A stretch of 64,000 nucleotides of DNA, taken from the NCBI GenBank assembly GCA_965202745.1, contig CBDBCB010000016.1, forward strand, positions 28,262 to 92,261. Reading direction: 5' to 3'. Shown here in pieces: positions 1-64,000 of this stretch (position 1 is the first letter of the stretch; each line of letters begins with the position of its first letter). The stretch is from Alphaproteobacteria bacterium. Its GTDB lineage: Bacteria; Pseudomonadota; Alphaproteobacteria; Bin95. The position numbers and the translations under genes are program-made. The notes beneath the pieces are model-generated. The model made no database searches. It saw only the letters and a program-made list of their open reading frames with translations, and was not told where the DNA came from.

Positions 1-135
1 GCGGCCTCCGGCCCCGGCGGTCTGCACGCCCTGCGCCGTCTGCTGGCGCGGGCCTTCCTGCTGGCCCATGCGGAGGGGCGCGGGGAGATCACCACGGACG
101 ACATCCTGAGCGCCGCCGCCACGGCCGCCGACTGA
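1..135 (+). CDS. 3' end of an upstream gene (partial); possibly the C-terminus of a phage AAA+ helper protein
   Basis: Frame-1 ORF is open from the window edge to TGA at 133-135 (...GLHALRRLLARAFLLAHAEGRGEITTDDILSAAATAAD). The product guess is inference only. Confidence 0.3.
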   Translation, partial: AASGPGGLHALRRLLARAFLLAHAEGRGEITTDDILSAAATAAD

Positions 136-140
136 TCCGA

Positions 141-176
141 AATCCCCTGAAATCCCCTGAAACTCCCTGAAACCCC
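141..176. repeat. About 3.5 tandem copies of a 10-bp unit (AATCCCCTGA / AACTCCCTGA) ending at the DUF3164 start codon
   Basis: Read directly: aatcccctga aatcccctga aactccctga aacccc, then ATG at 177. Confidence 0.7.
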
Positions 177-879
177 ATGGAGAACCTGACCATGACCATG
201 CCACAGCCACAACAGCCCGACACTGCCCCCGCCACCGCTGCCCCTGACGCAAATGACGGGAGCGGCAACGGCGCGCGGGTTATTGTCGAGGGCGCGGCAT
301 ACCTGCGCGATGCACAGGGCCGCCTGACGCCGGAGGCGCTGGTGCGTCCGCAGGACCTGCTGCATGACGGGATGGTGCGCAGGACCGTCGCCTTCGCGGT
401 CGATCTGTCGGCGCAGATCACACGGTTCCGCGCCCATTGTTTCGACGATATCGCCGCGTTCGATGCGCTGCTGGAGGACGAGTATGGCGGCCATACCCGG
501 CGCTCGGTCAAGGGCAACCGCACCTATCTCAGCTATGATGGGACGATGAAGGCGCAGGTGCAGATCGCCGAGCGGGTGGCGTTCGGGCCGGAGATGCAGG
601 TGGCGCGCGATCTCGTGGACGAGTGCCTCGCCGAGTGGTCCAGGGACAGTGGCAACGAGATGCGCGCCATCGTTGGCCATGCCTTCCAGGTCGACCGCGA
701 GGGCCATCTACAGCCTGCTGCGGCTCGATATCGCCTATGCGCGCTGGCAGCGGGCGATGGCGGCCATCCGCGACGCCATGCGGGTGATGGGATCGAAAAC
801 CTATATCCGATGCTACCGGCGCGAGACGCCGGACGCGGCCTGGATACCGATCACCATCGATCTGGCAAAGGCGGGCTGA
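177..879 (+). pseudogene. Mu-like prophage DUF3164-family protein, apparently frameshifted near 690-705
   Basis: The N-terminal part (ORF 177..) has a DUF3164-like sequence (KGNRTYLSYDGTMKAQVQIAERVAFGPEMQVARDLVDECLAEW...AFQVDREG). The protein-like C-terminus continues in the +1 frame (IYSLLRLDIAYARWQRAMAAIRDAMRVMGSKTYIRCYRRE...LAKAG) and stops 4 nt before the next gene's start. Confidence 0.6.
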
Positions 880-882
880 GCG

Positions 883-1392
883 ATGGCGACGACCCCGACC
901 GCTGCGGCGCGCCGGCCCGGCCGCGCGCGTCTGATGCGCGCGGTCCATGCCGTGTGCCGCAAACTGGGTCTGGACGATGATGCCCGCCACGATGTTCAGG
1001 TCAGGCTCACCGGCAGGACATCGATGCGCGATATGGGAGTGCGCGAACTCGACCGCCTGCTCAGGCATCTGAACGGCCACACGGGGGCCGGACCGGGGGC
1101 GGGAGGCGCGGATGGCGGGCGCCGGCATGCCACAGCCCCGCGGGCCGATCTCCGTCTTGTCCACGCGCTCTGGGGCGAGCTGGGCCGCAGGGGGGCGCTC
1201 ACGCGTCCCGTCCGGGGCGGGCTGAACGCCTTCATCCGCGCCCGCTTCGGGCCGCACTGGGCATTTGTGCCGATGGATGTGGACGCGCTCACCGACACGG
1301 CCTGCATCACCGATGTGATCCGGGCGCTGAGGGCAATGCTGGCCCGCGCGGAGACGAGCGACAGCCCCGACGATGGAGGCTCGGTGACATGA
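883..1392 (+). CDS. gemA: GemA / Mu gp16-like protein (DUF1018)
   Basis: 169-aa ORF with a sequence typical of Mu gp16 (LRHLNG...LVHALWGELGRRGALTRPVRGGLNAFIRARFG). It sits in the Mu early-region position after DUF3164. Confidence 0.6.
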   Translation: MATTPTAAARRPGRARLMRAVHAVCRKLGLDDDARHDVQVRLTGRTSMRDMGVRELDRLLRHLNGHTGAGPGAGGADGGRRHATAPRADLRLVHALWGELGRRGALTRPVRGGLNAFIRARFGPHWAFVPMDVDALTDTACITDVIRALRAMLARAETSDSPDDGGSVT

Positions 1393-1498
1393 AAGCGCGC
1401 ATCCGTATCGCCGATCATGCGGTGCTGAACTGTCTGCATCGCGGCCCCGGTGTCGATGTTGCGGGGCTGCGGCGGCGCCTACGCGCAAAACCGCGGGG

Positions 1499-2281
1499 AT
1501 GTTCATGAGCCGCGCGCGGCCGGACCCACTGCTGATCCGCTGCGGCGATTGCCTGTCGCTGCTGCCGGAGCTGGTGCGCGGCGTCGGCCGCTTTGATCAC
1601 ATCATCACCGATCCGCCCTATGAGGACGTGCACCACGACCATCATGCCCGGGCCTCGATCCGGCGCAGCGACGGGCAGCCCGCGCCGCGCCGCGTCGGCT
1701 TTGACGGTATCGACGCGATCCGCGATCGGGCGGCGCTCGCGATGGTGCGCGCCGCCCGCGGCTGGGTGCTGGTCTTCTGTATCGCCGAGGGTGTGCGGGC
1801 GTGGCGGGATGCGCTGCAGGCTGCCGGGGCGCGCTGGCACGGCACGCTGGCCTGGGTCAAGCCGGACGCGGTGCCGCGCTTTGACGGCGCCGGCCCGGCG
1901 CGCGGATTCGAATGCATCGCCTGCGCCTGGGCAGGATCGGGGCGGCGGCGCTGGAACCGCGGCGGCGGGCGTGGTGTCTATACCTGCCTGACCGCGAAGG
2001 GGGGGCACGCGGCCGCCAAGCCGGAGAGGCTGATCACGGCGCTGGTGGGGGATTTCACGCGCGCCGGACAGGTGGTCTGCGACCCGTTCATGGGCTCCGG
2101 CACCACCGGGCTGGCCGCGCTGCGTCTCGGGCGGCGCTTTTGCGGCATTGAGACAGACCGGAAGACATTCGATACGGCCAGGGCACGGCTTGCGGCGGCG
2201 CGGCGCGCGCCGTCATTGCCGCTGCCGGAGCCGCCTGTTCCGCAGGCGAAATTCGGGCTGGATCCACCATGGGCGCGGTGA
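1499..2281 (+). CDS. Phage DNA methyltransferase (N6-adenine/N4-cytosine class)
   Basis: DPPY catalytic motif (HIITDPPYEDV) and a C-terminal AdoMet motif (DPFMGSGTTGLAALRLGRRFCGIE). Confidence 0.7.
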   Translation: MFMSRARPDPLLIRCGDCLSLLPELVRGVGRFDHIITDPPYEDVHHDHHARASIRRSDGQPAPRRVGFDGIDAIRDRAALAMVRAARGWVLVFCIAEGVRAWRDALQAAGARWHGTLAWVKPDAVPRFDGAGPARGFECIACAWAGSGRRRWNRGGGRGVYTCLTAKGGHAAAKPERLITALVGDFTRAGQVVCDPFMGSGTTGLAALRLGRRFCGIETDRKTFDTARARLAAARRAPSLPLPEPPVPQAKFGLDPPWAR

Positions 2282-2628
2282 CGGGCAAACAGGTGCCCCT
2301 GCCCGGCATTCTCGCGGATATCGAGCGGATCGCGGGTCGCGAGGCGGCGCTGATGATCGCGGTGGCGCATGGCGGGCATGGTGAGTTCTACGTGCCCCGC
2401 CACCCCGCGGGCGCACGGGGGCAGGCCCTGGCGGACGTGGTGGGGCCAGCGGCCGCGGCGCGGATCATGCAGGTCATGGGCGGCGAGGCCGTCAGCGTGC
2501 CGCTGGCCCGCCGGGCGGTGGTGCAATGGCTCTGCGCCGGGGGCATGACATCGACGGAGATCGCAGATCGATTGCGTATCACCCGGCGCACCGCACGGCG
2601 CTACATCAGGGCGGCGAGAGACACCTGA
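2269..2628 (+). CDS. mor: Mor-family transcriptional activator (Mu middle-operon regulator)
   Basis: 119 aa with a C-terminal HTH (GGMTSTEIADRLRITRRTARRYI). Size and position between the MTase and lysis/packaging genes match Mor. Confidence 0.65.
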   Translation: MGAVTGKQVPLPGILADIERIAGREAALMIAVAHGGHGEFYVPRHPAGARGQALADVVGPAAAARIMQVMGGEAVSVPLARRAVVQWLCAGGMTSTEIADRLRITRRTARRYIRAARDT

Positions 2629-2669
2629 CGATCAACGGCTTCCGTGAAATCGAACAGACCCGATGACGG

Positions 2670-3185
2670 GTGATGATGGAGTCGATGGAAATGCCGATCA
2701 GGCCTGGGAACCGCGACCGGTATCCGCCCGACTGGGCAGCGATATCCGGACGCGTGCGCCGCGGGGCCGGCAATTGCTGCGAGCGCTGCGGTGTCACGAA
2801 CGGCGCGATGATCCGACGCGGACATGTTCGGGGCGTGACGGCGGTCTGGCGTCCGGCAAACGCTGCGGACGACGTGGACGGGTTCTGCGCCGAAACAGGC
2901 AATCCGATGCCGGGGACCGCGGTGCAGTGGGGCAAACCTGTCCGGATCGTGCTGACCGTCGCGCATCTGGATCATCGGCCCGAAAACTGTTGTTCCGACA
3001 AACTCCGCGCCTGGTGCCAGCGCTGCCACAACCGCCATGACGCGCCCATGCGGCACGCGGGCATTGTCGCGCGCAGGCGGGCGGCGCGGGCGATCGGTGA
3101 TCTTTTCGGGGACGCCGGGGACACCCCTCCCACGGACCCTCTGCCGGACCATGGTCCGCTACCCCGGCGCGGCGGGTCCGGGTAA
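2670..3185 (+). CDS. HNH endonuclease
   Basis: CERCG...VAHLDHRPENCCSDKLRAWCQRCHNRHD zinc-finger/HNH motif. Confidence 0.65.
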   Translation: MMMESMEMPIRPGNRDRYPPDWAAISGRVRRGAGNCCERCGVTNGAMIRRGHVRGVTAVWRPANAADDVDGFCAETGNPMPGTAVQWGKPVRIVLTVAHLDHRPENCCSDKLRAWCQRCHNRHDAPMRHAGIVARRRAARAIGDLFGDAGDTPPTDPLPDHGPLPRRGGSG

Positions 3186-3216
3186 TATACCCGCAACCGC
3201 AGCCTGGAGCCCGCCG

Positions 3217-3585
3217 ATGATCCCGACGCCCGAGGACTGGCAGAGTTTTGCCGGCATCACCGCCATTGTGATCCTGCTGGGCGGGGTCGTGGTGGCCCTG
3301 CGCCGCCTCGGGCTTCTGCCCGGAGCTTCCCCCGCAGCATCCCGGCCCGTGTCAGAGGTCGCACAGCGGCTGGACCGGCACGAGGGTCGCATTGCGGGCC
3401 TGGAGCAGGCCGTGTCCGGACTGGCCAGCCGCGAGGACATGCACCGGCTTCAGGTGGCGATCGAGCAGCAGGCGGGGTCCATTCACGAACTGCGCGCGCT
3501 CATGGAGCGCGATGCCCTGGCCGTGACGCGGCTTTCCAGCGCCATCACCCGCATCGAGGACCATCTGCTGGGAGACAGGCCATGA
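3217..3585 (+). CDS. Phage membrane protein: N-terminal TM helix plus coiled coil (i-spanin/Rz-like or Mu gp25-like)
   Basis: ATG at 3217 preceded by GGAG. A hydrophobic helix (FAGITAIVILLGGVVVAL) is followed by a heptad-like region (LDRHEGRIAGLEQAVSGLASREDMHRLQVAIEQQAGSIHELRALMERD). Confidence 0.45.
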   Translation: MIPTPEDWQSFAGITAIVILLGGVVVALRRLGLLPGASPAASRPVSEVAQRLDRHEGRIAGLEQAVSGLASREDMHRLQVAIEQQAGSIHELRALMERDALAVTRLSSAITRIEDHLLGDRP

Positions 3586-3881
3586 GCTACGAGACCACAC
3601 TGGAGGCCCACCGCCGTCTGGCGGTCCTGACGCATCTGGCGGAGTGTCTGGACTATGCATCCAATTCCGAGATCCTGCTCGACGTCTGCAACGGGCTCGG
3701 CATCACCACAAGCCGCGACCGGATGATCGGCACGCTGGCCTGACTGCGCGAGGCCGGTCTCCTGGCGACCGGGGATCACGACGGCTTCCTGATCGTCGAG
3801 GCCAGCGCGCGCGGGGTGGACGTGGCGAGCGGTCGCGCCCGGGATCCCGGTGTCAGGCGGCCCGCGCCAGGGCAGCGCTGA
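3585..3881 (+). pseudogene. Small phage protein (winged-helix-like), interrupted by an in-frame TGA at 3741-3743
   Basis: ATG at 3585. The same frame reads MSYETTLEAHRRLAVLTHLAECLDYASNSEILLDVCNGLGITTSRDRMIGTLA*LREAGLLATGDHDGFLIVEASARGVDVASGR... up to TGA at 3879-3881. The stop lies where ...LAWLREAGL would be expected. Confidence 0.35.
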
Positions 3882-3882
3882 G

Positions 3883-4122
3883 ATGCCGCGTCGGCGCCGG
3901 ATCGACCTGCTGCCAGAGGCGTTGCGCTCGTGGCTTCAGGAAGAGCTCAGGGCGCGCGGTTTTGCCGACTATGATGCAGTGACGGATGCGCTGAACGCCC
4001 GGCTCGAGGCCGGGGGGCTGGAGTTGCGCATCGGCCGGTCAGCCGTGCATGCCTATGGCCGGGAGTTCAAGGCGTTCGCGGTCATGCAGGATCAGGCGCA
4101 GGACGAGATCCGCGCGGCATGA
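3883..4122 (+). CDS. DUF3486 protein (Mu gp27-like, putative small terminase subunit)
   Basis: MPRRRRIDLLPEALRSWLQEELRARGFADYDAVTDALNARLEAGGLELRIGRSAVHAYGREF matches the DUF3486 consensus. It lies directly upstream of the large terminase. Confidence 0.6.
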   Translation: MPRRRRIDLLPEALRSWLQEELRARGFADYDAVTDALNARLEAGGLELRIGRSAVHAYGREFKAFAVMQDQAQDEIRAA

Positions 4123-4292
4123 AGGATCTGAGCACGGCGCTGAACGCCCTCATCCGATCAACGAGTCTGCGGCGCGGCATTCTGGCGGGAGCCGGGGAGC
4201 GCGCTGAACAGGCCGCTGTCAGAGCCGGTCTGAGCCCAGAGACCAGCGCGCGGCTGCGCGCCCGGGTCGAGGGCACCGGAGACGCGGCGTGA
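4119..4292 (+). CDS. 57-aa ORF between DUF3486 and TerL; could be the shifted C-terminal part of the gp27-like protein
   Basis: ATG at 4119 overlaps the DUF3486 stop, and the ORF ends in GTGA overlapping the TerL start. Its frame differs from the DUF3486 frame. Confidence 0.25.
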   Translation: MKDLSTALNALIRSTSLRRGILAGAGERAEQAAVRAGLSPETSARLRARVEGTGDAA

Positions 4293-5642
4293 CGTGGAGC
4301 CTGCTGCCCTATCAGCGCGCCTGGATCAGGGAGACCGCGCCGCTGGCGGTGATCGAGAAATCCCGCCACATCGGCATCTCCTGGGCCGAGGCCTATCACG
4401 CGGTCATGCACGCCGCCGACGATCGCGGCGACGTCTATTATCAGTCCTATGACCGGGACATGACGCGCGGATTTATCGAGGATTGCGCCGGGTGGATCGA
4501 GGGGCTCGATGTCTCCGCCCGCCAGGTCGGCGAACCAATTCTGGACAATGACGGGCGTGACATCCAGGTGTTTCGCATCAATTTCGCCAGCGGACGCAGG
4601 ATAATCGCCATGACATCCAGCCCGCGCGGGTTCCGGAGCAAGGGGCGTCCCGGCGATCTCGCGATCGTCGATGAGGCGGCGTTCGTGGACAATATCGACG
4701 CGGTGCTGAAGGCGGCTCTCGCGTTTACCAATTGGGGCGGCCGGGTCCGGATCATCTCGACCCACAATGGCGAGGGCAATGCGTTCAACACCCTGCTGCG
4801 CGATATCCGCGACGGCCGGAAACCCGGTGTCGTGCACCGCGTGACGCTGCGCGAGGCCCTCGATCAGGGTCTCTATTCCCGCATCGCCACGGTCACCGGC
4901 CAGCCCGACACGCCCGGGGCCGCCGCGGCATGGGAGGCGGCGATCCGCGCCCAGCATGGCCATCACGCGGCCGAGGAACTCGACTGCATCCCCTCGGCCG
5001 GCGGCGGGGCCTGGATAACCTTCAATCTGATCCGCGGGGCCGGTCTGGATTGGCGTGGACGTCGCGCGCCGCCGCGATCTCTGGGTCGCCGCCGTGATCG
5101 AGGAAAGCACCGGCACCCTGTGGCTGCGCGAGATCACCACGCTGCGCGATGCGCCGTTTTCCGAACAGCGCGCCGAGATACGCAGGCTGGCCGCGCTCCA
5201 CCGCCCGCTGCGTATCGTGGTCGACCAGACCGGCATGGGCGAGGCGGTGGTGGAACAGCTTCAGGAGGACCACGGGAGCCTGACCGTCGAGGGCGTGCTG
5301 ATGACGGCACCCCGGCGTCTCGATGTGGCCAGCGGTCTGCGCGAGGCCTTCGAGGACCGGTGCATCCGCATCCCCCCCGACGAGGCGCTGCGGGCCGATC
5401 TGCACAGCGTGCGTGCCGAGCCCGGCGGCACCGGCGCGCCGCGGCTTGTCGCCGACCGCTTCTGGGCCATGGCGCTGGCGGTGCTGGGGTCCAATTCGAC
5501 AGCCGGACCGTTCAGGGCGAGAGTTGCGGGCACGCCGTCGCCTGTGCGTGCGGCCTGGGGCGGGCGTCCCGGCTATGAAATCGACCCGGCGGCGGGCATG
5601 GTGCGCTCCCCGCTTGATCCCATACGGTCCTGGAGGATGTAG
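4289..5642 (+). pseudogene. Terminase large subunit (Mu gp28-like), +1 frameshift at a G-run (5036-5039)
   Basis: The N-terminal ATPase part is in frame 2 (LLPYQRAWIRE...IEKSRHIGISWAEA...DLAIVDEAAFV). The nuclease part is in frame 0 (WIGVDVARRRDLWVAAVIEE...RIVVDQTGMGEAV). The join is at cgcggggcc. Confidence 0.7.
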
Positions 5643-5645
5643 AAC

Positions 5646-7087
5646 ATGGACAGTGACACACAGCCCGCGCGGCCCGAGGCGGGCGAGATCACCCCTCCCG
5701 CGCTGACCCTGCAGACAGGCCGCGGGGGTGTGTGGGACCAGACCCGGGCCTGGATGGACGAACTGACATCCGATCCGCGTATACTGCGCGACGGGCGCGG
5801 CAGTGCGCGGCTTCTGGAGGTCACACTCGGCGACCCCAAGGTGCGCGCCTGTCTGGGACAGCGCCTCGATGCGGGCACCGCCGCACCGCTGGAGGTCAAG
5901 CCGGGCGGGCGCATGCGGCGCGACCGCCAGGCCGCGGAGGATCTCGACGGGCAAATGGCCTGCCTCGAGATCGACTGCATCACACGCGAGCTGCTGCACG
6001 GGATCTGGTTCGGCTATGCGATCGCCGAGTGTATCTGGGAGATCGACGGGGGCCGGGTGCGGCTGGCCGATCTGCGGGTGCGCAGCCCCGAGGTGATCCG
6101 CTGGGATCCCATCACCCATGAGCCGCTGCTGCTGACCCGGCAGACCCCTGCGGGCCAGCCGCTGCCGCCCGCCAAATTCGTGCTGCTGACCGCGCCGCGC
6201 ATCCATGGCGGGCAACCGCATGGGCCCGGAATCGGCAACTGGTGTTTCTGGCCGGTCTGGCTCAAGCGCTTCGCCTGCTCCTCCTGGGCCACTGCGCTGG
6301 AGCGTTTCGGCACGCCGATTGCCACGGCGACAGTGCGCAACCGGACCGGCGAGGAGGCGCAGGCCAAGATGCGCGAGGCCCTTACCGCGCTGGCCGCGCT
6401 GGCTTCGGGAACGTCGCTCGTGCTGCCCGAGGGGATCGAAATCGACGTGCTCGAAAGCGCCCACCGCGCCGGTGGAGACTACGGGATCTTCATCCGCGAC
6501 ATGGACCGCATGATTGCCGATGCGGTGATCGGCCAGCACGGCACCGCCGAGATCGGCCCGCATGTGGGTACCGGCGAGGTTCACATGAAGATCCTGAACG
6601 GCTGGTCACCGCCGACGCGCGCCGCTGCGCCGCGAGACCGCCCCATATCGCGCGCGCCTCCGGCATGCGCCCGGCGCAGGATTACATAGAGGACGTCTAT
6701 GGCGGTTCATGGGAGGATGCGCCCCCTCCGGCCATGCCACCCGCCGTGCCCGGGTCGGACGACCCGCCGGCGGCGATGGGCGCACCGCGCCATGCGCTTG
6801 CCGGCCCGCCGACACCACCGACCCCGATTGACGCACTCGTCAACCATCTGATTGGGGAAAACATCGCCTCGGCCGCCGCCGCCCCCCTGACCGCATCCGT
6901 CGAGGCGGCTCTGGCGGAAGCCACCTCGATCGGGGACCTGCGTGCCCGCCTCGACACGATCGGGCAGACCCCGCCGTCCGCCGCCCTTGCCACGCTCGTC
7001 GGGCGGGCCGATTTCGCGGCCGGTCTCGCCGGGGTCACCGACGTTCCGCTGGTGGGGGAACCGGACGGGGCCGACGGGGATGGCTGA
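5646..7087 (+). pseudogene. Portal protein (DUF935, Mu gp29-like), frameshift near 6590-6610
   Basis: 347-aa N-terminal part in frame 0. The C-terminal part (LVTADARRC...DYIEDVYGGSWEDAPP...IDALVNHLIGENIA...TLVGRADFAAGLAGVTDV) is in frame 2 and ends at TGA 7085-7087, overlapping the F start. Confidence 0.7.
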
Positions 7088-8489
7088 ACCGTTCGACCCC
7101 GCGCCCGCCGTCACCCCGGTGTCCGTGACGCCGCAGGAGGCGCTGCAATATTTCCGCAGCAAGGGGTTCGCCCCGCCCGGGAGCCGGTTCTCCTGGACAG
7201 ACTGGTGGGGGGCCTCCCACGCCCGCGGCTTTGTCGTCGCCAAGGCCATGCAGGACGATCTGCTGCGCGACATCCGGGACACGCTGGATCGTGCGCTTGC
7301 CGAAGGCAGCACGATTGCGCAGTTCCGCGACGGGCTCGAGCCCGTCCTGCGCGCCAAAAGCTGGTGGGGCAAGAGGACACTCACCGACCCGCTGACCGGA
7401 GAGACCCGCGAGGTGCAGCTGGGCTCGGCCCGCCGCCTGCGGGTCATCCTCGACACCAACATGCGCACCGCCTACGCGGCCGGCCGGTGGGTCCGCATCC
7501 GGCGCACAGGGGCCGTACTGCCCTTTCTGCAGTATATTCAGCTGCAACGTGTCAGTGCGCGCGAGGCGCACGAACCCTTCCACAGGCTGGTGGTCCCCGT
7601 GGATCACCCGTGGTGGGCCACGCACTTCCCGCCCAACGGCTATTTCTGCGCCTGCCTGACCCGGCAGCTGTCCGGAGCAGCCGTCAAAAGGCGCGGGCTG
7701 ACCGTGACCACCGATCCACCTGTGGATACGGTGCCCTGGACCGACAGGCGCAACGGACGAACCGTGGATGTTCCCGCCGGTATCGACCCCGGCTTCGCAA
7801 GCAACCCCGGCGCGGTCTTTCTCGCCGACCAGGGCCACCTTGACCGCATTGCCGACGATCTCACACCGCAGGCGCGCGGCGTGGAGCTGAGGCTGATCAA
7901 CGAGGCCCGCTCCCGCGGCCTGCGCACCGGCACCGGACATCTCGCCGCCATGGAACTGGACCCGGACCAGCCCCTGACCGAAGGCGGGGTCGAGAGCGTT
8001 GCACCGGTCGGGTGGGTGAGCGGAACCGGGGACGGGGTCAATCCGGACGACGCACTCGGGACAGCCATCGCCGATCCGAACCGCCGGATCGGCGTGATCC
8101 GCAATCACCCGGACTCCCGCGCTCTCTCTCCGCAGGACCTCACCTCCCTCGGGCAGGATCCCGGCCTCGTGCGCGTGGTGGCCGTGGGCCATGATGGCTC
8201 GCTCTACCGCGCCACCAGGCCGCAATCAGGACTGGGTGACGTTACCGGGGCTCTCCATGCGATGTCCGATACCCTCGTCAGTGAGGCGGCCGCGGATACG
8301 GGACTGGATCAGGCCGCTGTGCGCAGGCTGGCTGCCCATGCCTCCGCCAGCGCGCTGGACCGCGCCGGCTACCTGGATTATGCCCACGCCATTGCGGGCG
8401 GCAGCAGGCTGGCCCTCGACCGCCTCGGTGAGCAGGCGATGGACAGGATCATCGATCGGCTGGTGCAATGGCTGGCACGGCAATCATGA
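7080..8489 (+). CDS. Mu F-like head morphogenesis protein (gp30 family)
   Basis: The start ATGGCTGA overlaps the portal stop. The sequence is F-protein-like (FRSKGFAPPGSRFSWTDWWGASHARGFVVAKAMQDDLLRDIRDTLDRALAEG...). Confidence 0.7.
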   Translation: MAEPFDPAPAVTPVSVTPQEALQYFRSKGFAPPGSRFSWTDWWGASHARGFVVAKAMQDDLLRDIRDTLDRALAEGSTIAQFRDGLEPVLRAKSWWGKRTLTDPLTGETREVQLGSARRLRVILDTNMRTAYAAGRWVRIRRTGAVLPFLQYIQLQRVSAREAHEPFHRLVVPVDHPWWATHFPPNGYFCACLTRQLSGAAVKRRGLTVTTDPPVDTVPWTDRRNGRTVDVPAGIDPGFASNPGAVFLADQGHLDRIADDLTPQARGVELRLINEARSRGLRTGTGHLAAMELDPDQPLTEGGVESVAPVGWVSGTGDGVNPDDALGTAIADPNRRIGVIRNHPDSRALSPQDLTSLGQDPGLVRVVAVGHDGSLYRATRPQSGLGDVTGALHAMSDTLVSEAAADTGLDQAAVRRLAAHASASALDRAGYLDYAHAIAGGSRLALDRLGEQAMDRIIDRLVQWLARQS

Positions 8490-8653
8490 CGCGCCCGATC
8501 TCCGCCCGCCATGCCGATGGCAATCTCACCGGATATCTCGAAAACGGCCTTGCCGCACGATTGCAAGCCCGTTGCAAGGCCGCTTTCGGGCTTCGACAGA
8601 CAATCCAACCAATACCGATTGAAAACCCCTGTAAACAAGCCGTTTGAGCGATC

Positions 8654-9025
8654 TCATCCGGCATAGTCCGGATTAACCATTCTTTCTGTCGTCCCACACA
8701 TGGGAATCGCCGTCCGCACCGGCTCCTGATCAGGATGCCCGGTCAGCGACATGAACCCGCTCTCCGCCTGCGCCACCGGATCATAGCCAAGCCGCTTCTG
8801 AAATGGCCCTGTCCGGCCATAGGCTGAGGTTGAGCAATAAATCAGGTCTGGCCGATTAACACTCTCATAATCGAGGGGAAACTTGGTCATGACTCCCGTC
8901 GAGAAATTCTCGATCACCACATCTGCACCCAGGTCGGCCAGGTGCATGGAGGCCAGCGGCCCAGCGATCACCCGGCTGAAATCGGCAACATGTATGCCTT
9001 TCAGCGGTCCCTCCGATGCACTCAC
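8654..9025 (-). pseudogene. Family-III CoA-transferase fragment (N-terminal 123 aa; internal deletion and 3' truncation)
   Basis: LKGIHVADFSRVIAGPLASMHLADLGADVV-IENF... aligns to the N-terminus of the adjacent full-length paralogue. About 60 aa are missing after ADLGADVV, and everything after the GYDPVAQAESG region is absent. Confidence 0.6.
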
Positions 9026-20436: not shown

Positions 20437-20439
20437 GGG

Positions 20440-21597
20440 CTAGGCGCGGCCGAACCAGGTGTCGAGGAAGCGCTTGTAGATTCGGGTCAGGCCTTCCAAC
20501 TCGTCCAGCCGGACCTGCTCGTCCACTTTGTGCGCCCAGTCGCTGATCAGGCCGAACTCCACCACCGGGCAATAGTCCTTGATGAAGCGCGCGTCGCTCG
20601 TGCCGCCTGTGGTCGAAAGCTCCGGCTCTCTGTTGGTCTCCGCCTTGGTGGCAGCGCTCAACAGGTCCGACAGTTTACCCGGCGGGGTCAAAAAGCTCTC
20701 ACCACTGACCGTAATTTGCAGGTCATAGGGGAAGCCAACCGCATCTAGGCGCTCGCGCGCCCAAGCCTCAACATCGGCGGAGGTATGCAGCTCATTGAAA
20801 CGCACGTTGAAGCGCGCACTGGCCGAGGCCGGAATAAGGTTCGTCGTCGGATTGCCCACATCCACGCTGGTGAATTGCAGCGAGGTCGGCTGGAAATGCT
20901 CCGAACCCTCGTCCAGCGGCTCCACCGTAATGGCGTGCATCATCCGGATCAGCGGGTGAATCGGATTGTTCGCCTGCGCCGGGTAGGCCACATGCCCCTG
21001 CACGCCATCAACTCGCAGCAGCCCATTCAACGAGCCCCGCCGACCGATCTTCAGCATCTGGCCAAGCTCGGAGGGGTTGGTGGGCTCACCCACGATGCAG
21101 GCACCCAGTTCCTCGCCGCGGTCCGCCAGCTTGGTCAGCATACGCTTGGTGCCGTTGTGGGCAGGGCCTTCCTCGTCGCCGGTGATGATGAAGGCGATGG
21201 AGCCCTTCTTCGGCGGCCCATTCTCTTCCAAGTAGCGCCCGCAGGCAGCGGCAAAGGCAGCAATCGCGCCCTTCATGTCCACCGTGCCCCGGCCGATCAT
21301 CACGTCGCCGACAATCTCCGCACTGAATGGCGGATGGCTCCAGACATCGGCGTCGCCCGGCGGCACCACATCCGTGTGCCCGGCAAAACAGAGCGGCGCG
21401 CCCTCTGTGCCCAGGCGGGCATAGAGATTGTCCACGTCCGGCGTGCCATCCATGGTGAATGGCATTCGCTCGCAGGCAAAGCCCATGGGCCGCAGCGCGT
21501 CTTCCAACACGCCCAGCGCACCCTCGTCTACAGGGGTCACGCTCGGGCAGCGGATCAGCGCTTGCAGCAGCGCTACGGGATCGGTCGCATAAGCCAT
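20440..21597 (-). CDS. dapE: Succinyl-diaminopimelate desuccinylase
   Basis: 385-aa M20 peptidase with DapE-typical sequence (LCFAGHTDVVPPGD...GRGTVDMKG). Confidence 0.9.
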   Translation of the reverse strand: MAYATDPVALLQALIRCPSVTPVDEGALGVLEDALRPMGFACERMPFTMDGTPDVDNLYARLGTEGAPLCFAGHTDVVPPGDADVWSHPPFSAEIVGDVMIGRGTVDMKGAIAAFAAACGRYLEENGPPKKGSIAFIITGDEEGPAHNGTKRMLTKLADRGEELGACIVGEPTNPSELGQMLKIGRRGSLNGLLRVDGVQGHVAYPAQANNPIHPLIRMMHAITVEPLDEGSEHFQPTSLQFTSVDVGNPTTNLIPASASARFNVRFNELHTSADVEAWARERLDAVGFPYDLQITVSGESFLTPPGKLSDLLSAATKAETNREPELSTTGGTSDARFIKDYCPVVEFGLISDWAHKVDEQVRLDELEGLTRIYKRFLDTWFGRA

Positions 21598-21616
21598 GGG
21601 CCGGTTGCCTTCCTGC

Positions 21617-22450
21617 TTAGTCGCGCAGCAGGTCGTTGATGGAGGTCTTGGCCCGCGTTTGCGCGTCCACCGTCTTCACGATCACCGCACAGGACAGGCT
21701 CGGATGGGTCGGCCCGCCCGGCAGAGAGCCCGGCACCACCACGGAATAGGCCGGCACGGTGCCGATGTGGATTTCACCCGTGTGGCGGTCGATGATCTTG
21801 GTCGAGCCCGACAGGAACACGCCCATGGAGAGCACGGCGCCTTCCTTCACGATCACGCCTTCCACCACTTCCGAACGCGCACCGATGAAGCAATTGTCCT
21901 CGATAATCACGGGCTCCGCCTGCAACGGCTCCAGCACGCCGCCAATGCCGACCCCGCCCGACAGGTGGCAGTTCGCGCCGATCTGTGCGCAGGAGCCGAC
22001 GGTCGCCCAGGTATCAACCATGGTGTTTTCGCCGACATAGGTGCCCAGGTTCACAAAGGACGGCATCAGCACCACGCCCTTGGAGATATAGGCCGGCTTG
22101 CGGACGAAGCAGCCCGGCACCGCGCGGAAACCAACGGCATCAAATTCCTTTTGCCCCCAGCCTTCAAACTTGCTCGGCACCTTATCGAACCAGTGCGAAC
22201 CGTTCGGGCCACCGGGTACCGGCACGGAATCATGCAGGCGGAAGGACAGCAGCACCGCCTTCTTGCACCATTGGTTGACGATCCACTCATCGCCGAATTT
22301 CTCGACCACGCGCACCTTGCCACTGTCCAGCGCATCCAACGTTTCGTTTACGGCTTCGCGGGCGATGCCTTGCGTCGATGAATTGACGCTGGCGATGTTG
22401 TCAAAAACCTCGTTGATGGTTGCCTCTAGATCGGCGAACGAACCGGCCAT
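21617..22450 (-). CDS. dapD: 2,3,4,5-tetrahydropyridine-2,6-dicarboxylate N-succinyltransferase
   Basis: 277 aa with hexapeptide repeats, in dapD-dapE synteny. Confidence 0.9.
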
Positions 22451-22552
22451 GGTAAATGTCCTTACAGCGGTGGTGTCTTGAATTCGGGCGGAACTTGGCG
22501 GTGCAGCGCGCGCCTGTCAACGCGCAGCTAGCGGGAGGGCCCGCGTACCGGT

Positions 22553-23242
22553 TCAACGGGAGGCGGCGGCCGCTTCCAGCCAGGGGGTCAAGTCTTCGGC
22601 AATATAGTGGATATGGTCGCAAGCAGGCGTCGGCAGCGCATTCGGCCGCTCGTTTTCCACCCAGACCGTGGTCATGCCTATTTGCGCCGCCGGAGCCAGA
22701 TTCTTCGCCATGTCCTCGAAGAAAATCGCCTTTTCCGGCGAGACGCCGGTCATTCTGACGAACTGGTCGTAAGCGGGCATTTGCGGTTTCGGGATAAAAT
22801 CCGCCGCGGCCACATCGAACACCACATCGAAATGATGACCGACGCCAAGCCGGTTCATGATCTCGGTCGCATATTTGACCGTGGCATTGGTGAAGACCAC
22901 CTTCCGCCCCGGCAACTGCCCGATAGCCGCGTCCAGCGCAGGCTCCGGCTTGATCTGATCCAGGTCCAGGTCATGCACGAAATCCAGAAAGTCCTCCGGC
23001 CGGATTTTGTGCTCCACCATCAGGCCGCGCAGCGTCGTGCCATAATCCTTGCCGAAACGCTCCCGCACGGCGAAGGCTTCCTCGCCACTCACGCCCATCT
23101 GCTGCTCGATAAACAGCCGCATTTTCTCACCCATCGCCGGAAACAGGTCGTAGCGGCGCGAGCAGTAAAGCGTGTTGTCGAGATCGAACACCCAGCAATC
23201 GACATGATCCAGATCGCCGGGTTTCGGGTGCGTGCGGCGCAT
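22553..23242 (-). CDS. Pyrimidine 5'-nucleotidase (HAD superfamily)
   Basis: HAD motif I (VFDLDNTLY) near the N-terminus. It occupies the typical alphaproteobacterial position downstream of dapD. Confidence 0.7.
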   Translation of the reverse strand: MRRTHPKPGDLDHVDCWVFDLDNTLYCSRRYDLFPAMGEKMRLFIEQQMGVSGEEAFAVRERFGKDYGTTLRGLMVEHKIRPEDFLDFVHDLDLDQIKPEPALDAAIGQLPGRKVVFTNATVKYATEIMNRLGVGHHFDVVFDVAAADFIPKPQMPAYDQFVRMTGVSPEKAIFFEDMAKNLAPAAQIGMTTVWVENERPNALPTPACDHIHYIAEDLTPWLEAAAASR

Positions 23243-23553
23243 GGGGTGGGAGTTCTCCTGGAGTTTTGCATTTCGCCACGATGTGCCCGCCAGCATAGCC
23301 TCCAGCACGCCCAATGACCAGCGAGGGAGTAGGCATAGGGCGGCAATTCTTTGCTAACCGGCCTAGCGCTAGGTTCACATCGGCAGGCTGTTCTGAGCAC
23401 CGAGCCAAAAATTCCAGCATCCTGGGTAGCGCGGCCGAAGACCGGGCGTATCGAAGAGCGCACGATGTTGCGGAAAAATTGAGAAAACCAGCACACTTGA
23501 GTAGCCCCGGACAGTAGTCCGGGGCGTATAAAAGGACGCTTTAGCAGTCGCTG

Positions 23554-24705
23554 TTACCGCTGCTTGATCGCCCCGCTCGCTGTCAGCTTGTCGATCTCCG
23601 CCGCAGCATACCCCCAGTCGGCCAGCGCCTCCTTGGAATGCTCACCGGCGTAGGCCACACCCATACGGGTTTTGCTGGGCGTGCGCAGGAACTTCGGCGC
23701 AGGGCCCGGCTGTTTGAAGCCATCCACCTCAACGAACGAGCCGCGGGCAACGTTGTGGTGATGCTCCATCGCTTCCGACATGGACAGGATCGGCGCAAAG
23801 CAGATGTCCGTCTGCTCCATGATCGCCGTCCACTCGGCGCGCGTCTTGGTCTTGATGGCGGCCCGGACCGTCTCGCGGTTCTGAGGCCAGCTATCGCGGT
23901 CCAACTGCGCCGACATGTCCACCTTCTCCAGGCCGGTATGCTTCATGAGCAGGGCATAGAATTGCGGCTCGATGGAGCCAAGCGAGATGTACTCACCATC
24001 CGCGCACTCGAACGGGCCGTAATAGTGCGCGCCGCCATCCAACCGGTTATGCCCGCGCTGCTCCTTCCAGAGGCCGGCGGCCAGCGCGCCGTACATGCTG
24101 GTCATCAGTGAGGCGGAACCTTCCACCATGGAGGTATCGACCACCTGACCCTGGCCGGATTTCTGCGCCTCGATATAGGCCGCCAGCGCGCCCACCACCA
24201 TGTAGAGGGCCCCGCCGCCGAAATCGCCGACCAGGTTAAGCGGCGGCACCGGCGGACCGTCCTGCGGGCCGATGGCATGCAGCGCGCCCGACAGCGAGAT
24301 ATAGTTAATGTCGTGACCAGCGGTGTGAGAGATCGGGCCGTCCTGGCCCCAGCCGGTCATGCGGCCATAGACGATCTTCTTGTTACGGGCGAACATCACG
24401 TCCGGCCCCAAGCCCAAGCGCTCCATCACGCCAGGGCGGAAGCCCTCAATCAGAATATCGGCCTTCTCGCACAGCGAGAGCGCCAGCTCGACGCCTTCCG
24501 GGTTTTTCAGGTCAATAGCGATGTTTTTGCGGCCACGCAGCAGGTTGTTGTACTTGGGCTCCACCTTGCCCTTGCCGCCCACATTCATCGCCCGGTCGAT
24601 ACGCAGCACATCAGCGCCCATATCGGCCAGCATCATGCAGGAAAACGGGCCCGGCCCAATGCCTGCGAACTCCACAACCTTTACGCCTGTCAACGGACCA
24701 CTCAT
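23554..24705 (-). CDS. CoA-transferase family III (CaiB/BaiF)
   Basis: 383 aa with VVEFAGIGPGPFSCMMLADMGADVLRID and EGFRPGVMERLGLG. Confidence 0.8.
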   Translation of the reverse strand: MSGPLTGVKVVEFAGIGPGPFSCMMLADMGADVLRIDRAMNVGGKGKVEPKYNNLLRGRKNIAIDLKNPEGVELALSLCEKADILIEGFRPGVMERLGLGPDVMFARNKKIVYGRMTGWGQDGPISHTAGHDINYISLSGALHAIGPQDGPPVPPLNLVGDFGGGALYMVVGALAAYIEAQKSGQGQVVDTSMVEGSASLMTSMYGALAAGLWKEQRGHNRLDGGAHYYGPFECADGEYISLGSIEPQFYALLMKHTGLEKVDMSAQLDRDSWPQNRETVRAAIKTKTRAEWTAIMEQTDICFAPILSMSEAMEHHHNVARGSFVEVDGFKQPGPAPKFLRTPSKTRMGVAYAGEHSKEALADWGYAAAEIDKLTASGAIKQR

Positions 24706-24770
24706 GTTTTCCTCACCTTGATTTCAAATTGCAGTTGGCAGGCAGCATAGCGGTTGCTTCTGGCGGTTCA

Positions 24771-25952
24771 ATGGAGACTCTGCCCATGACCCAACCTTTC
24801 ACCGGCATCCGCATCCTGGATTTCACCCAAGTCTTCGCCGGACCCTACGCCAGCTACCAGCTAGCCCTGCTGGATGCGGACGTGATCAAGGTGGAGAAGC
24901 CGGGCGGTGAGGACATGCGCAACACCAACGGCAAGACCGGACCAAAAGGCGACATGACCTCCCCCATGTTCATGGCCGCCAACGGCAACAAGCGCGGTAT
25001 CTGCCTGGACCTGAAGCAGCCCGAAGCCATTGCTGCCGTTAAGAAACTGGCGGCGGAGGTTGACGTGGTCATGGAGAATTTCCGGCCCGGCGTGATGGAT
25101 CGGCTCGGAATCGGCTGGGACGTGCTGAAGGAAATCAACCCTCGCCTGATCTATGCCGCCGTTTCGGGCTTCGGGCGGGTCGGGCCGGATGCGGCTACCC
25201 CCGCCTATGACGGCAAGATCCAGGCCGTCAGCGGCATCATGTTGATCACCGGCCACCCGGGAATGGGACCGACTCGCGCTGGCTTCGCGGTCGTCGACGC
25301 CGCGGCGGGCATGACGGGAGCCTTCGCCGTCGCCTCAGCCCTGTTCCAGCGCACTGTCACGGGCAAAGGCCAGTTGGTGAACATCTCCATGCTGGATTCG
25401 GCGCTGAGCTTCCTTTCCCCCGCCGTTGCCGACTGGACCTTTACCGGCTTCCGCCCGGTGCAGTACGGCAACATGGCGGTCAGCCGCCGGGCCACCGCGG
25501 ACCTGTTCCAGGCCCAAGACGGCCACTTCCTGCTCGCCTGCAACACGGATGGCCAGTACGAGACGCTGGCGAAAGTGGTTGAGCGTCCGGACCTGCTCAC
25601 CGACCCGCGCTTTGCCGATTGGGACAAGCGGACGGAAAACGCCCCTGCCCTGCGCGATCTGCTGAACGGCGAATTTGCCAAGGCCACTGCCGCCGACTGA
25701 AACGAGCGCCTGAACAAGGCCGGCTGCCCCTGCTCTAAAATCTGGAGCGTCCCAGAGGTGGTTGAGCATCCCCAGCACGCCTACCGCGACGTGCTGCCGA
25801 CGGTCGGCGGCATCAAGCTGGTCAATGCGGGCTTCGCCTTCGAACACGGCGGCCCCAAACTGGAACGCCTGCCGCCCTCCCCCGGCGAGCACACGGAGGA
25901 GGTATTGCGGGAAGGAGGCTTCACCGAAGCGGAGATAGCAGCGCTGAAATAG
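24771..25952 (+). pseudogene. CoA-transferase family III with an in-frame TGA (25698-25700) at a conserved Trp position
   Basis: ORF 24729..25700 and ORF 25758..25952 share one frame. The read-through is ...FAKATAAD*NERLNKAGCPCSKIWSVPEV..., where homologues have ...EWxERL. Confidence 0.65.
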
Positions 25953-25964
25953 GGGGAATTGGGG

Positions 25965-26792
25965 CTACTCCCAACACAATCCATCAGCATCTTGGGTAGC
26001 GCGGCCATAGAAACGCACCAGCTCTTCCACCCGTTCCCGCGGCGCCTGGGCGGTGTAATAGCCGCCGCCCGCGGGCTTCACCCCGATTGAGGCGCGCAGG
26101 TCAGCCTGCAACTCCGCCATCTTCATCACGGCAGCAATGCCGTCCATCACCGGCGTTTCATCCACGCGGTTGACGCCGTTCAGCGCCAGCAGCACGCAGA
26201 GCGGCGCTTCGCCTGGAATGATGACCTCCGCCCCATCCCTGATCATGGCGCGGGCGGATTCCTGGAAGCGCTCAATCACCGGCACGGGATCATTGAAGCC
26301 CGCCACCACGTCATTGAAGGTAAAGCCCTCATGGCGTACGCCGGCCAGCCTAGTGCCCAGCCCTATTTCGCGGGCATTGGCCTCTAGCTGCTCGCTGATT
26401 TCCGGAATGAAATTCAGGATGCCTAACCGCTCGCCGAGCGTACACGAGAGCAGCATCGCCGCCTCGCCATAGCCCACGGCGGGGATATTCAGCAGGCTGC
26501 GGCTCTCCTTCAGGCCCACATCAGGGATCGTGCAGATTGCGTAGGCATCGAAGCCCTGCCGCTCCGCCTCCAGCCCCGCCAGGATAAACTGTACGCTGTG
26601 CAAATGCTGTAGCGAGGCATAGCGGATATCGATGCCGGGATATTCTGTCTGGTAGGTGTCCGGGTGCATGCCGTGCAGCACCACTTCCGTATCCGGCCGG
26701 CAGACATTGGCTATATGTGCCTCCAGCGCGGCCCGGTACGGCGCAAGTTTGGAGAGCACCGTGAAACTCTGGTGCCAAATGCGAAGTCCCAT
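25965..26792 (-). CDS. Asp/Glu/hydantoin racemase-family protein
   Basis: About 275 aa. Family assignment rests on overall sequence character, so confidence is moderate. Confidence 0.55.
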   Translation of the reverse strand: MGLRIWHQSFTVLSKLAPYRAALEAHIANVCRPDTEVVLHGMHPDTYQTEYPGIDIRYASLQHLHSVQFILAGLEAERQGFDAYAICTIPDVGLKESRSLLNIPAVGYGEAAMLLSCTLGERLGILNFIPEISEQLEANAREIGLGTRLAGVRHEGFTFNDVVAGFNDPVPVIERFQESARAMIRDGAEVIIPGEAPLCVLLALNGVNRVDETPVMDGIAAVMKMAELQADLRASIGVKPAGGGYYTAQAPRERVEELVRFYGRATQDADGLCWE

Positions 26793-26805
26793 CGGAAGGC
26801 TCCCC

Positions 26806-27684
26806 TCAGCGCGGTCGGTCGCCACGCACCATCGTGCGGTAGAGCTTATGCTGTTCGCTCATGTCGTAGTCCGAGCCGGCTTTGTGCAAGGCGCTGCGGT
26901 TATCGACGATCAGCAGATCGCCCAGGCTCCAGTTATGGGTGTAGGTGACATCATCCGTGATGATTTCCTCCAGCAGCCCCTTCAGGAAATCCTGAGTCTC
27001 GTGCGGATCCAGCCCCGTAACCGTCTCGGTCTTGCCCTGATGGAACCAGATCGCCTTGGTCCCCCGGTCCGGATGTGTACGCACCAAGGGGTGCATCATC
27101 AGCGGTTCGGCCAGCCGTTGCTGATCGGCGATGGTGTCCGGGTTGCCAAAGGCCAGCCGCGCGCTGCTGATCCGCTGGTTCGCGGTCTGCATCCCAGCCA
27201 GTTGTGCCTGTTTCTCAGCAGGCAATGACGCGTAAGCCGCCCGCATGTTGGCAACCGAGGTGCCACCGCCTTTGCTGGGGATAGCCACGGCGTAGAGGCA
27301 GGTGAACTTCGGCGGCAGTTCCTTGTTGGTGTGGTCGGTGTGCCAGGTGGCGTTTTTCGGCACCTTCGCTTGGTTGCCTTTGCTGTCTTTCTGGAAGTTG
27401 TCCAGGATGCTGACCATCGGCACGCTATCGGCCAGATTGGTCTGGATCTGATCAGGCATCAGCTCTCCGAACAGCTCCATCGCCGCCGCAAACTGCGCCG
27501 GGTTCAAGTGCTGGTCCTTGATCACCACCGCGATATTGTCGACCACGGCGTCGTACAAGGCCTGCCGTGTCGCCTCATCCACCGGCTTGGTCAGGTCGAT
27601 ACCGGTGATCTCTGCGCCGATGTTCTGTTTGATCGGCGTAACGGTGAATGACGGTTGTTTTTGAGAATTTACGGACATTTTCAT
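26806..27684 (-). CDS. TauD/TfdA-family Fe(II)/2-oxoglutarate dioxygenase
   Basis: WHTDHTNKELPPKFTCLYAV and a C-terminal His motif. There is a GGAG RBS before ATG 27684. Confidence 0.8.
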   Translation of the reverse strand: MKMSVNSQKQPSFTVTPIKQNIGAEITGIDLTKPVDEATRQALYDAVVDNIAVVIKDQHLNPAQFAAAMELFGELMPDQIQTNLADSVPMVSILDNFQKDSKGNQAKVPKNATWHTDHTNKELPPKFTCLYAVAIPSKGGGTSVANMRAAYASLPAEKQAQLAGMQTANQRISSARLAFGNPDTIADQQRLAEPLMMHPLVRTHPDRGTKAIWFHQGKTETVTGLDPHETQDFLKGLLEEIITDDVTYTHNWSLGDLLIVDNRSALHKAGSDYDMSEQHKLYRTMVRGDRPR

Positions 27685-27883
27685 GACTGGCGGTCTCCTC
27701 GCGACGCCCATTCTTTGGGCAACTCTGGCAAGGAGTTTACTACAACCAACGTGCCACTACACGTGCATAATTCCGAAACAGCGGGAACGACGGCTTTTCA
27801 GCCGTTTGCTTTGCAATCGCTTGCCAGTCGTGGGAATGGGCGGAGGGCTAATTCTTAGCGCCTTTTGCCTTGCAAAAAGTGCT

Positions 27884-27959
<76 letters not shown>

Positions 27960-28081
27960 TTGACCATTGGTCGTACCAAGGGTGCACCGCCCTTCTGGTC
28001 CCGGCGATGCAGGCGCACCTTATCGCCGGACAGAACTGCCCAAGTCAAGCAAATATCGCGCTGAAACTAGCCCCTGCGCGC

Positions 28082-29638
28082 CTACGCGCGGCGCTGCGCC
28101 TGTCCCAACAACCAAGCCGGCAACATGGCGAAGGCAAACACCGCCGCCAGGGCCAGGAAACAGTCCTGGAACGCAAAGCCCTCTGCCTGCGCCAGCACAA
28201 TGTTGCTGAGGTAAGAAAGCGCCATGCCCTCGCGCACGCTTTCGCTGATGCCGGTCGTCGCCAGCAATTCAGCCACCTTGGCCAAAAGAGAAGCGCTTGC
28301 ATCGTTTCCCGCGGTCTGGGTAGCGGTCAGAGCATCGCTATGAACCGACGTCTGCATCACCAGCCAGACGACCGTCAGGTTGATGCCGCTCGCCCCGCCA
28401 AGCTGGCGTATGAAGTTCATATTGCCGGAGCCTTTGGGAAGCTCCGCCGCCGACAGCGCGCTCAGCGCCGTCGAAGACAAAGACGGCAGAATGAAGCCCA
28501 GACCCATCCGGCTGATTACCGCGAACATGGCAAAATTCCAGAACGGGGTGTTCACGTCGCTGGTCACCATCAACGCCGTGCCGAGGGAGAAGGCCGCCAG
28601 CCCCGACAGCACCATCCAGTAACCCGGAATCTTGTCCGCCAGCCGCCCGGTGAACGGCAACATCATCGCCAGAACCAGGGCTGCGGGCACCATGACCGCG
28701 CCGGCGCGGGTAGCGGTATAGCCCTGCACCTCCTGCACAAAGACCGGGATCAGGTAGGTAGAACCGAAATTGCCCGCGCCGAACACAAACGCGACGAAGA
28801 CCGCAGCGGAAAAGACCGGGTTCCGGAACAATTGCACCGCCAGCAAGGGACCATCCATCCAGACCTGCCACCAGACAAAGAACGCGCTTGAGAGCACACC
28901 GCCCCCTACCAGGGTCATGACATGGTCGGAGCTCCAACCGTAGCGGGGGCCGTGTGCCAAACCGGTCATGATGCAGAACAAGGCGAAGCACAGCAGGCCA
29001 TAGCCAAGCCAGTCAAACCGCGGCAGGCGCACCGGGCGCGGCGGATTGGGCATAATCAGCAATCCGCCTATCATCGCCAGGCTGACGAATGGCAACGGCA
29101 GCAGGAATATGGCCCGCCAGTTAAATGCATCGATGAGGGCGCCGGCAACCGTCGGCCCCAGGCCCGGCGCCAGCACAACGCCTGTCCCGAACACTCCCAT
29201 GGCCAGGCCGCGCTTGTCCGGTGGGAACACCTGAAAGATCGTCACCATCACCAGGGGCTGGACAATCCCGGCGGCAAACCCCTGCATCACCCGGCCGACG
29301 ATAAGAATTTCCATACTGGGCGCGGTTGCCGACACCATGGAGCCCAGACCGAACACTACCAATGTCATAGTGAAGGCTAGCCGCTGCCCCAGGGCTGCAA
29401 TCATCCAGGCGTTCAACAACTGGCTGGCCGTCATGGTGGCCAGGAAGGCGGTTGCCATCCATTGGACCTGGTCCTGGCCGATACCAAAGCCGCCCATCAC
29501 ATGAGGCACCGCCACGTTGACCAATGTCGCGCTCATCATCATTGCAGCGGCACCGCTCAACCCGACGATTGCTACCAACCAGCGGTATTTCGGACCATAC
29601 TTCGCAAACAGGTCATCGACTGTTTCGGTGCTTAGCAT
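28082..29638 (-). CDS. MFS transporter, DHA2 (EmrB/QacA-like, 14 TM) efflux family
   Basis: 518 aa with about 14 hydrophobic helices and MFS signature regions. Confidence 0.85.
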   Translation of the reverse strand: MLSTETVDDLFAKYGPKYRWLVAIVGLSGAAAMMMSATLVNVAVPHVMGGFGIGQDQVQWMATAFLATMTASQLLNAWMIAALGQRLAFTMTLVVFGLGSMVSATAPSMEILIVGRVMQGFAAGIVQPLVMVTIFQVFPPDKRGLAMGVFGTGVVLAPGLGPTVAGALIDAFNWRAIFLLPLPFVSLAMIGGLLIMPNPPRPVRLPRFDWLGYGLLCFALFCIMTGLAHGPRYGWSSDHVMTLVGGGVLSSAFFVWWQVWMDGPLLAVQLFRNPVFSAAVFVAFVFGAGNFGSTYLIPVFVQEVQGYTATRAGAVMVPAALVLAMMLPFTGRLADKIPGYWMVLSGLAAFSLGTALMVTSDVNTPFWNFAMFAVISRMGLGFILPSLSSTALSALSAAELPKGSGNMNFIRQLGGASGINLTVVWLVMQTSVHSDALTATQTAGNDASASLLAKVAELLATTGISESVREGMALSYLSNIVLAQAEGFAFQDCFLALAAVFAFAMLPAWLLGQAQRRA

Positions 29639-29760
29639 CCGGTCATAACCGCGCGAGACCTGCCTTCTCCGGGTTGACCAGGATATTTACCACTGGTCCT
29701 GTCCCGGACGCTATACAATGAGCGGACGGCATTCCGCACAACCGCAATGAGTATTTCTGG

Positions 29761-30201
29761 ATGATCAAATTCTGGCACGGACTGGCAGCTGTCATTCTCA
29801 TTTGGAGCATCGGCACGGCCAACGCTGCGGATAGCGCTATCCTCACCGCAAAGGCAGCCTTCGACAAGGCCCGTGCGGGAGAGATAACGCTGATTGATGT
29901 ACGTTCACCACAAGAATGGCAACAGACAGGCTTACCGGCAGGCGGCATTGCGGAGACAATCCACCGCGATGGGGGACTGCCGGCCTTCGCCACCGCCCTG
30001 CTGGCGCGGCTGGGCGACGACAAATCCAAGCCAGTAGCGCTGATCTGCGCGCGCGGCTCACGCTCTGCCTATACCAGGCAATACTTGGAGCAGGCAGGCT
30101 TCACCAATGTCAGCGACGTTGCAGAGGGCATGATCGGCGGACAGCATGGCACTGGCTGGCAGAAGCAGGGTCTGCCGGTGGAGCGGTGGGCGGCAGAATA
30201 G
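29761..30201 (+). CDS. Rhodanese-domain sulfurtransferase (secreted)
   Basis: Signal peptide (MIKFWHGLAAVILIWSIGTANA), then a rhodanese fold with active-site Cys (LICARGSRS). Confidence 0.75.
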   Translation: MIKFWHGLAAVILIWSIGTANAADSAILTAKAAFDKARAGEITLIDVRSPQEWQQTGLPAGGIAETIHRDGGLPAFATALLARLGDDKSKPVALICARGSRSAYTRQYLEQAGFTNVSDVAEGMIGGQHGTGWQKQGLPVERWAAE

Positions 30202-30226
30202 CAGGCTTGACGGTGCTTCGGACCCT

Positions 30227-30547
30227 CTATCGCCCGGGTGGCGGCTCCAGAAACTCCGTCTCCATGAAGGCGAATTCGTAGTCGTTGCCATTCAGCACAT
30301 TATGCTCGACCCCGGCCTCGCGGAAATAGGGCACGCCGTGCTTCAGTTCGGCTCTGGTCACCCTGCCCTCCGCGTCGACCAGTTCCAGGAATCCGTCCAT
30401 CAGTGGGACGACCACATAGTCATATTCGTGCCGGTGCCAGCCGGTGGCATCGCCGCGCTTTGGGAATCGCCATTCGGTGACGCGGGTACGGGCGTTGTCG
30501 ATGAAGACGGTGGGGACGGCGGTGCCGGGATTGGATGGGGCGCACAT
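30227..30547 (-). CDS. Cupin-domain protein
   Basis: AGGAG RBS before ATG 30547. About 107 aa with a cupin His/Glu motif region (GWHRHEYDYVVVPL...EAGVEHNV). Confidence 0.55.
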   Translation of the reverse strand: MCAPSNPGTAVPTVFIDNARTRVTEWRFPKRGDATGWHRHEYDYVVVPLMDGFLELVDAEGRVTRAELKHGVPYFREAGVEHNVLNGNDYEFAFMETEFLEPPPGR

Positions 30548-30725
30548 GGTCAAATCTCCTAACAAGCTGCTGCAAAAGCTCTTAGCATGACTGAAACGCC
30601 ATCCTTCGACGCGCTCAGGATGAAGAGTTTTTACGGAGGCTTGGTGAAAACTAACAAGGTTTATTTCCTTCACCCTGAGCCTGTCGAAGGGTGACGATAG
30701 CAACTTGGGTTTTTTCAGTAGCCTC

Positions 30726-31480
30726 CTAATACGTCGCCCGGCCGCCGGAAATGTCGAACACGCCGCCGGTGGTGAAGCCATTTTCTTCCGACGCCATCCA
30801 GGTTGCCATGACCGCCACTTCCTCCACCAGAACAAAGCGGCCGCGCGGAATTTTGGAGAGCATCATGTCGATATGACTTTGGCTCATCTGATCGAAAATG
30901 CGAGTCTTGGCAGCGGCTGGCGTGATGCAGTTGACCGTAATGTCATAGTCAGCCAGTTCCTTGCCCAGCGACTTGGTCAGGCCGATAATCCCCGCCTTTG
31001 CAGTGGAATAGGCAGAGGCGTTTGCGTTGCCCTCCTTGCCCGCGATGAAGGCGATGTTGACCACGCGCCCATAATTCTGGCCGATCATCTGGGAGATGAC
31101 AGAACGGCAGCAATAGAAGACCGCGTTCATGTCCAACTCAATCACCCGCCGCCATGCATCTACCGGGGAGTTCCAGGTGACGTCATTCGGGCCGGTGATA
31201 CCTGCATTGTTCACCAGGATATCGATATTGCCGAAGGCATCATTGGACTCGGCAACCGCCACATCAATCTCATCCAGATCGGTAACGTCGCAGACTTGCG
31301 CGAACACTTTGGAGCCGAACTGCTCTGCCGCTTTGCCTAGCTCCGCCTCGTCCGGCCCCACATGGAAACGGTGGCACCGCTTGCCACCATGCGGGTGGTG
31401 ATGGCGAGGCCAAAGCCCTGCGCCGCGCCGGTGACGACCGCGTGGCGGCCTTCAAGATTGATCTGGTTGGTCTGCGCCAT
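30726..31480 (-). pseudogene. Short-chain dehydrogenase/reductase with a frameshift at a 4-nt homopolymer (31357-31360)
   Basis: The N-terminus MAQTNQINLEGRHAVVTGAAQGFGLAITTRMVASGATVSMW (TGxxxGxG) is in one frame. The rest (GPDEAELGKAAEQF...NNAG...YSTAKAG) is in another, and one extra G restores it. Confidence 0.65.
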
Positions 31481-31551
31481 GTGTCTAACTTCCTATGATG
31501 TAGCCTCGTGCTATAGAGAGCACAAATCCGCAAGTCATAGAGGCGAGACAC

Positions 31552-32850
31552 ATGATCCCACGTTATAGCCGCCCCGAAATGGTCGGCATCTGGGAGCCCC
31601 AGACCAAGTTCGAAATTTGGTTCGAGATCGAGGCGCACGCCTGCGATGCGCAGGCCGAACTCGGCGTCATCCCGAAGGAAGCGGCCAAGGCCGTTTGGGA
31701 ACGCGGTCAGTTCGAGATCGAGCGCATCGATGAGATCGAGCGCGTGACCAAGCATGACGTGCTGGCATTCCTGACCAACCTCGCCGAATACGTGGGTCCG
31801 GAAGCGCGCTTCGTGCATCAGGGCATGACGTCCTCCGACGCGCTGGACACCTGCCTCGCGGTGCAGTTGGCCCGCGCCTCTGACCTGCTGCTGGCGGGCG
31901 TGGACCGAGTACTGGCCGCGCTGAAAACCCGCGCCTACGAGCATGCGGAAACGCTGACCGTTGGCCGCAGCCACGGCATCCATGCGGAGCCGACCACGTT
32001 CGGCATGAAGCTCGCCGGGCACTATGCGGAGTTCGTGCGCAACCGGGAGCGCATGGTCGCCGCGCGCAAGGAAATCGCCACCTGCGCCATCTCCGGCCCG
32101 GTCGGCACCTTCGCCGCTATCGACCCGCGGGTTGAGGAGTATGTGGCGGAGAAACTGGGCCTGACGCCGGAGCCCATCTCCACCCAGGTCATCCCCCGCG
32201 ACCGCCACGCCATGTTCTTCTCCGTCCTGGCCGTGATCGCCAGCGGCATCGAGCGCCTGTCGACCGAAATTCGCCACCTGCAACGCTCCGAAGTGCTGGA
32301 GGCAGAGGAGTTCTTCTCCCCCGGCCAAAAGGGCTCGTCGGCCATGCCGCACAAGCGGAACCCAGTGCTGACTGAGAACCTGACCGGTCTCGCCCGCATC
32401 GTTCGCTCTGCCGCGGTTCCTGCCATGGAGAACGTCACCCTCTGGCACGAGCGCGACATCAGCCACTCCAGCGTTGAGCGCATGATCGGCCCGGACGCGA
32501 CCGTGACCTTGGACTTCGCACTCAACCGCATGGCCGGCGTGATCGAGAACCTGGTCGTCTACGAAGACAACATGCTGGCGAACCTGAACAAGCTTGGCGG
32601 GCTGGTCTATTCCCAGTACGTACTTCTGTCCCTGACCCAGGGCGGCATGAGCCGCGAGGACGCCTATGCCAAGGTCCAGGTGCATGCCATGGCGACCTGG
32701 CGCGAAGGCGGCTCGTTCCTGGAGCGGTTGCAGGGCGACCCGGAAGTCACCAACCTCGTCAGCGCAGACACCCTGGCAGAGATGTTCGAGCCTTGGCGCT
32801 ATCTAGGCCATGCCCGCAAGCGCATGGAACAGGTGCTGGGCCCGCAATAG
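31552..32850 (+). CDS. purB: Adenylosuccinate lyase
   Basis: 432 aa, the fumarate-lyase family signature (GSSAMPHKRNP), and a PurB-like N-terminus. Confidence 0.9.
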   Translation: MIPRYSRPEMVGIWEPQTKFEIWFEIEAHACDAQAELGVIPKEAAKAVWERGQFEIERIDEIERVTKHDVLAFLTNLAEYVGPEARFVHQGMTSSDALDTCLAVQLARASDLLLAGVDRVLAALKTRAYEHAETLTVGRSHGIHAEPTTFGMKLAGHYAEFVRNRERMVAARKEIATCAISGPVGTFAAIDPRVEEYVAEKLGLTPEPISTQVIPRDRHAMFFSVLAVIASGIERLSTEIRHLQRSEVLEAEEFFSPGQKGSSAMPHKRNPVLTENLTGLARIVRSAAVPAMENVTLWHERDISHSSVERMIGPDATVTLDFALNRMAGVIENLVVYEDNMLANLNKLGGLVYSQYVLLSLTQGGMSREDAYAKVQVHAMATWREGGSFLERLQGDPEVTNLVSADTLAEMFEPWRYLGHARKRMEQVLGPQ

Positions 32851-32960
32851 GCCCCTCCCCTGGTCCAGCCTGCCGGGCGACAAAGGGTTTGCATGTCTCT
32901 GCTGACGCCCCCACCTCTGCCCGAGGCCGGGGGCCTATTTATCGTGCGGGATTATTCTCT

Positions 32961-34022
32961 ATGCAGCTTCTTTCGCGAATAGCGGTTCTACTGACCGGAT
33001 TGGCGCTACTGCCGCTGTCCGCTCCTGCAGACGGCGCCAGCGTCCATGGCACGGCCTTTTACCGCGAGCGGATCGCTCTGCCGCCAAGCGCGGTATTGAC
33101 CGCAGTGCTGCTCGACACCTCCCTGCAAGACGTGCCGGCGGCAGAGATCGGGCGGACAGTCATCGACCCGGCGGGCCATCCGCCCTACCGCTTCGCGATT
33201 GCCTATGATCCCGCGGCCATCAAAGACCAGCACACCTATACGGTCCGGGCATCGATCACCGATGGCGATCGGCTGTTGTTTACCACTGATACGGCGCACC
33301 CGGTCTTGACCAGGGGCGCGGGCGACTCGGTTAAAATCGTGCTGAAAATGGTAAGCCGCGGCCGTCAGCAGGCGGAGCCCAAACCGGCCCGCTACAATGG
33401 CCTGTTCCGCTACATGGCAGATGCTGCCCTGTTCCAGGAATGCCGCACCGGTCAGACCTACCCGGTTGCGATGGAGAAGGACTTCCCGCGGCTGGAGCGC
33501 ACCTACCGCAACGCTGCCACCGAACCCGGCAGACCGGCCCTCGCTTCCGTTTCCGCCACAATTGAGCAACGCCCGAAGGTGGATGGCGCAGGCACCGAGC
33601 CCACGATGATCGTCCATCGGTTGGACAACATCACCGGCGAACAGGAATGTCAGCCACCAATCCCAGATGCTTCGCTGACCAATACCTATTGGCGGGTGAG
33701 TGAACTGGCGGGAGAGCGCATCGGTGACGTTCCAGGCAGCCGCGAGCCGCATATCCTGCTCGAATCGAGCCGCACCTGGTATCGCGGCACCGCTGGCTGC
33801 AATGGTATCGGCGGCGAATATGTGCTTGAGGGGGGCAAGCTGACTTTCAGACCCGGCATGTCAACGCTGATGGCCTGCGGGTCCCCTACTGACGAATATG
33901 AACGGGGCATGCGGCAAGCCCTAGGCCAAACCGTCCGTTGGGAAATCCATGGCGTTATCCTCTCGCTAATCGCCGCCGATGGGAAAGTGGCGGCGCGCTT
34001 CCGCGCGGTCTACCTTCAGTAA
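32961..34022 (+). CDS. Secreted protein with a YbaY-like N-terminal domain and a META/HslJ-like C-terminal domain
   Basis: Signal peptide MQLLSRIAVLLTGLALLPLSAPA. The C-terminus reads NTYWRVSELAGE...CNGIGGEYVLEGGKLTFRPGMSTLMACG, which is META-like. Confidence 0.55.
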   Translation: MQLLSRIAVLLTGLALLPLSAPADGASVHGTAFYRERIALPPSAVLTAVLLDTSLQDVPAAEIGRTVIDPAGHPPYRFAIAYDPAAIKDQHTYTVRASITDGDRLLFTTDTAHPVLTRGAGDSVKIVLKMVSRGRQQAEPKPARYNGLFRYMADAALFQECRTGQTYPVAMEKDFPRLERTYRNAATEPGRPALASVSATIEQRPKVDGAGTEPTMIVHRLDNITGEQECQPPIPDASLTNTYWRVSELAGERIGDVPGSREPHILLESSRTWYRGTAGCNGIGGEYVLEGGKLTFRPGMSTLMACGSPTDEYERGMRQALGQTVRWEIHGVILSLIAADGKVAARFRAVYLQ

Positions 34023-34109
34023 CTGCCCCCGACCACTAAACTGCCGGAGAACCACACAAACGTCATTCTCGTTTACTGGCACCCGGAGCCGCAAAGCTTC
34101 AACCACGCC

Positions 34110-34724
34110 ATGCTTGAGACCGCGGAAAGGACACTGCGGGAGGCTGGCCATACGGTGCAGGTTTCTGACCTGTTCGCCATGAACTTCGACGCGGCATCGA
34201 CCCGCGCGAATTTCACAACAGCAAGCGAACCGGCCTATTTCCGACCGCAGATCAAGGAAGAGCACGCAACGGCAACGGGCGGTTTTACCCCGGAGCTGGA
34301 AGCGGAGATTGCCAAGCTCCAATGGTGCGATCTGATGATCTGGCAGTTTCCGCTCTGGTGGTTCGGCCTGCCTGGCGTGTTCAAAGGCTGGGTGGACCGG
34401 GTATTCGTCCGCGGCCGCATCTACGGCCCCGGCATGACCTATGAGAATGGCAGCCAAAGCGGCAAACGGGCCATGATTGCCATGACCACAGGCGGCCCGG
34501 ATACCGCCTACACGGCCGACGGCATCAATGGCGAGATGATGGGCGTGCTGCGCCCCATTCAGCGGGGCATGTTCGGCTATCTGGGTTTTGACGTGTTGCA
34601 GCCGCATATCGTCTTTGGTCGAGCCCGGATGGATGATGCCGAGCGCCAGGCGGTGCTTGCCGCCTACGCCGAACGCCTGAAAGGCATCGCCGCCGAGCAA
34701 CCGATCGACGCCGGCCGGTACTAG
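34110..34724 (+). CDS. NAD(P)H:quinone oxidoreductase-like flavodoxin-fold protein; the conserved N-terminus lies upstream of the first ATG
   Basis: The same frame is open from 34023 and encodes ...NVILVYWHPEPQSFNHA before ATG 34110. No ATG/GTG/TTG codon is available there (see findings). Confidence 0.6.
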   Translation: MLETAERTLREAGHTVQVSDLFAMNFDAASTRANFTTASEPAYFRPQIKEEHATATGGFTPELEAEIAKLQWCDLMIWQFPLWWFGLPGVFKGWVDRVFVRGRIYGPGMTYENGSQSGKRAMIAMTTGGPDTAYTADGINGEMMGVLRPIQRGMFGYLGFDVLQPHIVFGRARMDDAERQAVLAAYAERLKGIAAEQPIDAGRY

Positions 34725-34821
34725 GCAAAGCGCTTGCGGCCAGGCAGCACCCTTGACCCGGTGCGGGCGCGCGGATTGGATGGCGGCAACCAATGAACGC
34801 CCTTCAGGAAGCCTGCCCGCC

Positions 34822-36348
34822 ATGTCTCACGACGAAAAACTCGCCGAACTCGCCCGCCGCCGCGAAGCCAATATGGCCATGGGCGGCGCACGCAAGATCG
34901 AGGCGCGGCGCAATAGCGGCGTTCTGAACGCGCGCGAGCGGCTGGACTATTTCCTGGATGAAGGCTCGTTCCTGGAGGCAGGGCTGCATGCCTACTCCAT
35001 TCGTCCCGAAACACGCGACAAGTCCCCCGCCGACGGCAAGATCGCAGGCTATGGCAAAGTCGATGGTCGGCCTGTTGCCCTGGTCGCCAATGACTTCACC
35101 GTGCTCGGCGCCTCTTCAAGCCAGGTAAACATGCGCAAGATGGGGCACATGAAGAAAACCGCGCGGGAACGCGGCATGCCCCTCATCCTGCTGGGCGAAA
35201 GCAGCGGCGGGCGTATGCCGGACCGGATGGGAGCGTCCGGCCGCGCAACCATCGGCCAGGACCGGGAAGAATACCGGCGGACCCGCGAAACGCCGTGGGT
35301 CTCCACCCTGATGGGTCAGAGCTATGGCTCCTCAACCTGGTACAGCGTGATCTCCGACGTGGTGTTCGCCCGTAAGGGCGCGGTGATGGCCGTGACCAGC
35401 CCGCGCGTCACCTCGCTCGCCATCGGTCAGGAAATCAGCCCGGAAGAACTGGGCGGCTGGAAGCTGCACACCGAAGTCACCGGCCTGGTCGATCAGGCCT
35501 TCGATACCGACGAGGAAGTGCTCGACGCGGTCAAACAGTCCCTCTCCTACCTGCCCTCCAACAACGGGCAGGAACCGCCGGTCGCGGACGTGCCGGCGGG
35601 CTCGGACGACGACCAGGACAAGATCCTCGACATCGTGCCGACCGAGCGCCAGCGGGTCTATGACGTCCGCCGCGTGCTGCGCGTGATCGCCGACAATGGC
35701 TCCGTATTCGAACTGAAGAGCCGCTTCGGCCGGGCAATTGTGACCGCGCTCGCCAGGATCGGCGGACGGACGGTCGGGTTCCTCGCCAATAATCCGCTGG
35801 TCAAAGGCGGCGCGATCGATCCGGATGCCTGCGACAAGGCCGTGTCGTTCATGATTCTCTGCGACAGCTTCAACATCCCGATTGTCAGCATTGTGGACCA
35901 GCCGGGCTTCTTCATCGGCGTAGAGGGCGAACGCAAGCGCGCGCCGGGCAAGATCATGAACTGGATGAACGCCCACGCGCTGGTAACAGTGCCCCGCTTC
36001 GCCGTGATCATGCGGAAGTCCTACGGCCAAGCCTACCTGAACATGGGCGGCGGCCGGAATGCTGATGAGACGCTGATCTGGCCAACCGCCGACCTGGGCT
36101 TTATGGAGCCGCGGCTGGCGGTCAACGTGCTGCATGGCGTGAAGGCCGACGAAGAGCCCGAACGCTTCACCGAACTGGCGGCAGAGCTAGACCGGGATAC
36201 AGAAGCCTGGGACCTCGCAGGGCTCTACGAGGCGCAATACGTGGTCGATCCCAAGGAAACCCGCGCCCATCTGATCCGCCTGCTGGAGGTGTATGAGGGT
36301 AAGCAGATCGGCCAGCATCTGCTGAGCAATTGGCCGACGACTTTTTAG
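34822..36348 (+). CDS. Acyl-CoA carboxylase carboxyltransferase subunit (propionyl-CoA carboxylase beta-like)
   Basis: Two carboxyltransferase domains (GGARKIEARRNSGVLNARERLDYFLDEGSFLE...; ...GRTVGFLANNPLVKGGAIDPDACDKAVSFMILCDSFNIPIV). Confidence 0.8.
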   Translation: MSHDEKLAELARRREANMAMGGARKIEARRNSGVLNARERLDYFLDEGSFLEAGLHAYSIRPETRDKSPADGKIAGYGKVDGRPVALVANDFTVLGASSSQVNMRKMGHMKKTARERGMPLILLGESSGGRMPDRMGASGRATIGQDREEYRRTRETPWVSTLMGQSYGSSTWYSVISDVVFARKGAVMAVTSPRVTSLAIGQEISPEELGGWKLHTEVTGLVDQAFDTDEEVLDAVKQSLSYLPSNNGQEPPVADVPAGSDDDQDKILDIVPTERQRVYDVRRVLRVIADNGSVFELKSRFGRAIVTALARIGGRTVGFLANNPLVKGGAIDPDACDKAVSFMILCDSFNIPIVSIVDQPGFFIGVEGERKRAPGKIMNWMNAHALVTVPRFAVIMRKSYGQAYLNMGGGRNADETLIWPTADLGFMEPRLAVNVLHGVKADEEPERFTELAAELDRDTEAWDLAGLYEAQYVVDPKETRAHLIRLLEVYEGKQIGQHLLSNWPTTF

Positions 36349-36420
36349 GCTACCCTCCCCAAAAGAGCGCCTTTCCCGGCGCTCGCCTGCGGCTCAGCCG
36401 GGAAAGGCGCTCTTATCTGG

Positions 36421-37560
36421 CTACGTCGAAGATACCGGGGCGCTCCAGGCCTGGTGGCCGTCTTCGAAGGTGACGCAGGCTTGAAGGGTGGCATCCTCCT
36501 CCCTGGCCCCGCGCACCGGCAGCGAGCGGCTCCACTTAAGTGTCTTCGCTGTCAATCGCTCCGGCAGGCGGTAAACGCGAAGCGCCTTATCCAGGCCTCC
36601 GCATTCGAAGCGCATATCCTCCATGCCGATATCTTCGATCAGGATTTCAAACCGCCCTTCCGGCGTTTCGATCTCCATGCGCCCGGCTTGCGCCTCCGCC
36701 AGCCAAAGATCGAGGCCACCGAAGCCGCCGTCAGTCTCCGCTTTCCAGGCCAGCCCCAGGTCGCCGCGCGTCTCCAGGGGCGGGCCGGCAGGCGGGAAGT
36801 TGATCGGCTTCGCCTGCCGGATGCGGTTGCCATGCAGGTAGAGATTGCCGTCCCAGCGCGCCGGGTTGCCCGGCTCAGCACTCTCTGCGCCCTGCCAGAT
36901 CACCCGCACACGGGCACCGAGATCGCGCTTCCCGTAGGGTCGCATTACGTCGAGCGCCTCCCGCCCGTCGCAGAGTTCGATCCGTTCCACGGGCGAGACA
37001 CCGGCAAGATCGAGGCTGAAGACTGCATCCTTGACCGCCGCTTCCAGAAATATCCGGGCGCCGGTGGTGGCGAAGTGATTGCTGCGGCTGGCCTCCCCGG
37101 TTCCGTCTGCGGCCTCCACAGCCGCCAGGTCGGTTGCCGTCCGGGGATAACCCTGCCCAGCCGCTTCCGCCACGGCGTCGCTCCAGCGGATGGAATAAGG
37201 ATAGGCGTCCGATACACGGCAGGGGTTGCTCTCCACCAAAACAGAGCCACTTGGTCCGCGTACCCGGATGCTCAGATCGCATTCCTGCTCCACCGAGAGA
37301 CCCTCGATGCACTTCTTTGCCTCACCAGGCGCAAAGGTCACCGTCTCCGGCAAGCCATGAACCGGCCTCTCTGTCTCCAGGCGCCCGGTCCCGCCGGTCT
37401 GATCCGGCGTATTGCCGTTAATATCCTCTACCTTCAAGCAGAGTTGGAAGGGTTGGCCGACAGGCGTCAGCACCGGCAGAACAGCTTTCCAACGCTCCGG
37501 TTTTCCTGGTGCGGCAGAGGCGGAACCGGCCCCGCCGGGTGTGTTGGTGGAAAGCGGCAT
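36421..37560 (-). CDS. Hypothetical protein (379 aa)
   Basis: Long ORF, product unknown. It lies adjacent to the peroxidase gene on the same strand. Confidence 0.4.
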   Translation of the reverse strand: MPLSTNTPGGAGSASAAPGKPERWKAVLPVLTPVGQPFQLCLKVEDINGNTPDQTGGTGRLETERPVHGLPETVTFAPGEAKKCIEGLSVEQECDLSIRVRGPSGSVLVESNPCRVSDAYPYSIRWSDAVAEAAGQGYPRTATDLAAVEAADGTGEASRSNHFATTGARIFLEAAVKDAVFSLDLAGVSPVERIELCDGREALDVMRPYGKRDLGARVRVIWQGAESAEPGNPARWDGNLYLHGNRIRQAKPINFPPAGPPLETRGDLGLAWKAETDGGFGGLDLWLAEAQAGRMEIETPEGRFEILIEDIGMEDMRFECGGLDKALRVYRLPERLTAKTLKWSRSLPVRGAREEDATLQACVTFEDGHQAWSAPVSST

Positions 37561-37794
37561 GGAAGCGTCCTTGAGTGTCGGCCCTTGAGTGTCCCAACAT
37601 GGATGCCGAGCCGTTCTGGTTGAGAATACAGCGCGCGCGCGCCGAAGGCAGCCCTATCCCGTCAACAGCGCAGTGCCTGGTGGTTCGGTGGGAACGGGTG
37701 GTACCCATCCATTTGCTGAATCGAACCGCCAACATAGTGAAAGAGTTAGCTGAGTCACGAAATGCATGCGGACGCAAACGTTGCGATCAGATCA

Positions 37795-39901
37795 TTAGCC
37801 ACCAGAGAATAGCACACCTAGTCCAGCCGGTCCGATGCCCTCGAATGTAATGGACTGGGTCTCGGAAAAGGCGAAGGTCACATCCATGTCGAAAAGCGAG
37901 CGCGCCTCTGCTAGCGAGACGAATGCATCTTCGAGATCGAGTTGGTGAAGTCTCAATGAGTCCCCGACACTGAAATCGGCGACAATCTCATGGTTTGTAG
38001 TCACAGCAGAGAAAACGAAGCGGTCTGAGCCGGAACCGCCGGTCAGGATATCGCTCCCAGCCCCACCAACCAGAATGTCATTTCCATCGCCGCCGAACAG
38101 TTCGTCATCGCCGGCGCGGCCCGCCAACCGGTCATTACCACCAAAGCCGATCAGCAGGTCACCGTCACCTGTGCCCGCAATCCGGTCTCTGCCCTCGCTG
38201 CCGCCGATGCGATGGTAGGCGGTGAAAACATCCCGTTGCAGATACTCGATTTCAGTATTGCGCAAGACAATGTCAGAGAGCGTCGTTGACCAAAGCGCGG
38301 CTTCCTCCTGGGGCGCAAAGCGGTCGGCCTGGCGCCAAAATCGGTCACCGTCTCGGATGCGGGAAAACTGGTCGACCACAATGGCGGAAAACGTCTCGCC
38401 CAGCAGTCCGCCATTTATACGGTCTTCCGCCAAGCCACCGACCCAAAGGTCGACGAGATTGACGTCACCATAGGCGGCTTCCAGCCTGACAGCGGTATCC
38501 TGATCGCTGGTAATCCCGGCGAAGTCTTCTGCTGGGCTTAGCCCGATGGCTTCACGCATGTCATTATAGGTTGGGATGCCTATGTCACGCCCGTGCTGGA
38601 TGTTCAAAGACGCCAGATCAAAGCCGCCTGCCCCTGGGGGGCCAAACAGAAATGACCGCACGTCTTCGACCAGCATTGTGTCGTATGCTTGGGCAGCTCC
38701 TTCGGAAACTCCCCGCAGGATTGGGGCAATTCCGCCATTTTCTTGGATTTCGGCATTGTTGAAAAAGGCGTAGCGTAAAGCTAAGTCGCCGCCGTCTATT
38801 TCCGTACCATCCTCGTTGTGGCGTTCGATTTCTGGGGAAAGCAGCGTATGCCCCAGCCGGTATGCCGCCACGGAAAATTCCGCGGAAATTCCTGGATCTA
38901 CATTCTGATCGTAGCCCGTATAACTCGGTACAGCGCGCTCACCAACCAAAGCAGGCAGGAATTCATTAAAGGTGACGGCTTGCATTTCGGCCTCGACCCG
39001 GGCTCTTGCCCCGTCGAACAGCGCGTCGCTGGATAGCCAGGGCCCCTGAACTGCCAGCTTGTCTACCCACCAATTGTGTTCGCGAACGAACAGCGTGTGC
39101 ATTGAGGTCAGGGCGATGTTTTCCGCTGCACGGACATCTCCGGTCAGCACACCGCCCTCGCCATCTGGGAGCAGCAGACCGTCCTGGATTTTGAACTTCC
39201 CGCCAGCATCGCGCAGTTGCTCAAGCGTTTCCTCATCCGACCCATAAATGTTGGAGGCATCGATGAATGCCGTGATCTCGTTTTTATACATTCGGGGGGA
39301 GATTTACCCGGTCCCCCCACCGGATCGACACGGAAAAACGGTATGGCGGCAGTGCCCGTTCCAAATGGATCTAAATAGGGGTCATAGGCTGGAACAGCGA
39401 TGGCCGCTCCTTCGCTCGACCCTGCTTCCGAAAGGGTGATGTCGTGGTCGAGAAACTGGCCCCAAAGCCAAAAGAAGTCACTGATGCCACTTTCGTCAGG
39501 CAGAGATTCTGTCTGCTGCATGACGATGTTTGAAATTTCCCTTGGGTTTGGCCGGTCTTGCCCTGCCAGAGTTTCGCCGAAGTCTGTGTAGCTGTCTGGC
39601 TCAAGCCGCAGTAGCTCCTGACCGGCAACGCCGTATTCCGGGTTATTCAGATTGTTCTCAGACCCATCTACCGAGCGGGATTCGATCTTTGATAGCCAGG
39701 GCTGGCGGTGCCCCCTCGTCCACCGCCGAATACAGCCAATATTTCTGCATGCAAATCGTCGTTGAGAGCGTCAGATGGCCGGTGCTCGGGTGTCGCCGGC
39801 CAGCGCCAAGACGTCTCCGGCAAGAAATCTGGCACGGCACCTGGCATCCGGTCGGTTTCCGCCGACAGCAGCCGTACGGTTGCACGTCCGAGAAAGTTCA
39901 T
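37795..39901 (-). pseudogene. Animal-type haem peroxidase with C-terminal RTX calcium-binding repeats; at least 2 frameshifts
   Basis: Peroxidase motifs VDGSENNLNNPEYGVAGQELLRL and FFWLWGQFLDHDITL are in different frames (shift near 39660). A further shift falls at a 6-nt homopolymer at 39294-39299, before ...YKNEITAFIDASNIYGS. The C-terminus has GGxGxD repeats. Confidence 0.65.
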
Positions 39902-40164
39902 GGACTTCACGCGTATATCTCCGCGAATTTTTTGTTAGGCATTCTACGATCTAAGGGCTTTTTCAGATGAAATATAACCCCTTAGGAATGGATGAAAAAC
40001 CACCGCATCATCTCCGGGCCATCAATCTTCAGCGTGAATGGCGAGTTTCAGTATGCTCATTGCCGCGCGTTCCCTCGGCCTAGGCGATTTCCCGCTATAG
40101 TAATATCAACGGCAGGGAATAATGGCCTATCAAAGCGAAAAGCGACCGGGATAAAGAGAGCCGC

Positions 40165-40506
40165 ATGACCGAGCATTCCACCACAAAAGCTTCACCAGCT
40201 GACCGTATCCTGGTGGTGGTTTCAGTCGTGAGCTTCTGGGCAACCATCGTGCTGGTGCCGCTATTGCTGGCCTGGGGCTGGCAGTTGCTGGGCGAGGGCC
40301 ACTATGGCAGCAGCCAAGACCCGCGCCTGCTGCTGGCGGCAGCACTGGTGCGACTCAGCCCTTGCTTTGCCACCATCGTTCTTGGCGGTTGGCACATCCG
40401 GCGCTATCTGCGTTTCCGGCGACCGCTGCGCGAGTTGGACCTGCTACCGATCGTGTCGGTCTTCTGCATCGCGACATTGGCGACGGCAGTGCTGTTGGAG
40501 TTCTAA
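40165..40506 (+). CDS. Small hypothetical membrane protein
   Basis: 113 aa with three hydrophobic helices. Confidence 0.35.
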   Translation: MTEHSTTKASPADRILVVVSVVSFWATIVLVPLLLAWGWQLLGEGHYGSSQDPRLLLAAALVRLSPCFATIVLGGWHIRRYLRFRRPLRELDLLPIVSVFCIATLATAVLLEF

Positions 40507-40533
40507 TCTCCCCGGCACCAGCAATTTTGGCCT

Positions 40534-41016
40534 CTACAATTCCGGCACACAACGGAAGCGCACCAGTACCGCAGCGCTGTCTCCGGTTGGTGCAAACCTC
40601 GTGCATTTGAACCCGAACCACACCAACTCGCCCACTTCCTGCAGGCAATTGGGATTGGTGCAGTTGTAGTCATCGCGGATGTACTCGGCGACCTTTCCCG
40701 TCGCCTGCGCCAGTGCAGCCATCTGGCCTGCAAACGTGCATTGCGCGGCCCGGTTAAAGACGTAGCAATAGACGTAAATATGTTTGCTACAGCTGTTATT
40801 GTTCAGCGGCCGCGGCGGCACATTGCCGGTAAAGTCCGTGATATTGACGTCCGGCAAGCGCCAGGAACCGATTTCCGCATCGAAATTGCCAGGATGCTTC
40901 TTCCCAAAAAACCGGTTCAGGAAAGCCAGGACAAGCTCGAAAAGCCGGCCGATGGCACTGGGCGGCGCTGCGATGGCGGGGTTTTGCAGGACGGGCGCGA
41001 AGAGTTCTTCAGGCAT
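40534..41016 (-). CDS. Hypothetical Cys-rich protein
   Basis: About 160 aa (HIYVYCYVFNRAAQCTF...YNCTNPNCL...FKCTRF). Function unknown. Confidence 0.35.
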   Translation of the reverse strand: MPEELFAPVLQNPAIAAPPSAIGRLFELVLAFLNRFFGKKHPGNFDAEIGSWRLPDVNITDFTGNVPPRPLNNNSCSKHIYVYCYVFNRAAQCTFAGQMAALAQATGKVAEYIRDDYNCTNPNCLQEVGELVWFGFKCTRFAPTGDSAAVLVRFRCVPEL

Positions 41017-41142
41017 GGCTATGCTCCTTGAATGCAAGTTAGGCGCACAGCCACACGGGCGACGGCGCGCCTATCAAGCTATTCGAAGCATAAGCCCGGA
41101 TTGGATGCGCCTGCAAACAAGCAGAGCGCACCTTTCGTTTCT

Positions 41143-43041
41143 TTACTCCACACTACCTTCCATCACGCTGGCCATGCGGCGGGCGAAAGCGACCGGGTCC
41201 GGCAAAAGTTCACCCTCCACGATCCGGGCCTGGTCCAGCAACAGGAAGGCATAGTCCTCAGCCTTGTCCGCAGCATCCGGGCCGTCCAACTTCTCCGCCA
41301 GGCGCTTCACCAGCGAGTGCCGCGGGTTCAGTTCCAGAATGCGGGGCGCGCGGTCCACCTTCTGGCCATGGTGGCGCATCATGCGCTCCAGGTGCAGGTC
41401 CATGTCGTTCTCGTCCGCCACCAGACAGCAGGCGCTGTCGGTCAGGCGGTCGGAGACGCGCACGTCCTTCACTGCATCGCCCAGCGCCAGCTTGAAGGCA
41501 GCAATCACCGTGCCAATCGCGCCCTCTGGCTCGGCTTCTGGCTGGTCCGGTGCGTCGGCGGCCTTGATGCTGGAGAGGTCGTCGCCTGCGCGGGTCGCGG
41601 ACTTCAGCGGCTTTCCGTCGAACTCGCCAACCATGCTGCTCCAGAACTCGTCAACCGGATCGGTCAGCAGCAGCACTTCGACGCCCTTGGCGATAAAGCC
41701 CTCTAATTGCGGCGAGCGTTTCAGCGCGTCCAAATCATCACCGGCAATGGTGTAAATGGCGGTCTGGTTCTCGGCCATGCCCTCCACATACTCGGCCAGA
41801 CTGATCCAGCCATCGCGCTTGGTGGAGCGGAAGCGGGCGATTTTCAGCAGCGCGTCCTTGTTGGCCTGGTCTTCGTAGAGGCCTTCCTTCAGCACCGCGC
41901 CGAAATTCTCCCAGAACTGAGCGAATTCCTCCGGCTCCTTCTCCGCCTTGGTGGTGAGTTCGTTCAACACCCGGCGGGTCAGGCCGTTGCGGATCTGGCG
42001 CACCACCGGATTGTTCTGCAACATCTCGCGGCTGAGGTTCAGCGGCAGGTCTTCGGAATCCACCACGCCCCGCAGGAAGCGCAGCCAGCCCGGCAGCAGG
42101 TCCTCCACGCCTTCGGTGATGTAGACCCGGCGAACATACAGCTTCAGCGCGTTCTTGCGTTCCGGGTGGAACAGGTCGAAGGGCTTGGCGCCCGGCAGGA
42201 ACAGCAGGGCCGAGTACTCAATCGTGCCCTCGGCCCGCCAGTGGATCGTGTGCCAGGGGTCGTCGAAGCCATGGCCGACGTGATGGTAGAATTCCTTGTA
42301 CTGCTCATCCATGACCTCGCTCTTCGAGCGGGTCCAGAGGGCGGAGGCGGCATTGACCGTCTCCGGCTCCTTCGCCTCCTCACCCTCGGCGGGTTCTTCG
42401 GCCAGAGCGACCGGAATGGCGATATGGTCGGAATAGGTCTTGATGATGGAGCGCAGGCGGTTTGGCTCCAGGAACTCATCCTCGCCCTCCCGCAGGTGCA
42501 GGGTGATGCTGGTGCCGGTCTCCGCCTTCTCCGCCGACGCGACCGAGAAGCTGCCCCGGCCATCGGATTCCCAGGAATGAGCGACACTCTCCCCGGCCTT
42601 GCGGGAGACAACGGAGACGCGCTCCGCAATCATGAAGGCGGAATAGAAGCCAACGCCGAACTGGCCAATCAGGTTCGAGTCCTTCTTGTCGTCACCCGAA
42701 AGCTGCTCGACAAAGGCCGCCGTGCCGGAGCGCGCGATGGTGCCCAGGTTCCCGACCATGTCGTCCCGGCTCATGCCGATACCGTTGTCGGAAATGGTGA
42801 TGGTACGCTCGGCCTTGTTGGGGGCAATAGATATCCGGAAATCCGTCGCCTCCCCCGCCAGCGCGCTGTCGGTCAGGGCCGCATACCGCAGCTTGTCGCA
42901 AGCATCGGAAGCGTTGGAGATCAACTCCCGCAGGAACACTTCCTTGTCGGAATAGACCGAGTGGACCATCAGATCGAGCAAGCGGCCAACTTCGGCCTGA
43001 AATTCCATCTGCTCCGGGTTGCCGCTTTCGGCGGTGGTCAT
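41143..43041 (-). CDS. htpG: Molecular chaperone HtpG (Hsp90)
   Basis: EFQAEVGRLLDLMVHSVYSDKEVFLRELISNASDACDKLRY and a GHKL ATPase domain. There is a GGAG RBS before ATG 43041. Confidence 0.9.
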   Translation of the reverse strand: MTTAESGNPEQMEFQAEVGRLLDLMVHSVYSDKEVFLRELISNASDACDKLRYAALTDSALAGEATDFRISIAPNKAERTITISDNGIGMSRDDMVGNLGTIARSGTAAFVEQLSGDDKKDSNLIGQFGVGFYSAFMIAERVSVVSRKAGESVAHSWESDGRGSFSVASAEKAETGTSITLHLREGEDEFLEPNRLRSIIKTYSDHIAIPVALAEEPAEGEEAKEPETVNAASALWTRSKSEVMDEQYKEFYHHVGHGFDDPWHTIHWRAEGTIEYSALLFLPGAKPFDLFHPERKNALKLYVRRVYITEGVEDLLPGWLRFLRGVVDSEDLPLNLSREMLQNNPVVRQIRNGLTRRVLNELTTKAEKEPEEFAQFWENFGAVLKEGLYEDQANKDALLKIARFRSTKRDGWISLAEYVEGMAENQTAIYTIAGDDLDALKRSPQLEGFIAKGVEVLLLTDPVDEFWSSMVGEFDGKPLKSATRAGDDLSSIKAADAPDQPEAEPEGAIGTVIAAFKLALGDAVKDVRVSDRLTDSACCLVADENDMDLHLERMMRHHGQKVDRAPRILELNPRHSLVKRLAEKLDGPDAADKAEDYAFLLLDQARIVEGELLPDPVAFARRMASVMEGSVE

Positions 43042-43246
43042 GGGTAAGTCTCCAAAATAGAAGCGCGCGCGCGATGCCCCAAAATCAGGCTGCAATATGG
43101 TGGCGGTTCCAGACAGATCAAGCCTGTCGGGCTAATCTGTGGCAGACTCGGCGATATGCCCCGCCTCTTTGCGGGCAGCGCCTATTGCGCCCCGCCCGGA
43201 ATCTCCCCACTCTAAGGGCACGTTCACCCGCCAGCCGGAGGCGCCG

Positions 43247-45895
43247 ATGGATACCTCCAATTTTGGGCGGACCACCGACGAATACCGACACCCCTCCCTC
43301 TCGGGAGGCGGGCGAGTCTTGGCTGTGCTTGGGCCTACCAATACCGGCAAGACCTTCCTCGCTGTCGAGCGGATGCTCGCCCACAACAAAGGCTTGATCG
43401 GCTTCCCGCTGCGTCTGCTAGCGCGCGAGAACTACGACAAGATCGTTAAGATCCGCGGCGCAGGTCAGGTCGCCTTGGTCACGGGCGAGGAAAAGATCAT
43501 CCCGCCCCGGCCCAAGTACTATGTCTGCACCGTGGAGAGCATGCCGCTCGACGTCATGGTCAACTTTCTGGCCGTCGACGAAATCCAGATGGCGGCCGAT
43601 CCGGAGCGCGGCCACATCTTCACTGAGCGGCTGATGCATGCCCGTGGCCATAGCGAGACCATGTTCCTCGGTTCGGAGACAGCACGCCACCTGATCCGCG
43701 CGCTGGTGCCGGGCTGCGAATTCATCACCCGTCCGCGCTTTTCTACCCTTAGCTATGCCGGCCACAAGAAGATGACCCGCCTGCCACCGCGCTCCGCCAT
43801 CGTAGGCTTCTCGGCGGCCGAGGTTTACCGGCTGGCTGAACTTGTCAGGCGTCAGCGGGGCGGCACCGCCGTCGTCATGGGCGCACTCAGCCCCCGCGGA
43901 CGGAACGCCCAGGTCGGCATGTACCAGTCCGGCGAAGTGGACTATCTGGTGGCGACCGATGCCATCGGCATGGGCCTGAACATGGACGTGCGCCATGTCG
44001 CCTTCTCAGCATTGCACAAGTATGACGGCAACCGCCTGCGCGACCTGCTGCCGGGCGAGGTCGGCCAAATTGCCGGGCGCGCCGGGCGGCACATGTCCGA
44101 CGGCACCTTCGGCACCACCGCCGATGTCGGGGGCATGGACGAGGAACTGGTGCAGCGTGTGGAGAACCACGAGTTCGAGACCTTGCGCACGCTCATGTGG
44201 CGCAACCGCGACCTGGATTTCCGCTCCACCGCCGGCCTGATGCGGACCCTGGACGAGAAGCCACCCTACCCCTTCCTCCGCCGCACCCGCCGCGCCGACG
44301 ATCAGCGCACGCTGGAAGCCCTGGCGAAGATGCCGTCGGTTGCCAAGCGCGCCACCGGATACGATACCATCCGGCTGCTCTGGGACATCTGCCAGGTACC
44401 GGATTTTTCCAAGACCCTCACCGACTCGCACACCCGGCTGCTGGCCCGCATCTTCGAGTTCCGCTCTGCCAGCCATGGGGAGGGCAGACTGCCCAACGAC
44501 TGGGTCGCCAATCACATCAACCGCTTGGACCGCACCGACGGCGATATCGACACGCTGATGGCCAGGATCGCGGGCACCCGCACCTGGACCTACATCGCCC
44601 ACCGCACCGGCTGGCTGGACGATCCGGACCAGTGGCGCGAGCAGGCACTGGCCATCGAGGACAGCCTCTCCGACGCCTTGCACGACCGCCTGACCCAGCG
44701 CTTTGTTAACCGCCGCACCGCAGTTCTGGTCCGTCGCCTGCGCGATGGCGACGAGCTTATTGGCGGCGTCGCAGCCGATGGCCAGGTCCTGGTCGAAGGC
44801 GAGCATGTGGGCACGCTCACCGGCTTCCGTTTCACTCCGGATGCCGCCGACCGGGGCGAAGACGGCCGCGCGCTGTTGAACGCCGCCAACCGGGTGCTCC
44901 GCCAGGAGATTGATACCCGGGTGCTGCAAGTTGCCCAGGCCAAGCACAAAGAATTCACCCTGGTGGAGAATAATCGCGTTGCCTGGAACGGAGAGCCCAT
45001 TGGCGCACTGGTCAAGGGTGCCGACTGGCTGAAACCCTGCATCGAGCCCATGGCAAGCGCCCTGCTCGATAGCCGCCACCGCCAGGTATTACGCAACCGC
45101 CTGCAAGCCTGGCTCGACGAAGAAGTCCGCCGCAAGCTTGACCCCTTCGCCCGCATCCGCAGCTTGGATGGCAGCCCCGCACTGCGCGGCATTGGTTACC
45201 GCCTGATCGAGAATGCCGGAGTTCTCGCCCGCCAGGAAATCCGCCAGGAACTGGACACCCTGGCCAAGCCTGACCGCAAGCGTTTGACTGACCAGGGCGT
45301 GCGCATCGGCCATGATTGCCTCTACCTGCCGCAATTGATGAAAGGTGCAGGGCAGCGCTGGCGGTTGCTGCTCTGGCAACTGTATTTCGGCGAGCGGCAA
45401 AGCCCTGCCGAACGCGCGCCTCTGTTGCCCGTCACGCACGGGACCGACACGGACTGGCTTCGGGTCTTCGGCTACGTGGTCGCTGGCCAGCACGCGATCC
45501 GCCTGGACAAGTGGGAAGGTTTCGCCGCCGCTGTTTTCCGGAGCGCGGCCGCAGGCAGTATCGCCATCACCCCGAAACTGGCGGCCATGGTTAGCCTGCC
45601 TGAGACCGATCTGCCCCCGCTGTTGAAGCGCCTGTACTTCTACTCGACCGGCACACAATCAGAAGAGGGCAAGCCCATCTTCGCCCGCCGTGGTTCCAAG
45701 GAATTCAAGAAGGCCCGCCCGCCGAAGCCCCGTGCGCCCAAATCGCGTCCGGCCAAGCTTTCAGCGCCGGCAACAGCGCCGAAAGAACGCAAACCGCTCC
45801 GCCAGCCACCGCCAACCAGCGCGGCCCCGTCCATCCCAGCGCCCCTGCCCTTTGCCGGCTTGCGTGAAGCGCTCGCCCTGGCCGGTTCATCCTAG
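43247..45895 (+). CDS. SUV3-like ATP-dependent helicase
   Basis: Walker A LGPTNTGKT, DExx as VDEIQM, helicase C-terminal motifs, and a long basic C-terminal tail. Confidence 0.8.
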   Translation: MDTSNFGRTTDEYRHPSLSGGGRVLAVLGPTNTGKTFLAVERMLAHNKGLIGFPLRLLARENYDKIVKIRGAGQVALVTGEEKIIPPRPKYYVCTVESMPLDVMVNFLAVDEIQMAADPERGHIFTERLMHARGHSETMFLGSETARHLIRALVPGCEFITRPRFSTLSYAGHKKMTRLPPRSAIVGFSAAEVYRLAELVRRQRGGTAVVMGALSPRGRNAQVGMYQSGEVDYLVATDAIGMGLNMDVRHVAFSALHKYDGNRLRDLLPGEVGQIAGRAGRHMSDGTFGTTADVGGMDEELVQRVENHEFETLRTLMWRNRDLDFRSTAGLMRTLDEKPPYPFLRRTRRADDQRTLEALAKMPSVAKRATGYDTIRLLWDICQVPDFSKTLTDSHTRLLARIFEFRSASHGEGRLPNDWVANHINRLDRTDGDIDTLMARIAGTRTWTYIAHRTGWLDDPDQWREQALAIEDSLSDALHDRLTQRFVNRRTAVLVRRLRDGDELIGGVAADGQVLVEGEHVGTLTGFRFTPDAADRGEDGRALLNAANRVLRQEIDTRVLQVAQAKHKEFTLVENNRVAWNGEPIGALVKGADWLKPCIEPMASALLDSRHRQVLRNRLQAWLDEEVRRKLDPFARIRSLDGSPALRGIGYRLIENAGVLARQEIRQELDTLAKPDRKRLTDQGVRIGHDCLYLPQLMKGAGQRWRLLLWQLYFGERQSPAERAPLLPVTHGTDTDWLRVFGYVVAGQHAIRLDKWEGFAAAVFRSAAAGSIAITPKLAAMVSLPETDLPPLLKRLYFYSTGTQSEEGKPIFARRGSKEFKKARPPKPRAPKSRPAKLSAPATAPKERKPLRQPPPTSAAPSIPAPLPFAGLREALALAGSS

Positions 45896-45899
45896 CGGC

Positions 45900-46205
45900 A
45901 TGCGCAAAACTGAAGAGCAAGAAACAGGCGAAAGCCTGCGCCTGGACAAGTGGCTGGTGCACGCCCGCTTCTGCAAGACCCGCGCCGTCGCCACCACCCT
46001 CATCACCAAAAAGCGGGTGCGCATCAACCGCGATGTGGTGCGGAAAGCCAGCCGTCTGGTGCGCATCGGCGATGTGCTGGCATTGCCGCGCGGCTACGAC
46101 GTGATCGTCGTCAAGGTCCTGGCCATGGGTGAGCGGCGCGGACCACCGGCCGAAGCCCAAACGCTCTACGACGCAATACCGCCAAGCGAAGAAGGCCCGG
46201 TGTGA
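45900..46205 (+). CDS. S4-domain RNA-binding protein (Hsp15-like)
   Basis: RLDKWLVHARFCKTRAVATTLITKKRVRINRDVVRKASRLVRIGDVL is an S4 fold. The start lies 4 nt after the helicase stop. Confidence 0.65.
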   Translation: MRKTEEQETGESLRLDKWLVHARFCKTRAVATTLITKKRVRINRDVVRKASRLVRIGDVLALPRGYDVIVVKVLAMGERRGPPAEAQTLYDAIPPSEEGPV

Positions 46206-46309
46206 CCTTCCTGGAATTGATTTCAGCTTCCAAAGGCGCTAGGCAGATTTAACCGCTTTTTCCGTTGCCCCGCGCCGCAGGAGCTGCGCTGGCACTCCAG
46301 GAGTCTTCG

Positions 46310-46645
46310 ATGACCTACATTGTGAATGAAGATTGCATTAAGTGTAAGCACATGGACTGCGTGGAGGTCTGCCCGGTAGACTGCTTCTACGTTGGCACCA
46401 ACATGCTGGTCATCCACCCGGATGAATGCATTGACTGCGGTGTCTGCGAGCCCGAATGCCCAGTAGACGCCATCAAACCGGACACCGAACCAGGTGCCGA
46501 GGAATGGGTTGAGTTCAACCGCGAATATTCCGAAGCTTGGCCCAACATCACCCGCAAGGGCGAGGCGCCGGCCGACGCCAAGGAATGGGAAGGCGTTCCC
46601 AACAAGTTCAAAGAACATTTCGACCCGGCGCCGGGTGAAGCATAA
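46310..46645 (+). CDS. fdxA: Ferredoxin (7Fe/2[4Fe-4S] FdxA type)
   Basis: [27 protein letters not shown]...[13 protein letters not shown]. Confidence 0.85.
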
Positions 46646-46684
46646 CTTCACGCCGAAATAAGCCACAGCCGAATACGGTGCGCG

Positions 46685-46732
46685 CATATATGTATTTGGG
46701 GGCCTGGAATCAGACCCCCAAATACATATATG
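46685..46732 (+). terminator. Perfect 18-bp AT-rich inverted repeat (catatatgtatttggggg / cccccaaatacatatatg) with a 12-nt loop, downstream of fdxA
   Basis: Read directly. It looks like an intrinsic terminator, or possibly a palindromic protein-binding site. Confidence 0.5.
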
Positions 46733-47018
46733 TCATCTAATGATGGTTCCGTTCGGTGCCGTTATATCCCAATGGGTATCTGAGTTAGCACAAGGAAAGA
46801 AAAAGCAGCCCGGAACAATCGGTTGGTGAAACCGCACCGGATGGCCAGTAACGAAGGTAATCAGGGCTCATTGGTCCCGGGATTTTCCCGGTCCAATACA
46901 CGTGCCAGCCCGACTGACACTCGATCCCAGCTGTGAAAATCAGCAACTAACACTGCGTGCAATGGCACCTGCCCGGTGCTCTTCAGGCAACGGCATAGGC
47001 AATCAAGAGGTTTTAAAT

Positions 47019-47618
47019 ATGGCAAAGCTAACAAAGTTCAAACCAGGCGATCACGTCGTCTACCCGGCCCATGGCGTTGGGATGGTGACCTCCATAGAGA
47101 CGCGGGAAGTCGCCGGTATGGAACTGGAAATGCTTGTCATTGAGTTCGATAAGGAAAAGATGACCCTGCGCATCCCGGTCGGCAAAGTCGACAGTGCCGG
47201 CCTGCGCGGTCTGGCCTCCAAGAAAGATATGCAGGATGCGCTGAAGACCCTGAAGGGCAAGGTCCGGATCAAGCGCACCATGTGGAGCCGCCGCGCCCAG
47301 GAATACGAGGCCAAGATCAACTCCGGCAATCTGGTGCAGGTTGCCGAAGTGGTCCGTGACCTCTATCGCAACGCCGACCAGCCTGACCAATCCTACAGCG
47401 AGCGCCAGATCTATCAGGCCGCGCTGGAGCGCCTGGTGCGCGAACTGGCCGCCATCGACCGCGTCGATGAGGAGAAAGCTCAGGACAAGCTGGAAGCCAT
47501 CCTCAGCGCTGCCTCCCCCGTCGCCGCGCCGGTAGTTGATCCGGAAGACGATGACGATGAAAACGGGGACGACAACGATGATGACACGGAAGGCAAGTCG
47601 GAAGAAGCCGCCGCCTAG
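47019..47618 (+). CDS. carD: CarD/CdnL-family RNA-polymerase-binding transcription factor
   Basis: MAKLTKFKPGDHVVYPAHGVGMVTSIE... with an acidic C-terminal tail. There is an AAGAGG RBS. Confidence 0.85.
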   Translation: MAKLTKFKPGDHVVYPAHGVGMVTSIETREVAGMELEMLVIEFDKEKMTLRIPVGKVDSAGLRGLASKKDMQDALKTLKGKVRIKRTMWSRRAQEYEAKINSGNLVQVAEVVRDLYRNADQPDQSYSERQIYQAALERLVRELAAIDRVDEEKAQDKLEAILSAASPVAAPVVDPEDDDDENGDDNDDDTEGKSEEAAA

Positions 47619-47628
47619 GGGTCTGATC

Positions 47629-47654
47629 GAAACGCTTGCATCCGCAAGCGTTTC
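47629..47654. terminator. 11-bp stem / 4-nt loop hairpin (gaaacgcttgc atcc gcaagcgtttc) between the convergent carD and panE genes
   Basis: Read directly. Its position suits a bidirectional terminator. Confidence 0.5.
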
Positions 47655-47708
47655 GTGAATCAGCCCACTCTTTCAATATGGTGGTGGTGCGTTCAGCAAC
47701 CGGCAAGA

Positions 47709-48662
47709 TCAATGCCGCTGGTAGGCGTCGCCCTGCTGGCGGCTTTTTTCTTCGAGCGCCCGCACCGCCGTCACCATGAATTCGCAGGTTGGCGTCGGCA
47801 CGCCCAGCCGCTTGCCCTCATCGACCACGCCGCCATGGATCGTGCCGATCTCCGACCGGCGGCCTGCCATCACGTCCTAATACATGCTGGGATGCGCGTC
47901 CGGCATCTTGTCGATGAAGCCGCTCACCCACTGGATCGGATCGTCATAAAGCAGCTTGATGCCGTTCGCCGCTGCGCAGGCAGAAGCCTCCAGCACGCAG
48001 GCCTTTGACAGTTCCCAGGCATGCTCATTCGCCTTCACCTGGCCCGTCTTCAGCCCGAACAGCGAGCATGAGGCACTGACCGCGATGTTGGCGTTCAGCT
48101 TGCTCCAGACCACCGGCCAGATGTCGTCAAAGGCATCGCAGGTAAAGCCGGAGGAGCGCCAGGCCTCCACCGCCCGGTCCAGCCGCTCGGACTTACCGCC
48201 CGCGGCCTCCGCAATGTTGATCGCCGCCATGCCATTATGATGCGCATGGCCCGGCCCCCGCATGCTGGCGCCAAACCCGCCCGCGATGCCACAGAGCACG
48301 CTGCCGGTATGCTCACCCAGCAATGCCTGGATGCGCTCCACATTGCCCAGGCCGTTCTGCAGCGGCAGCACCATGGTCTCCGGCCCGACCATGGCCCGGC
48401 CTGCGCCCAGGGCGGCCGCTGTGTCGTGCCCCTTGGTCGCCACAATCGCCATCTCACAGGGTCCTGCGGCCGCGGCATCGGTCGTCGTGTTGATAGCCAC
48501 CACCCGGTCGCCCGACGCCCCTTCCAGGCGCAAGCCTGTGGTGTTCATGGCGTCCACGTGCTCCTGCCATTTGTCGAACATCCAGACCTCATGGCCCGCA
48601 TCCGCCATCAGTGCGCCATAGACGGAGCCCATGGCCCCCGCCCCGATCATTCCGATTTTCAT
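47709..48662 (-). pseudogene. panE: 2-dehydropantoate 2-reductase with an in-frame TAG (complement of 47877-47879)
   Basis: MKIGMIGAGAMGSVYG... reads through ...KMPDAHPSMY*DVMAGRRSEIGTIHGGVVDEGKRLGVPTP... to TGA. The stop lies where homologues have Gln. Confidence 0.7.
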
Positions 48663-48759
48663 GTCTGTTACTGCCTTCCGTGAAGCCTTGTCTGGAGATT
48701 GCACCAGCCTTGCCATAAACTCTGCCCTGATAGCCAGCAGAATCGGAAAGTCCACGCCC

Positions 48760-49629
48760 ATGTCCGTCACCACCGCCCTCCGCATCCAGCCATCCGGCAA
48801 GGCACTCGGTGCCGACATCACGGGCGTCGACCTCTCCCAGCCCCTGGACGCGGCCACCATAGAGGCCATCCGTAATGCCTGGCTCGACCATCTGGTGATC
48901 CGGTTCCGCGGCCACTCCCTGAGCCTGGAGCAGCTGGAGCGCTTCAGCGGCTATTTCGGCACGCTCGACAAGGGCCCCATCACCCCCTGGACCGGCCAGC
49001 CGCACATCCCAGATCATCCCAACATTGCCGTCATGTCCAACATCGAGAAGGACGGCCACCCCATCGGCTCCCTCGGCAATGGAGAGGCCGTCTGGCACAC
49101 CGACATGTCCTACAAGGACGAATGCCCCACCGCCTCCATCCTCTATTCGGTGGAGATCCCGCCGGAGGGTGGCAACACCAACTTTGCCAACATGTACCGG
49201 ACCTATGAGAGCCTGCCCGCCGACCTGCGCGCCCGCGTCGATGCCGGGCTGATGTGCAAGCACGATGCCTCCACCAACAGCGCGGGGCAGCGTCGCGCCG
49301 GGTTCGAGGGCGTCACCGATCCGCGCGAGGTACCGGGCGCCATCCATCCCGTCGCCCGCACCCATCCGGAGACCGGGCGCAAGTGCCTGTTCCTTGGCCG
49401 CCGCTGCAACGCCTACCTCGTGGGCCTGGACCTGGACGAGAGCGAGGCCCTGCTCGACGTTCTCTGGAATGCCGCCAGCGACCCCGCCCTGGTCTGGAGC
49501 CATACCTGGCGCGTCGGCGACATGCTCATGTGGGACAATCGCGCCCTGATCCATCACCGCGACGCCTTCCAGGCCACCGACCGGCGCCTGATGTACCGCA
49601 CCCAGTTACAGGGCGATAAGCCATACTGA
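48760..49629 (+). CDS. TauD/TfdA-family Fe(II)/2-oxoglutarate dioxygenase
   Basis: WHTDMSYKDECPTASILYSVEIPPEGGNT and a C-terminal His motif. Confidence 0.8.
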   Translation: MSVTTALRIQPSGKALGADITGVDLSQPLDAATIEAIRNAWLDHLVIRFRGHSLSLEQLERFSGYFGTLDKGPITPWTGQPHIPDHPNIAVMSNIEKDGHPIGSLGNGEAVWHTDMSYKDECPTASILYSVEIPPEGGNTNFANMYRTYESLPADLRARVDAGLMCKHDASTNSAGQRRAGFEGVTDPREVPGAIHPVARTHPETGRKCLFLGRRCNAYLVGLDLDESEALLDVLWNAASDPALVWSHTWRVGDMLMWDNRALIHHRDAFQATDRRLMYRTQLQGDKPY

Positions 49630-49660
49630 GGCGCGCAGAAAAAACCTGAACTTTTATGCG

Positions 49661-49750
49661 CGAAACTAAACGAAACTAAACCGTTTGGCGGCGGAACAGT
49701 TTAGGCGCGGTTTAGCCAAAATTTACCCAAAGTTTATCACCTGTTTAGCG
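49661..49750. promoter_or_regulatory. Cluster of five hexamer sites: CTAAAC twice, then GTTTAG three times
   Basis: cgaaactaaa cgaaactaaa ccgtttgg...cagtttagg cgcggtttagcc...tgtttagcg, inside a 660-bp intergenic region. Confidence 0.4.
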
Positions 49751-50091
49751 CCAGTTGATTCCCTGCCCGGCCCGCTTTCCCAGCCGGGCACCAGGCAAGC
49801 CGCGTACCATGATCATATGGTGCCATTAACCATCCCTGAAAAGCGCAGCCGGCCCCGTTCTTGTCATGATCGCAGCGGCTTGCGCCATCCTGCACAAAGA
49901 GCGCAGCTACGTCCCACTGCACCGGCAAGGTCTGGCCTGGGGCAAGGCCGATAAGACCAGCCTCTCCCAGAGAGCGAACGACATCTTCGACCTCCACCAG
50001 GTATCGGTGCAATAGCTGCTGCAAGCACCTATCCCTGACGGATCTCCGGCCACCGAGTCGGGGGCAGATCGGGGATATCCTTCAAAGTACA

Positions 50092-50130
50092 GAAAACCCC
50101 CGGAAAGCCGCCTGGCTCCTCGGGGTTTTC
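50092..50130. terminator. A-run/GC-stem/T-run hairpin (gaaaacccc ... ggggttttc), bidirectional-terminator-like
   Basis: Read directly. There is no annotated gene within 450 bp upstream on the plus strand. Confidence 0.35.
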
Positions 50131-50295
50131 TTGCGCATCCAAGCAATCATGCATACTCAAGTAAATATCAATTGCAGATTATACCCTTATATGCGCACCA
50201 TATCGCATGTGAGACTAGCCCCTTGGGCAACGCTCATTGAATTGCCGGATCCACGGCAGTCCAAGCCCGCGTTTCGATCCAATGGAAGGTCTAAA

Positions 50296-50851
50296 ATGCC
50301 AAAGCTATTTGCACGCACCGTTGCCGTCGCCGTTTTTCTGACGGCATTACTCGTCAGCCGGCACTCTCACGCGACAATTGTCTACAATATATTCGATGAT
50401 TTCGGCACGGCGACTATCTCCGGCACTATAACAACGGATGGTACCATCGGTGCCGTCGGCAACGGTAACATCACCGACTGGAGCCTTTCCCTGATCAGTG
50501 GGGCAGGAATCTTTTCGCTGACCAAATCTCCACTAAACTCCGAACTCTACTCGGGCAACGGCGTCCTCCAAGCGAGCGTAACGGAGCTGGCATTCGACCA
50601 TTCAGTCAATCATATCTTCCTGATCCGGAATTTCCCCATTCAGAATTTTTGGTGCCTGGAAGGTCCAAACAGTGGATGTTTTGGGACTCCTTCCTCCTCA
50701 AATGTCTCGGTCGGCGGCCGCTTCAATCAACACGTCAATATCGGCCGGACGGGATTGCATGTTTACGGCACGGTGCCCGTTCCCGCGGCCCTGCCGTTAA
50801 TGGCAGCTGGGCATTGGCGGCTTAGCCCTGCTCTCGCGTCGGCAGCGTTAA
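50296..50851 (+). pseudogene. Secreted VPLPA-CTERM sorting-signal protein, frameshifted inside the sorting signal (G-run 50809-50811)
   Basis: Signal peptide MPKLFARTVAVAVFLTALLVS. ...TVPVPAALPLMAAG is followed in the +1 frame by IGGLALLSRRQR*. Confidence 0.55.
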
Positions 50852-50940
50852 GCCCATCCTTAGCGATCCAATCACAACGCGTGTCAAACAAACAAGTCTC
50901 TCGAGGTGTTGCGTAAAATGAAAACGACCATCGCGGAGTA

Positions 50941-51504
50941 GTGCTGGCCATCGCAGCGGTACTGACGCTCGCAACTGCGGCGAAGGCTGCACCGATCATC
51001 GGCGGGTCCGGGCTCTCCGCTCCAGCCACAACCATTACCTTTTCCGAGGTAGCAGTTGCGAACGGCGCAGTTGTCACCAGCCAGTTCTCGGCCTTCGGCG
51101 TCACATTCGGCAGCCTTTCAGCAACCGAAGGCCTCTACTATAGCTCCGGTGCCGGACTACTGAATTATTTCCCAGACACCTACAATCCGTTCTCGATCCA
51201 GTTCAACGGTCCAGTCTCCGACGCTGCCTTTCTGATGATTACCAACGGCAGCACCGATGTTTTCACGGCATTGCTTAATGGTAGTGTGGTAAATCAATTC
51301 AGTTCTGCAACAGGCGGTTGGAAATATTTCGGATTCGCTGGAATTGTATTTGACGAAATTCAGGTAGACTTTACCGGACCTGCCAATGGTCCGCACATGC
51401 GCCTGGACAACCTTCAGTTTGAACCCGTGCCCATTCCCGCTGCTTTGCCGCTGATGGCAGCAGGAATTGGAGGCCTGGCTCTGCTGGCGCGCCGCCGCAA
51501 GTAA
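50941..51504 (+). CDS. Secreted VPLPA-CTERM sorting-signal protein
   Basis: The C-terminus EPVPIPAALPLMAAGIGGLALLARRRK is the canonical motif, TM helix and basic cluster. The start is uncertain: GTG 50941, or ATG 50918 with a 1-nt frameshift. Confidence 0.6.
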   Translation: MLAIAAVLTLATAAKAAPIIGGSGLSAPATTITFSEVAVANGAVVTSQFSAFGVTFGSLSATEGLYYSSGAGLLNYFPDTYNPFSIQFNGPVSDAAFLMITNGSTDVFTALLNGSVVNQFSSATGGWKYFGFAGIVFDEIQVDFTGPANGPHMRLDNLQFEPVPIPAALPLMAAGIGGLALLARRRK

Positions 51505-52193
51505 GCGGGGCAACCCGCCTTTGAGCCGTTTCCCGGAACCCGCCAAGGGTGTCCGGGACCTCCTCCCGGGGGGTACCAACCTCGAAGAGTCCCGAACGCC
51601 CCTAATCCAGCGTCCGGGGCTACTTCATTTCTGCCGTCATTGCGAGGAGACCAGCGCAAGCCGGGCAATGCAACCCACCTGGCTCAATTCCTAACCGCAC
51701 GTATTCCCGGACAGTGCAACGCACCGATCCGGGATCTCCAACCGGGAGCAGTATCCAGCCGCTACTCCTGTGAAGAGCAAGCAAGCAGGCCATAAAGAAG
51801 GCCACATGCAGCATTGATCATGACGGGATCAAAGCCCAGCGACGCCGCCGCATAGAGCACACAGAACGCGGCGCTTTGCAGTTGCAGATTATTTAACATC
51901 GTTTGGGTTCCTCCTAGAAAAGGAGCCTGCAGGCCTTTGGGCAGTCAGTCGACACTCCATAAAATGCGCCACTCAGGGGGGAAATCGTGTGCGCGGTTCC
52001 CGTGTTCTTAGCCCTCAGACCAATCAGAAAACTTTAATAGTCGTGCAATGTTGTCTCTGCCTGCCCTGGGACAAGCGCCAACCTCGATAAGCTCCGAACG
52101 CCTTACATACGGTGCCCGATGCAATTTCGCTTATGGCATTTGCCCCCTCCCCCCTTGCCTCCCAGCGCGCGCGCAACGATACTCCGCGCCACC

Positions 52194-52958
52194 ATGAGCG
52201 ATACTCCCAAAACCTCCCCGGCATCCGCTGAAAACACCCTCACCGTCCGCGTCTGGCGGGGCGGCGAAGACGGCGCGTTTCAGCCGTTTGACATACCCCG
52301 CCGCGAGCATCAGACCGTGCTCGACGTCGTGACCTACATCCAGCGCGAGTTGGACCCGACGCTCGCCTACCGCTTTGCCTGCCGGGTGGGCATGTGCGGC
52401 TCCTGCGGCATGAACGTAAACGGCCGCCCGCGCTGGACCTGCCGTACCCACGTGGACACCGCCACCTGCGGCAGTGACGTGCTGGAGCTGGAGCCCCTGC
52501 GCTCCCTGCCCGTCATCCGCGATCTGGCGACCGACATGACGCCCTTCTTCGAGAAGTGGCTGAAGGCCAAGGCGCGCGCCACCGGCTCCCGCACCCGCGC
52601 CGAGGACATGCACCCCATCGACCCGGCCTCGCCCCGGCGCCAGGCCGCCGACGCCGCCATCGAGTGCATCAATTGCGGCGTCTGCTATGCCGCCTGCGAT
52701 GTGGTGGCAAGCGATCCGGACTATCTCGGCCCCGCCGCCCTCAACAGAGCCTGGACCCTGGTAAATGACGACCGGGAGGCAGACCGCGCCGGCGTGCTCG
52801 ATGCCGCCATGGCGGGCGGCGGTTGCCATAGCTGCCACAGCCACGGCTCCTGCACCGAGCACTGTCCCGTCGGCCTCAACCCGTCCCAGGGCGTGGCTGG
52901 CCTGAAGCGCATGTCCCTGCTGGCCCTGATTGGAGCAAATGTCGGAGGCAAAGTCTGA
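52194..52958 (+). CDS. sdhB: Succinate dehydrogenase/fumarate reductase iron-sulfur subunit (divergent)
   Basis: 2Fe-2S CRVGMCGSCGMNVNGRPRWTC, 4Fe-4S CINCGVCYAAC, 3Fe-4S CHSCHSHGSCTEHCP. Confidence 0.8.
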   Translation: MSDTPKTSPASAENTLTVRVWRGGEDGAFQPFDIPRREHQTVLDVVTYIQRELDPTLAYRFACRVGMCGSCGMNVNGRPRWTCRTHVDTATCGSDVLELEPLRSLPVIRDLATDMTPFFEKWLKAKARATGSRTRAEDMHPIDPASPRRQAADAAIECINCGVCYAACDVVASDPDYLGPAALNRAWTLVNDDREADRAGVLDAAMAGGGCHSCHSHGSCTEHCPVGLNPSQGVAGLKRMSLLALIGANVGGKV

Positions 52959-53293
52959 TGCCGGTGCATGCGGTTCTGTTCCTCGCCCAGCGCGCCTCCG
53001 CACTGGTGCTCGCCCCCCTGGTTCTGGTCCATCTGGGCCTCGCGATCTACGCTATTTACGGCGGCCTCACCGCTGGCGAGATCCTGGCCCGCACCCAGGG
53101 CTCCTTCGGCTGGAGCCTGTTCTACGGCCTGTTCGTTGTGGCTGCGGCGATCCACGCGCCCATCGGCCTCCGCAACGTCCTGCGGGAGTGGCTGGGGTGG
53201 AAGGGCGTCAGCGTGAACGTGGCCCTCGCCGCCTTCGGCCTGCTGCTGCTGGTCCTGGGCTTCCGCGCCGTCTCCGCCGTGACGGGGGTGTAG
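52958..53293 (+). CDS. Complex-II hydrophobic membrane-anchor subunit (SdhD-like)
   Basis: 111 aa with three TM helices. The start overlaps the sdhB stop (ATGA). Confidence 0.5.
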   Translation: MPVHAVLFLAQRASALVLAPLVLVHLGLAIYAIYGGLTAGEILARTQGSFGWSLFYGLFVVAAAIHAPIGLRNVLREWLGWKGVSVNVALAAFGLLLLVLGFRAVSAVTGV

Positions 53294-53427
53294 GAGATGA
53301 AGCTCACCCGCAACTTGCATCGATCCCCGGGACCGCGCAGCGGCACCCGGAGTCTCCTTCCGAGCGGAACACCTAGGGGGACCCCGGGCAGCGCCTGCCG
53401 GTGCCTTCGGGGCTCGGAGGCGAATTG

Positions 53428-53775
53428 ATGCTGACCCACCGCTCCCAACACCACGCGGGCCGCTACGCCGCCTTCGCCCACCGGCTTTCGGGCGTTCTGC
53501 TCGCTGTGTTCCTACCCTTCCATTTCCTCGCCCTTGGCCTGGCCATCGAAGGCGAAGCGCGCTTCGACAGCTTCCTCGCCTGGAGCGACCAGCCGCTGGT
53601 CAAGATCGCGGAGTGGGGCCTCGTCACCCTGCTGGCGGTTCACCTCCTCGCCGGCCTGCGCGTCCTAACATTAGAGTTCCTCCCCTGGCGCGGCCCCCGC
53701 AAGCCCTGGATCGCAGCTGGCGGAGCCCTCGCCGCCACCACCGGCATCGCCTTCATCGTAAGTGCTTTCGCATGA
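53428..53775 (+). CDS. Complex-II cytochrome b / membrane-anchor subunit (SdhC-like)
   Basis: GGAGG RBS, three TM helices, His residues in the helices. Confidence 0.5.
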   Translation: MLTHRSQHHAGRYAAFAHRLSGVLLAVFLPFHFLALGLAIEGEARFDSFLAWSDQPLVKIAEWGLVTLLAVHLLAGLRVLTLEFLPWRGPRKPWIAAGGALAATTGIAFIVSAFA

Positions 53776-55562
53776 CCACCTCTGCTTCCCTGGGCGCGCC
53801 CCAAATCGAAACGCTCCAGACCGACATCCTGATCATCGGCGCAGGCGGCGCTGGCCTGATGGCGGCCCTGCACGCGGCCCAGGCCAACCCGGACCTGCAC
53901 ATCACGATTGCGGTCAAGGGCCTGCTCGGCAAATGCGGCTGCACGCGCATGGTGCAGGGCGGCTACAACGTCGCCATCAATCCGGGCGACTCGATCGAGC
54001 GCCACTTCATGGACTCCATCGTTGGCGGCAAATGGCTGCCGGACCAAGACCTCGCCTGGCGCTTGATCAACGGCGCGGTCGAGCGTATTCGCGAGCTGGA
54101 AAACGAGATCGGCTGCTTCTTCGACCGCAACCCCGACGGCACGCTGCACCAGAAAGCATTTGCGGGCCAAAGCTTCGACCGCACGGCGCACAAGGGCGAC
54201 CTGACCGGCATCGAGATCGTCTCCCGCCTGATCGAGCAGATCTGGGCCCGCAACGTCCACAAGCTGGAGGAGCACCGCGCGCTCGCCATCGTGCCGGACA
54301 AGGAGGGCAAATCCTGCGCCGGCATGCTGCTGACCGACATGCGCACCGGTGCCTTCAAGCTGGTGCGGGCCAAGGCCGTGCTGATGGCGGCGGGCGGCGG
54401 TCCGACCATGTACAAGTACTACACCCCCTCCGGCGACAAGGCCTGCGACGGCATGGCGATGGCGCTGGCGGCAGGCCTCTCGCTCCGCGACATGGAGATG
54501 GTGCAGTTCCACCCCACCGGCCTGCTGGCGGGCGAGGACACGCGCATGACCGGCACCGTGCTGGAGGAGGGCCTGCGTGGCGCGGGCGGGCACCTGCTGA
54601 ACGGCGACGGCCACCGGTTCATGCTGGACCGCAACCCGGCGGGCGAGCGCGCCACGCGCGACATCGTCTCCCGCGAGATCTACCGCGAGATGCGCGACGG
54701 CAAGACCACCCAGCACGGCGGCGTCTATATCGAGATGAAGCACCTGGGGCCGGAGAAGGTCGCCAAACTGTTCAAGGGCATGGTCGAGCGCTGCGCCGAT
54801 TGCGGCTTCGACCTGGCGGGCGGGCGGGTCGAGGTGGTGCCGACCGCGCACTACATGATGGGCGGCATCTCCTTCAACGTGGACACGACCACCGCCATGC
54901 CCGGCCTGTTCTGCGCGGGCGAGGACTCGGGCGGCGTCCACGGCGCGAACCGCCTGGGCGGCAACGGCGTCGCGAATTCCACCGTCTTCGGCGGCATCGC
55001 GGGCGACGAGATGGCGGCTTACGTCGCGCGCGAGCCCGGCTGGCGTGAGCCTGACGTGGAAGTGGCGCGGGCTGCCGCGGCGGCGTCACTCCGGCCGTTT
55101 GCCTTGGGCGGAGGAGACCTGAATGGCCTCCGCAAGCGCCTGCTGGACATGATGTGGGACGAGGCAGGCATCATCCGCACTAAGGAGAGCCTAGGCAAAG
55201 CCCTAATAGAACTGGACCGCTTCGAGGCCGAACTTACCGCCACCGGCATCCCCGACTCCTCCCTGGCGTTTAATTTAACCTGGCACGACTGGCTGAACCT
55301 GGAAAGCCAACTCACCATCTCCAAAACCATCTGCCACGCCGCCCTGGCCCGCGAAAACTCCCGAGGCGCCCACTACCGCGACGACTTCCCCGACGAGGGG
55401 GATTTGCAGGCGTCTTACTTCACCAAGGTGCGGTTCGCCCGGGAGGTTGAGTCCGCGGCCGAGGGCTTCGAAGTCTCCACCCAACCGATAAAATTCACCA
55501 TCGTGAAGCCGGGTGAGAGCTTGATTGAAGGGAATGTGGGAGCGCCCGTGGCGGCGGAGTGA
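53772..55562 (+). CDS. sdhA: Succinate dehydrogenase/fumarate reductase flavoprotein subunit (divergent; Cys replaces the covalent-FAD His)
   Basis: DILIIGAGGAGLMAA FAD fold, then GKCGCTRMVQGGYNV where canonical SdhA has RSHTVAAQGGINA. Includes the catalytic and C-terminal domains. Confidence 0.8.
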   Translation: MTTSASLGAPQIETLQTDILIIGAGGAGLMAALHAAQANPDLHITIAVKGLLGKCGCTRMVQGGYNVAINPGDSIERHFMDSIVGGKWLPDQDLAWRLINGAVERIRELENEIGCFFDRNPDGTLHQKAFAGQSFDRTAHKGDLTGIEIVSRLIEQIWARNVHKLEEHRALAIVPDKEGKSCAGMLLTDMRTGAFKLVRAKAVLMAAGGGPTMYKYYTPSGDKACDGMAMALAAGLSLRDMEMVQFHPTGLLAGEDTRMTGTVLEEGLRGAGGHLLNGDGHRFMLDRNPAGERATRDIVSREIYREMRDGKTTQHGGVYIEMKHLGPEKVAKLFKGMVERCADCGFDLAGGRVEVVPTAHYMMGGISFNVDTTTAMPGLFCAGEDSGGVHGANRLGGNGVANSTVFGGIAGDEMAAYVAREPGWREPDVEVARAAAAASLRPFALGGGDLNGLRKRLLDMMWDEAGIIRTKESLGKALIELDRFEAELTATGIPDSSLAFNLTWHDWLNLESQLTISKTICHAALARENSRGAHYRDDFPDEGDLQASYFTKVRFAREVESAAEGFEVSTQPIKFTIVKPGESLIEGNVGAPVAAE

Positions 55563-55628
55563 CTCTGTTAGTGGCTTGCAAACCAACTATTTAATATTTA
55601 TCGGTTTTAAGAGGCGGGAAAGATTAGC

Positions 55629-56093
55629 ATGGTAAAATCTTCCAGAATCTCAAGCGCCGACGGCTGCAATCCGCACATATCCGCCGAAATCGAAGCGCTA
55701 GTTGAGCGCGGGAAGGAACGAGGCTTCGTCACCTATGATGAGTTGAATGCCGTTCTTCCATCTGAGGAGGTTTCGTCCGAGGAGATCGATGACGTGATGG
55801 CCATCCTTGCGGGGTTCGGCATCAACATCATTGAGATTGACGAAGCGGCCGGTCCGTCGATTATGCGGGAGGAGGAAACCCGCACCTCCGCCGGCAACCC
55901 TGAGAGGCGTGCGCATAGAGTTCTTGGCGTCGAAACCGGGAAATCCACCGCCATTCGTACCGCCAAGGATGGTACCGTGATTATGGCACCGGCGATAAAG
56001 CCACGTAACTTCACTGCCCGCGAAATCCGCGATGCTGTCCGTGCCGTGAAGGAAGAAGAGCGGCAGAAGCAGGCACCCAGCGGCTCAGCCTAG
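55629..56093 (+). CDS. Stand-alone sigma-70 region 1.1-like protein (RpoD N-terminal domain homologue, no regions 1.2-4)
   Basis: ISAEIEALVERGKERGFVTYDELNAVLPSEEVSSEEIDDVMAILAGFGINIIEIDE closely matches alphaproteobacterial RpoD region 1.1. The remaining 80 aa are unrelated to sigma factors. Local GC is about 53%. Confidence 0.6.
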   Translation: MVKSSRISSADGCNPHISAEIEALVERGKERGFVTYDELNAVLPSEEVSSEEIDDVMAILAGFGINIIEIDEAAGPSIMREEETRTSAGNPERRAHRVLGVETGKSTAIRTAKDGTVIMAPAIKPRNFTAREIRDAVRAVKEEERQKQAPSGSA

Positions 56094-56113
56094 GCCAAGC
56101 GGTTCTGCCCCAC

Positions 56114-56752
56114 ATGCCAACATCCAGAGCCAATCCGAAGGCAGTCTTTATCAACTGTCCGTTCGACGGAACCTATACCCCCCTCTTTAAAGCTGTTGTT
56201 TTCGCAGTAGTCCGCTGCGGCTTCCTCCCACTCTGTGCACTTGAAGTGAACAACAGCGCAGACATCCGCATCGAGAAGATTGCCCGCATCATTCGCGAAT
56301 GCCCCATCGGCATCCACGACATTTCCCGGACGGAGCCCGATTCGGTAAACAGCCTGCCCCGGTTCAACATGCCTCTTGAATTAGGCCTGTATCTGGGAGC
56401 CCGTTATTTCGGCGACCGTACCCACCGCAACAAGGCTTACCTGATTCTCGATCGCGAACCGTACCGTTATCAGAAGTTCATTTCAGACATCGCCACCCAT
56501 GGCGACGAGGCGCGGGAAGTCATCAAGGCCGTGCGCGATTTCCTGAACAGCCACAACGGTCCGGAGCCGCTGCCGGACCGGGACCGGTTCCTTTGGCCGG
56601 AATACCAACGCTTCCAGAGCGCACTGCCGGAAATTTGCGCCAAGCTAAAGATCGCCGAGGCAGAACTGCAATTCCCGGACTTCCTCTACATCGTTACTGA
56701 CTACGTCTCCGAGGACACCCCGGAAAACCTCGCCGCCCGCCCTAATCCGTGA
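56114..56752 (+). CDS. Hypothetical protein with a STIR-superfamily (TIR / nucleoside 2-deoxyribosyltransferase-like) pattern
   Basis: KAVFINCPFDGTYTPLFKAVVFAVVRCGFLP and NMPLELGLYLGARYFGDRTHRNKAYLIL resemble the NDT/TIR-like motifs IYLAGPFF and D.GxxxELGYAxAxGKxVLLV. Assignment is by motif recall only. Confidence 0.4.
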   Translation: MPTSRANPKAVFINCPFDGTYTPLFKAVVFAVVRCGFLPLCALEVNNSADIRIEKIARIIRECPIGIHDISRTEPDSVNSLPRFNMPLELGLYLGARYFGDRTHRNKAYLILDREPYRYQKFISDIATHGDEAREVIKAVRDFLNSHNGPEPLPDRDRFLWPEYQRFQSALPEICAKLKIAEAELQFPDFLYIVTDYVSEDTPENLAARPNP

Positions 56753-56762
56753 GCGCGAGAGG

Positions 56763-57254
56763 CTACCCCTCCCCCACCACATGCGGCTCCCTATACACCA
56801 CCGGCTCGTTCGTGGAGCCGTCCAGCTTGAACGCATGCTCCTCAAACGTCGGGAAGCCTGCGGGCAGCACCAGCCTCTCCTGCGCGACGCCGGTGTAGAT
56901 GTAGCGGGTATTTTCCGGCGTGCGGGCGAACCAGTTGGGGTCGTCGAACGTGCCGCCGAACAGGCCGACAATGCCCGGAAAGCGCTCCAGGTCCAGAAAC
57001 AGCTTAGTCCCGCAATTGGCGCAGAAGTTGATGGTAACAGTCTTGCCGCTGCCCTCCGACGTGTGGCCGTAGGTCTTGGGCGTGCCCTTGGTCACCGCAA
57101 AAGCCTCAGCCGCAAAGATCGGCTCCAACAGATAGGCCGAGCCAGTGCCGCGCTGGCAGAACCGGCAATTGCAGATCGTCACCCGCATCGGCTCCGCCGT
57201 CACCTGGTAGCGCACCTCGCCGCAAATACAGCCGCCTTCATGCTTGGTCATCAC
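56763..57254 (-). CDS. GFA-family (glutathione-dependent formaldehyde-activating / CENP-V-like) zinc protein
   Basis: CICGEVRYQV...CNCRFCQ...CANCGT zinc ligands. Confidence 0.7.
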   Translation of the reverse strand: MMTKHEGGCICGEVRYQVTAEPMRVTICNCRFCQRGTGSAYLLEPIFAAEAFAVTKGTPKTYGHTSEGSGKTVTINFCANCGTKLFLDLERFPGIVGLFGGTFDDPNWFARTPENTRYIYTGVAQERLVLPAGFPTFEEHAFKLDGSTNEPVVYREPHVVGEG

Positions 57255-57378
57255 TGCCGCCTCCGTTAGTAAAAAAGCCAGCCTACTCTTCGCCCGTACC
57301 GGCGTCTATCGCCCCCCGCCACTCCCACATTCACGTTCCCGGATAGGCGCAAGTGATTTTTTCCGCTACAGTTCGGCG

Positions 57379-59144
57379 ATGCATGAACGTACGCAACGCA
57401 GGCTAGCCGCCATTGTTTCCGCCGACGTCGTTGGCTATTCGCGCCTGATGGGTGCGGATGAAACCGGCACGCTTGCCGCGCTCCGGGCGCACCGGGCTGA
57501 GCTGATCGACGCCAGGATCGCAGACTTCGGCGGGCGCATCGTCAAGACCATGGGCGACGGCCTGCTATTGGAATTCCCCTCCGTCGTGGATGCCGTGCAG
57601 TGCGTGGTGGAGGTTCAGCAGGCCATGGCCGGGCGCAACGCGGCGGTCGAGCAGAACCGGCACATCACCTTCCGCGTCGGCGTCAACCTTGGCGACATCA
57701 TCATCGACGGCGACGATATCCTGGGCGATGGCGTGAACGTGGCCGCCCACCTCCAGGAAATTGCCGAACCGGGCGGCATTGCTGTCTCCCAGCGCGTGCA
57801 CGACGAGATTCGCGACCGGCTCGACGCGCAGTTTGCCAATGATGGCGAACTGGCCCTGAAGAATATCGCCCGCCCCCTGCAGATTTGGCGCTGGTCACCG
57901 GGGTCGTCTGGACTGCAAACCGGCGGCGGAACAGGAACCGGCCTGCCTGCCGGTGCCGGATATGCCGTCCATCGTGGTGCTGCCCTTCGACAATATGTCG
58001 GGCAATCCGGAACAGGAACAGTTCGCCGACGGCGTTGTTGAGTCAATCACCGCCACGCTCAGCCGTATCCGCACCTTCTTCGTCATCGCCCGGAATTCCG
58101 CCTTTGTTTACAAGGGGAAGGCGAAGAATATGTCGGAGATCGGCCGCGAACTGGGCGTCGCCTATCTGCTGGAGGGTAGCGTTCAGCGGGCGGGCAACCG
58201 GGTGCGCATCACCGTGCAGCTGATCGAAACGGCCCGCGGCGCGCATCTCTGGGCGGAGAAGTATGACGGCCCTCTGGATGATGTCTTCAACTTGCAGGAC
58301 CGCATTACGGAGCAGGTCGCAGGCGCGCTTCAACCCTCCATCCACTCGGCCGAGATCGAGCGCGCCAAACGCAAACGGCCCCAGGAACTGAGCGCCTACG
58401 ACTTCACCATGCGGGCGCTGCGCCATGTCTGGCCGCTGGAGAAGGAGGAGGCCGCCAGGGCGCTGGAACTCCTTGACGAAGCGCTGGCGATTGACCCGGA
58501 ATACCCGCTAGCGCTGGCGGCCTGGTGCTGGGCGCAGCGATCCGTCTACAACTGGGTCGACGACATCGACGCCGCTAAGGCTGAGGCACTGACCCTGGGC
58601 GAGAAAGCCGCCAACCTGTCTTCCGACGATCCGCTGATCCTGACCGTACTCGGCACGATACATTGCTTTGCCCGCAATTTGGGTGCCGCCCGCGTGCTCC
58701 TGGAGCGGGCCATCGCGCTCCATCCCAACTCCGCCTGGGCGCTCAGCAGGCTTGGCTGGCTGGAGGTTTACGCCAACCGGCCCGAAGCCGCGAAAGGCCA
58801 TTTCGAGCGCGCCTTGCGACTCAGCCCCGTCGATCCCATGAACTTCAACGACTACATCGGCCTTGGCTGTGCAGAGCAAATCGGCGGTGCAAACGATGCC
58901 ACCATCGCGTTGTACCAGCAGGCTTTGCAGGAGCGGCCCAACGCCCTATTGGATCCACCGCCAGCTTGCCGCCGCCCTACACGGTGCTGGCCGCGATGCT
59001 GAGGCCCGCGAGTCCGGCGCTGCCCTTCTCGCCGCTTATCCGGAGATCACGGTCCGCCAGATCAAGGAAGCCATGATGCTAAGCCCCCGCGCGCTGGTGA
59101 CCATCGGCCAGCAACTCAACGCCCTCGGCATTCCCGAAGCCTGA
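57379..59144 (+). pseudogene. Class-III adenylate/guanylate cyclase with a C-terminal TPR region; 2 frameshifts
   Basis: CHD domain (IVSADVVGYSRLMG...KTMGDGLLLEF) is in frame 1. The TolB-like/TPR part (PSIVVLPFDNMSGNPEQEQFADG...) is in frame 2, shift near 57950. The C-terminus (YWIHRQLAAALHGAGRDAEARE...) is in frame 0, shift at gccc 58943-58946. Confidence 0.7.
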
Positions 59145-59193
59145 AACCACCGGCATGAGCTTTCAGCGTTCAACCGAGCCTCCGCCTTCCCTC

Positions 59194-60509
59194 CTAAAAC
59201 GCCAGCAGATTATCCCGGAACTGCGCGTGCTCATATGCCTTCCGCACCAGCCCCCGGTCCTGGAGCGCGGGCACCAGCCCGTCCTCAATCTCGGCCAAAA
59301 TCCTGCGGTTCAGGTTCGGCATCGTAAACAGGTAGCCGTCGCCGCCAACCTCCTCCATCACCTCACCCATGCGGTCAGCCACGGACTCGCACGTCCCGCA
59401 CAACCCTATCGAGTAGTCTACCGCGTTAAAGCTCGCCATGGTTTCGCGGATAGAGCGGCCTTTGGCCATCGCCCGGAACTGCTCCAGGTTCAACTGGTGC
59501 CCGTTGGTGGTCACGTCGTCGGGCAAAGGCTTGTCCAGTCGAACTTGCCGAAGTCGATGTTCGTCACCTTGCCAAAATGCGCCAGCCGCGGCTCGATCTG
59601 GGCATCGGCCAGCGCCTGCCTGCGCGCCCGCCGCTCCTCGGCCTCCGCCATGGTTTCGCCCAGGACCGGATTGATCAGGTACAGCACCTTGCAGTCCGCA
59701 GGGTTCCGCCCGCAGGCAATCATGTGGTGGGAGATGTCCTCGCGGTATTCGCGCATCGCCTCGATGCCTTTGGCGTTCACCACAATCGTATCGGCATGAG
59801 CCCCCGCAAACCGCCGCCCCCTGGGTGAGCCGCCCGCCTGGGCAATCACCGGCAGACCCTGGGGCGAAGGCCCGGAATTCAACGGCCCCCGCGTCTGGTA
59901 ATACTGCCCCTCATAGTTCACGCCATGCACTTTCGCCGGGTCTACCAGCACACCGCTCGCCCGGTCGGCCAGCATCGCCCCTGGCTCCCACGAGCCCCAC
60001 AACCCCTTACAGACCTCCATGTACTCATCGGCCATGTCGTAGCGCAGATCATGCTCCGGCATGCCGTCCATGCCGAAATTCATCGCCGCGAAGTCGGAGG
60101 AGCCGGTCACGCAATTCCAGCCCGCGCGCCCCGCCGATACCTGGTCCAGCGTCGCCATCAGCCGGGCCAGCAAATAGGGGTGATAGGCATAGGTGCCAAA
60201 GGTCGGCACGATGCCGATGCGTTCCGTCACCTGAGTCATCAACGCCGCCATCACCGAGGGGTCCTGCCTCGGCACCGCGATGCCGTTCTTCAGATAGATT
60301 TCGGTCGAATTGCCAAAGCTCTCCCCCACATAGGAGGAGTCCTCGATCAGGATATAGTCGAAGCACGCCCGCTCCAGCGACCGGGCCATGTCCATGAACA
60401 GCGTCGGCTGCATCCAGTCGGTGCCGATATAACCGGTCCAGGGCTCGCCCCATGCCTGCACGCTGGAGCCTTGCAGAAACCAGGCCATGTGAAAGGGTTT
60501 GGTGGACAT
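59194..60509 (-). pseudogene. LLM-class flavin-dependent monooxygenase (NtaA/SsuD-like), frameshift near 59535-59540
   Basis: MSTKPFHMAWFLQG... runs to ...HFGKVTNIDFGKFD, then continues in another frame as LDKPLPDDVTTNGHQLNLEQFRAM... Confidence 0.7.
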
Positions 60510-60610
60510 GATGGATGCTCCGCCGCCGTGCCGAGCGCCGGGAAGGCGCTCTCAATCACAATCTAAGAAAATATCATGCCGCCCCGTCGAGAGTAGCCCT
60601 CCGACGGCCC

Positions 60611-61370
60611 CTAAATCATCACGGAGAAGCCGCCATCCACCGGAATGGCCGTGCCCGTCACAAAGTCGGAGCCAGGGCTCGCCAGGAACACCGCGATGCC
60701 GGAATGGTCGTCGGGCCTGCCCCAGCGCCCCGCCGGGGTGCGGTCCAGCACGCTCTGGTGCAGGCCGTCCACCTGCTCCCGAGCCTTGACGGTCAGCGCG
60801 GTGTCAATCCAGCCCGGCAGGATGGTGTTCACCTGGATGTTGTCGATCGCCCAGGAGGTTGCCAGCGACTTGCCCAACTGGACGATCCCGCCCTTGCTGG
60901 ACGAATACGGTGCAGAGAACGAAGCGCCGAAGATCGACATCATGGAGCCGATCATGATGATCTTGCCGCCGTCCTGGGCCTTCATCGGCGCGTAGACGGC
61001 CTGGGAGCACTTGAAGGCGCTGGTCAGGTTGGTGGTCAACACCTCCTGCCACTCGGCCAGATCATAGTCCTGGGGCTGCTTGCGGATGGCGGTGCCGGCA
61101 TTGTTGACCAGGCAATCGATACGCCCGAACCGGTCCAGGGTCGAAGCCACCATGGCATCGCAGGAGGCCGAATCTGCCACGTCCACCACCACGGAGTCTG
61201 CATCGACACCCATGCTTTTGAGCTTGGCGACCGCCTTCGGCATTCTTCTCCGTGTTCCGCCCCGCCACCATGATGGCCGAGCCCGCATCCGCCAGCCCCT
61301 CGGCCATACCCAGGCCGATACCACCGTTTCCACCGGTTACCAGCGCAACGCGGCCGGAAAGGTCAAACAT
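60611..61370 (-). pseudogene. Short-chain dehydrogenase/reductase, frameshift near 61232-61240
   Basis: N-terminus MFDLSGRVALVTGGNGGIGLGMAEGLADAGSAIMVAGRNTEKN is in one frame. The rest (AVAKLKSMGVDA...NNAG...YSSSKGG...) is in another. Confidence 0.65.
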
Positions 61371-61504
61371 TTTGGAAGGCATGGGGGTCACTCCTTGGAA
61401 ATACCTATCGGGAATGCCGTTGCGGCAAGGATTGTTGTTGAGAGATCGTTAGCGCTGCAGCCCCGCATAGGCAAGCTCCGCCCTATGCAGCTACCACGCG
61501 CTCC

Positions 61505-62521
61505 CTATAGTGACGGGCAATCAATCGCTCCCAAATCACAGAGACATCTCCAATGGACCTCCCTGTCCCATCCAGGAAGGTAATATGGCTGTTTCCTGAC
61601 CAGCTCTAGTTTGAGTTTTCGCCATCCCTTCATTGCCTGCAAGGGCGTCTTGCTGCCCAGGGCTGATTGCGGCAGCGGCTGGGTGTAAAGCCAGACATAG
61701 CGAAGCAGCGTGGCTTCCAGAACCTCGCCGGATCGGAAGGGATGGCTCTGCAGAACCTCTTCGATGCGGCCATTGAACCGTTCGACCATACCGTTGGTCT
61801 GAGGTGACCTAGGCGGCGTCAGGCGATGATCGATATCGAGGGCGGCGCCCAGCGTGTCGCATTCATGCGCGCCTGTTGCGGCGCGCTGGCGCAGACCGAA
61901 GAGGCGATCCGTGAACTCTTTTCCATTATCCGGGAGTATGGGGCGGATCCGCATCGGGCAGGCGCGCTCCAGGGCGCGCAGGAAGCGCCGGGCATTGGCC
62001 GCTGTCTTGCTGTTGTAGACCCTGACAACAACCCAACGCGTTGCCCTGTCGATGGCCACGAAGAGGGAACGGCGGCGGCTCTCTCTGCCATCGGTGGCAA
62101 GTATTTCAGGTCGATGGGGATGGAACCGGGTTCATAGGCTTTGAAGGCGCTGTGCTTTGGCCGGGGCGATGCTGCTTTCAGGGCGCGCAGGGCCCCCACG
62201 CCATGCCGACGCAAGCAGCGGTCAAGGCCAGAGCGGGAGGCCTTCGGGTTCAAGAACTCGCGCACCACCGCCAGCAGATCATCCAGCGAGACCAAAAGCG
62301 TCTTGCGGAGGGCCACCGCGACAGCTTCCTGCGCTGGCGTCAACGTCGTCTGAAGGCGATGGGGCGTGTGGCTGCGATCCTCCACGCTGGCACCATTTCC
62401 ATACGGTCTGTTCCGTGGTCCCGTGACGCTCGGCAAGAACCCACGCAGGGTCGTCACTGGCCTGTATGGCCGCCCTGATCTTCGGTGGCGTCGTCGCCTG
62501 ACTGTGAAGCTTGATCACCAT
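61505..62521 (-). mobile_element. Degraded IS481-family insertion sequence (transposase split over three frames)
   Basis: N-terminal HTH part MVIKLHSQATTPPKIRAAIQASDDPAWVLAERHGTTEQTVWKWCQRG. Middle part ...RPKHSAFKAYEPGSIPIDLKYLPPM.... rve-core part ...DNGKEFT...HRLTPPRSPQTNGMVERFN. All are in different minus-strand frames. Confidence 0.6.
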
Positions 62522-62689
62522 GTCGCTCTCCCATCCCGCGCCTCGGTCAAAACACAGCGTGCCATGAAAAACGCAGAGCGACGAGGGGCTATCTGATCAG
62601 CCGGGATGGAACACTTAGCTCCCGGGTCAACAGAAATCGCCGATTTCGCTTTTTTCACTGAGCCCAAAATGCCTCACAAATTGTTAATG

Positions 62690-63118
62690 TCAGCTGGACG
62701 GGCTGCGCACTGGAATGTTCAAAGGTGCCATTTGCGCCGGCCGCGGCGCACCGGACAATTCCGGTGCCGATGCCGGCCCGCCAGCAGACGAACCGGCTGC
62801 CCGCGCAGCTTCGGCTTCCAACAGCCGCACTTGTTCCGCTCTGGCTTCCGCCGATGGCAGACCTTGCGGCATTGGCGGAAAATCGCCCAGTTTCGGGAAC
62901 GGGGCATCCTGGCTCTGCGGCTGCCTCGACAACCGCCAGGGTCTGTCAGACGGCGGCGGCGAGATGTCGTTCAGCCAGTCAGAGGACTCGCGATAGCCAC
63001 CAGCTAGCGACCCGCCGCCACACGCACCGGCAAGCAAACCGGCAGCGACGGCCGTCACCACGGCCAACCAACGCCGGGTCAGTTTGAAATTGGTCAAAAG
63101 CAGCGCTGTAATTACCAT
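62690..63118 (-). CDS. Hypothetical lipoprotein (Pro/Ala-rich)
   Basis: Signal peptide plus lipobox (LAVVTAVAAGLLAGAC). The sequence is low-complexity, so this could be spurious. Confidence 0.3.
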   Translation of the reverse strand: MVITALLLTNFKLTRRWLAVVTAVAAGLLAGACGGGSLAGGYRESSDWLNDISPPPSDRPWRLSRQPQSQDAPFPKLGDFPPMPQGLPSAEARAEQVRLLEAEAARAAGSSAGGPASAPELSGAPRPAQMAPLNIPVRSPSS

Positions 63119-63229
63119 GTAATCTTCTATATGTAGATAACGCGTCGAGCATATGCGTGTTTAAGGACCGACTCCATCCCCGGCAACTCTGTTGTTACCG
63201 GAACGCGGCAGCGGCAGAGGACCAGAGAG

Positions 63230-64000
63230 ATGACAGAGGCGAGCAATCCATCATCCGAAATGACCAAAGAACTGGGTGAACTGGCTGAGCGTAGCCAGAA
63301 ACTGGTTCAGGATTTTCTGGCCCGTACAGCGGCAAGCGGTGCGCCGGAAGCGGATGGCGATGTCGACCCCGGCGGCATTGGCCGGGCGTTTCTGGAAATG
63401 ACCCAGAGCATGATGAGCGATCCGCAAAAGATGGTGGAAGCCCAAACCCAGCTTTGGCAGTCCTATATGCAACTGTGGAGCAATACGACCCGCCGCATGC
63501 TGGCCCAGGAAGCGGAACCGGTCGCCGCTCCGGTAAAGGGCGACAAGCGCTTCCGGGATGCCGAATGGTCAGAGAATTTTGTCTTCGACTACATCAAGCA
63601 ATCCTACCTGTTGGCCGGCCAGTGGCTGATGCACAATGTGGAAGACACTGAATTCCGCGACGATCACACCCGGGAAAAAGTTAATTTCTACATGAAGCAA
63701 TTCGTGGACGCGATGGCACCGACGAACTTTGCCGCCACGAACCCGACCGTGCTCAAAGAGACGGTGGAGACCCGCGGTGAGAACCTGGTACGCGGCCTGA
63801 ACCATCTGCTGGAAGACCTGGAAGCAGGCCAAGGGTCGCTGAAGATCCGTCAGACCCCGCCCGACACCTTCGAGGTCGGTAAGAACATTGCGGTCAGCAA
63901 GGGCAAGGTTGTCTTCCAGAACCGGCTGATGCAGCTCATGCAGTTCGAACCGGCTACCAAAACCCAATTCGAACGGCCATTGCTGATCGTGCCGCCGTGG
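63230..64000 (+). CDS. phaC: Class-I poly(3-hydroxyalkanoate) synthase, 5' partial (runs off the window)
   Basis: The ORF is open from ATG 63230 to the window end. PhaC N-terminal region present (FVFDYIKQSYLLAGQWL...FVDAMAPTNFAATNP...LLIVPPW). Confidence 0.8.
   Translation, partial: MTEASNPSSEMTKELGELAERSQKLVQDFLARTAASGAPEADGDVDPGGIGRAFLEMTQSMMSDPQKMVEAQTQLWQSYMQLWSNTTRRMLAQEAEPVAAPVKGDKRFRDAEWSENFVFDYIKQSYLLAGQWLMHNVEDTEFRDDHTREKVNFYMKQFVDAMAPTNFAATNPTVLKETVETRGENLVRGLNHLLEDLEAGQGSLKIRQTPPDTFEVGKNIAVSKGKVVFQNRLMQLMQFEPATKTQFERPLLIVPPW

Follow-up and report, generated by a model that had tools for sequence, protein, structure and literature searches.

In the window, by which the whole 64-kb stretch of DNA from an uncultured alphaproteobacterium is meant, about 20 of approximately 63 genes are broken (approximately 30%, about a third), and these interruptions are probably genuine and reflect recent pseudogenisation rather than sequencing error. 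In the sequence itself the breaks are real, and the types and contexts of the lesions suggest that they are also present in the DNA of the organism, and not only in the assembly. The tally is at least 18 frameshifts, four nonsense codons, one lost start codon, a truncated CoA-transferase gene and a truncated Mu-like prophage. This is in agreement with an earlier note, in which about 20 of about 65 genes were considered to be broken; a disruption is found at or near every coordinate given there, the lesions that had been overlooked being the TerS frameshift with its gap, the fourth nonsense codon (in the RTX protease gene) and the 8-bp and 1-bp deletions of the IS481 element. The disruptions were verified by comparison with Pfam and the PDB, with an annotated phage and with four related loci from metagenomes or MAGs (L004, L100, L101 and L103). 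As roughly estimated, with no formal test, the lesions show no obvious departure from uniform spacing in the window. Insertions occur about as often as deletions, and the 13 frameshifts outside the mobile elements are all of 1 bp, except for one 2-bp case.

Lesions of the mobile elements

The region 1..8490 (plus strand) is a truncated Mu-like prophage, as seen from the Pfam matches and from its collinearity with gp16-gp35 of Rhodovulum phage vB_RhkS_P1. The known systems with which it compares are this phage (NC_031059), which is its closest annotated relative, and the defective Mu-like prophages of marine Alphaproteobacteria. The prophage encodes DUF3164, GemA, a DNA methylase, a Mor-like HTH protein, DUF2730, a gp26-like gene, TerS, TerL, portal and MuF, and the order DUF3164, GemA, Mor, DUF2730, gp26, TerS, TerL, portal, MuF is common to both, with 24-65% amino acid identity. 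Unlike in P1, the window prophage is cut off after MuF, with no protease, capsid or tail genes following, and five of its approximately 11 genes carry lesions; no match to the lysis amidase of P1 is present. The GC content is 70% in the prophage and drops from 0.70 to 0.60 at approximately 8.4 kb.

In the DUF3164 gene (276..870, plus strand), a net +1 frameshift is located between 610 and 758, the two halves of the homologue being found in frame 3 (276-758) and frame 1 (610-870). Residues 13-176 of P1 gp16 align in frame 3 and residues 135-220 in frame 1, and the Pfam match ends at profile position 138 of 194. The gp26-like gene (3588..3869, plus strand) is interrupted by an in-frame TGA (3741-3743) at a tryptophan position of the homologue, and the alignment spans this stop in one frame ('ELTWLAENG' versus 'GTLA*LREAG'). 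The gene for TerS (Mu gp27-like; 3883..4232, plus strand) has a frame change at 4107 together with a gap of approximately 42 codons: in the tBLASTn alignment, residues 1-75 (frame 1) and 118-154 (frame 3) both adjoin 4107, residues 76-117 of the homologue are absent exactly at this frame change, and the Pfam Gp27 match covers only profile positions 1-60 of 173. A single deletion of approximately 125 bp would explain both the gap and the frame change. The TerL gene (4298..5639, plus strand) has a net +1 frameshift at approximately 5033-5041, with Terminase_6N encoded in the ORF 4208-5575 and Terminase_6C in the ORF 5031-5639 (Pfam), and with the HSPs of the homologue ending and starting at 5035-5041 and 4983. 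The portal gene (5646..7087, plus strand) has a probable frameshift at approximately 6593-6690. Here, positions 3-260 of 336 of the Portal_Mu profile are matched before a stop at 6687, and the coding phase (GC3 periodicity) shifts at approximately 6600 into an ORF in the new frame that reaches 7087 and overlaps the MuF start at 7080; this case is weaker than the others, as it is based on the coding phase and not on homology.

The IS481-family transposase gene (61565..62521, minus strand) has an 8-bp deletion at approximately 62382 and a 1-bp deletion at approximately 62084, which jointly restore the frame, and no clean protein alignment is obtained between 62380 and 62060. The closest copy is that of a Thioclava nitratireducens plasmid (NZ_CP019439), to which the transposase, with its rve core, is 77% (nucleotide) and 56% (amino acid) identical, but the window transposase is inactivated by these two deletions.

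Lesions of the chromosomal genes

The sensor histidine kinase gene (10404..12136, plus strand) has a net -1 frameshift at 11801-11807, where the longest base run is 2 nt. HisKA and HAMP are encoded in one ORF and HATPase_c in the following ORF, residues 9-519 of the orthologue align in frame 3 and residues 526-635 in frame 2, and four more homologues are split alike. The RTX (serralysin-like) metalloprotease gene (13561..15480, minus strand) was aligned to the 952-residue L100 orthologue, and Pfam was also used. It has two compensating frameshifts, which enclose an out-of-frame block (approximately 14235-14425) with in-frame homology on both sides, one boundary being the A6 run at 14229-14234. 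Two hypothetical genes follow. In the h125 orthologue (17902..18236, plus strand), tBLASTn gives frame 1 and then frame 3, corresponding to a 2-bp insertion, GA[CA]TATC, at 18066-18072; dropping the 2 bp, by comparison with the L100 DNA, restores 'TDINLAQGDIV' versus 'TDINLADGDIT'. In the h305 orthologue (18306..19224, plus strand), residues 1-62 align in frame 3, up to 18491, and residues 64-305 in frame 1, from 18496, with a net +1 frameshift at the A8 run 18495-18502.

One short-chain dehydrogenase (SDR) gene (30729..31480, minus strand) has a 1-bp deletion at approximately 31355-31357: it is 82% identical to the L004 DNA with one single-base gap, its Pfam match is split at profile positions 33/34, and tBLASTn matches it in two frames. 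In the second SDR gene (60614..61448, minus strand), with a +1 frameshift at approximately 61231-61238, positions 1-47 and 35-193 of the adh_short profile are in different ORFs, and blastx concurs. The gene of the animal-type haem peroxidase with RTX repeats (37798..39950, minus strand) carries a -1 frameshift within the G6 run 39294-39299 (junction at 39291-39297), positions 2-145 and 143-530 of the An_peroxidase profile being in different frames; a second lesion is located upstream, at approximately 39700-39775, where a TGA is found at 39771 and the domain is not preceded by an in-frame start. In the VPLPA-CTERM protein gene (50293..50916, plus strand), an extra G at 50809-50811 pushes the C-terminal anchor 'IGGLALLSRRQR*' to another frame, as seen in the three-frame translation, and the intact tandem paralogue ends with 'VPIPAALPLMAAGIGGLALLARRRK*'. 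The gene of the adenylate cyclase with TolB_N-like and TPR domains (57388..59138, plus strand) has two +1 frameshifts (57900-57950 and 58940-58946), the 580-residue homologues aligning successively in frames 1, 2 and 3, in agreement with Pfam. In the gene of the luciferase-like (LLM) monooxygenase of the NTA-monooxygenase/DszA family (59197..60509, minus strand), a 1-bp deletion, GAC[C]TGGAC, at approximately 59535-59540 separates a 332-residue ORF, corresponding to residues 5-325 of the 440-453-residue PDB homologues, from the next ORF, corresponding to residues 302-410.

The stops at 3741, 25698 and 47877, pointed out in the earlier note, are confirmed, as they align with W, W and Q in homologues. 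The family III CoA-transferase gene (24786..25949, plus strand) is 93% identical to its L100 orthologue in one frame, with TGA (25698-25700) aligned to TGG; family members often have a tryptophan at this column, and the Pfam match is split at profile positions 295/299. In the gene of the ketopantoate reductase PanE (47712..48662, minus strand), the in-frame TAG at 47877-47879 is CAG in two relatives, within the conserved 'SMYQD' stretch. The fourth nonsense codon, the TGA at 13867-13869 of the RTX protease gene, aligns with a tryptophan of the orthologue ('GGNTIWGGNGD' versus 'GANTI*SGNGD') and is a C-to-T change on the plus strand, unlike the other three. The other two lesions described in that note are also found. 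A family III CoA-transferase remnant (8714..9007, minus strand; tBLASTn and blastx), spanning residues 4-34 and 93-164 of a 390-residue relative, adjoins the prophage end, and the NQO/Flavodoxin_2 gene (34056..34721, plus strand) has no canonical start: the ATG of the orthologue corresponds to ACA, and neither ATG nor GTG nor TTG occurs before 34110. This gene keeps a GGAG Shine-Dalgarno-like motif, and the ATT at 34065 is conceivable as a rare start candidate.

Origin of the lesions

The G-to-A direction of the three stops had been taken as favouring real mutational decay. Every stop-creating transition is necessarily G:C-to-A:T by the codon table, and the direction is therefore uninformative; the informative point is that all four nonsense changes are transitions. 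Only 25% of the stop-creating single substitutions in these coding sequences are transitions (P = 0.004 for four of four under an unbiased spectrum). The argument from direction is weaker than had been claimed. Random consensus mismatches cannot plausibly be the source of the four nonsense codons. In these coding sequences, a random substitution creates a stop in only 2.8% of cases, and four stops therefore need approximately 100-200 consensus mismatches per 100 kb; the probability of at least four stops is 3e-6 at 6 mismatches per 100 kb, which is the published benchmark (PMC13087279), and 0.008 at 50 per 100 kb.

A serious, though less probable, alternative is that the window originates from a draft MAG built at low coverage from long reads only, the 1-bp frameshifts being mostly indel errors left in the consensus; only the prophage and IS lesions, and perhaps the nonsense codons, would then be real. 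The source contig (214,499 bp; NCBI, ENA) is a draft, and two related records carry the contig names 'ctg7572_18x_c' and 'contig_14216', which we recognise as, and take to be, metaMDBG and Flye naming styles, so that long-read metagenome assemblies are likely for these relatives. Frameshift errors are known to persist in nanopore bins of low coverage (PMC9262707; PMC13087279), and nearly all chromosomal frameshifts are of plus or minus 1 bp. The dN/dS of the broken genes (0.07-0.30) is the same as that of the intact genes, without a signature of neutral drift, as expected for artefacts in genes under undisturbed purifying selection; the lesions are therefore either very young or artefacts, and this value fits both equally. 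Long-read consensus indels are described as homopolymer-derived (PMC9262707), and three of the 18 frameshift sites are indeed in runs of at least six bases (A8, G6 and A6; each P <=0.02 versus random intervals). Against this, the longest run at the other 15 sites is 2-4 nt, being only 2 nt at several of them, with no enrichment versus random intervals of the same length (P = 0.15-1.0), and eight of the 31 runs of at least six bases in the window are within intact reading frames. The association with short homopolymer runs, described in the earlier note as common, thus holds for the A8, G6 and A6 sites and is otherwise mostly chance.

Consensus errors are also spoken against by the equal frequency of insertions and deletions and by the number of frameshifts, which is at least 18 in 64 kb versus 2.6 expected at the benchmark of 4 indels per 100 kb (PMC13087279), approximately a sevenfold excess. 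The 8-bp deletion of IS481, the TerS gap, the 2-bp insertion of h125, the truncations of the CoA-transferase gene and the prophage, and the lost NQO start are not made by consensus errors, and the four nonsense transitions are not indel miscalls either. Moreover, frameshifts avoid conserved genes: among the genes with orthologues in the relatives, five of six frameshifts and seven of ten lesions are in weakly conserved genes (<85% amino acid identity), which comprise 31% of the sequence (P = 0.014), and dapD, dapE, htpG, the Suv3-like helicase gene, fdxA, carD and the genes of the lyase, the carboxyltransferase and ACS are intact. The lesions are absent from the relatives, and the 44 kb of L100/L101, for which the contig name states 18x coverage, has full-length gene calls throughout. 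No further assembly of this species was found.

Genuine decay is favoured because of the nonsense codons, the multi-base lesions, the location of 15 of the 18 frameshifts outside long homopolymers and the sparing of conserved genes. The choice between decay and draft error, left by the earlier note, is thereby shifted towards decay, the draft-error alternative staying for the 1-bp frameshifts, as the contig is a draft; a minority of these may be assembly errors. Most lesions would then be very recent inactivating mutations in the chromosome of this bacterium, arising by 1-2-bp indels, G:C-to-A:T nonsense transitions and larger deletions. The genes being lost would be dispensable ones, namely the Mu-like prophage, the IS481 copy, the secreted RTX proteins, signalling proteins, PanE and NQO, together with redundant CoA-transferase and SDR paralogues, and the housekeeping genes would stay under purifying selection. 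PanE and NQO are absent altogether from the relative L103 and are therefore dispensable in this clade. Genuine decay also agrees with HtpG and PanE, in which non-synonymous change is not in excess on the branch of the window. The cause would be relaxed selection or raised mutation, for which recent host restriction, a small population and mismatch-repair loss are candidates.

A version of real decay that appears unlikely is a mutator lineage, in which mismatch-repair loss has led to a recent genome-wide burst of transitions and 1-bp indels. The transitions at all four nonsense codons, the 1-bp size of nearly all chromosomal indels and the equally young appearance of all lesions are in agreement with it. 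Mismatch-repair loss, however, favours homopolymer indels, contrary to the location of most sites, and the lack of a non-synonymous excess in HtpG and PanE also speaks against it; no mutS or mutL locus is present within the 64-kb window. It is highly improbable that the genes are expressed despite the lesions, whether by stop-codon reassignment, by programmed frameshifting or by slippage during transcription. Such slippage could take place at the A8 run (18495-18502), and TGA at a tryptophan position accounts for three of the four in-frame stops, fitting UGA read as Trp, but these are the only three in-frame TGAs in approximately 55 kb of coding sequence, many tryptophan positions inspected in the alignments are TGG, TGA ends many genes normally, and one stop is TAG. 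Most frameshift sites are also without a slippery sequence, and the shifts run in both directions.

Comparison with known systems

Early-stage genome degradation is known from recently niche-restricted bacteria, such as Sodalis glossinidius, Mycobacterium leprae, Shigella, Yersinia pestis and Burkholderia mallei. The window resembles these in its very high fraction of recognisable pseudogenes, in the mixture of small frameshifts, nonsense transitions, deletions and decayed mobile elements with housekeeping genes being spared, and in the youth of its pseudogenes, which have one to three lesions each. It differs in that only 64 kb of the genome is seen, in that there is no sign of IS expansion in the window (the single IS481 copy is itself broken), and in that the nearest relatives, including a 5.16-Mb circular genome, have intact copies of these genes. 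With the artefacts of long-read-only assemblies and MAGs (PMC9262707; PMC13087279), the window shares the draft contig and the many genes that are split by 1-bp indels and are otherwise perfectly conserved. It differs from these in its sites mostly outside homopolymers, its balance of insertions and deletions, its nonsense codons and multi-base lesions, its spared conserved genes and a lesion density far above the published R10.4 and HiFi benchmarks. Recent pseudogenisation of this sort is an already known kind of phenomenon.

Composition of the window and reference loci

The first part of the window (1-8490) is a portion of a Mu-like prophage and the remainder is alphaproteobacterial chromosome. 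The GC content is 70% at 1-8400 and ~60% beyond, and the third-position GC periodicity of the window is strong. The chromosomal genes include dapD, dapE, htpG, a Suv3-like helicase, an S4 protein, fdxA, carD, tRNA-Ala and phaC, the tRNA-Ala being the only match in the Rfam scan of the window. The best matches of HtpG and of acetyl-CoA synthetase (ACS) are exclusively metagenome contigs and MAGs, at 81-94% identity, and the next matches, labelled Stellaceae or "Alphaproteobacteria bacterium", fall to ~64%, which indicates that this lineage is uncultured. When genome contigs are searched with the sdhA-like flavoprotein, the relatives among the matches listed are at most 70% identical, and the search of metagenome contigs with the sensor kinase returns only 35%-identical domains. 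Two proteins already listed in the protein catalogue are identical to products of the window, namely P0241, a fragment of the adenylate cyclase, and P0364, which is HtpG; both are encoded on one draft contig of 214,499 bp.

Related metagenomic loci have served as references. L004 (Logan SRR30207553) shares synteny with the window at 29.7-49.6 kb. L100 and L101 are both from the 5,157,465-bp contig ctg7572_18x_c (ENA ERZ25071297), a circular genome, and are syntenic with the window at 9.8-26.5 kb and 41-49.6 kb, respectively. L103 (ERZ25039549 contig_14216) covers the htpG region, and L005 and L007 cover the ACS region. The conserved genes of the window and of these relatives share 85-96% protein identity with dS ~0.6-0.8; the relatives are different species, not strains. 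In L103, there is no PanE between TauD and CarD (L103 region 4244-5951), and the NQO/Flavodoxin_2 gene is missing from its place next to the YscW-like lipoprotein, on the side of the carboxyltransferase (L103 14365-17063). PanE and NQO are both inactivated in the window.

Some further differences concern the gene content of these loci. Short neighboring calls are found at L103 199-2951 (SH3_3 of 109 aa, 83 aa, Amidase_2 of 85 aa, and a GMC_oxred_N fragment of 209 aa), which may reflect gene splitting in the L103 assembly as well. In L100, the acyl-CoA dehydrogenase is separated from the RTX protease by four additional genes (~3 kb in all, one of them encoding a UGSC-domain protein), and there is one additional 257-aa gene (~1 kb) between the CoA-transferase and the racemase (L100 3846-6860 and 20575-21644), where the window has merely 50-60 bp (13507-13560 and 25940-26002); these are either deletions in the window or insertions in L100. 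In the relatives, a single DUF3604 gene of 750 aa lies between htpG and the carboxyltransferase, and its copies in L004 (8552-11215) and L103 (11996-14248) are 86% identical. The window instead has, at 36424-41070, a 410-aa DUF3604-like ORF, which is 53-59% identical and lacks residues 1-160 and 317-491, an animal-type heme peroxidase with RTX repeats, which is missing from the relatives, and two small ORFs. The DUF3604-like ORF (36424-37653) was considered as a deletion-riddled pseudogene, but has been left unclassified, as it is one open frame with a coding-like GC3.

Disrupted genes of the prophage and the chromosome

In total, the window contains at least 18 frameshifts, four nonsense codons, one start loss, an 8-bp deletion and a ~125-bp deletion, and one CoA-transferase gene and the prophage are truncated. 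An earlier note, made from the sequence alone, had claimed ~20 broken genes; this number is reproduced here, with ~20 of the ~63 genes being broken, and each gene listed in that note is indeed disrupted, if the portal gene, for which we infer the frameshift, is included. This fraction is far above the norm of free-living bacteria, in which pseudogenes typically make up a few per cent of the genes, and several independent classes of lesions are present, as in a degrading genome.

A gene was considered to be frameshifted when its homologues match in two or three frames, or when its Pfam or PDB coverage is split over adjacent ORFs. This is the case for the kinase (10404-12136), the RTX protease (13561-15480), both hypothetical genes downstream of ACS, the heme peroxidase, a VPLPA-CTERM protein, the adenylate cyclase (with matches in three frames), the DszA-family LLM monooxygenase, the SDR gene at 60614-61448 (minus strand) and the IS481 transposase. 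In the other SDR gene (30729-31480, minus strand), there is a 1-bp gap in a DNA alignment at 82% identity, and in the hypothetical gene at 17902-18236 (plus strand), the lesion can now be specified as a 2-bp insertion. The stop in a CoA-transferase gene is a single-frame interruption at a tryptophan encoded by TGG in the orthologue, and the stop in PanE is likewise in a single frame, at a glutamine encoded by CAG in two orthologues. A fourth nonsense codon, not listed in the earlier note, is found in the RTX protease (TGA at 13867-13869), also at a tryptophan position. In the NQO-like gene, ACA replaces the ATG of the orthologue, and a canonical start is absent before 34110. The truncated CoA-transferase gene is at 8714-9007. 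Some genes have multiple lesions, the RTX protease having three and the IS481 transposase, the adenylate cyclase and the peroxidase having two each. A gene, once hit, would be free to gather further lesions, and the clustering in this sample is indistinguishable from chance.

The prophage genes identified by Pfam are DUF3164, GemA, a methylase, a Mor-like gene, DUF2730, TerS (Gp27), TerL, Portal_Mu and Mu F, and their order is collinear with that of Rhodovulum phage vB_RhkS_P1 (P1), the closest annotated relative. The window therefore has a late-region module of the Mu type, consisting of TerS (Gp27), TerL, Portal_Mu and Mu F, and also has GemA, Mor and DUF3164. When comparing MuF with viral contigs, only relatives of at most 41% identity are found. 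The prophage stops after Mu F at ~8.49 kb, where it adjoins a host CoA-transferase remnant; there is no match in the window prophage to the P1 protease, capsid and later genes, and the left part of the prophage lies outside the window. The full set of head and tail genes plus transposase that a functional prophage would have is not present in the window. The frameshifts of DUF3164 and TerL are verified by homologues in different frames or by split Pfam coverage, and that of the portal gene is deduced only from ORF structure and coding phase. The stop in the gp26-like gene is a single-frame interruption at a tryptophan of the P1 gp26 homologue. Among the lesions additional to those previously noted are the truncation of the prophage after Mu F, a frameshift of TerS at 4107, which coincides with a gap of ~42 codons, and the 8-bp and 1-bp deletions of the IS481 element. 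The latter has an rve (DDE) transposase homologous to IS481-family transposases, but this transposase is not intact.

For the kinase and the RTX protease, the identity to the orthologues at the corresponding positions of L100 is only 52-68% and dS is saturated, and the genes flanking them are 91-93% identical to L100, with dS of 0.6-0.85; the RTX protease region also has a low GC content (~0.54) and no GC3 bias. These features are suggestive of an allelic replacement or a horizontal acquisition at sites whose position is conserved. Three small genes 3' of the ADP-forming ACS (17902-19773), which match no Pfam family, occur at the same positions in four genomes (those of the window, L005, L007 and L100) and evolve very fast, being 28-52% identical between genomes even though ACS is ~90% identical. 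At 19827-19892, at the 3' end of a hypothetical gene (19819-20436, minus strand), 33 nt (11 codons) are duplicated in tandem, the two copies being 100% identical; either this in-frame duplication is very recent, or it is a stutter of the assembly. At 50293-51504, there are two tandem VPLPA-CTERM paralogues (with an exosortase-type sorting signal) that have signal-peptide-like N-termini; the bodies of both have no Pfam match. The ORF pair at 55629-56752 consists of a 154-aa ORF, comprising little beyond Sigma-70 region 1.1, and a 212-aa ORF without a family match. This pair was rejected as a further frameshift, as an ATG is available to the second ORF 20 nt past the first stop, and the two ORFs are judged to be separate genes.

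Genuine decay or assembly error

The lesions are probably the result of genuine recent pseudogenization. According to the alternative explanation, which we consider less likely, the 1-bp frameshifts are predominantly assembly artefacts, as would be in agreement with the draft status of the contig and with the finding that the chromosomal frameshifts are nearly all of 1 bp; a mixture of real lesions and artefacts is also plausible. The contig names of the relatives are in a style that we take to be that of long-read metagenome assemblers, and no second, independent assembly of the species was found in the collections searched, both of which also weigh against genuine decay. The indels had been described as commonly located in homopolymers. 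This holds for three frameshifts in long runs (A8 at 18495-18502, G6 at 39294-39299 and A6 at 14229-14234, each with P <=0.02), when the longest base run per site interval is compared with that of random intervals of equal length for 18 sites, and these three sites favor an artefactual origin. The other 15 of the 18 sites are as expected by chance, with runs of 2-4 nt and P = 0.15-1.0, and no run longer than 2 nt exists at the kinase, at site a of the RTX protease, at the hypothetical gene with the 2-bp insertion, at TerS and at both IS481 sites. Moreover, 8 of the 31 runs of at least six bases in the window are inside intact reading frames. Long-read consensus indels are described as homopolymer-derived (PMC9262707), whereas most of the frameshift sites are outside homopolymers, net insertions (~7) and net deletions (~7) are balanced, and there are at least 18 frameshifts in 64 kb, where a rate of 4 indels per 100 kb would give 2.6. 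The lesions are also not limited to single-base indels, and consensus miscalls do not account for the 8-bp and ~125-bp deletions, the 2-bp insertion, the truncations of a gene and of the prophage or the loss of a start.

The nonsense codons argue further against artefacts. A random substitution in these genes gives rise to a stop in only 2.8% of cases, so that four stops require ~100-200 mismatches per 100 kb. In R10.4 metagenome assemblies, the reported rate is 6 mismatches per 100 kb (PMC13087279), at which the probability of at least four nonsense codons is 3e-6. All four are transitions, as had been proposed for the first three, and transitions are 25% of the stop-creating substitutions in these genes (P = 0.004). 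The G-to-A direction itself, taken previously as a sign of real decay, is a weak argument, since the codon table dictates that every stop-creating transition is G:C-to-A:T. No shared sequence or methylation-type motif is seen around the first three nonsense sites (CTG[G>A] twice, CCT[G>A]A once). The distribution of the lesions suggests that they have been sifted by selection, with conserved genes being spared: genes with at least 85% amino acid identity have one frameshift in 19.5 kb, and less conserved genes have five in 8.9 kb (P = 0.014), which is modest evidence, as the two classes were defined after inspection. For genes with orthologues, five of the six frameshifts and seven of the ten lesions are in the 31% of the sequence that belongs to genes <85% identical, and no housekeeping gene in the window is hit. 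The complete absence of PanE and NQO from L103 indicates that these genes are dispensable, which also favors real mutations. The dN/dS values of the broken genes (0.07-0.30) are in the same range as those of the intact genes, without the rise that relaxed selection would leave in pseudogenes, and three-taxon comparisons of HtpG and PanE reveal no excess of amino acid change on the window branch; if the lesions are real, they must thus be very young. These comparisons do not separate old pseudogenes from artefacts, as all broken genes seem to be under selective constraint.

Possible onset of genome degradation

If the lesions are real, then it is possible, as a tentative reading, that the window derives from an alphaproteobacterial family without cultured members and that its genome has only just begun to degrade, with ~30% of its genes inactivated so recently that none of them shows neutral drift. 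The HtpG identity to named groups such as Stellaceae is at most 64%, and sister species, one of them with a 5.16-Mb circular genome, keep the genes intact. What is established is that the window has the lesions and that the relatives do not. Selection on accessory functions may recently have been relaxed, or the mutation rate may have been raised, for example by the loss of mismatch repair. Spontaneous G:C-to-A:T transitions, slippage-type indels of 1-2 bp and occasional larger deletions would then have been fixed in dispensable genes, and core genes would have stayed constrained. Candidate causes are host restriction, a small population and a mutator state. Such an onset would suggest that a clade without a cultured representative has recently switched to a restricted lifestyle, possibly in association with a host, or has undergone a mutator burst.

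Real lesions would show how reductive genome evolution begins in nature in an uncultured alphaproteobacterial clade, with intact sister genomes for comparison, and could reveal which functions are lost earliest, such as secreted RTX proteins, signaling proteins, redundant metabolic paralogues and mobile elements. Artefacts would be a practical warning, being a public draft genome with ~30% of its genes falsely fragmented, which distorts pseudogene counts and protein databases. Either outcome is useful and neither is conceptually new. The phenomenon is of a known kind in both cases, and what is at best new is that gene loss is beginning in an alphaproteobacterial lineage that is uncultured. The gene fragmentation of long-read-only assemblies, to which artefacts would correspond, is well known, yet the error profile found here is atypical for it. 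Early reductive evolution is known in Sodalis, M. leprae, Shigella, Y. pestis and B. mallei. Unlike in these bacteria, no IS expansion is visible in the 64-kb window; if the lesions are real, the pattern of the window matches their early reductive phase.

Follow-up and report, generated by a model that had tools for sequence, protein, structure and literature searches.

Does the short stretch between an sdhA-type gene and a GFA-family gene of this contig encode a new system, in which a free region 1.1 of the primary sigma factor (r1.1) is paired with an enzyme of the TIR/nucleoside-2-deoxyribosyltransferase (STIR) type? A sequence-only reading of the 64-kb window, i.e. the whole stretch of DNA that was analysed, had proposed such a pair as an undescribed, horizontally acquired module. 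We found that the module is tightly linked, apparently unannotated and present on mobile elements, but that the pairing of r1.1 with STIR does not recur. The recurrent unit is a small partner protein plus a STIR-like enzyme rather than r1.1 plus STIR.

The two predicted open reading frames (ORFs) between sdhA and the GFA gene were confirmed, with Pfam matches on both flanks (Table 1). Both are intact, and they are co-directional and 20 nt apart. The GC content of the islet had been read as about 53%. It was 56.3% for positions 55563-56760, against a window mean of 62.4%, 66.9% in sdhA and 63.0% in the GFA gene. The composition does differ from that of the flanks, but the islet is only a modest outlier because it falls within the lowest 6.6% of 1.2-kb windows (z -1.4). 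Third-position GC (GC3) gave a clearer contrast, at 0.65-0.70 in the islet versus 0.85-0.89 in host genes. A search for repeats, integrase or tRNA signatures flanking the islet yielded only short repeats at chance level. A consensus sigma-70 scan detected no strong promoter in the leader, and promoter and terminator scans around the islet were uninformative.

Table 1. Positions of the cassette, its parts and its flanking genes in the window.
Feature	Position (nt)	Strand	Basis
sdhA/frdA-type flavoprotein; left flank, outside the cassette, marks the syntenic site	53778..55562	+	Pfam FAD_binding_2, Succ_DH_flav_C
Cassette leader; intergenic, putative promoter/RBS region	55563..55628	+	Conserved blocks GTTA..GG.TTGCAA.C.AA, ATAT, GAG (DNA alignment with L004, L005); from sdhA stop to small-gene ATG
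Gene 1, 154 aa; chimera of the small partner with a sigma-70 r1.1 inserted between partner N-terminus and body	55629..56093	+	ORF; Pfam; C-terminal homology to L001-L005 partners
Start of gene 1, ~6 codons (MVKSSR); orthologous partners begin MTKSSK / MAKPSK	55629..55648	+	DNA and protein alignments
Lineage-specific in-frame insertion/replacement; ~241 nt for ~42 nt, net +219 nt, 73 codons	55649..55889	+	Not in L004, L005/L006
Sigma70_r1_1 match inside the insertion	55680-55886	+	Pfam profile
Partner body, aa 88-154	55890..56093	+	62% identity to 78-aa partner representative P0306; family alignments
Partner-family core motif (strand, turn, helix) TVIMAPAIKPRNFTAREIRDAVRAVKEEER	about 55971-56069	+	Alignments
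Gene 2, 212 aa; large unannotated family; predicted TIR/NDT-like (STIR) fold plus C-terminal helical domain	56114..56752	+	ORF; structure model
VFINCPFD, invariant strand-1 motif	56144..56167	+	Invariant alignment columns; model strand 10-14
PRFNMPLELG, invariant, after strand 3 (HDISRTE); Glu89 = candidate catalytic residue	56357..56386	+	Invariant columns; strand 65-69, loop, helix 86-105
Site of 15-nt in-frame deletion; near-invariant G-Q-D removed (GQDxx lost between SDIA and HG)	56493..56496	+	Alignments
GFA-family gene; right flank, outside the cassette, marks the syntenic site	56763..57254	-	Pfam GFA, E 2.2e-28

The sigma-like part of gene 1 is a genuine r1.1 domain. Residues 18-86 matched Sigma70_r1_1 (PF03979) at E 2.4e-20, with 72.7 bits against a cutoff of 22.5, over profile positions 4-71 of 81. 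As had been claimed, Pfam gave no further sigma match; regions 1.2, 2, 3 and 4 are missing, and the score of gene 1 on the NCBIfam model of the primary sigma factor RpoD (PRK05658) was 47.6, versus a cutoff of 555. Region-2-like or other rpoD-like sequence was not found anywhere in the window. In the AF2 model, residues 15-70 are folded and helical (pLDDT 73-87), and strands at 110-118 and a helix at 130-147 follow. With its predicted helical fold, its conserved block (see below) and a net charge of -13 over residues 11-76, the domain resembles r1.1 of RpoD. Unlike in RpoD, it follows the first six codons of an unrelated small basic protein and precedes the body of that protein, without the ~25-residue RpoD N-terminus. 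That body had been taken for unrelated sequence into which the sigma domain diverges, which proved wrong: the last ~67 residues of gene 1 are orthologous to a basic protein of 74-82 amino acids that adjoins gene 2 homologues. At three loci (L001, L002, L003), an ORF of this size upstream of a close gene 2 homologue is homologous to residues 88-154 of gene 1.

The history of the site could be read from related contigs. Three related metagenomic contigs (L004 and L005/L006) carry the cassette at the same position, with an 81-aa partner without r1.1; it begins straight after the sdhA stop codon in all of them, and GFA is the next gene in L005/L006. DNA alignment with L004 and L005 delimited both the insertion in gene 1 and the 15-nt deletion in gene 2, and showed that gene 1 is orthologous to the partner gene of these loci in its leader and start codon, over its first ~6 codons and again over its last 67. 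Hence, gene 1 is not a stand-alone r1.1 protein, because r1.1 is a unique in-frame insertion into a small partner gene. Since the orthologous loci provide the state 'before', the capture event is unusually well documented. L103/L104 have the same sdhA and GFA flanks and have kept the partner, while the enzyme gene was lost, a state that resembles an orphan antitoxin. In the ancestor that the host shares with several relatives, the cassette was already present between sdhA and GFA.

A close match to alphaproteobacterial RpoD had also been reported for the r1.1 segment. This was overstated: the best RpoD sequences were 58-65% identical over about 60 residues, and none exceeded 65%. The most conserved r1.1 block, RGFVTYDELNxVLPSEEVSSE, was kept in the insert at 20 of its 21 residues. 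Pure neutral drift of the insert is argued against, and room is left for a function, because this block, the acidity and the open frame were all kept despite an identity of at most 65%. The GC3 of the insert (0.667) resembles that of the islet, unlike that of the host genes.

An exhaustive HMMER search covered 1.84 billion sequences that represent about 15 billion proteins. The sole match to gene 1 at E<=1e-30 was gene 1 itself, and no other fusion of r1.1 with the partner was found among these representatives. A word-index search of 5.8e9 proteins returned no second full-length homologue of gene 1. As r1.1 occurs on the partner in this genome alone, the locus appears to result from a single domain capture and not to be a new "sigma fragment + TIR" system. 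Short r1.1-only matches on long contigs (P0134, P0136, P0140 and others) were considered as a family of stand-alone r1.1 proteins, but were rejected as frameshifted RpoD N-termini. A literature search for r1.1 decoys turned up nothing relevant.

Gene 2 belongs to a large family with more than 7,900 database proteins and more than 585 GTDB species from many phyla. Identity across phyla is about 49%, and 33 alignment columns are invariant. The family is marked by the motifs HDISRTE, PRFNMPxELG and SDIAGQD and by a helical domain of ~75 aa added at the C-terminus. The protein had zero matches in Pfam (E<=1), NCBIfam and PADLOC, including the Pfam models TIR, TIR_2 and CAP12-PCTIR_TIR, and neither of the two proteins matched a component model of PADLOC-DB v2 (E<=1). 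Weak matches to PF10137 occurred in 11 of 34 relatives of gene 2 (best E 0.0035). PHROGs contained nothing for gene 2 or the partner, and a search of PDB sequences with the profile of the gene 2 family gave matches at chance level only.

The claim that gene 2 is STIR/NDT-like held for the fold, but was not borne out by any Pfam, NCBIfam or PADLOC match. The structure model (pLDDT 83) predicts a flavodoxin-like three-layer fold. Its Foldseek neighbours were the SPARTA TIR, NDT, DNPH1 and BcmB, as well as the CAP12/Pycsar TIR and phage NDTs, and they include the metabolic N-glycosidases DNPH1/RCL, MilB and BcmB. Judged from this model, gene 2 resembles the STIR superfamily in its fold. The invariant residues Asp69 and Glu89 lie where the NDT/DNPH1 residues would be expected from the order of secondary-structure elements. 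The order of the motifs is like that in NDT/DNPH1, with a strand-1 'CPF' loop, an Asp after strand 3 and an 'LELG' Glu that starts the next helix; by position, VFINCPFD resembles the 'YxAGPxF' loop of NDT. Gene 2 shares its predicted fold and best structural matches with known STIR proteins (CAP12/Pycsar TIR PF10137, SPARTA TIR-APAZ, Thoeris ThsB, NDT, DNPH1/RCL, MilB, BcmB). In contrast to the STIR systems, it has no fused sensor (STING, SAVED, APAZ, cNMP), and it has invariant motifs and a C-terminal helical domain of its own. The cassette also differs from Thoeris, as no effector with a signal-binding domain (SLOG, Macro) adjoins it and the sole conserved neighbour of the enzyme gene encodes a basic protein of 50-80 aa without a Pfam domain.

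The copy of gene 2 in the window has changed at several conserved positions. G, Q and D of the deleted GQD are each 96-99% conserved among 204 family members. Together with this deletion, the enzyme carries R40L and C109Y at near-invariant positions, compared with 0-2 such deviations in its closest relatives. It is not an outlier in the family, however, because it ranks 48th of the 204 members for deviations from conserved columns. Pairwise dN/dS against the orthologues was 0.07-0.08, and 17 substitutions were specific to the window, versus 6 and 22 for the two orthologues. For the partner body, dN was 0.36 for the window versus 0.083 between L004 and L005.

The linkage of partner and enzyme is widespread. 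The partner ORF lies immediately upstream of the gene 2 homologue in every close relative examined. Among the matches listed, 64 of 84 non-redundant loci had an adjacent small ORF on the same strand that matched the partner HMM or motif, compared with a background rate for the motif of 0.5% of ORFs. These 84 loci span Acidobacteriota, Verrucomicrobiota, Planctomycetota, Gemmatimonadota, Poribacteria, Nitrospirota, Chloroflexota, Proteobacteria and Cyanobacteria, and one Asgard metagenome-assembled genome. Start and stop codons of the two genes overlap by 4 nt at 13 loci. Five Poribacteria loci have the reversed gene order, with the linkage retained. Neighbourhood clustering of 471 flanking ORFs revealed no third conserved gene. 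Co-occurrence therefore holds for partner and enzyme, but not for the version with r1.1, which is confined to this genome. As far as we found, the partner-enzyme cassette had not been described before.

The partner usually has 50-80 amino acids. Its basic tail varies, whereas its core, made up of a strand, a turn and an amphipathic helix, is conserved (motif P-x3-G-[ST]-h-x4-h-R-x-A-V-x2-V). Pfam returned nothing meaningful on the partner sequences. A partner-profile search of 5.8e9 proteins gave 19 significant matches, all 51-81 aa long and domainless, with a profile that is too short for power. Accessory domains were seen in the 75 adjacent small ORFs, namely DUF2188 in six and a YjzC-like domain in one. 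An association of DUF2188 with defence operons has been described (10.1101/2022.04.27.489752, citing Burroughs & Aravind 2020).

The cassette was found in diverse genomic surroundings. One locus lies near genes like those of ICE or plasmid leading regions (Toprim, YAcAr, SSB, ParA), a second adjoins the toxin-antitoxin (TA) pairs PIN-MazE and RES-Xre, and at another BrxR, DCD and Nmad2 are neighbours. On a conjugative Sphingomonas plasmid, it stands beside a restriction endonuclease, a PLD protein and AbiEii. Many other loci have ordinary chromosomal surroundings without a conserved defence neighbour. The cassette is rare in viral contigs (14 loci in 2.9 million), and a tblastn search of 50,697 phage genomes gave no match.

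Our best guess is that the self-contained cassette is a TA-like or abortive-infection-like module with a nucleotide/NAD N-glycosidase, and that r1.1 is a lineage-specific insertion, likely a tolerated passenger; we give this reading a probability of roughly 0.5. The cassette consists of the small basic partner and an enzyme of roughly 205 aa, and as such a module it would move on plasmids, ICEs and genomic islets. The enzyme would be an N-glycosidase that cleaves a nucleotide or an NAD-type substrate, Asp69 and Glu89 being placed like the catalytic residues of NDT/DNPH1, and the partner may bind it and restrain or regulate it through the conserved core. In the host lineage only, a segment of ~240 nt that corresponds exactly to the folded r1.1 of a primary sigma factor entered the partner's variable N-terminal tail in frame. 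Separately, the enzyme gene lost five codons, including the near-invariant GQD. The insert most likely persists as a passenger in a region that accepts additions elsewhere (DUF2188, YjzC-like), and it may neutralise the partner's basic tail.

The changes in the window also suggest a less favourable course, in which an attenuated enzyme (GQD, R40L, C109Y) freed the partner from constraint, a random in-frame insertion was tolerated and both genes are becoming pseudogenes. The hits at near-invariant enzyme positions, the fast-evolving partner body and the sister locus that has already lost its enzyme gene are in line with such decay. Nevertheless, both ORFs are intact, the low dN/dS of gene 2 points to constraint, and neither its number of specific substitutions, which lies between those of the orthologues, nor its rank in the family is unusual; we regard decay as possible, though not as what we would expect. 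Against a conflict module count the missing PADLOC match, the rarity in viral contigs and the absence from the phage genomes searched. A metabolic or housekeeping-type role would also fit, because such conservation of the enzyme is unusual in a conflict gene. The cassette would then be no conflict module but a horizontally spread nucleotide-metabolism or salvage/sanitation enzyme (an N-glycosidase like DNPH1 or MilB), accompanied by a small subunit that regulates or chaperones it. Very high conservation across phyla under strong purifying selection, the structural neighbours DNPH1/RCL, MilB and BcmB, and the many ordinary chromosomal loci speak for this role. The patchy distribution, a cassette GC3 persistently below that of the host, the occurrence on plasmids, ICEs and TA islands, and the gene overlap and orphan-partner state, which are more characteristic of cassettes for addiction or defence, make it rather unlikely.

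A selected function of r1.1 itself seems improbable to us. The domain might dock the complex in the main channel of RNA polymerase (RNAP), or it might be a decoy for phage proteins aimed at r1.1 or the DNA channel. On binding, the STIR-like effector would be released or activated, in analogy to the integrated decoys of plant TIR-NLR pairs. The RNAP modulation or decoy role suggested by the sequence-only reading is likewise speculative. The insert is exactly the folded r1.1, in frame and well above the Pfam cutoff, with a predicted fold and an acidity like those of RpoD; its conserved block survived divergence to at most 65% identity, as expected if the fold was maintained, and the partner takes up other accessory domains elsewhere in the family. 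Against this stands a single occurrence among the representatives of about 15 billion proteins, with no independent recurrence. Moreover, the same lineage shows the GQD loss, R40L and C109Y, so that the module could be being disabled rather than elaborated, and the conservation pattern could have arisen if a divergent rpoD, absent from the sampled sequences, was the source of a recent capture. Its most specific form, an 'integrated decoy' in an inhibitory partner through which a phage protein attacking r1.1 or the RNAP DNA channel would unleash nucleotide/NAD degradation, we consider very doubtful. The contig is assumed to be metagenome-assembled, and an assembly chimera would explain the singleton architecture, for which one 214-kb contig (NCBI, ENA) is the sole recorded protein source. 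However, a chimera would need two in-frame junctions within 250 nt, both inside one short gene. In composition the segment is like the islet, and its identity of at most 65% to any rpoD speaks against a read that strayed in from an rpoD assembled alongside; we find this explanation highly improbable. The alternative offered with the sequence-only reading, the 5' part left of an rpoD after duplication or disruption, decaying beside an unrelated gene, would account for r1.1 as the sole sigma-70 region present. We rejected it as next to impossible: the start, upstream region and C-terminus of gene 1 are orthologous to the partner of L004/L005, r1.1 is internal and without the RpoD N-terminus, the window holds no further rpoD-like sequence, identity to RpoD is at most 65%, and the GC3 of the insert (0.67) fits the islet rather than the host genes.

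The locus is useful for its cassette and not for its sigma fragment. The cassette reveals a very large, highly conserved STIR family without a Pfam, NCBIfam or PADLOC model whose genes nearly always come with that of a tiny basic protein, and it is a clean and simply tested candidate for a new TA or defence-type nucleotide/NAD-cleaving module. Like type II TA systems (RES-Xre, MbcT-MbcA, DarT-DarG), it is a co-directional two-gene cassette, often overlapping and with the small gene first; it is patchy, resides on plasmids, ICEs and TA islands, and leaves an orphan small gene where the enzyme is lost. The conservation of the pair expected of type II TA was found in the adjacency at 64 of 84 loci among the matches listed and in the 4-nt overlap at 13. 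The cassette has no sequence homology to known TA families. In contrast to these families, its enzyme is far more conserved than typical toxins, and gene order is reversed in Poribacteria.

The window further illustrates the in-frame capture of a housekeeping domain, sigma r1.1, by such a module. If the insert is functional, it would be a rare bacterial case of an integrated, host-derived bait. If it is not, it would represent a tolerated domain insertion and a caution against calling one chimeric ORF a new system. If the decoy reading were true, the locus would be a bacterial counterpart of the integrated decoys of plant NLRs, and the variable N-terminal tail of the partner (basic tail, DUF2188, YjzC-like, r1.1) would act as a swappable sensor. 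The likeness to plant TIR-NLR integrated decoys, such as the WRKY domain of RRS1, is conceptual only and lies in the fusion of a domain, copied from a host protein that is a target of pathogens, into an immune-type module with a TIR-like enzyme. Unlike in these decoys, the r1.1 fusion is single and is located on a small partner, not on a receptor.

The flanks of the cassette and its two genes are listed in the table. The islet (55563-56760) had a GC content of 56.3%, compared with 62.4% for the window on average, 66.9% for sdhA and 63.0% for the GFA gene, which places it within the lowest 6.6% of the window's 1.2-kb windows (z = -1.4). The contrast was sharper at the third codon position (GC3), with values of 0.65-0.70 in the islet versus 0.85-0.89 in host genes. 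The compositional difference described in the sequence-only reading therefore holds and extends to GC3, but its figure of about 53% GC was slightly too low.

Features of the cassette and its flanks (window coordinates)
Feature	Position	Strand	Remarks
sdhA/frdA-type flavoprotein gene	53778-55562	+	left flank
Gene 1	55629-56093	+	154 aa
Gene 2	56114-56752	+	212 aa; 20 nt after gene 1, same direction
GFA-family gene	56763-57254	-	right flank; opposite to cassette

Residues 18-86 of gene 1 matched the sigma-70 region 1.1 domain (r1.1; Pfam Sigma70_r1_1, E = 2.4e-20, 72.7 bits, cutoff 22.5). Searches of Pfam and NCBIfam found no other sigma-factor regions in gene 1 (NCBIfam RpoD score 47.6 versus a cutoff of 555), as the sequence-only reading had proposed. 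In the AlphaFold2 model, residues 15-70 were folded (pLDDT 73-87) and residues 74-109 disordered, followed by two short strands and a helix (130-147).

The C-terminal part of gene 1, previously taken for unrelated sequence, proved to be homologous to the cassette partner, a small basic protein normally encoded beside the enzyme gene. Every close gene 2 homologue examined had a small ORF just upstream (loci L001, 74 aa; L002; L003, 82 aa), and these ORFs (...DGxxIVxPxxKPKNFTxxQIRxAVRDVKERQR) aligned with residues 88-154 of gene 1. The two closest relatives of gene 2, P0002 (84% identical, on L004) and P0003 (77%, on L005/L006), are encoded in related metagenomic contigs at the same chromosomal site, directly after the sdhA stop codon, with GFA next in L005. 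At both, the small gene encodes 81 aa (MTKSSKTVVGKSRKGAYEIHGGN...) without r1.1. Insertions and deletions were defined by a three-way DNA alignment of the window, L004 and L005. The leader was conserved, as were the ATG and approximately the first six codons (MVKSSR versus MTKSSK). In the window only, ~241 nt (55649-55889) stood in place of ~42 nt, and homology resumed downstream, a net gain of 73 codons (154 versus 81). The insert comprised the folded r1.1 domain only, without the ~25-residue RpoD N-terminus. Hence, gene 1 is chimeric: it is the small partner gene of the cassette with r1.1 inserted in frame.

The insert is not a recent copy of the host rpoD, because its best identity to any RpoD was 58-65%, its GC3 of 0.67 resembled the islet rather than the host genes, and no rpoD-like sequence was found elsewhere in the 64-kb window. 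On the same grounds, the alternative that gene 1 is a decayed rpoD duplicate was rejected.

When 1.84 billion representatives of ~15 billion proteins were searched exhaustively with HMMER, the query itself was the sole match at E<=1e-30. The remaining matches covered r1.1 alone or, in the case of P0306 (78 aa), the partner part alone, and a word-index search of 5.8 billion proteins likewise found no second fusion. The r1.1 domain and the STIR-like protein are thus no recurrent pair, and the system does not exist in the form first suggested. In many apparent stand-alone metagenomic r1.1 proteins, the acidic linker was followed by an Arg/Pro/Ser-rich tail read out of frame, a sign of frameshifts from assembly or gene calling. 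Seven candidates on long contigs (P0134, P0136, P0140, P0167, P0174, P0181 and P0207) were rejected as frameshifted RpoD N-termini. Genuine small proteins (130-180 aa) of two tandem r1.1-like repeats did occur among the set P0243, P0244, P0249 and P0241. On its 1.8-kb contig, P0249 has a PemK/MazE pair and another r1.1 protein, of 130 aa, as neighbours, and P0241 (1413 aa) contains ten r1.1-like stretches. These proteins imply that r1.1 has been reused outside sigma factors, in architectures unlike that of the window.

The gene 2 protein had no match in Pfam, NCBIfam, PADLOC or PHROGs. Its family of ~200-aa proteins yielded at least 7,938 matches, none with a Pfam domain. Across 34 diverse members, 33 columns were invariant, and the family motifs are VFxNCPFD, HDxSRTE, PRFNMPxELG and SDIAGQD. 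A model built on the family alignment (pLDDT 83, pTM 0.82) showed a flavodoxin-like core and a C-terminal helical domain. Foldseek matched it to SPARTA TIR-APAZ, plant TIRs, NDTs, DNPH1 and BcmB and, in the viral library, to a CAP12/Pycsar TIR protein and phage NDTs. PF10137, the CAP12/Pycsar TIR domain, matched weakly in 11 of the 34 members. The order of elements (strand 1 with a 'CPF' loop, Asp at the end of strand 3, then a loop and 'LELG' at a helix start) presumably mirrors the catalytic layout of NDT and DNPH1. We accept the predicted STIR/NDT-like assignment of the sequence-only reading at the level of fold, at which CheY and flavodoxin folds scored only slightly lower.

The sdhA-GFA site was found in three states: partner plus enzyme (L004, L005/L006), r1.1::partner plus an enzyme lacking GQD (window), and the partner alone, where the enzyme has been lost and an unrelated gene has come in (L103/L104). 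In the last state, an orphan 78-aa partner gene (L103 1884-2120; L104 1882-2118) occurred without a STIR-like enzyme gene, and sdhA was separated from the partner by an unrelated, secreted-looking 211-aa ORF on the other strand. In the window, a 15-nt in-frame deletion in the three-way alignment removed G-Q-D from gene 2, residues that are 96-99% conserved among 204 family members. The dN/dS of gene 2 relative to L004 and L005 (0.07-0.08) indicates strong purifying selection. Gene 2 has 17 substitutions specific to the window, where the two orthologues have 6 and 22 of their own; among the 17 are R40L and C109Y, which affect near-invariant sites. Evolution is faster in the partner body than in gene 2, notably in the window (dN 0.36 versus 0.083 for L004-L005). 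In the window, L004 and L005 alike, GC3 was 0.52-0.72 in the cassette versus 0.79-0.94 in the flanks, without amelioration to host composition despite a synonymous divergence of ~1.

Scanning one genome per GTDB species placed the enzyme in at least 585 species of Acidobacteriota, Verrucomicrobiota, Planctomycetota, Gemmatimonadota, Poribacteria, Nitrospirota, Chloroflexota, Cyanobacteria and Alpha-, Beta- and Gammaproteobacteria, and in one Asgard MAG. An adjacent same-strand small ORF matching the iterated partner HMM or the core motif P-x3-G-[ST]-h-x4-h-[RK]-x-A-V-x2-V was present at 64 of 84 non-redundant loci, against a background of 0.5% of ORFs. The two genes overlapped by 4 nt at 13 loci. 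In five Poribacteria loci (L030, L050, L053, L057, L064; ~4615-4955) the partner (motif PKRGKLTxxQxxRAVEKV) lies immediately 3' of the enzyme gene, in some fused to a DUF2188 domain. The partner is modular, with DUF2188 in six and a YjzC-like domain in one of 75 adjacent small ORFs. The neighbourhood comparison revealed no third conserved gene. Contexts included an ICE/plasmid-like stretch with Toprim, YAcAr, SSB and ParA, a toxin-antitoxin (TA) cluster with PIN-MazE and RES-Xre, a neighbourhood with BrxR, DCD and Nmad2, and a conjugative Sphingomonas plasmid with a restriction endonuclease, a PLD protein and AbiEii. On the Sphingomonas psychrotolerans plasmid NZ_CP024924.1 (L087, 7613-8488), the gene annotated as 'restriction endonuclease' starts 4 nt after the enzyme gene, and genes for a PLD-like protein, an integrase and AbiEii come next. 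The arrangement could represent either a variant with three genes or just a defence island. Viral contigs seldom carried the family (14 loci among 2.9 million contigs), and no member occurred in 50,697 phage genomes.

The modelled enzyme resembles STIR-superfamily N-glycosidases in fold and, by that likeness, may share their activity, but all sequence-profile tests for membership of known families were negative. The cassette lacks the sensor or effector partners characteristic of Thoeris, of CBASS/Pycsar TIR effectors and of SPARTA, and its likeness to type II TA modules is confined to organisation. We rate it as an uncharacterised STIR-like two-gene unit carrying a unique sigma-domain capture. 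Whereas the r1.1 fusion is a singleton, the underlying cassette is a large and easily testable unknown.

Cassette anatomy, orthology, the r1.1 insertion with its uniqueness, and the enzyme's fold class are established, and the following mechanism is proposed. The enzyme would act as an N-glycosidase on a nucleotide or NAD-type substrate via Asp69 and Glu89. The strand-turn-helix core of the partner would bind the enzyme; the partner's basic tail, with a net charge of +11 in the orthologues, may bind nucleic acid. Together they would behave like a TA or abortive-infection-type module; the case is circumstantial and draws on the small size of the first gene, the gene overlaps, the patchy distribution, the occurrence on mobile elements and in TA islands, and the orphan-partner state. 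The r1.1 insert has a net charge of -13 and is located in the most variable part of the partner across the family. In the simplest reading, the insert is a passenger that the partner tolerates, and it may neutralise the basic tail. Selection as an RNAP tether or phage bait is a minority possibility, raised because frame, fold signature and acidity have been retained at <=65% identity to any RpoD. The tolerated passenger remains our preferred reading.

Elsewhere in the window, a gene for a CarD-family RNAP-binding regulator (46902-47618), ~8 kb upstream of the cassette, is probably unrelated to it. A second low-GC patch (50-58% GC; 50131-51504) upstream of sdhB contains two ORFs without Pfam match. 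ORF 50941-51504 has a C-terminal sorting signal of the PEP-CTERM-like VPLPA-CTERM type (TIGR03370, E = 1e-7). ORF 50131-50916 shares its VPVPAALPLMAAG motif but reads on beyond it, and may therefore be frameshifted.
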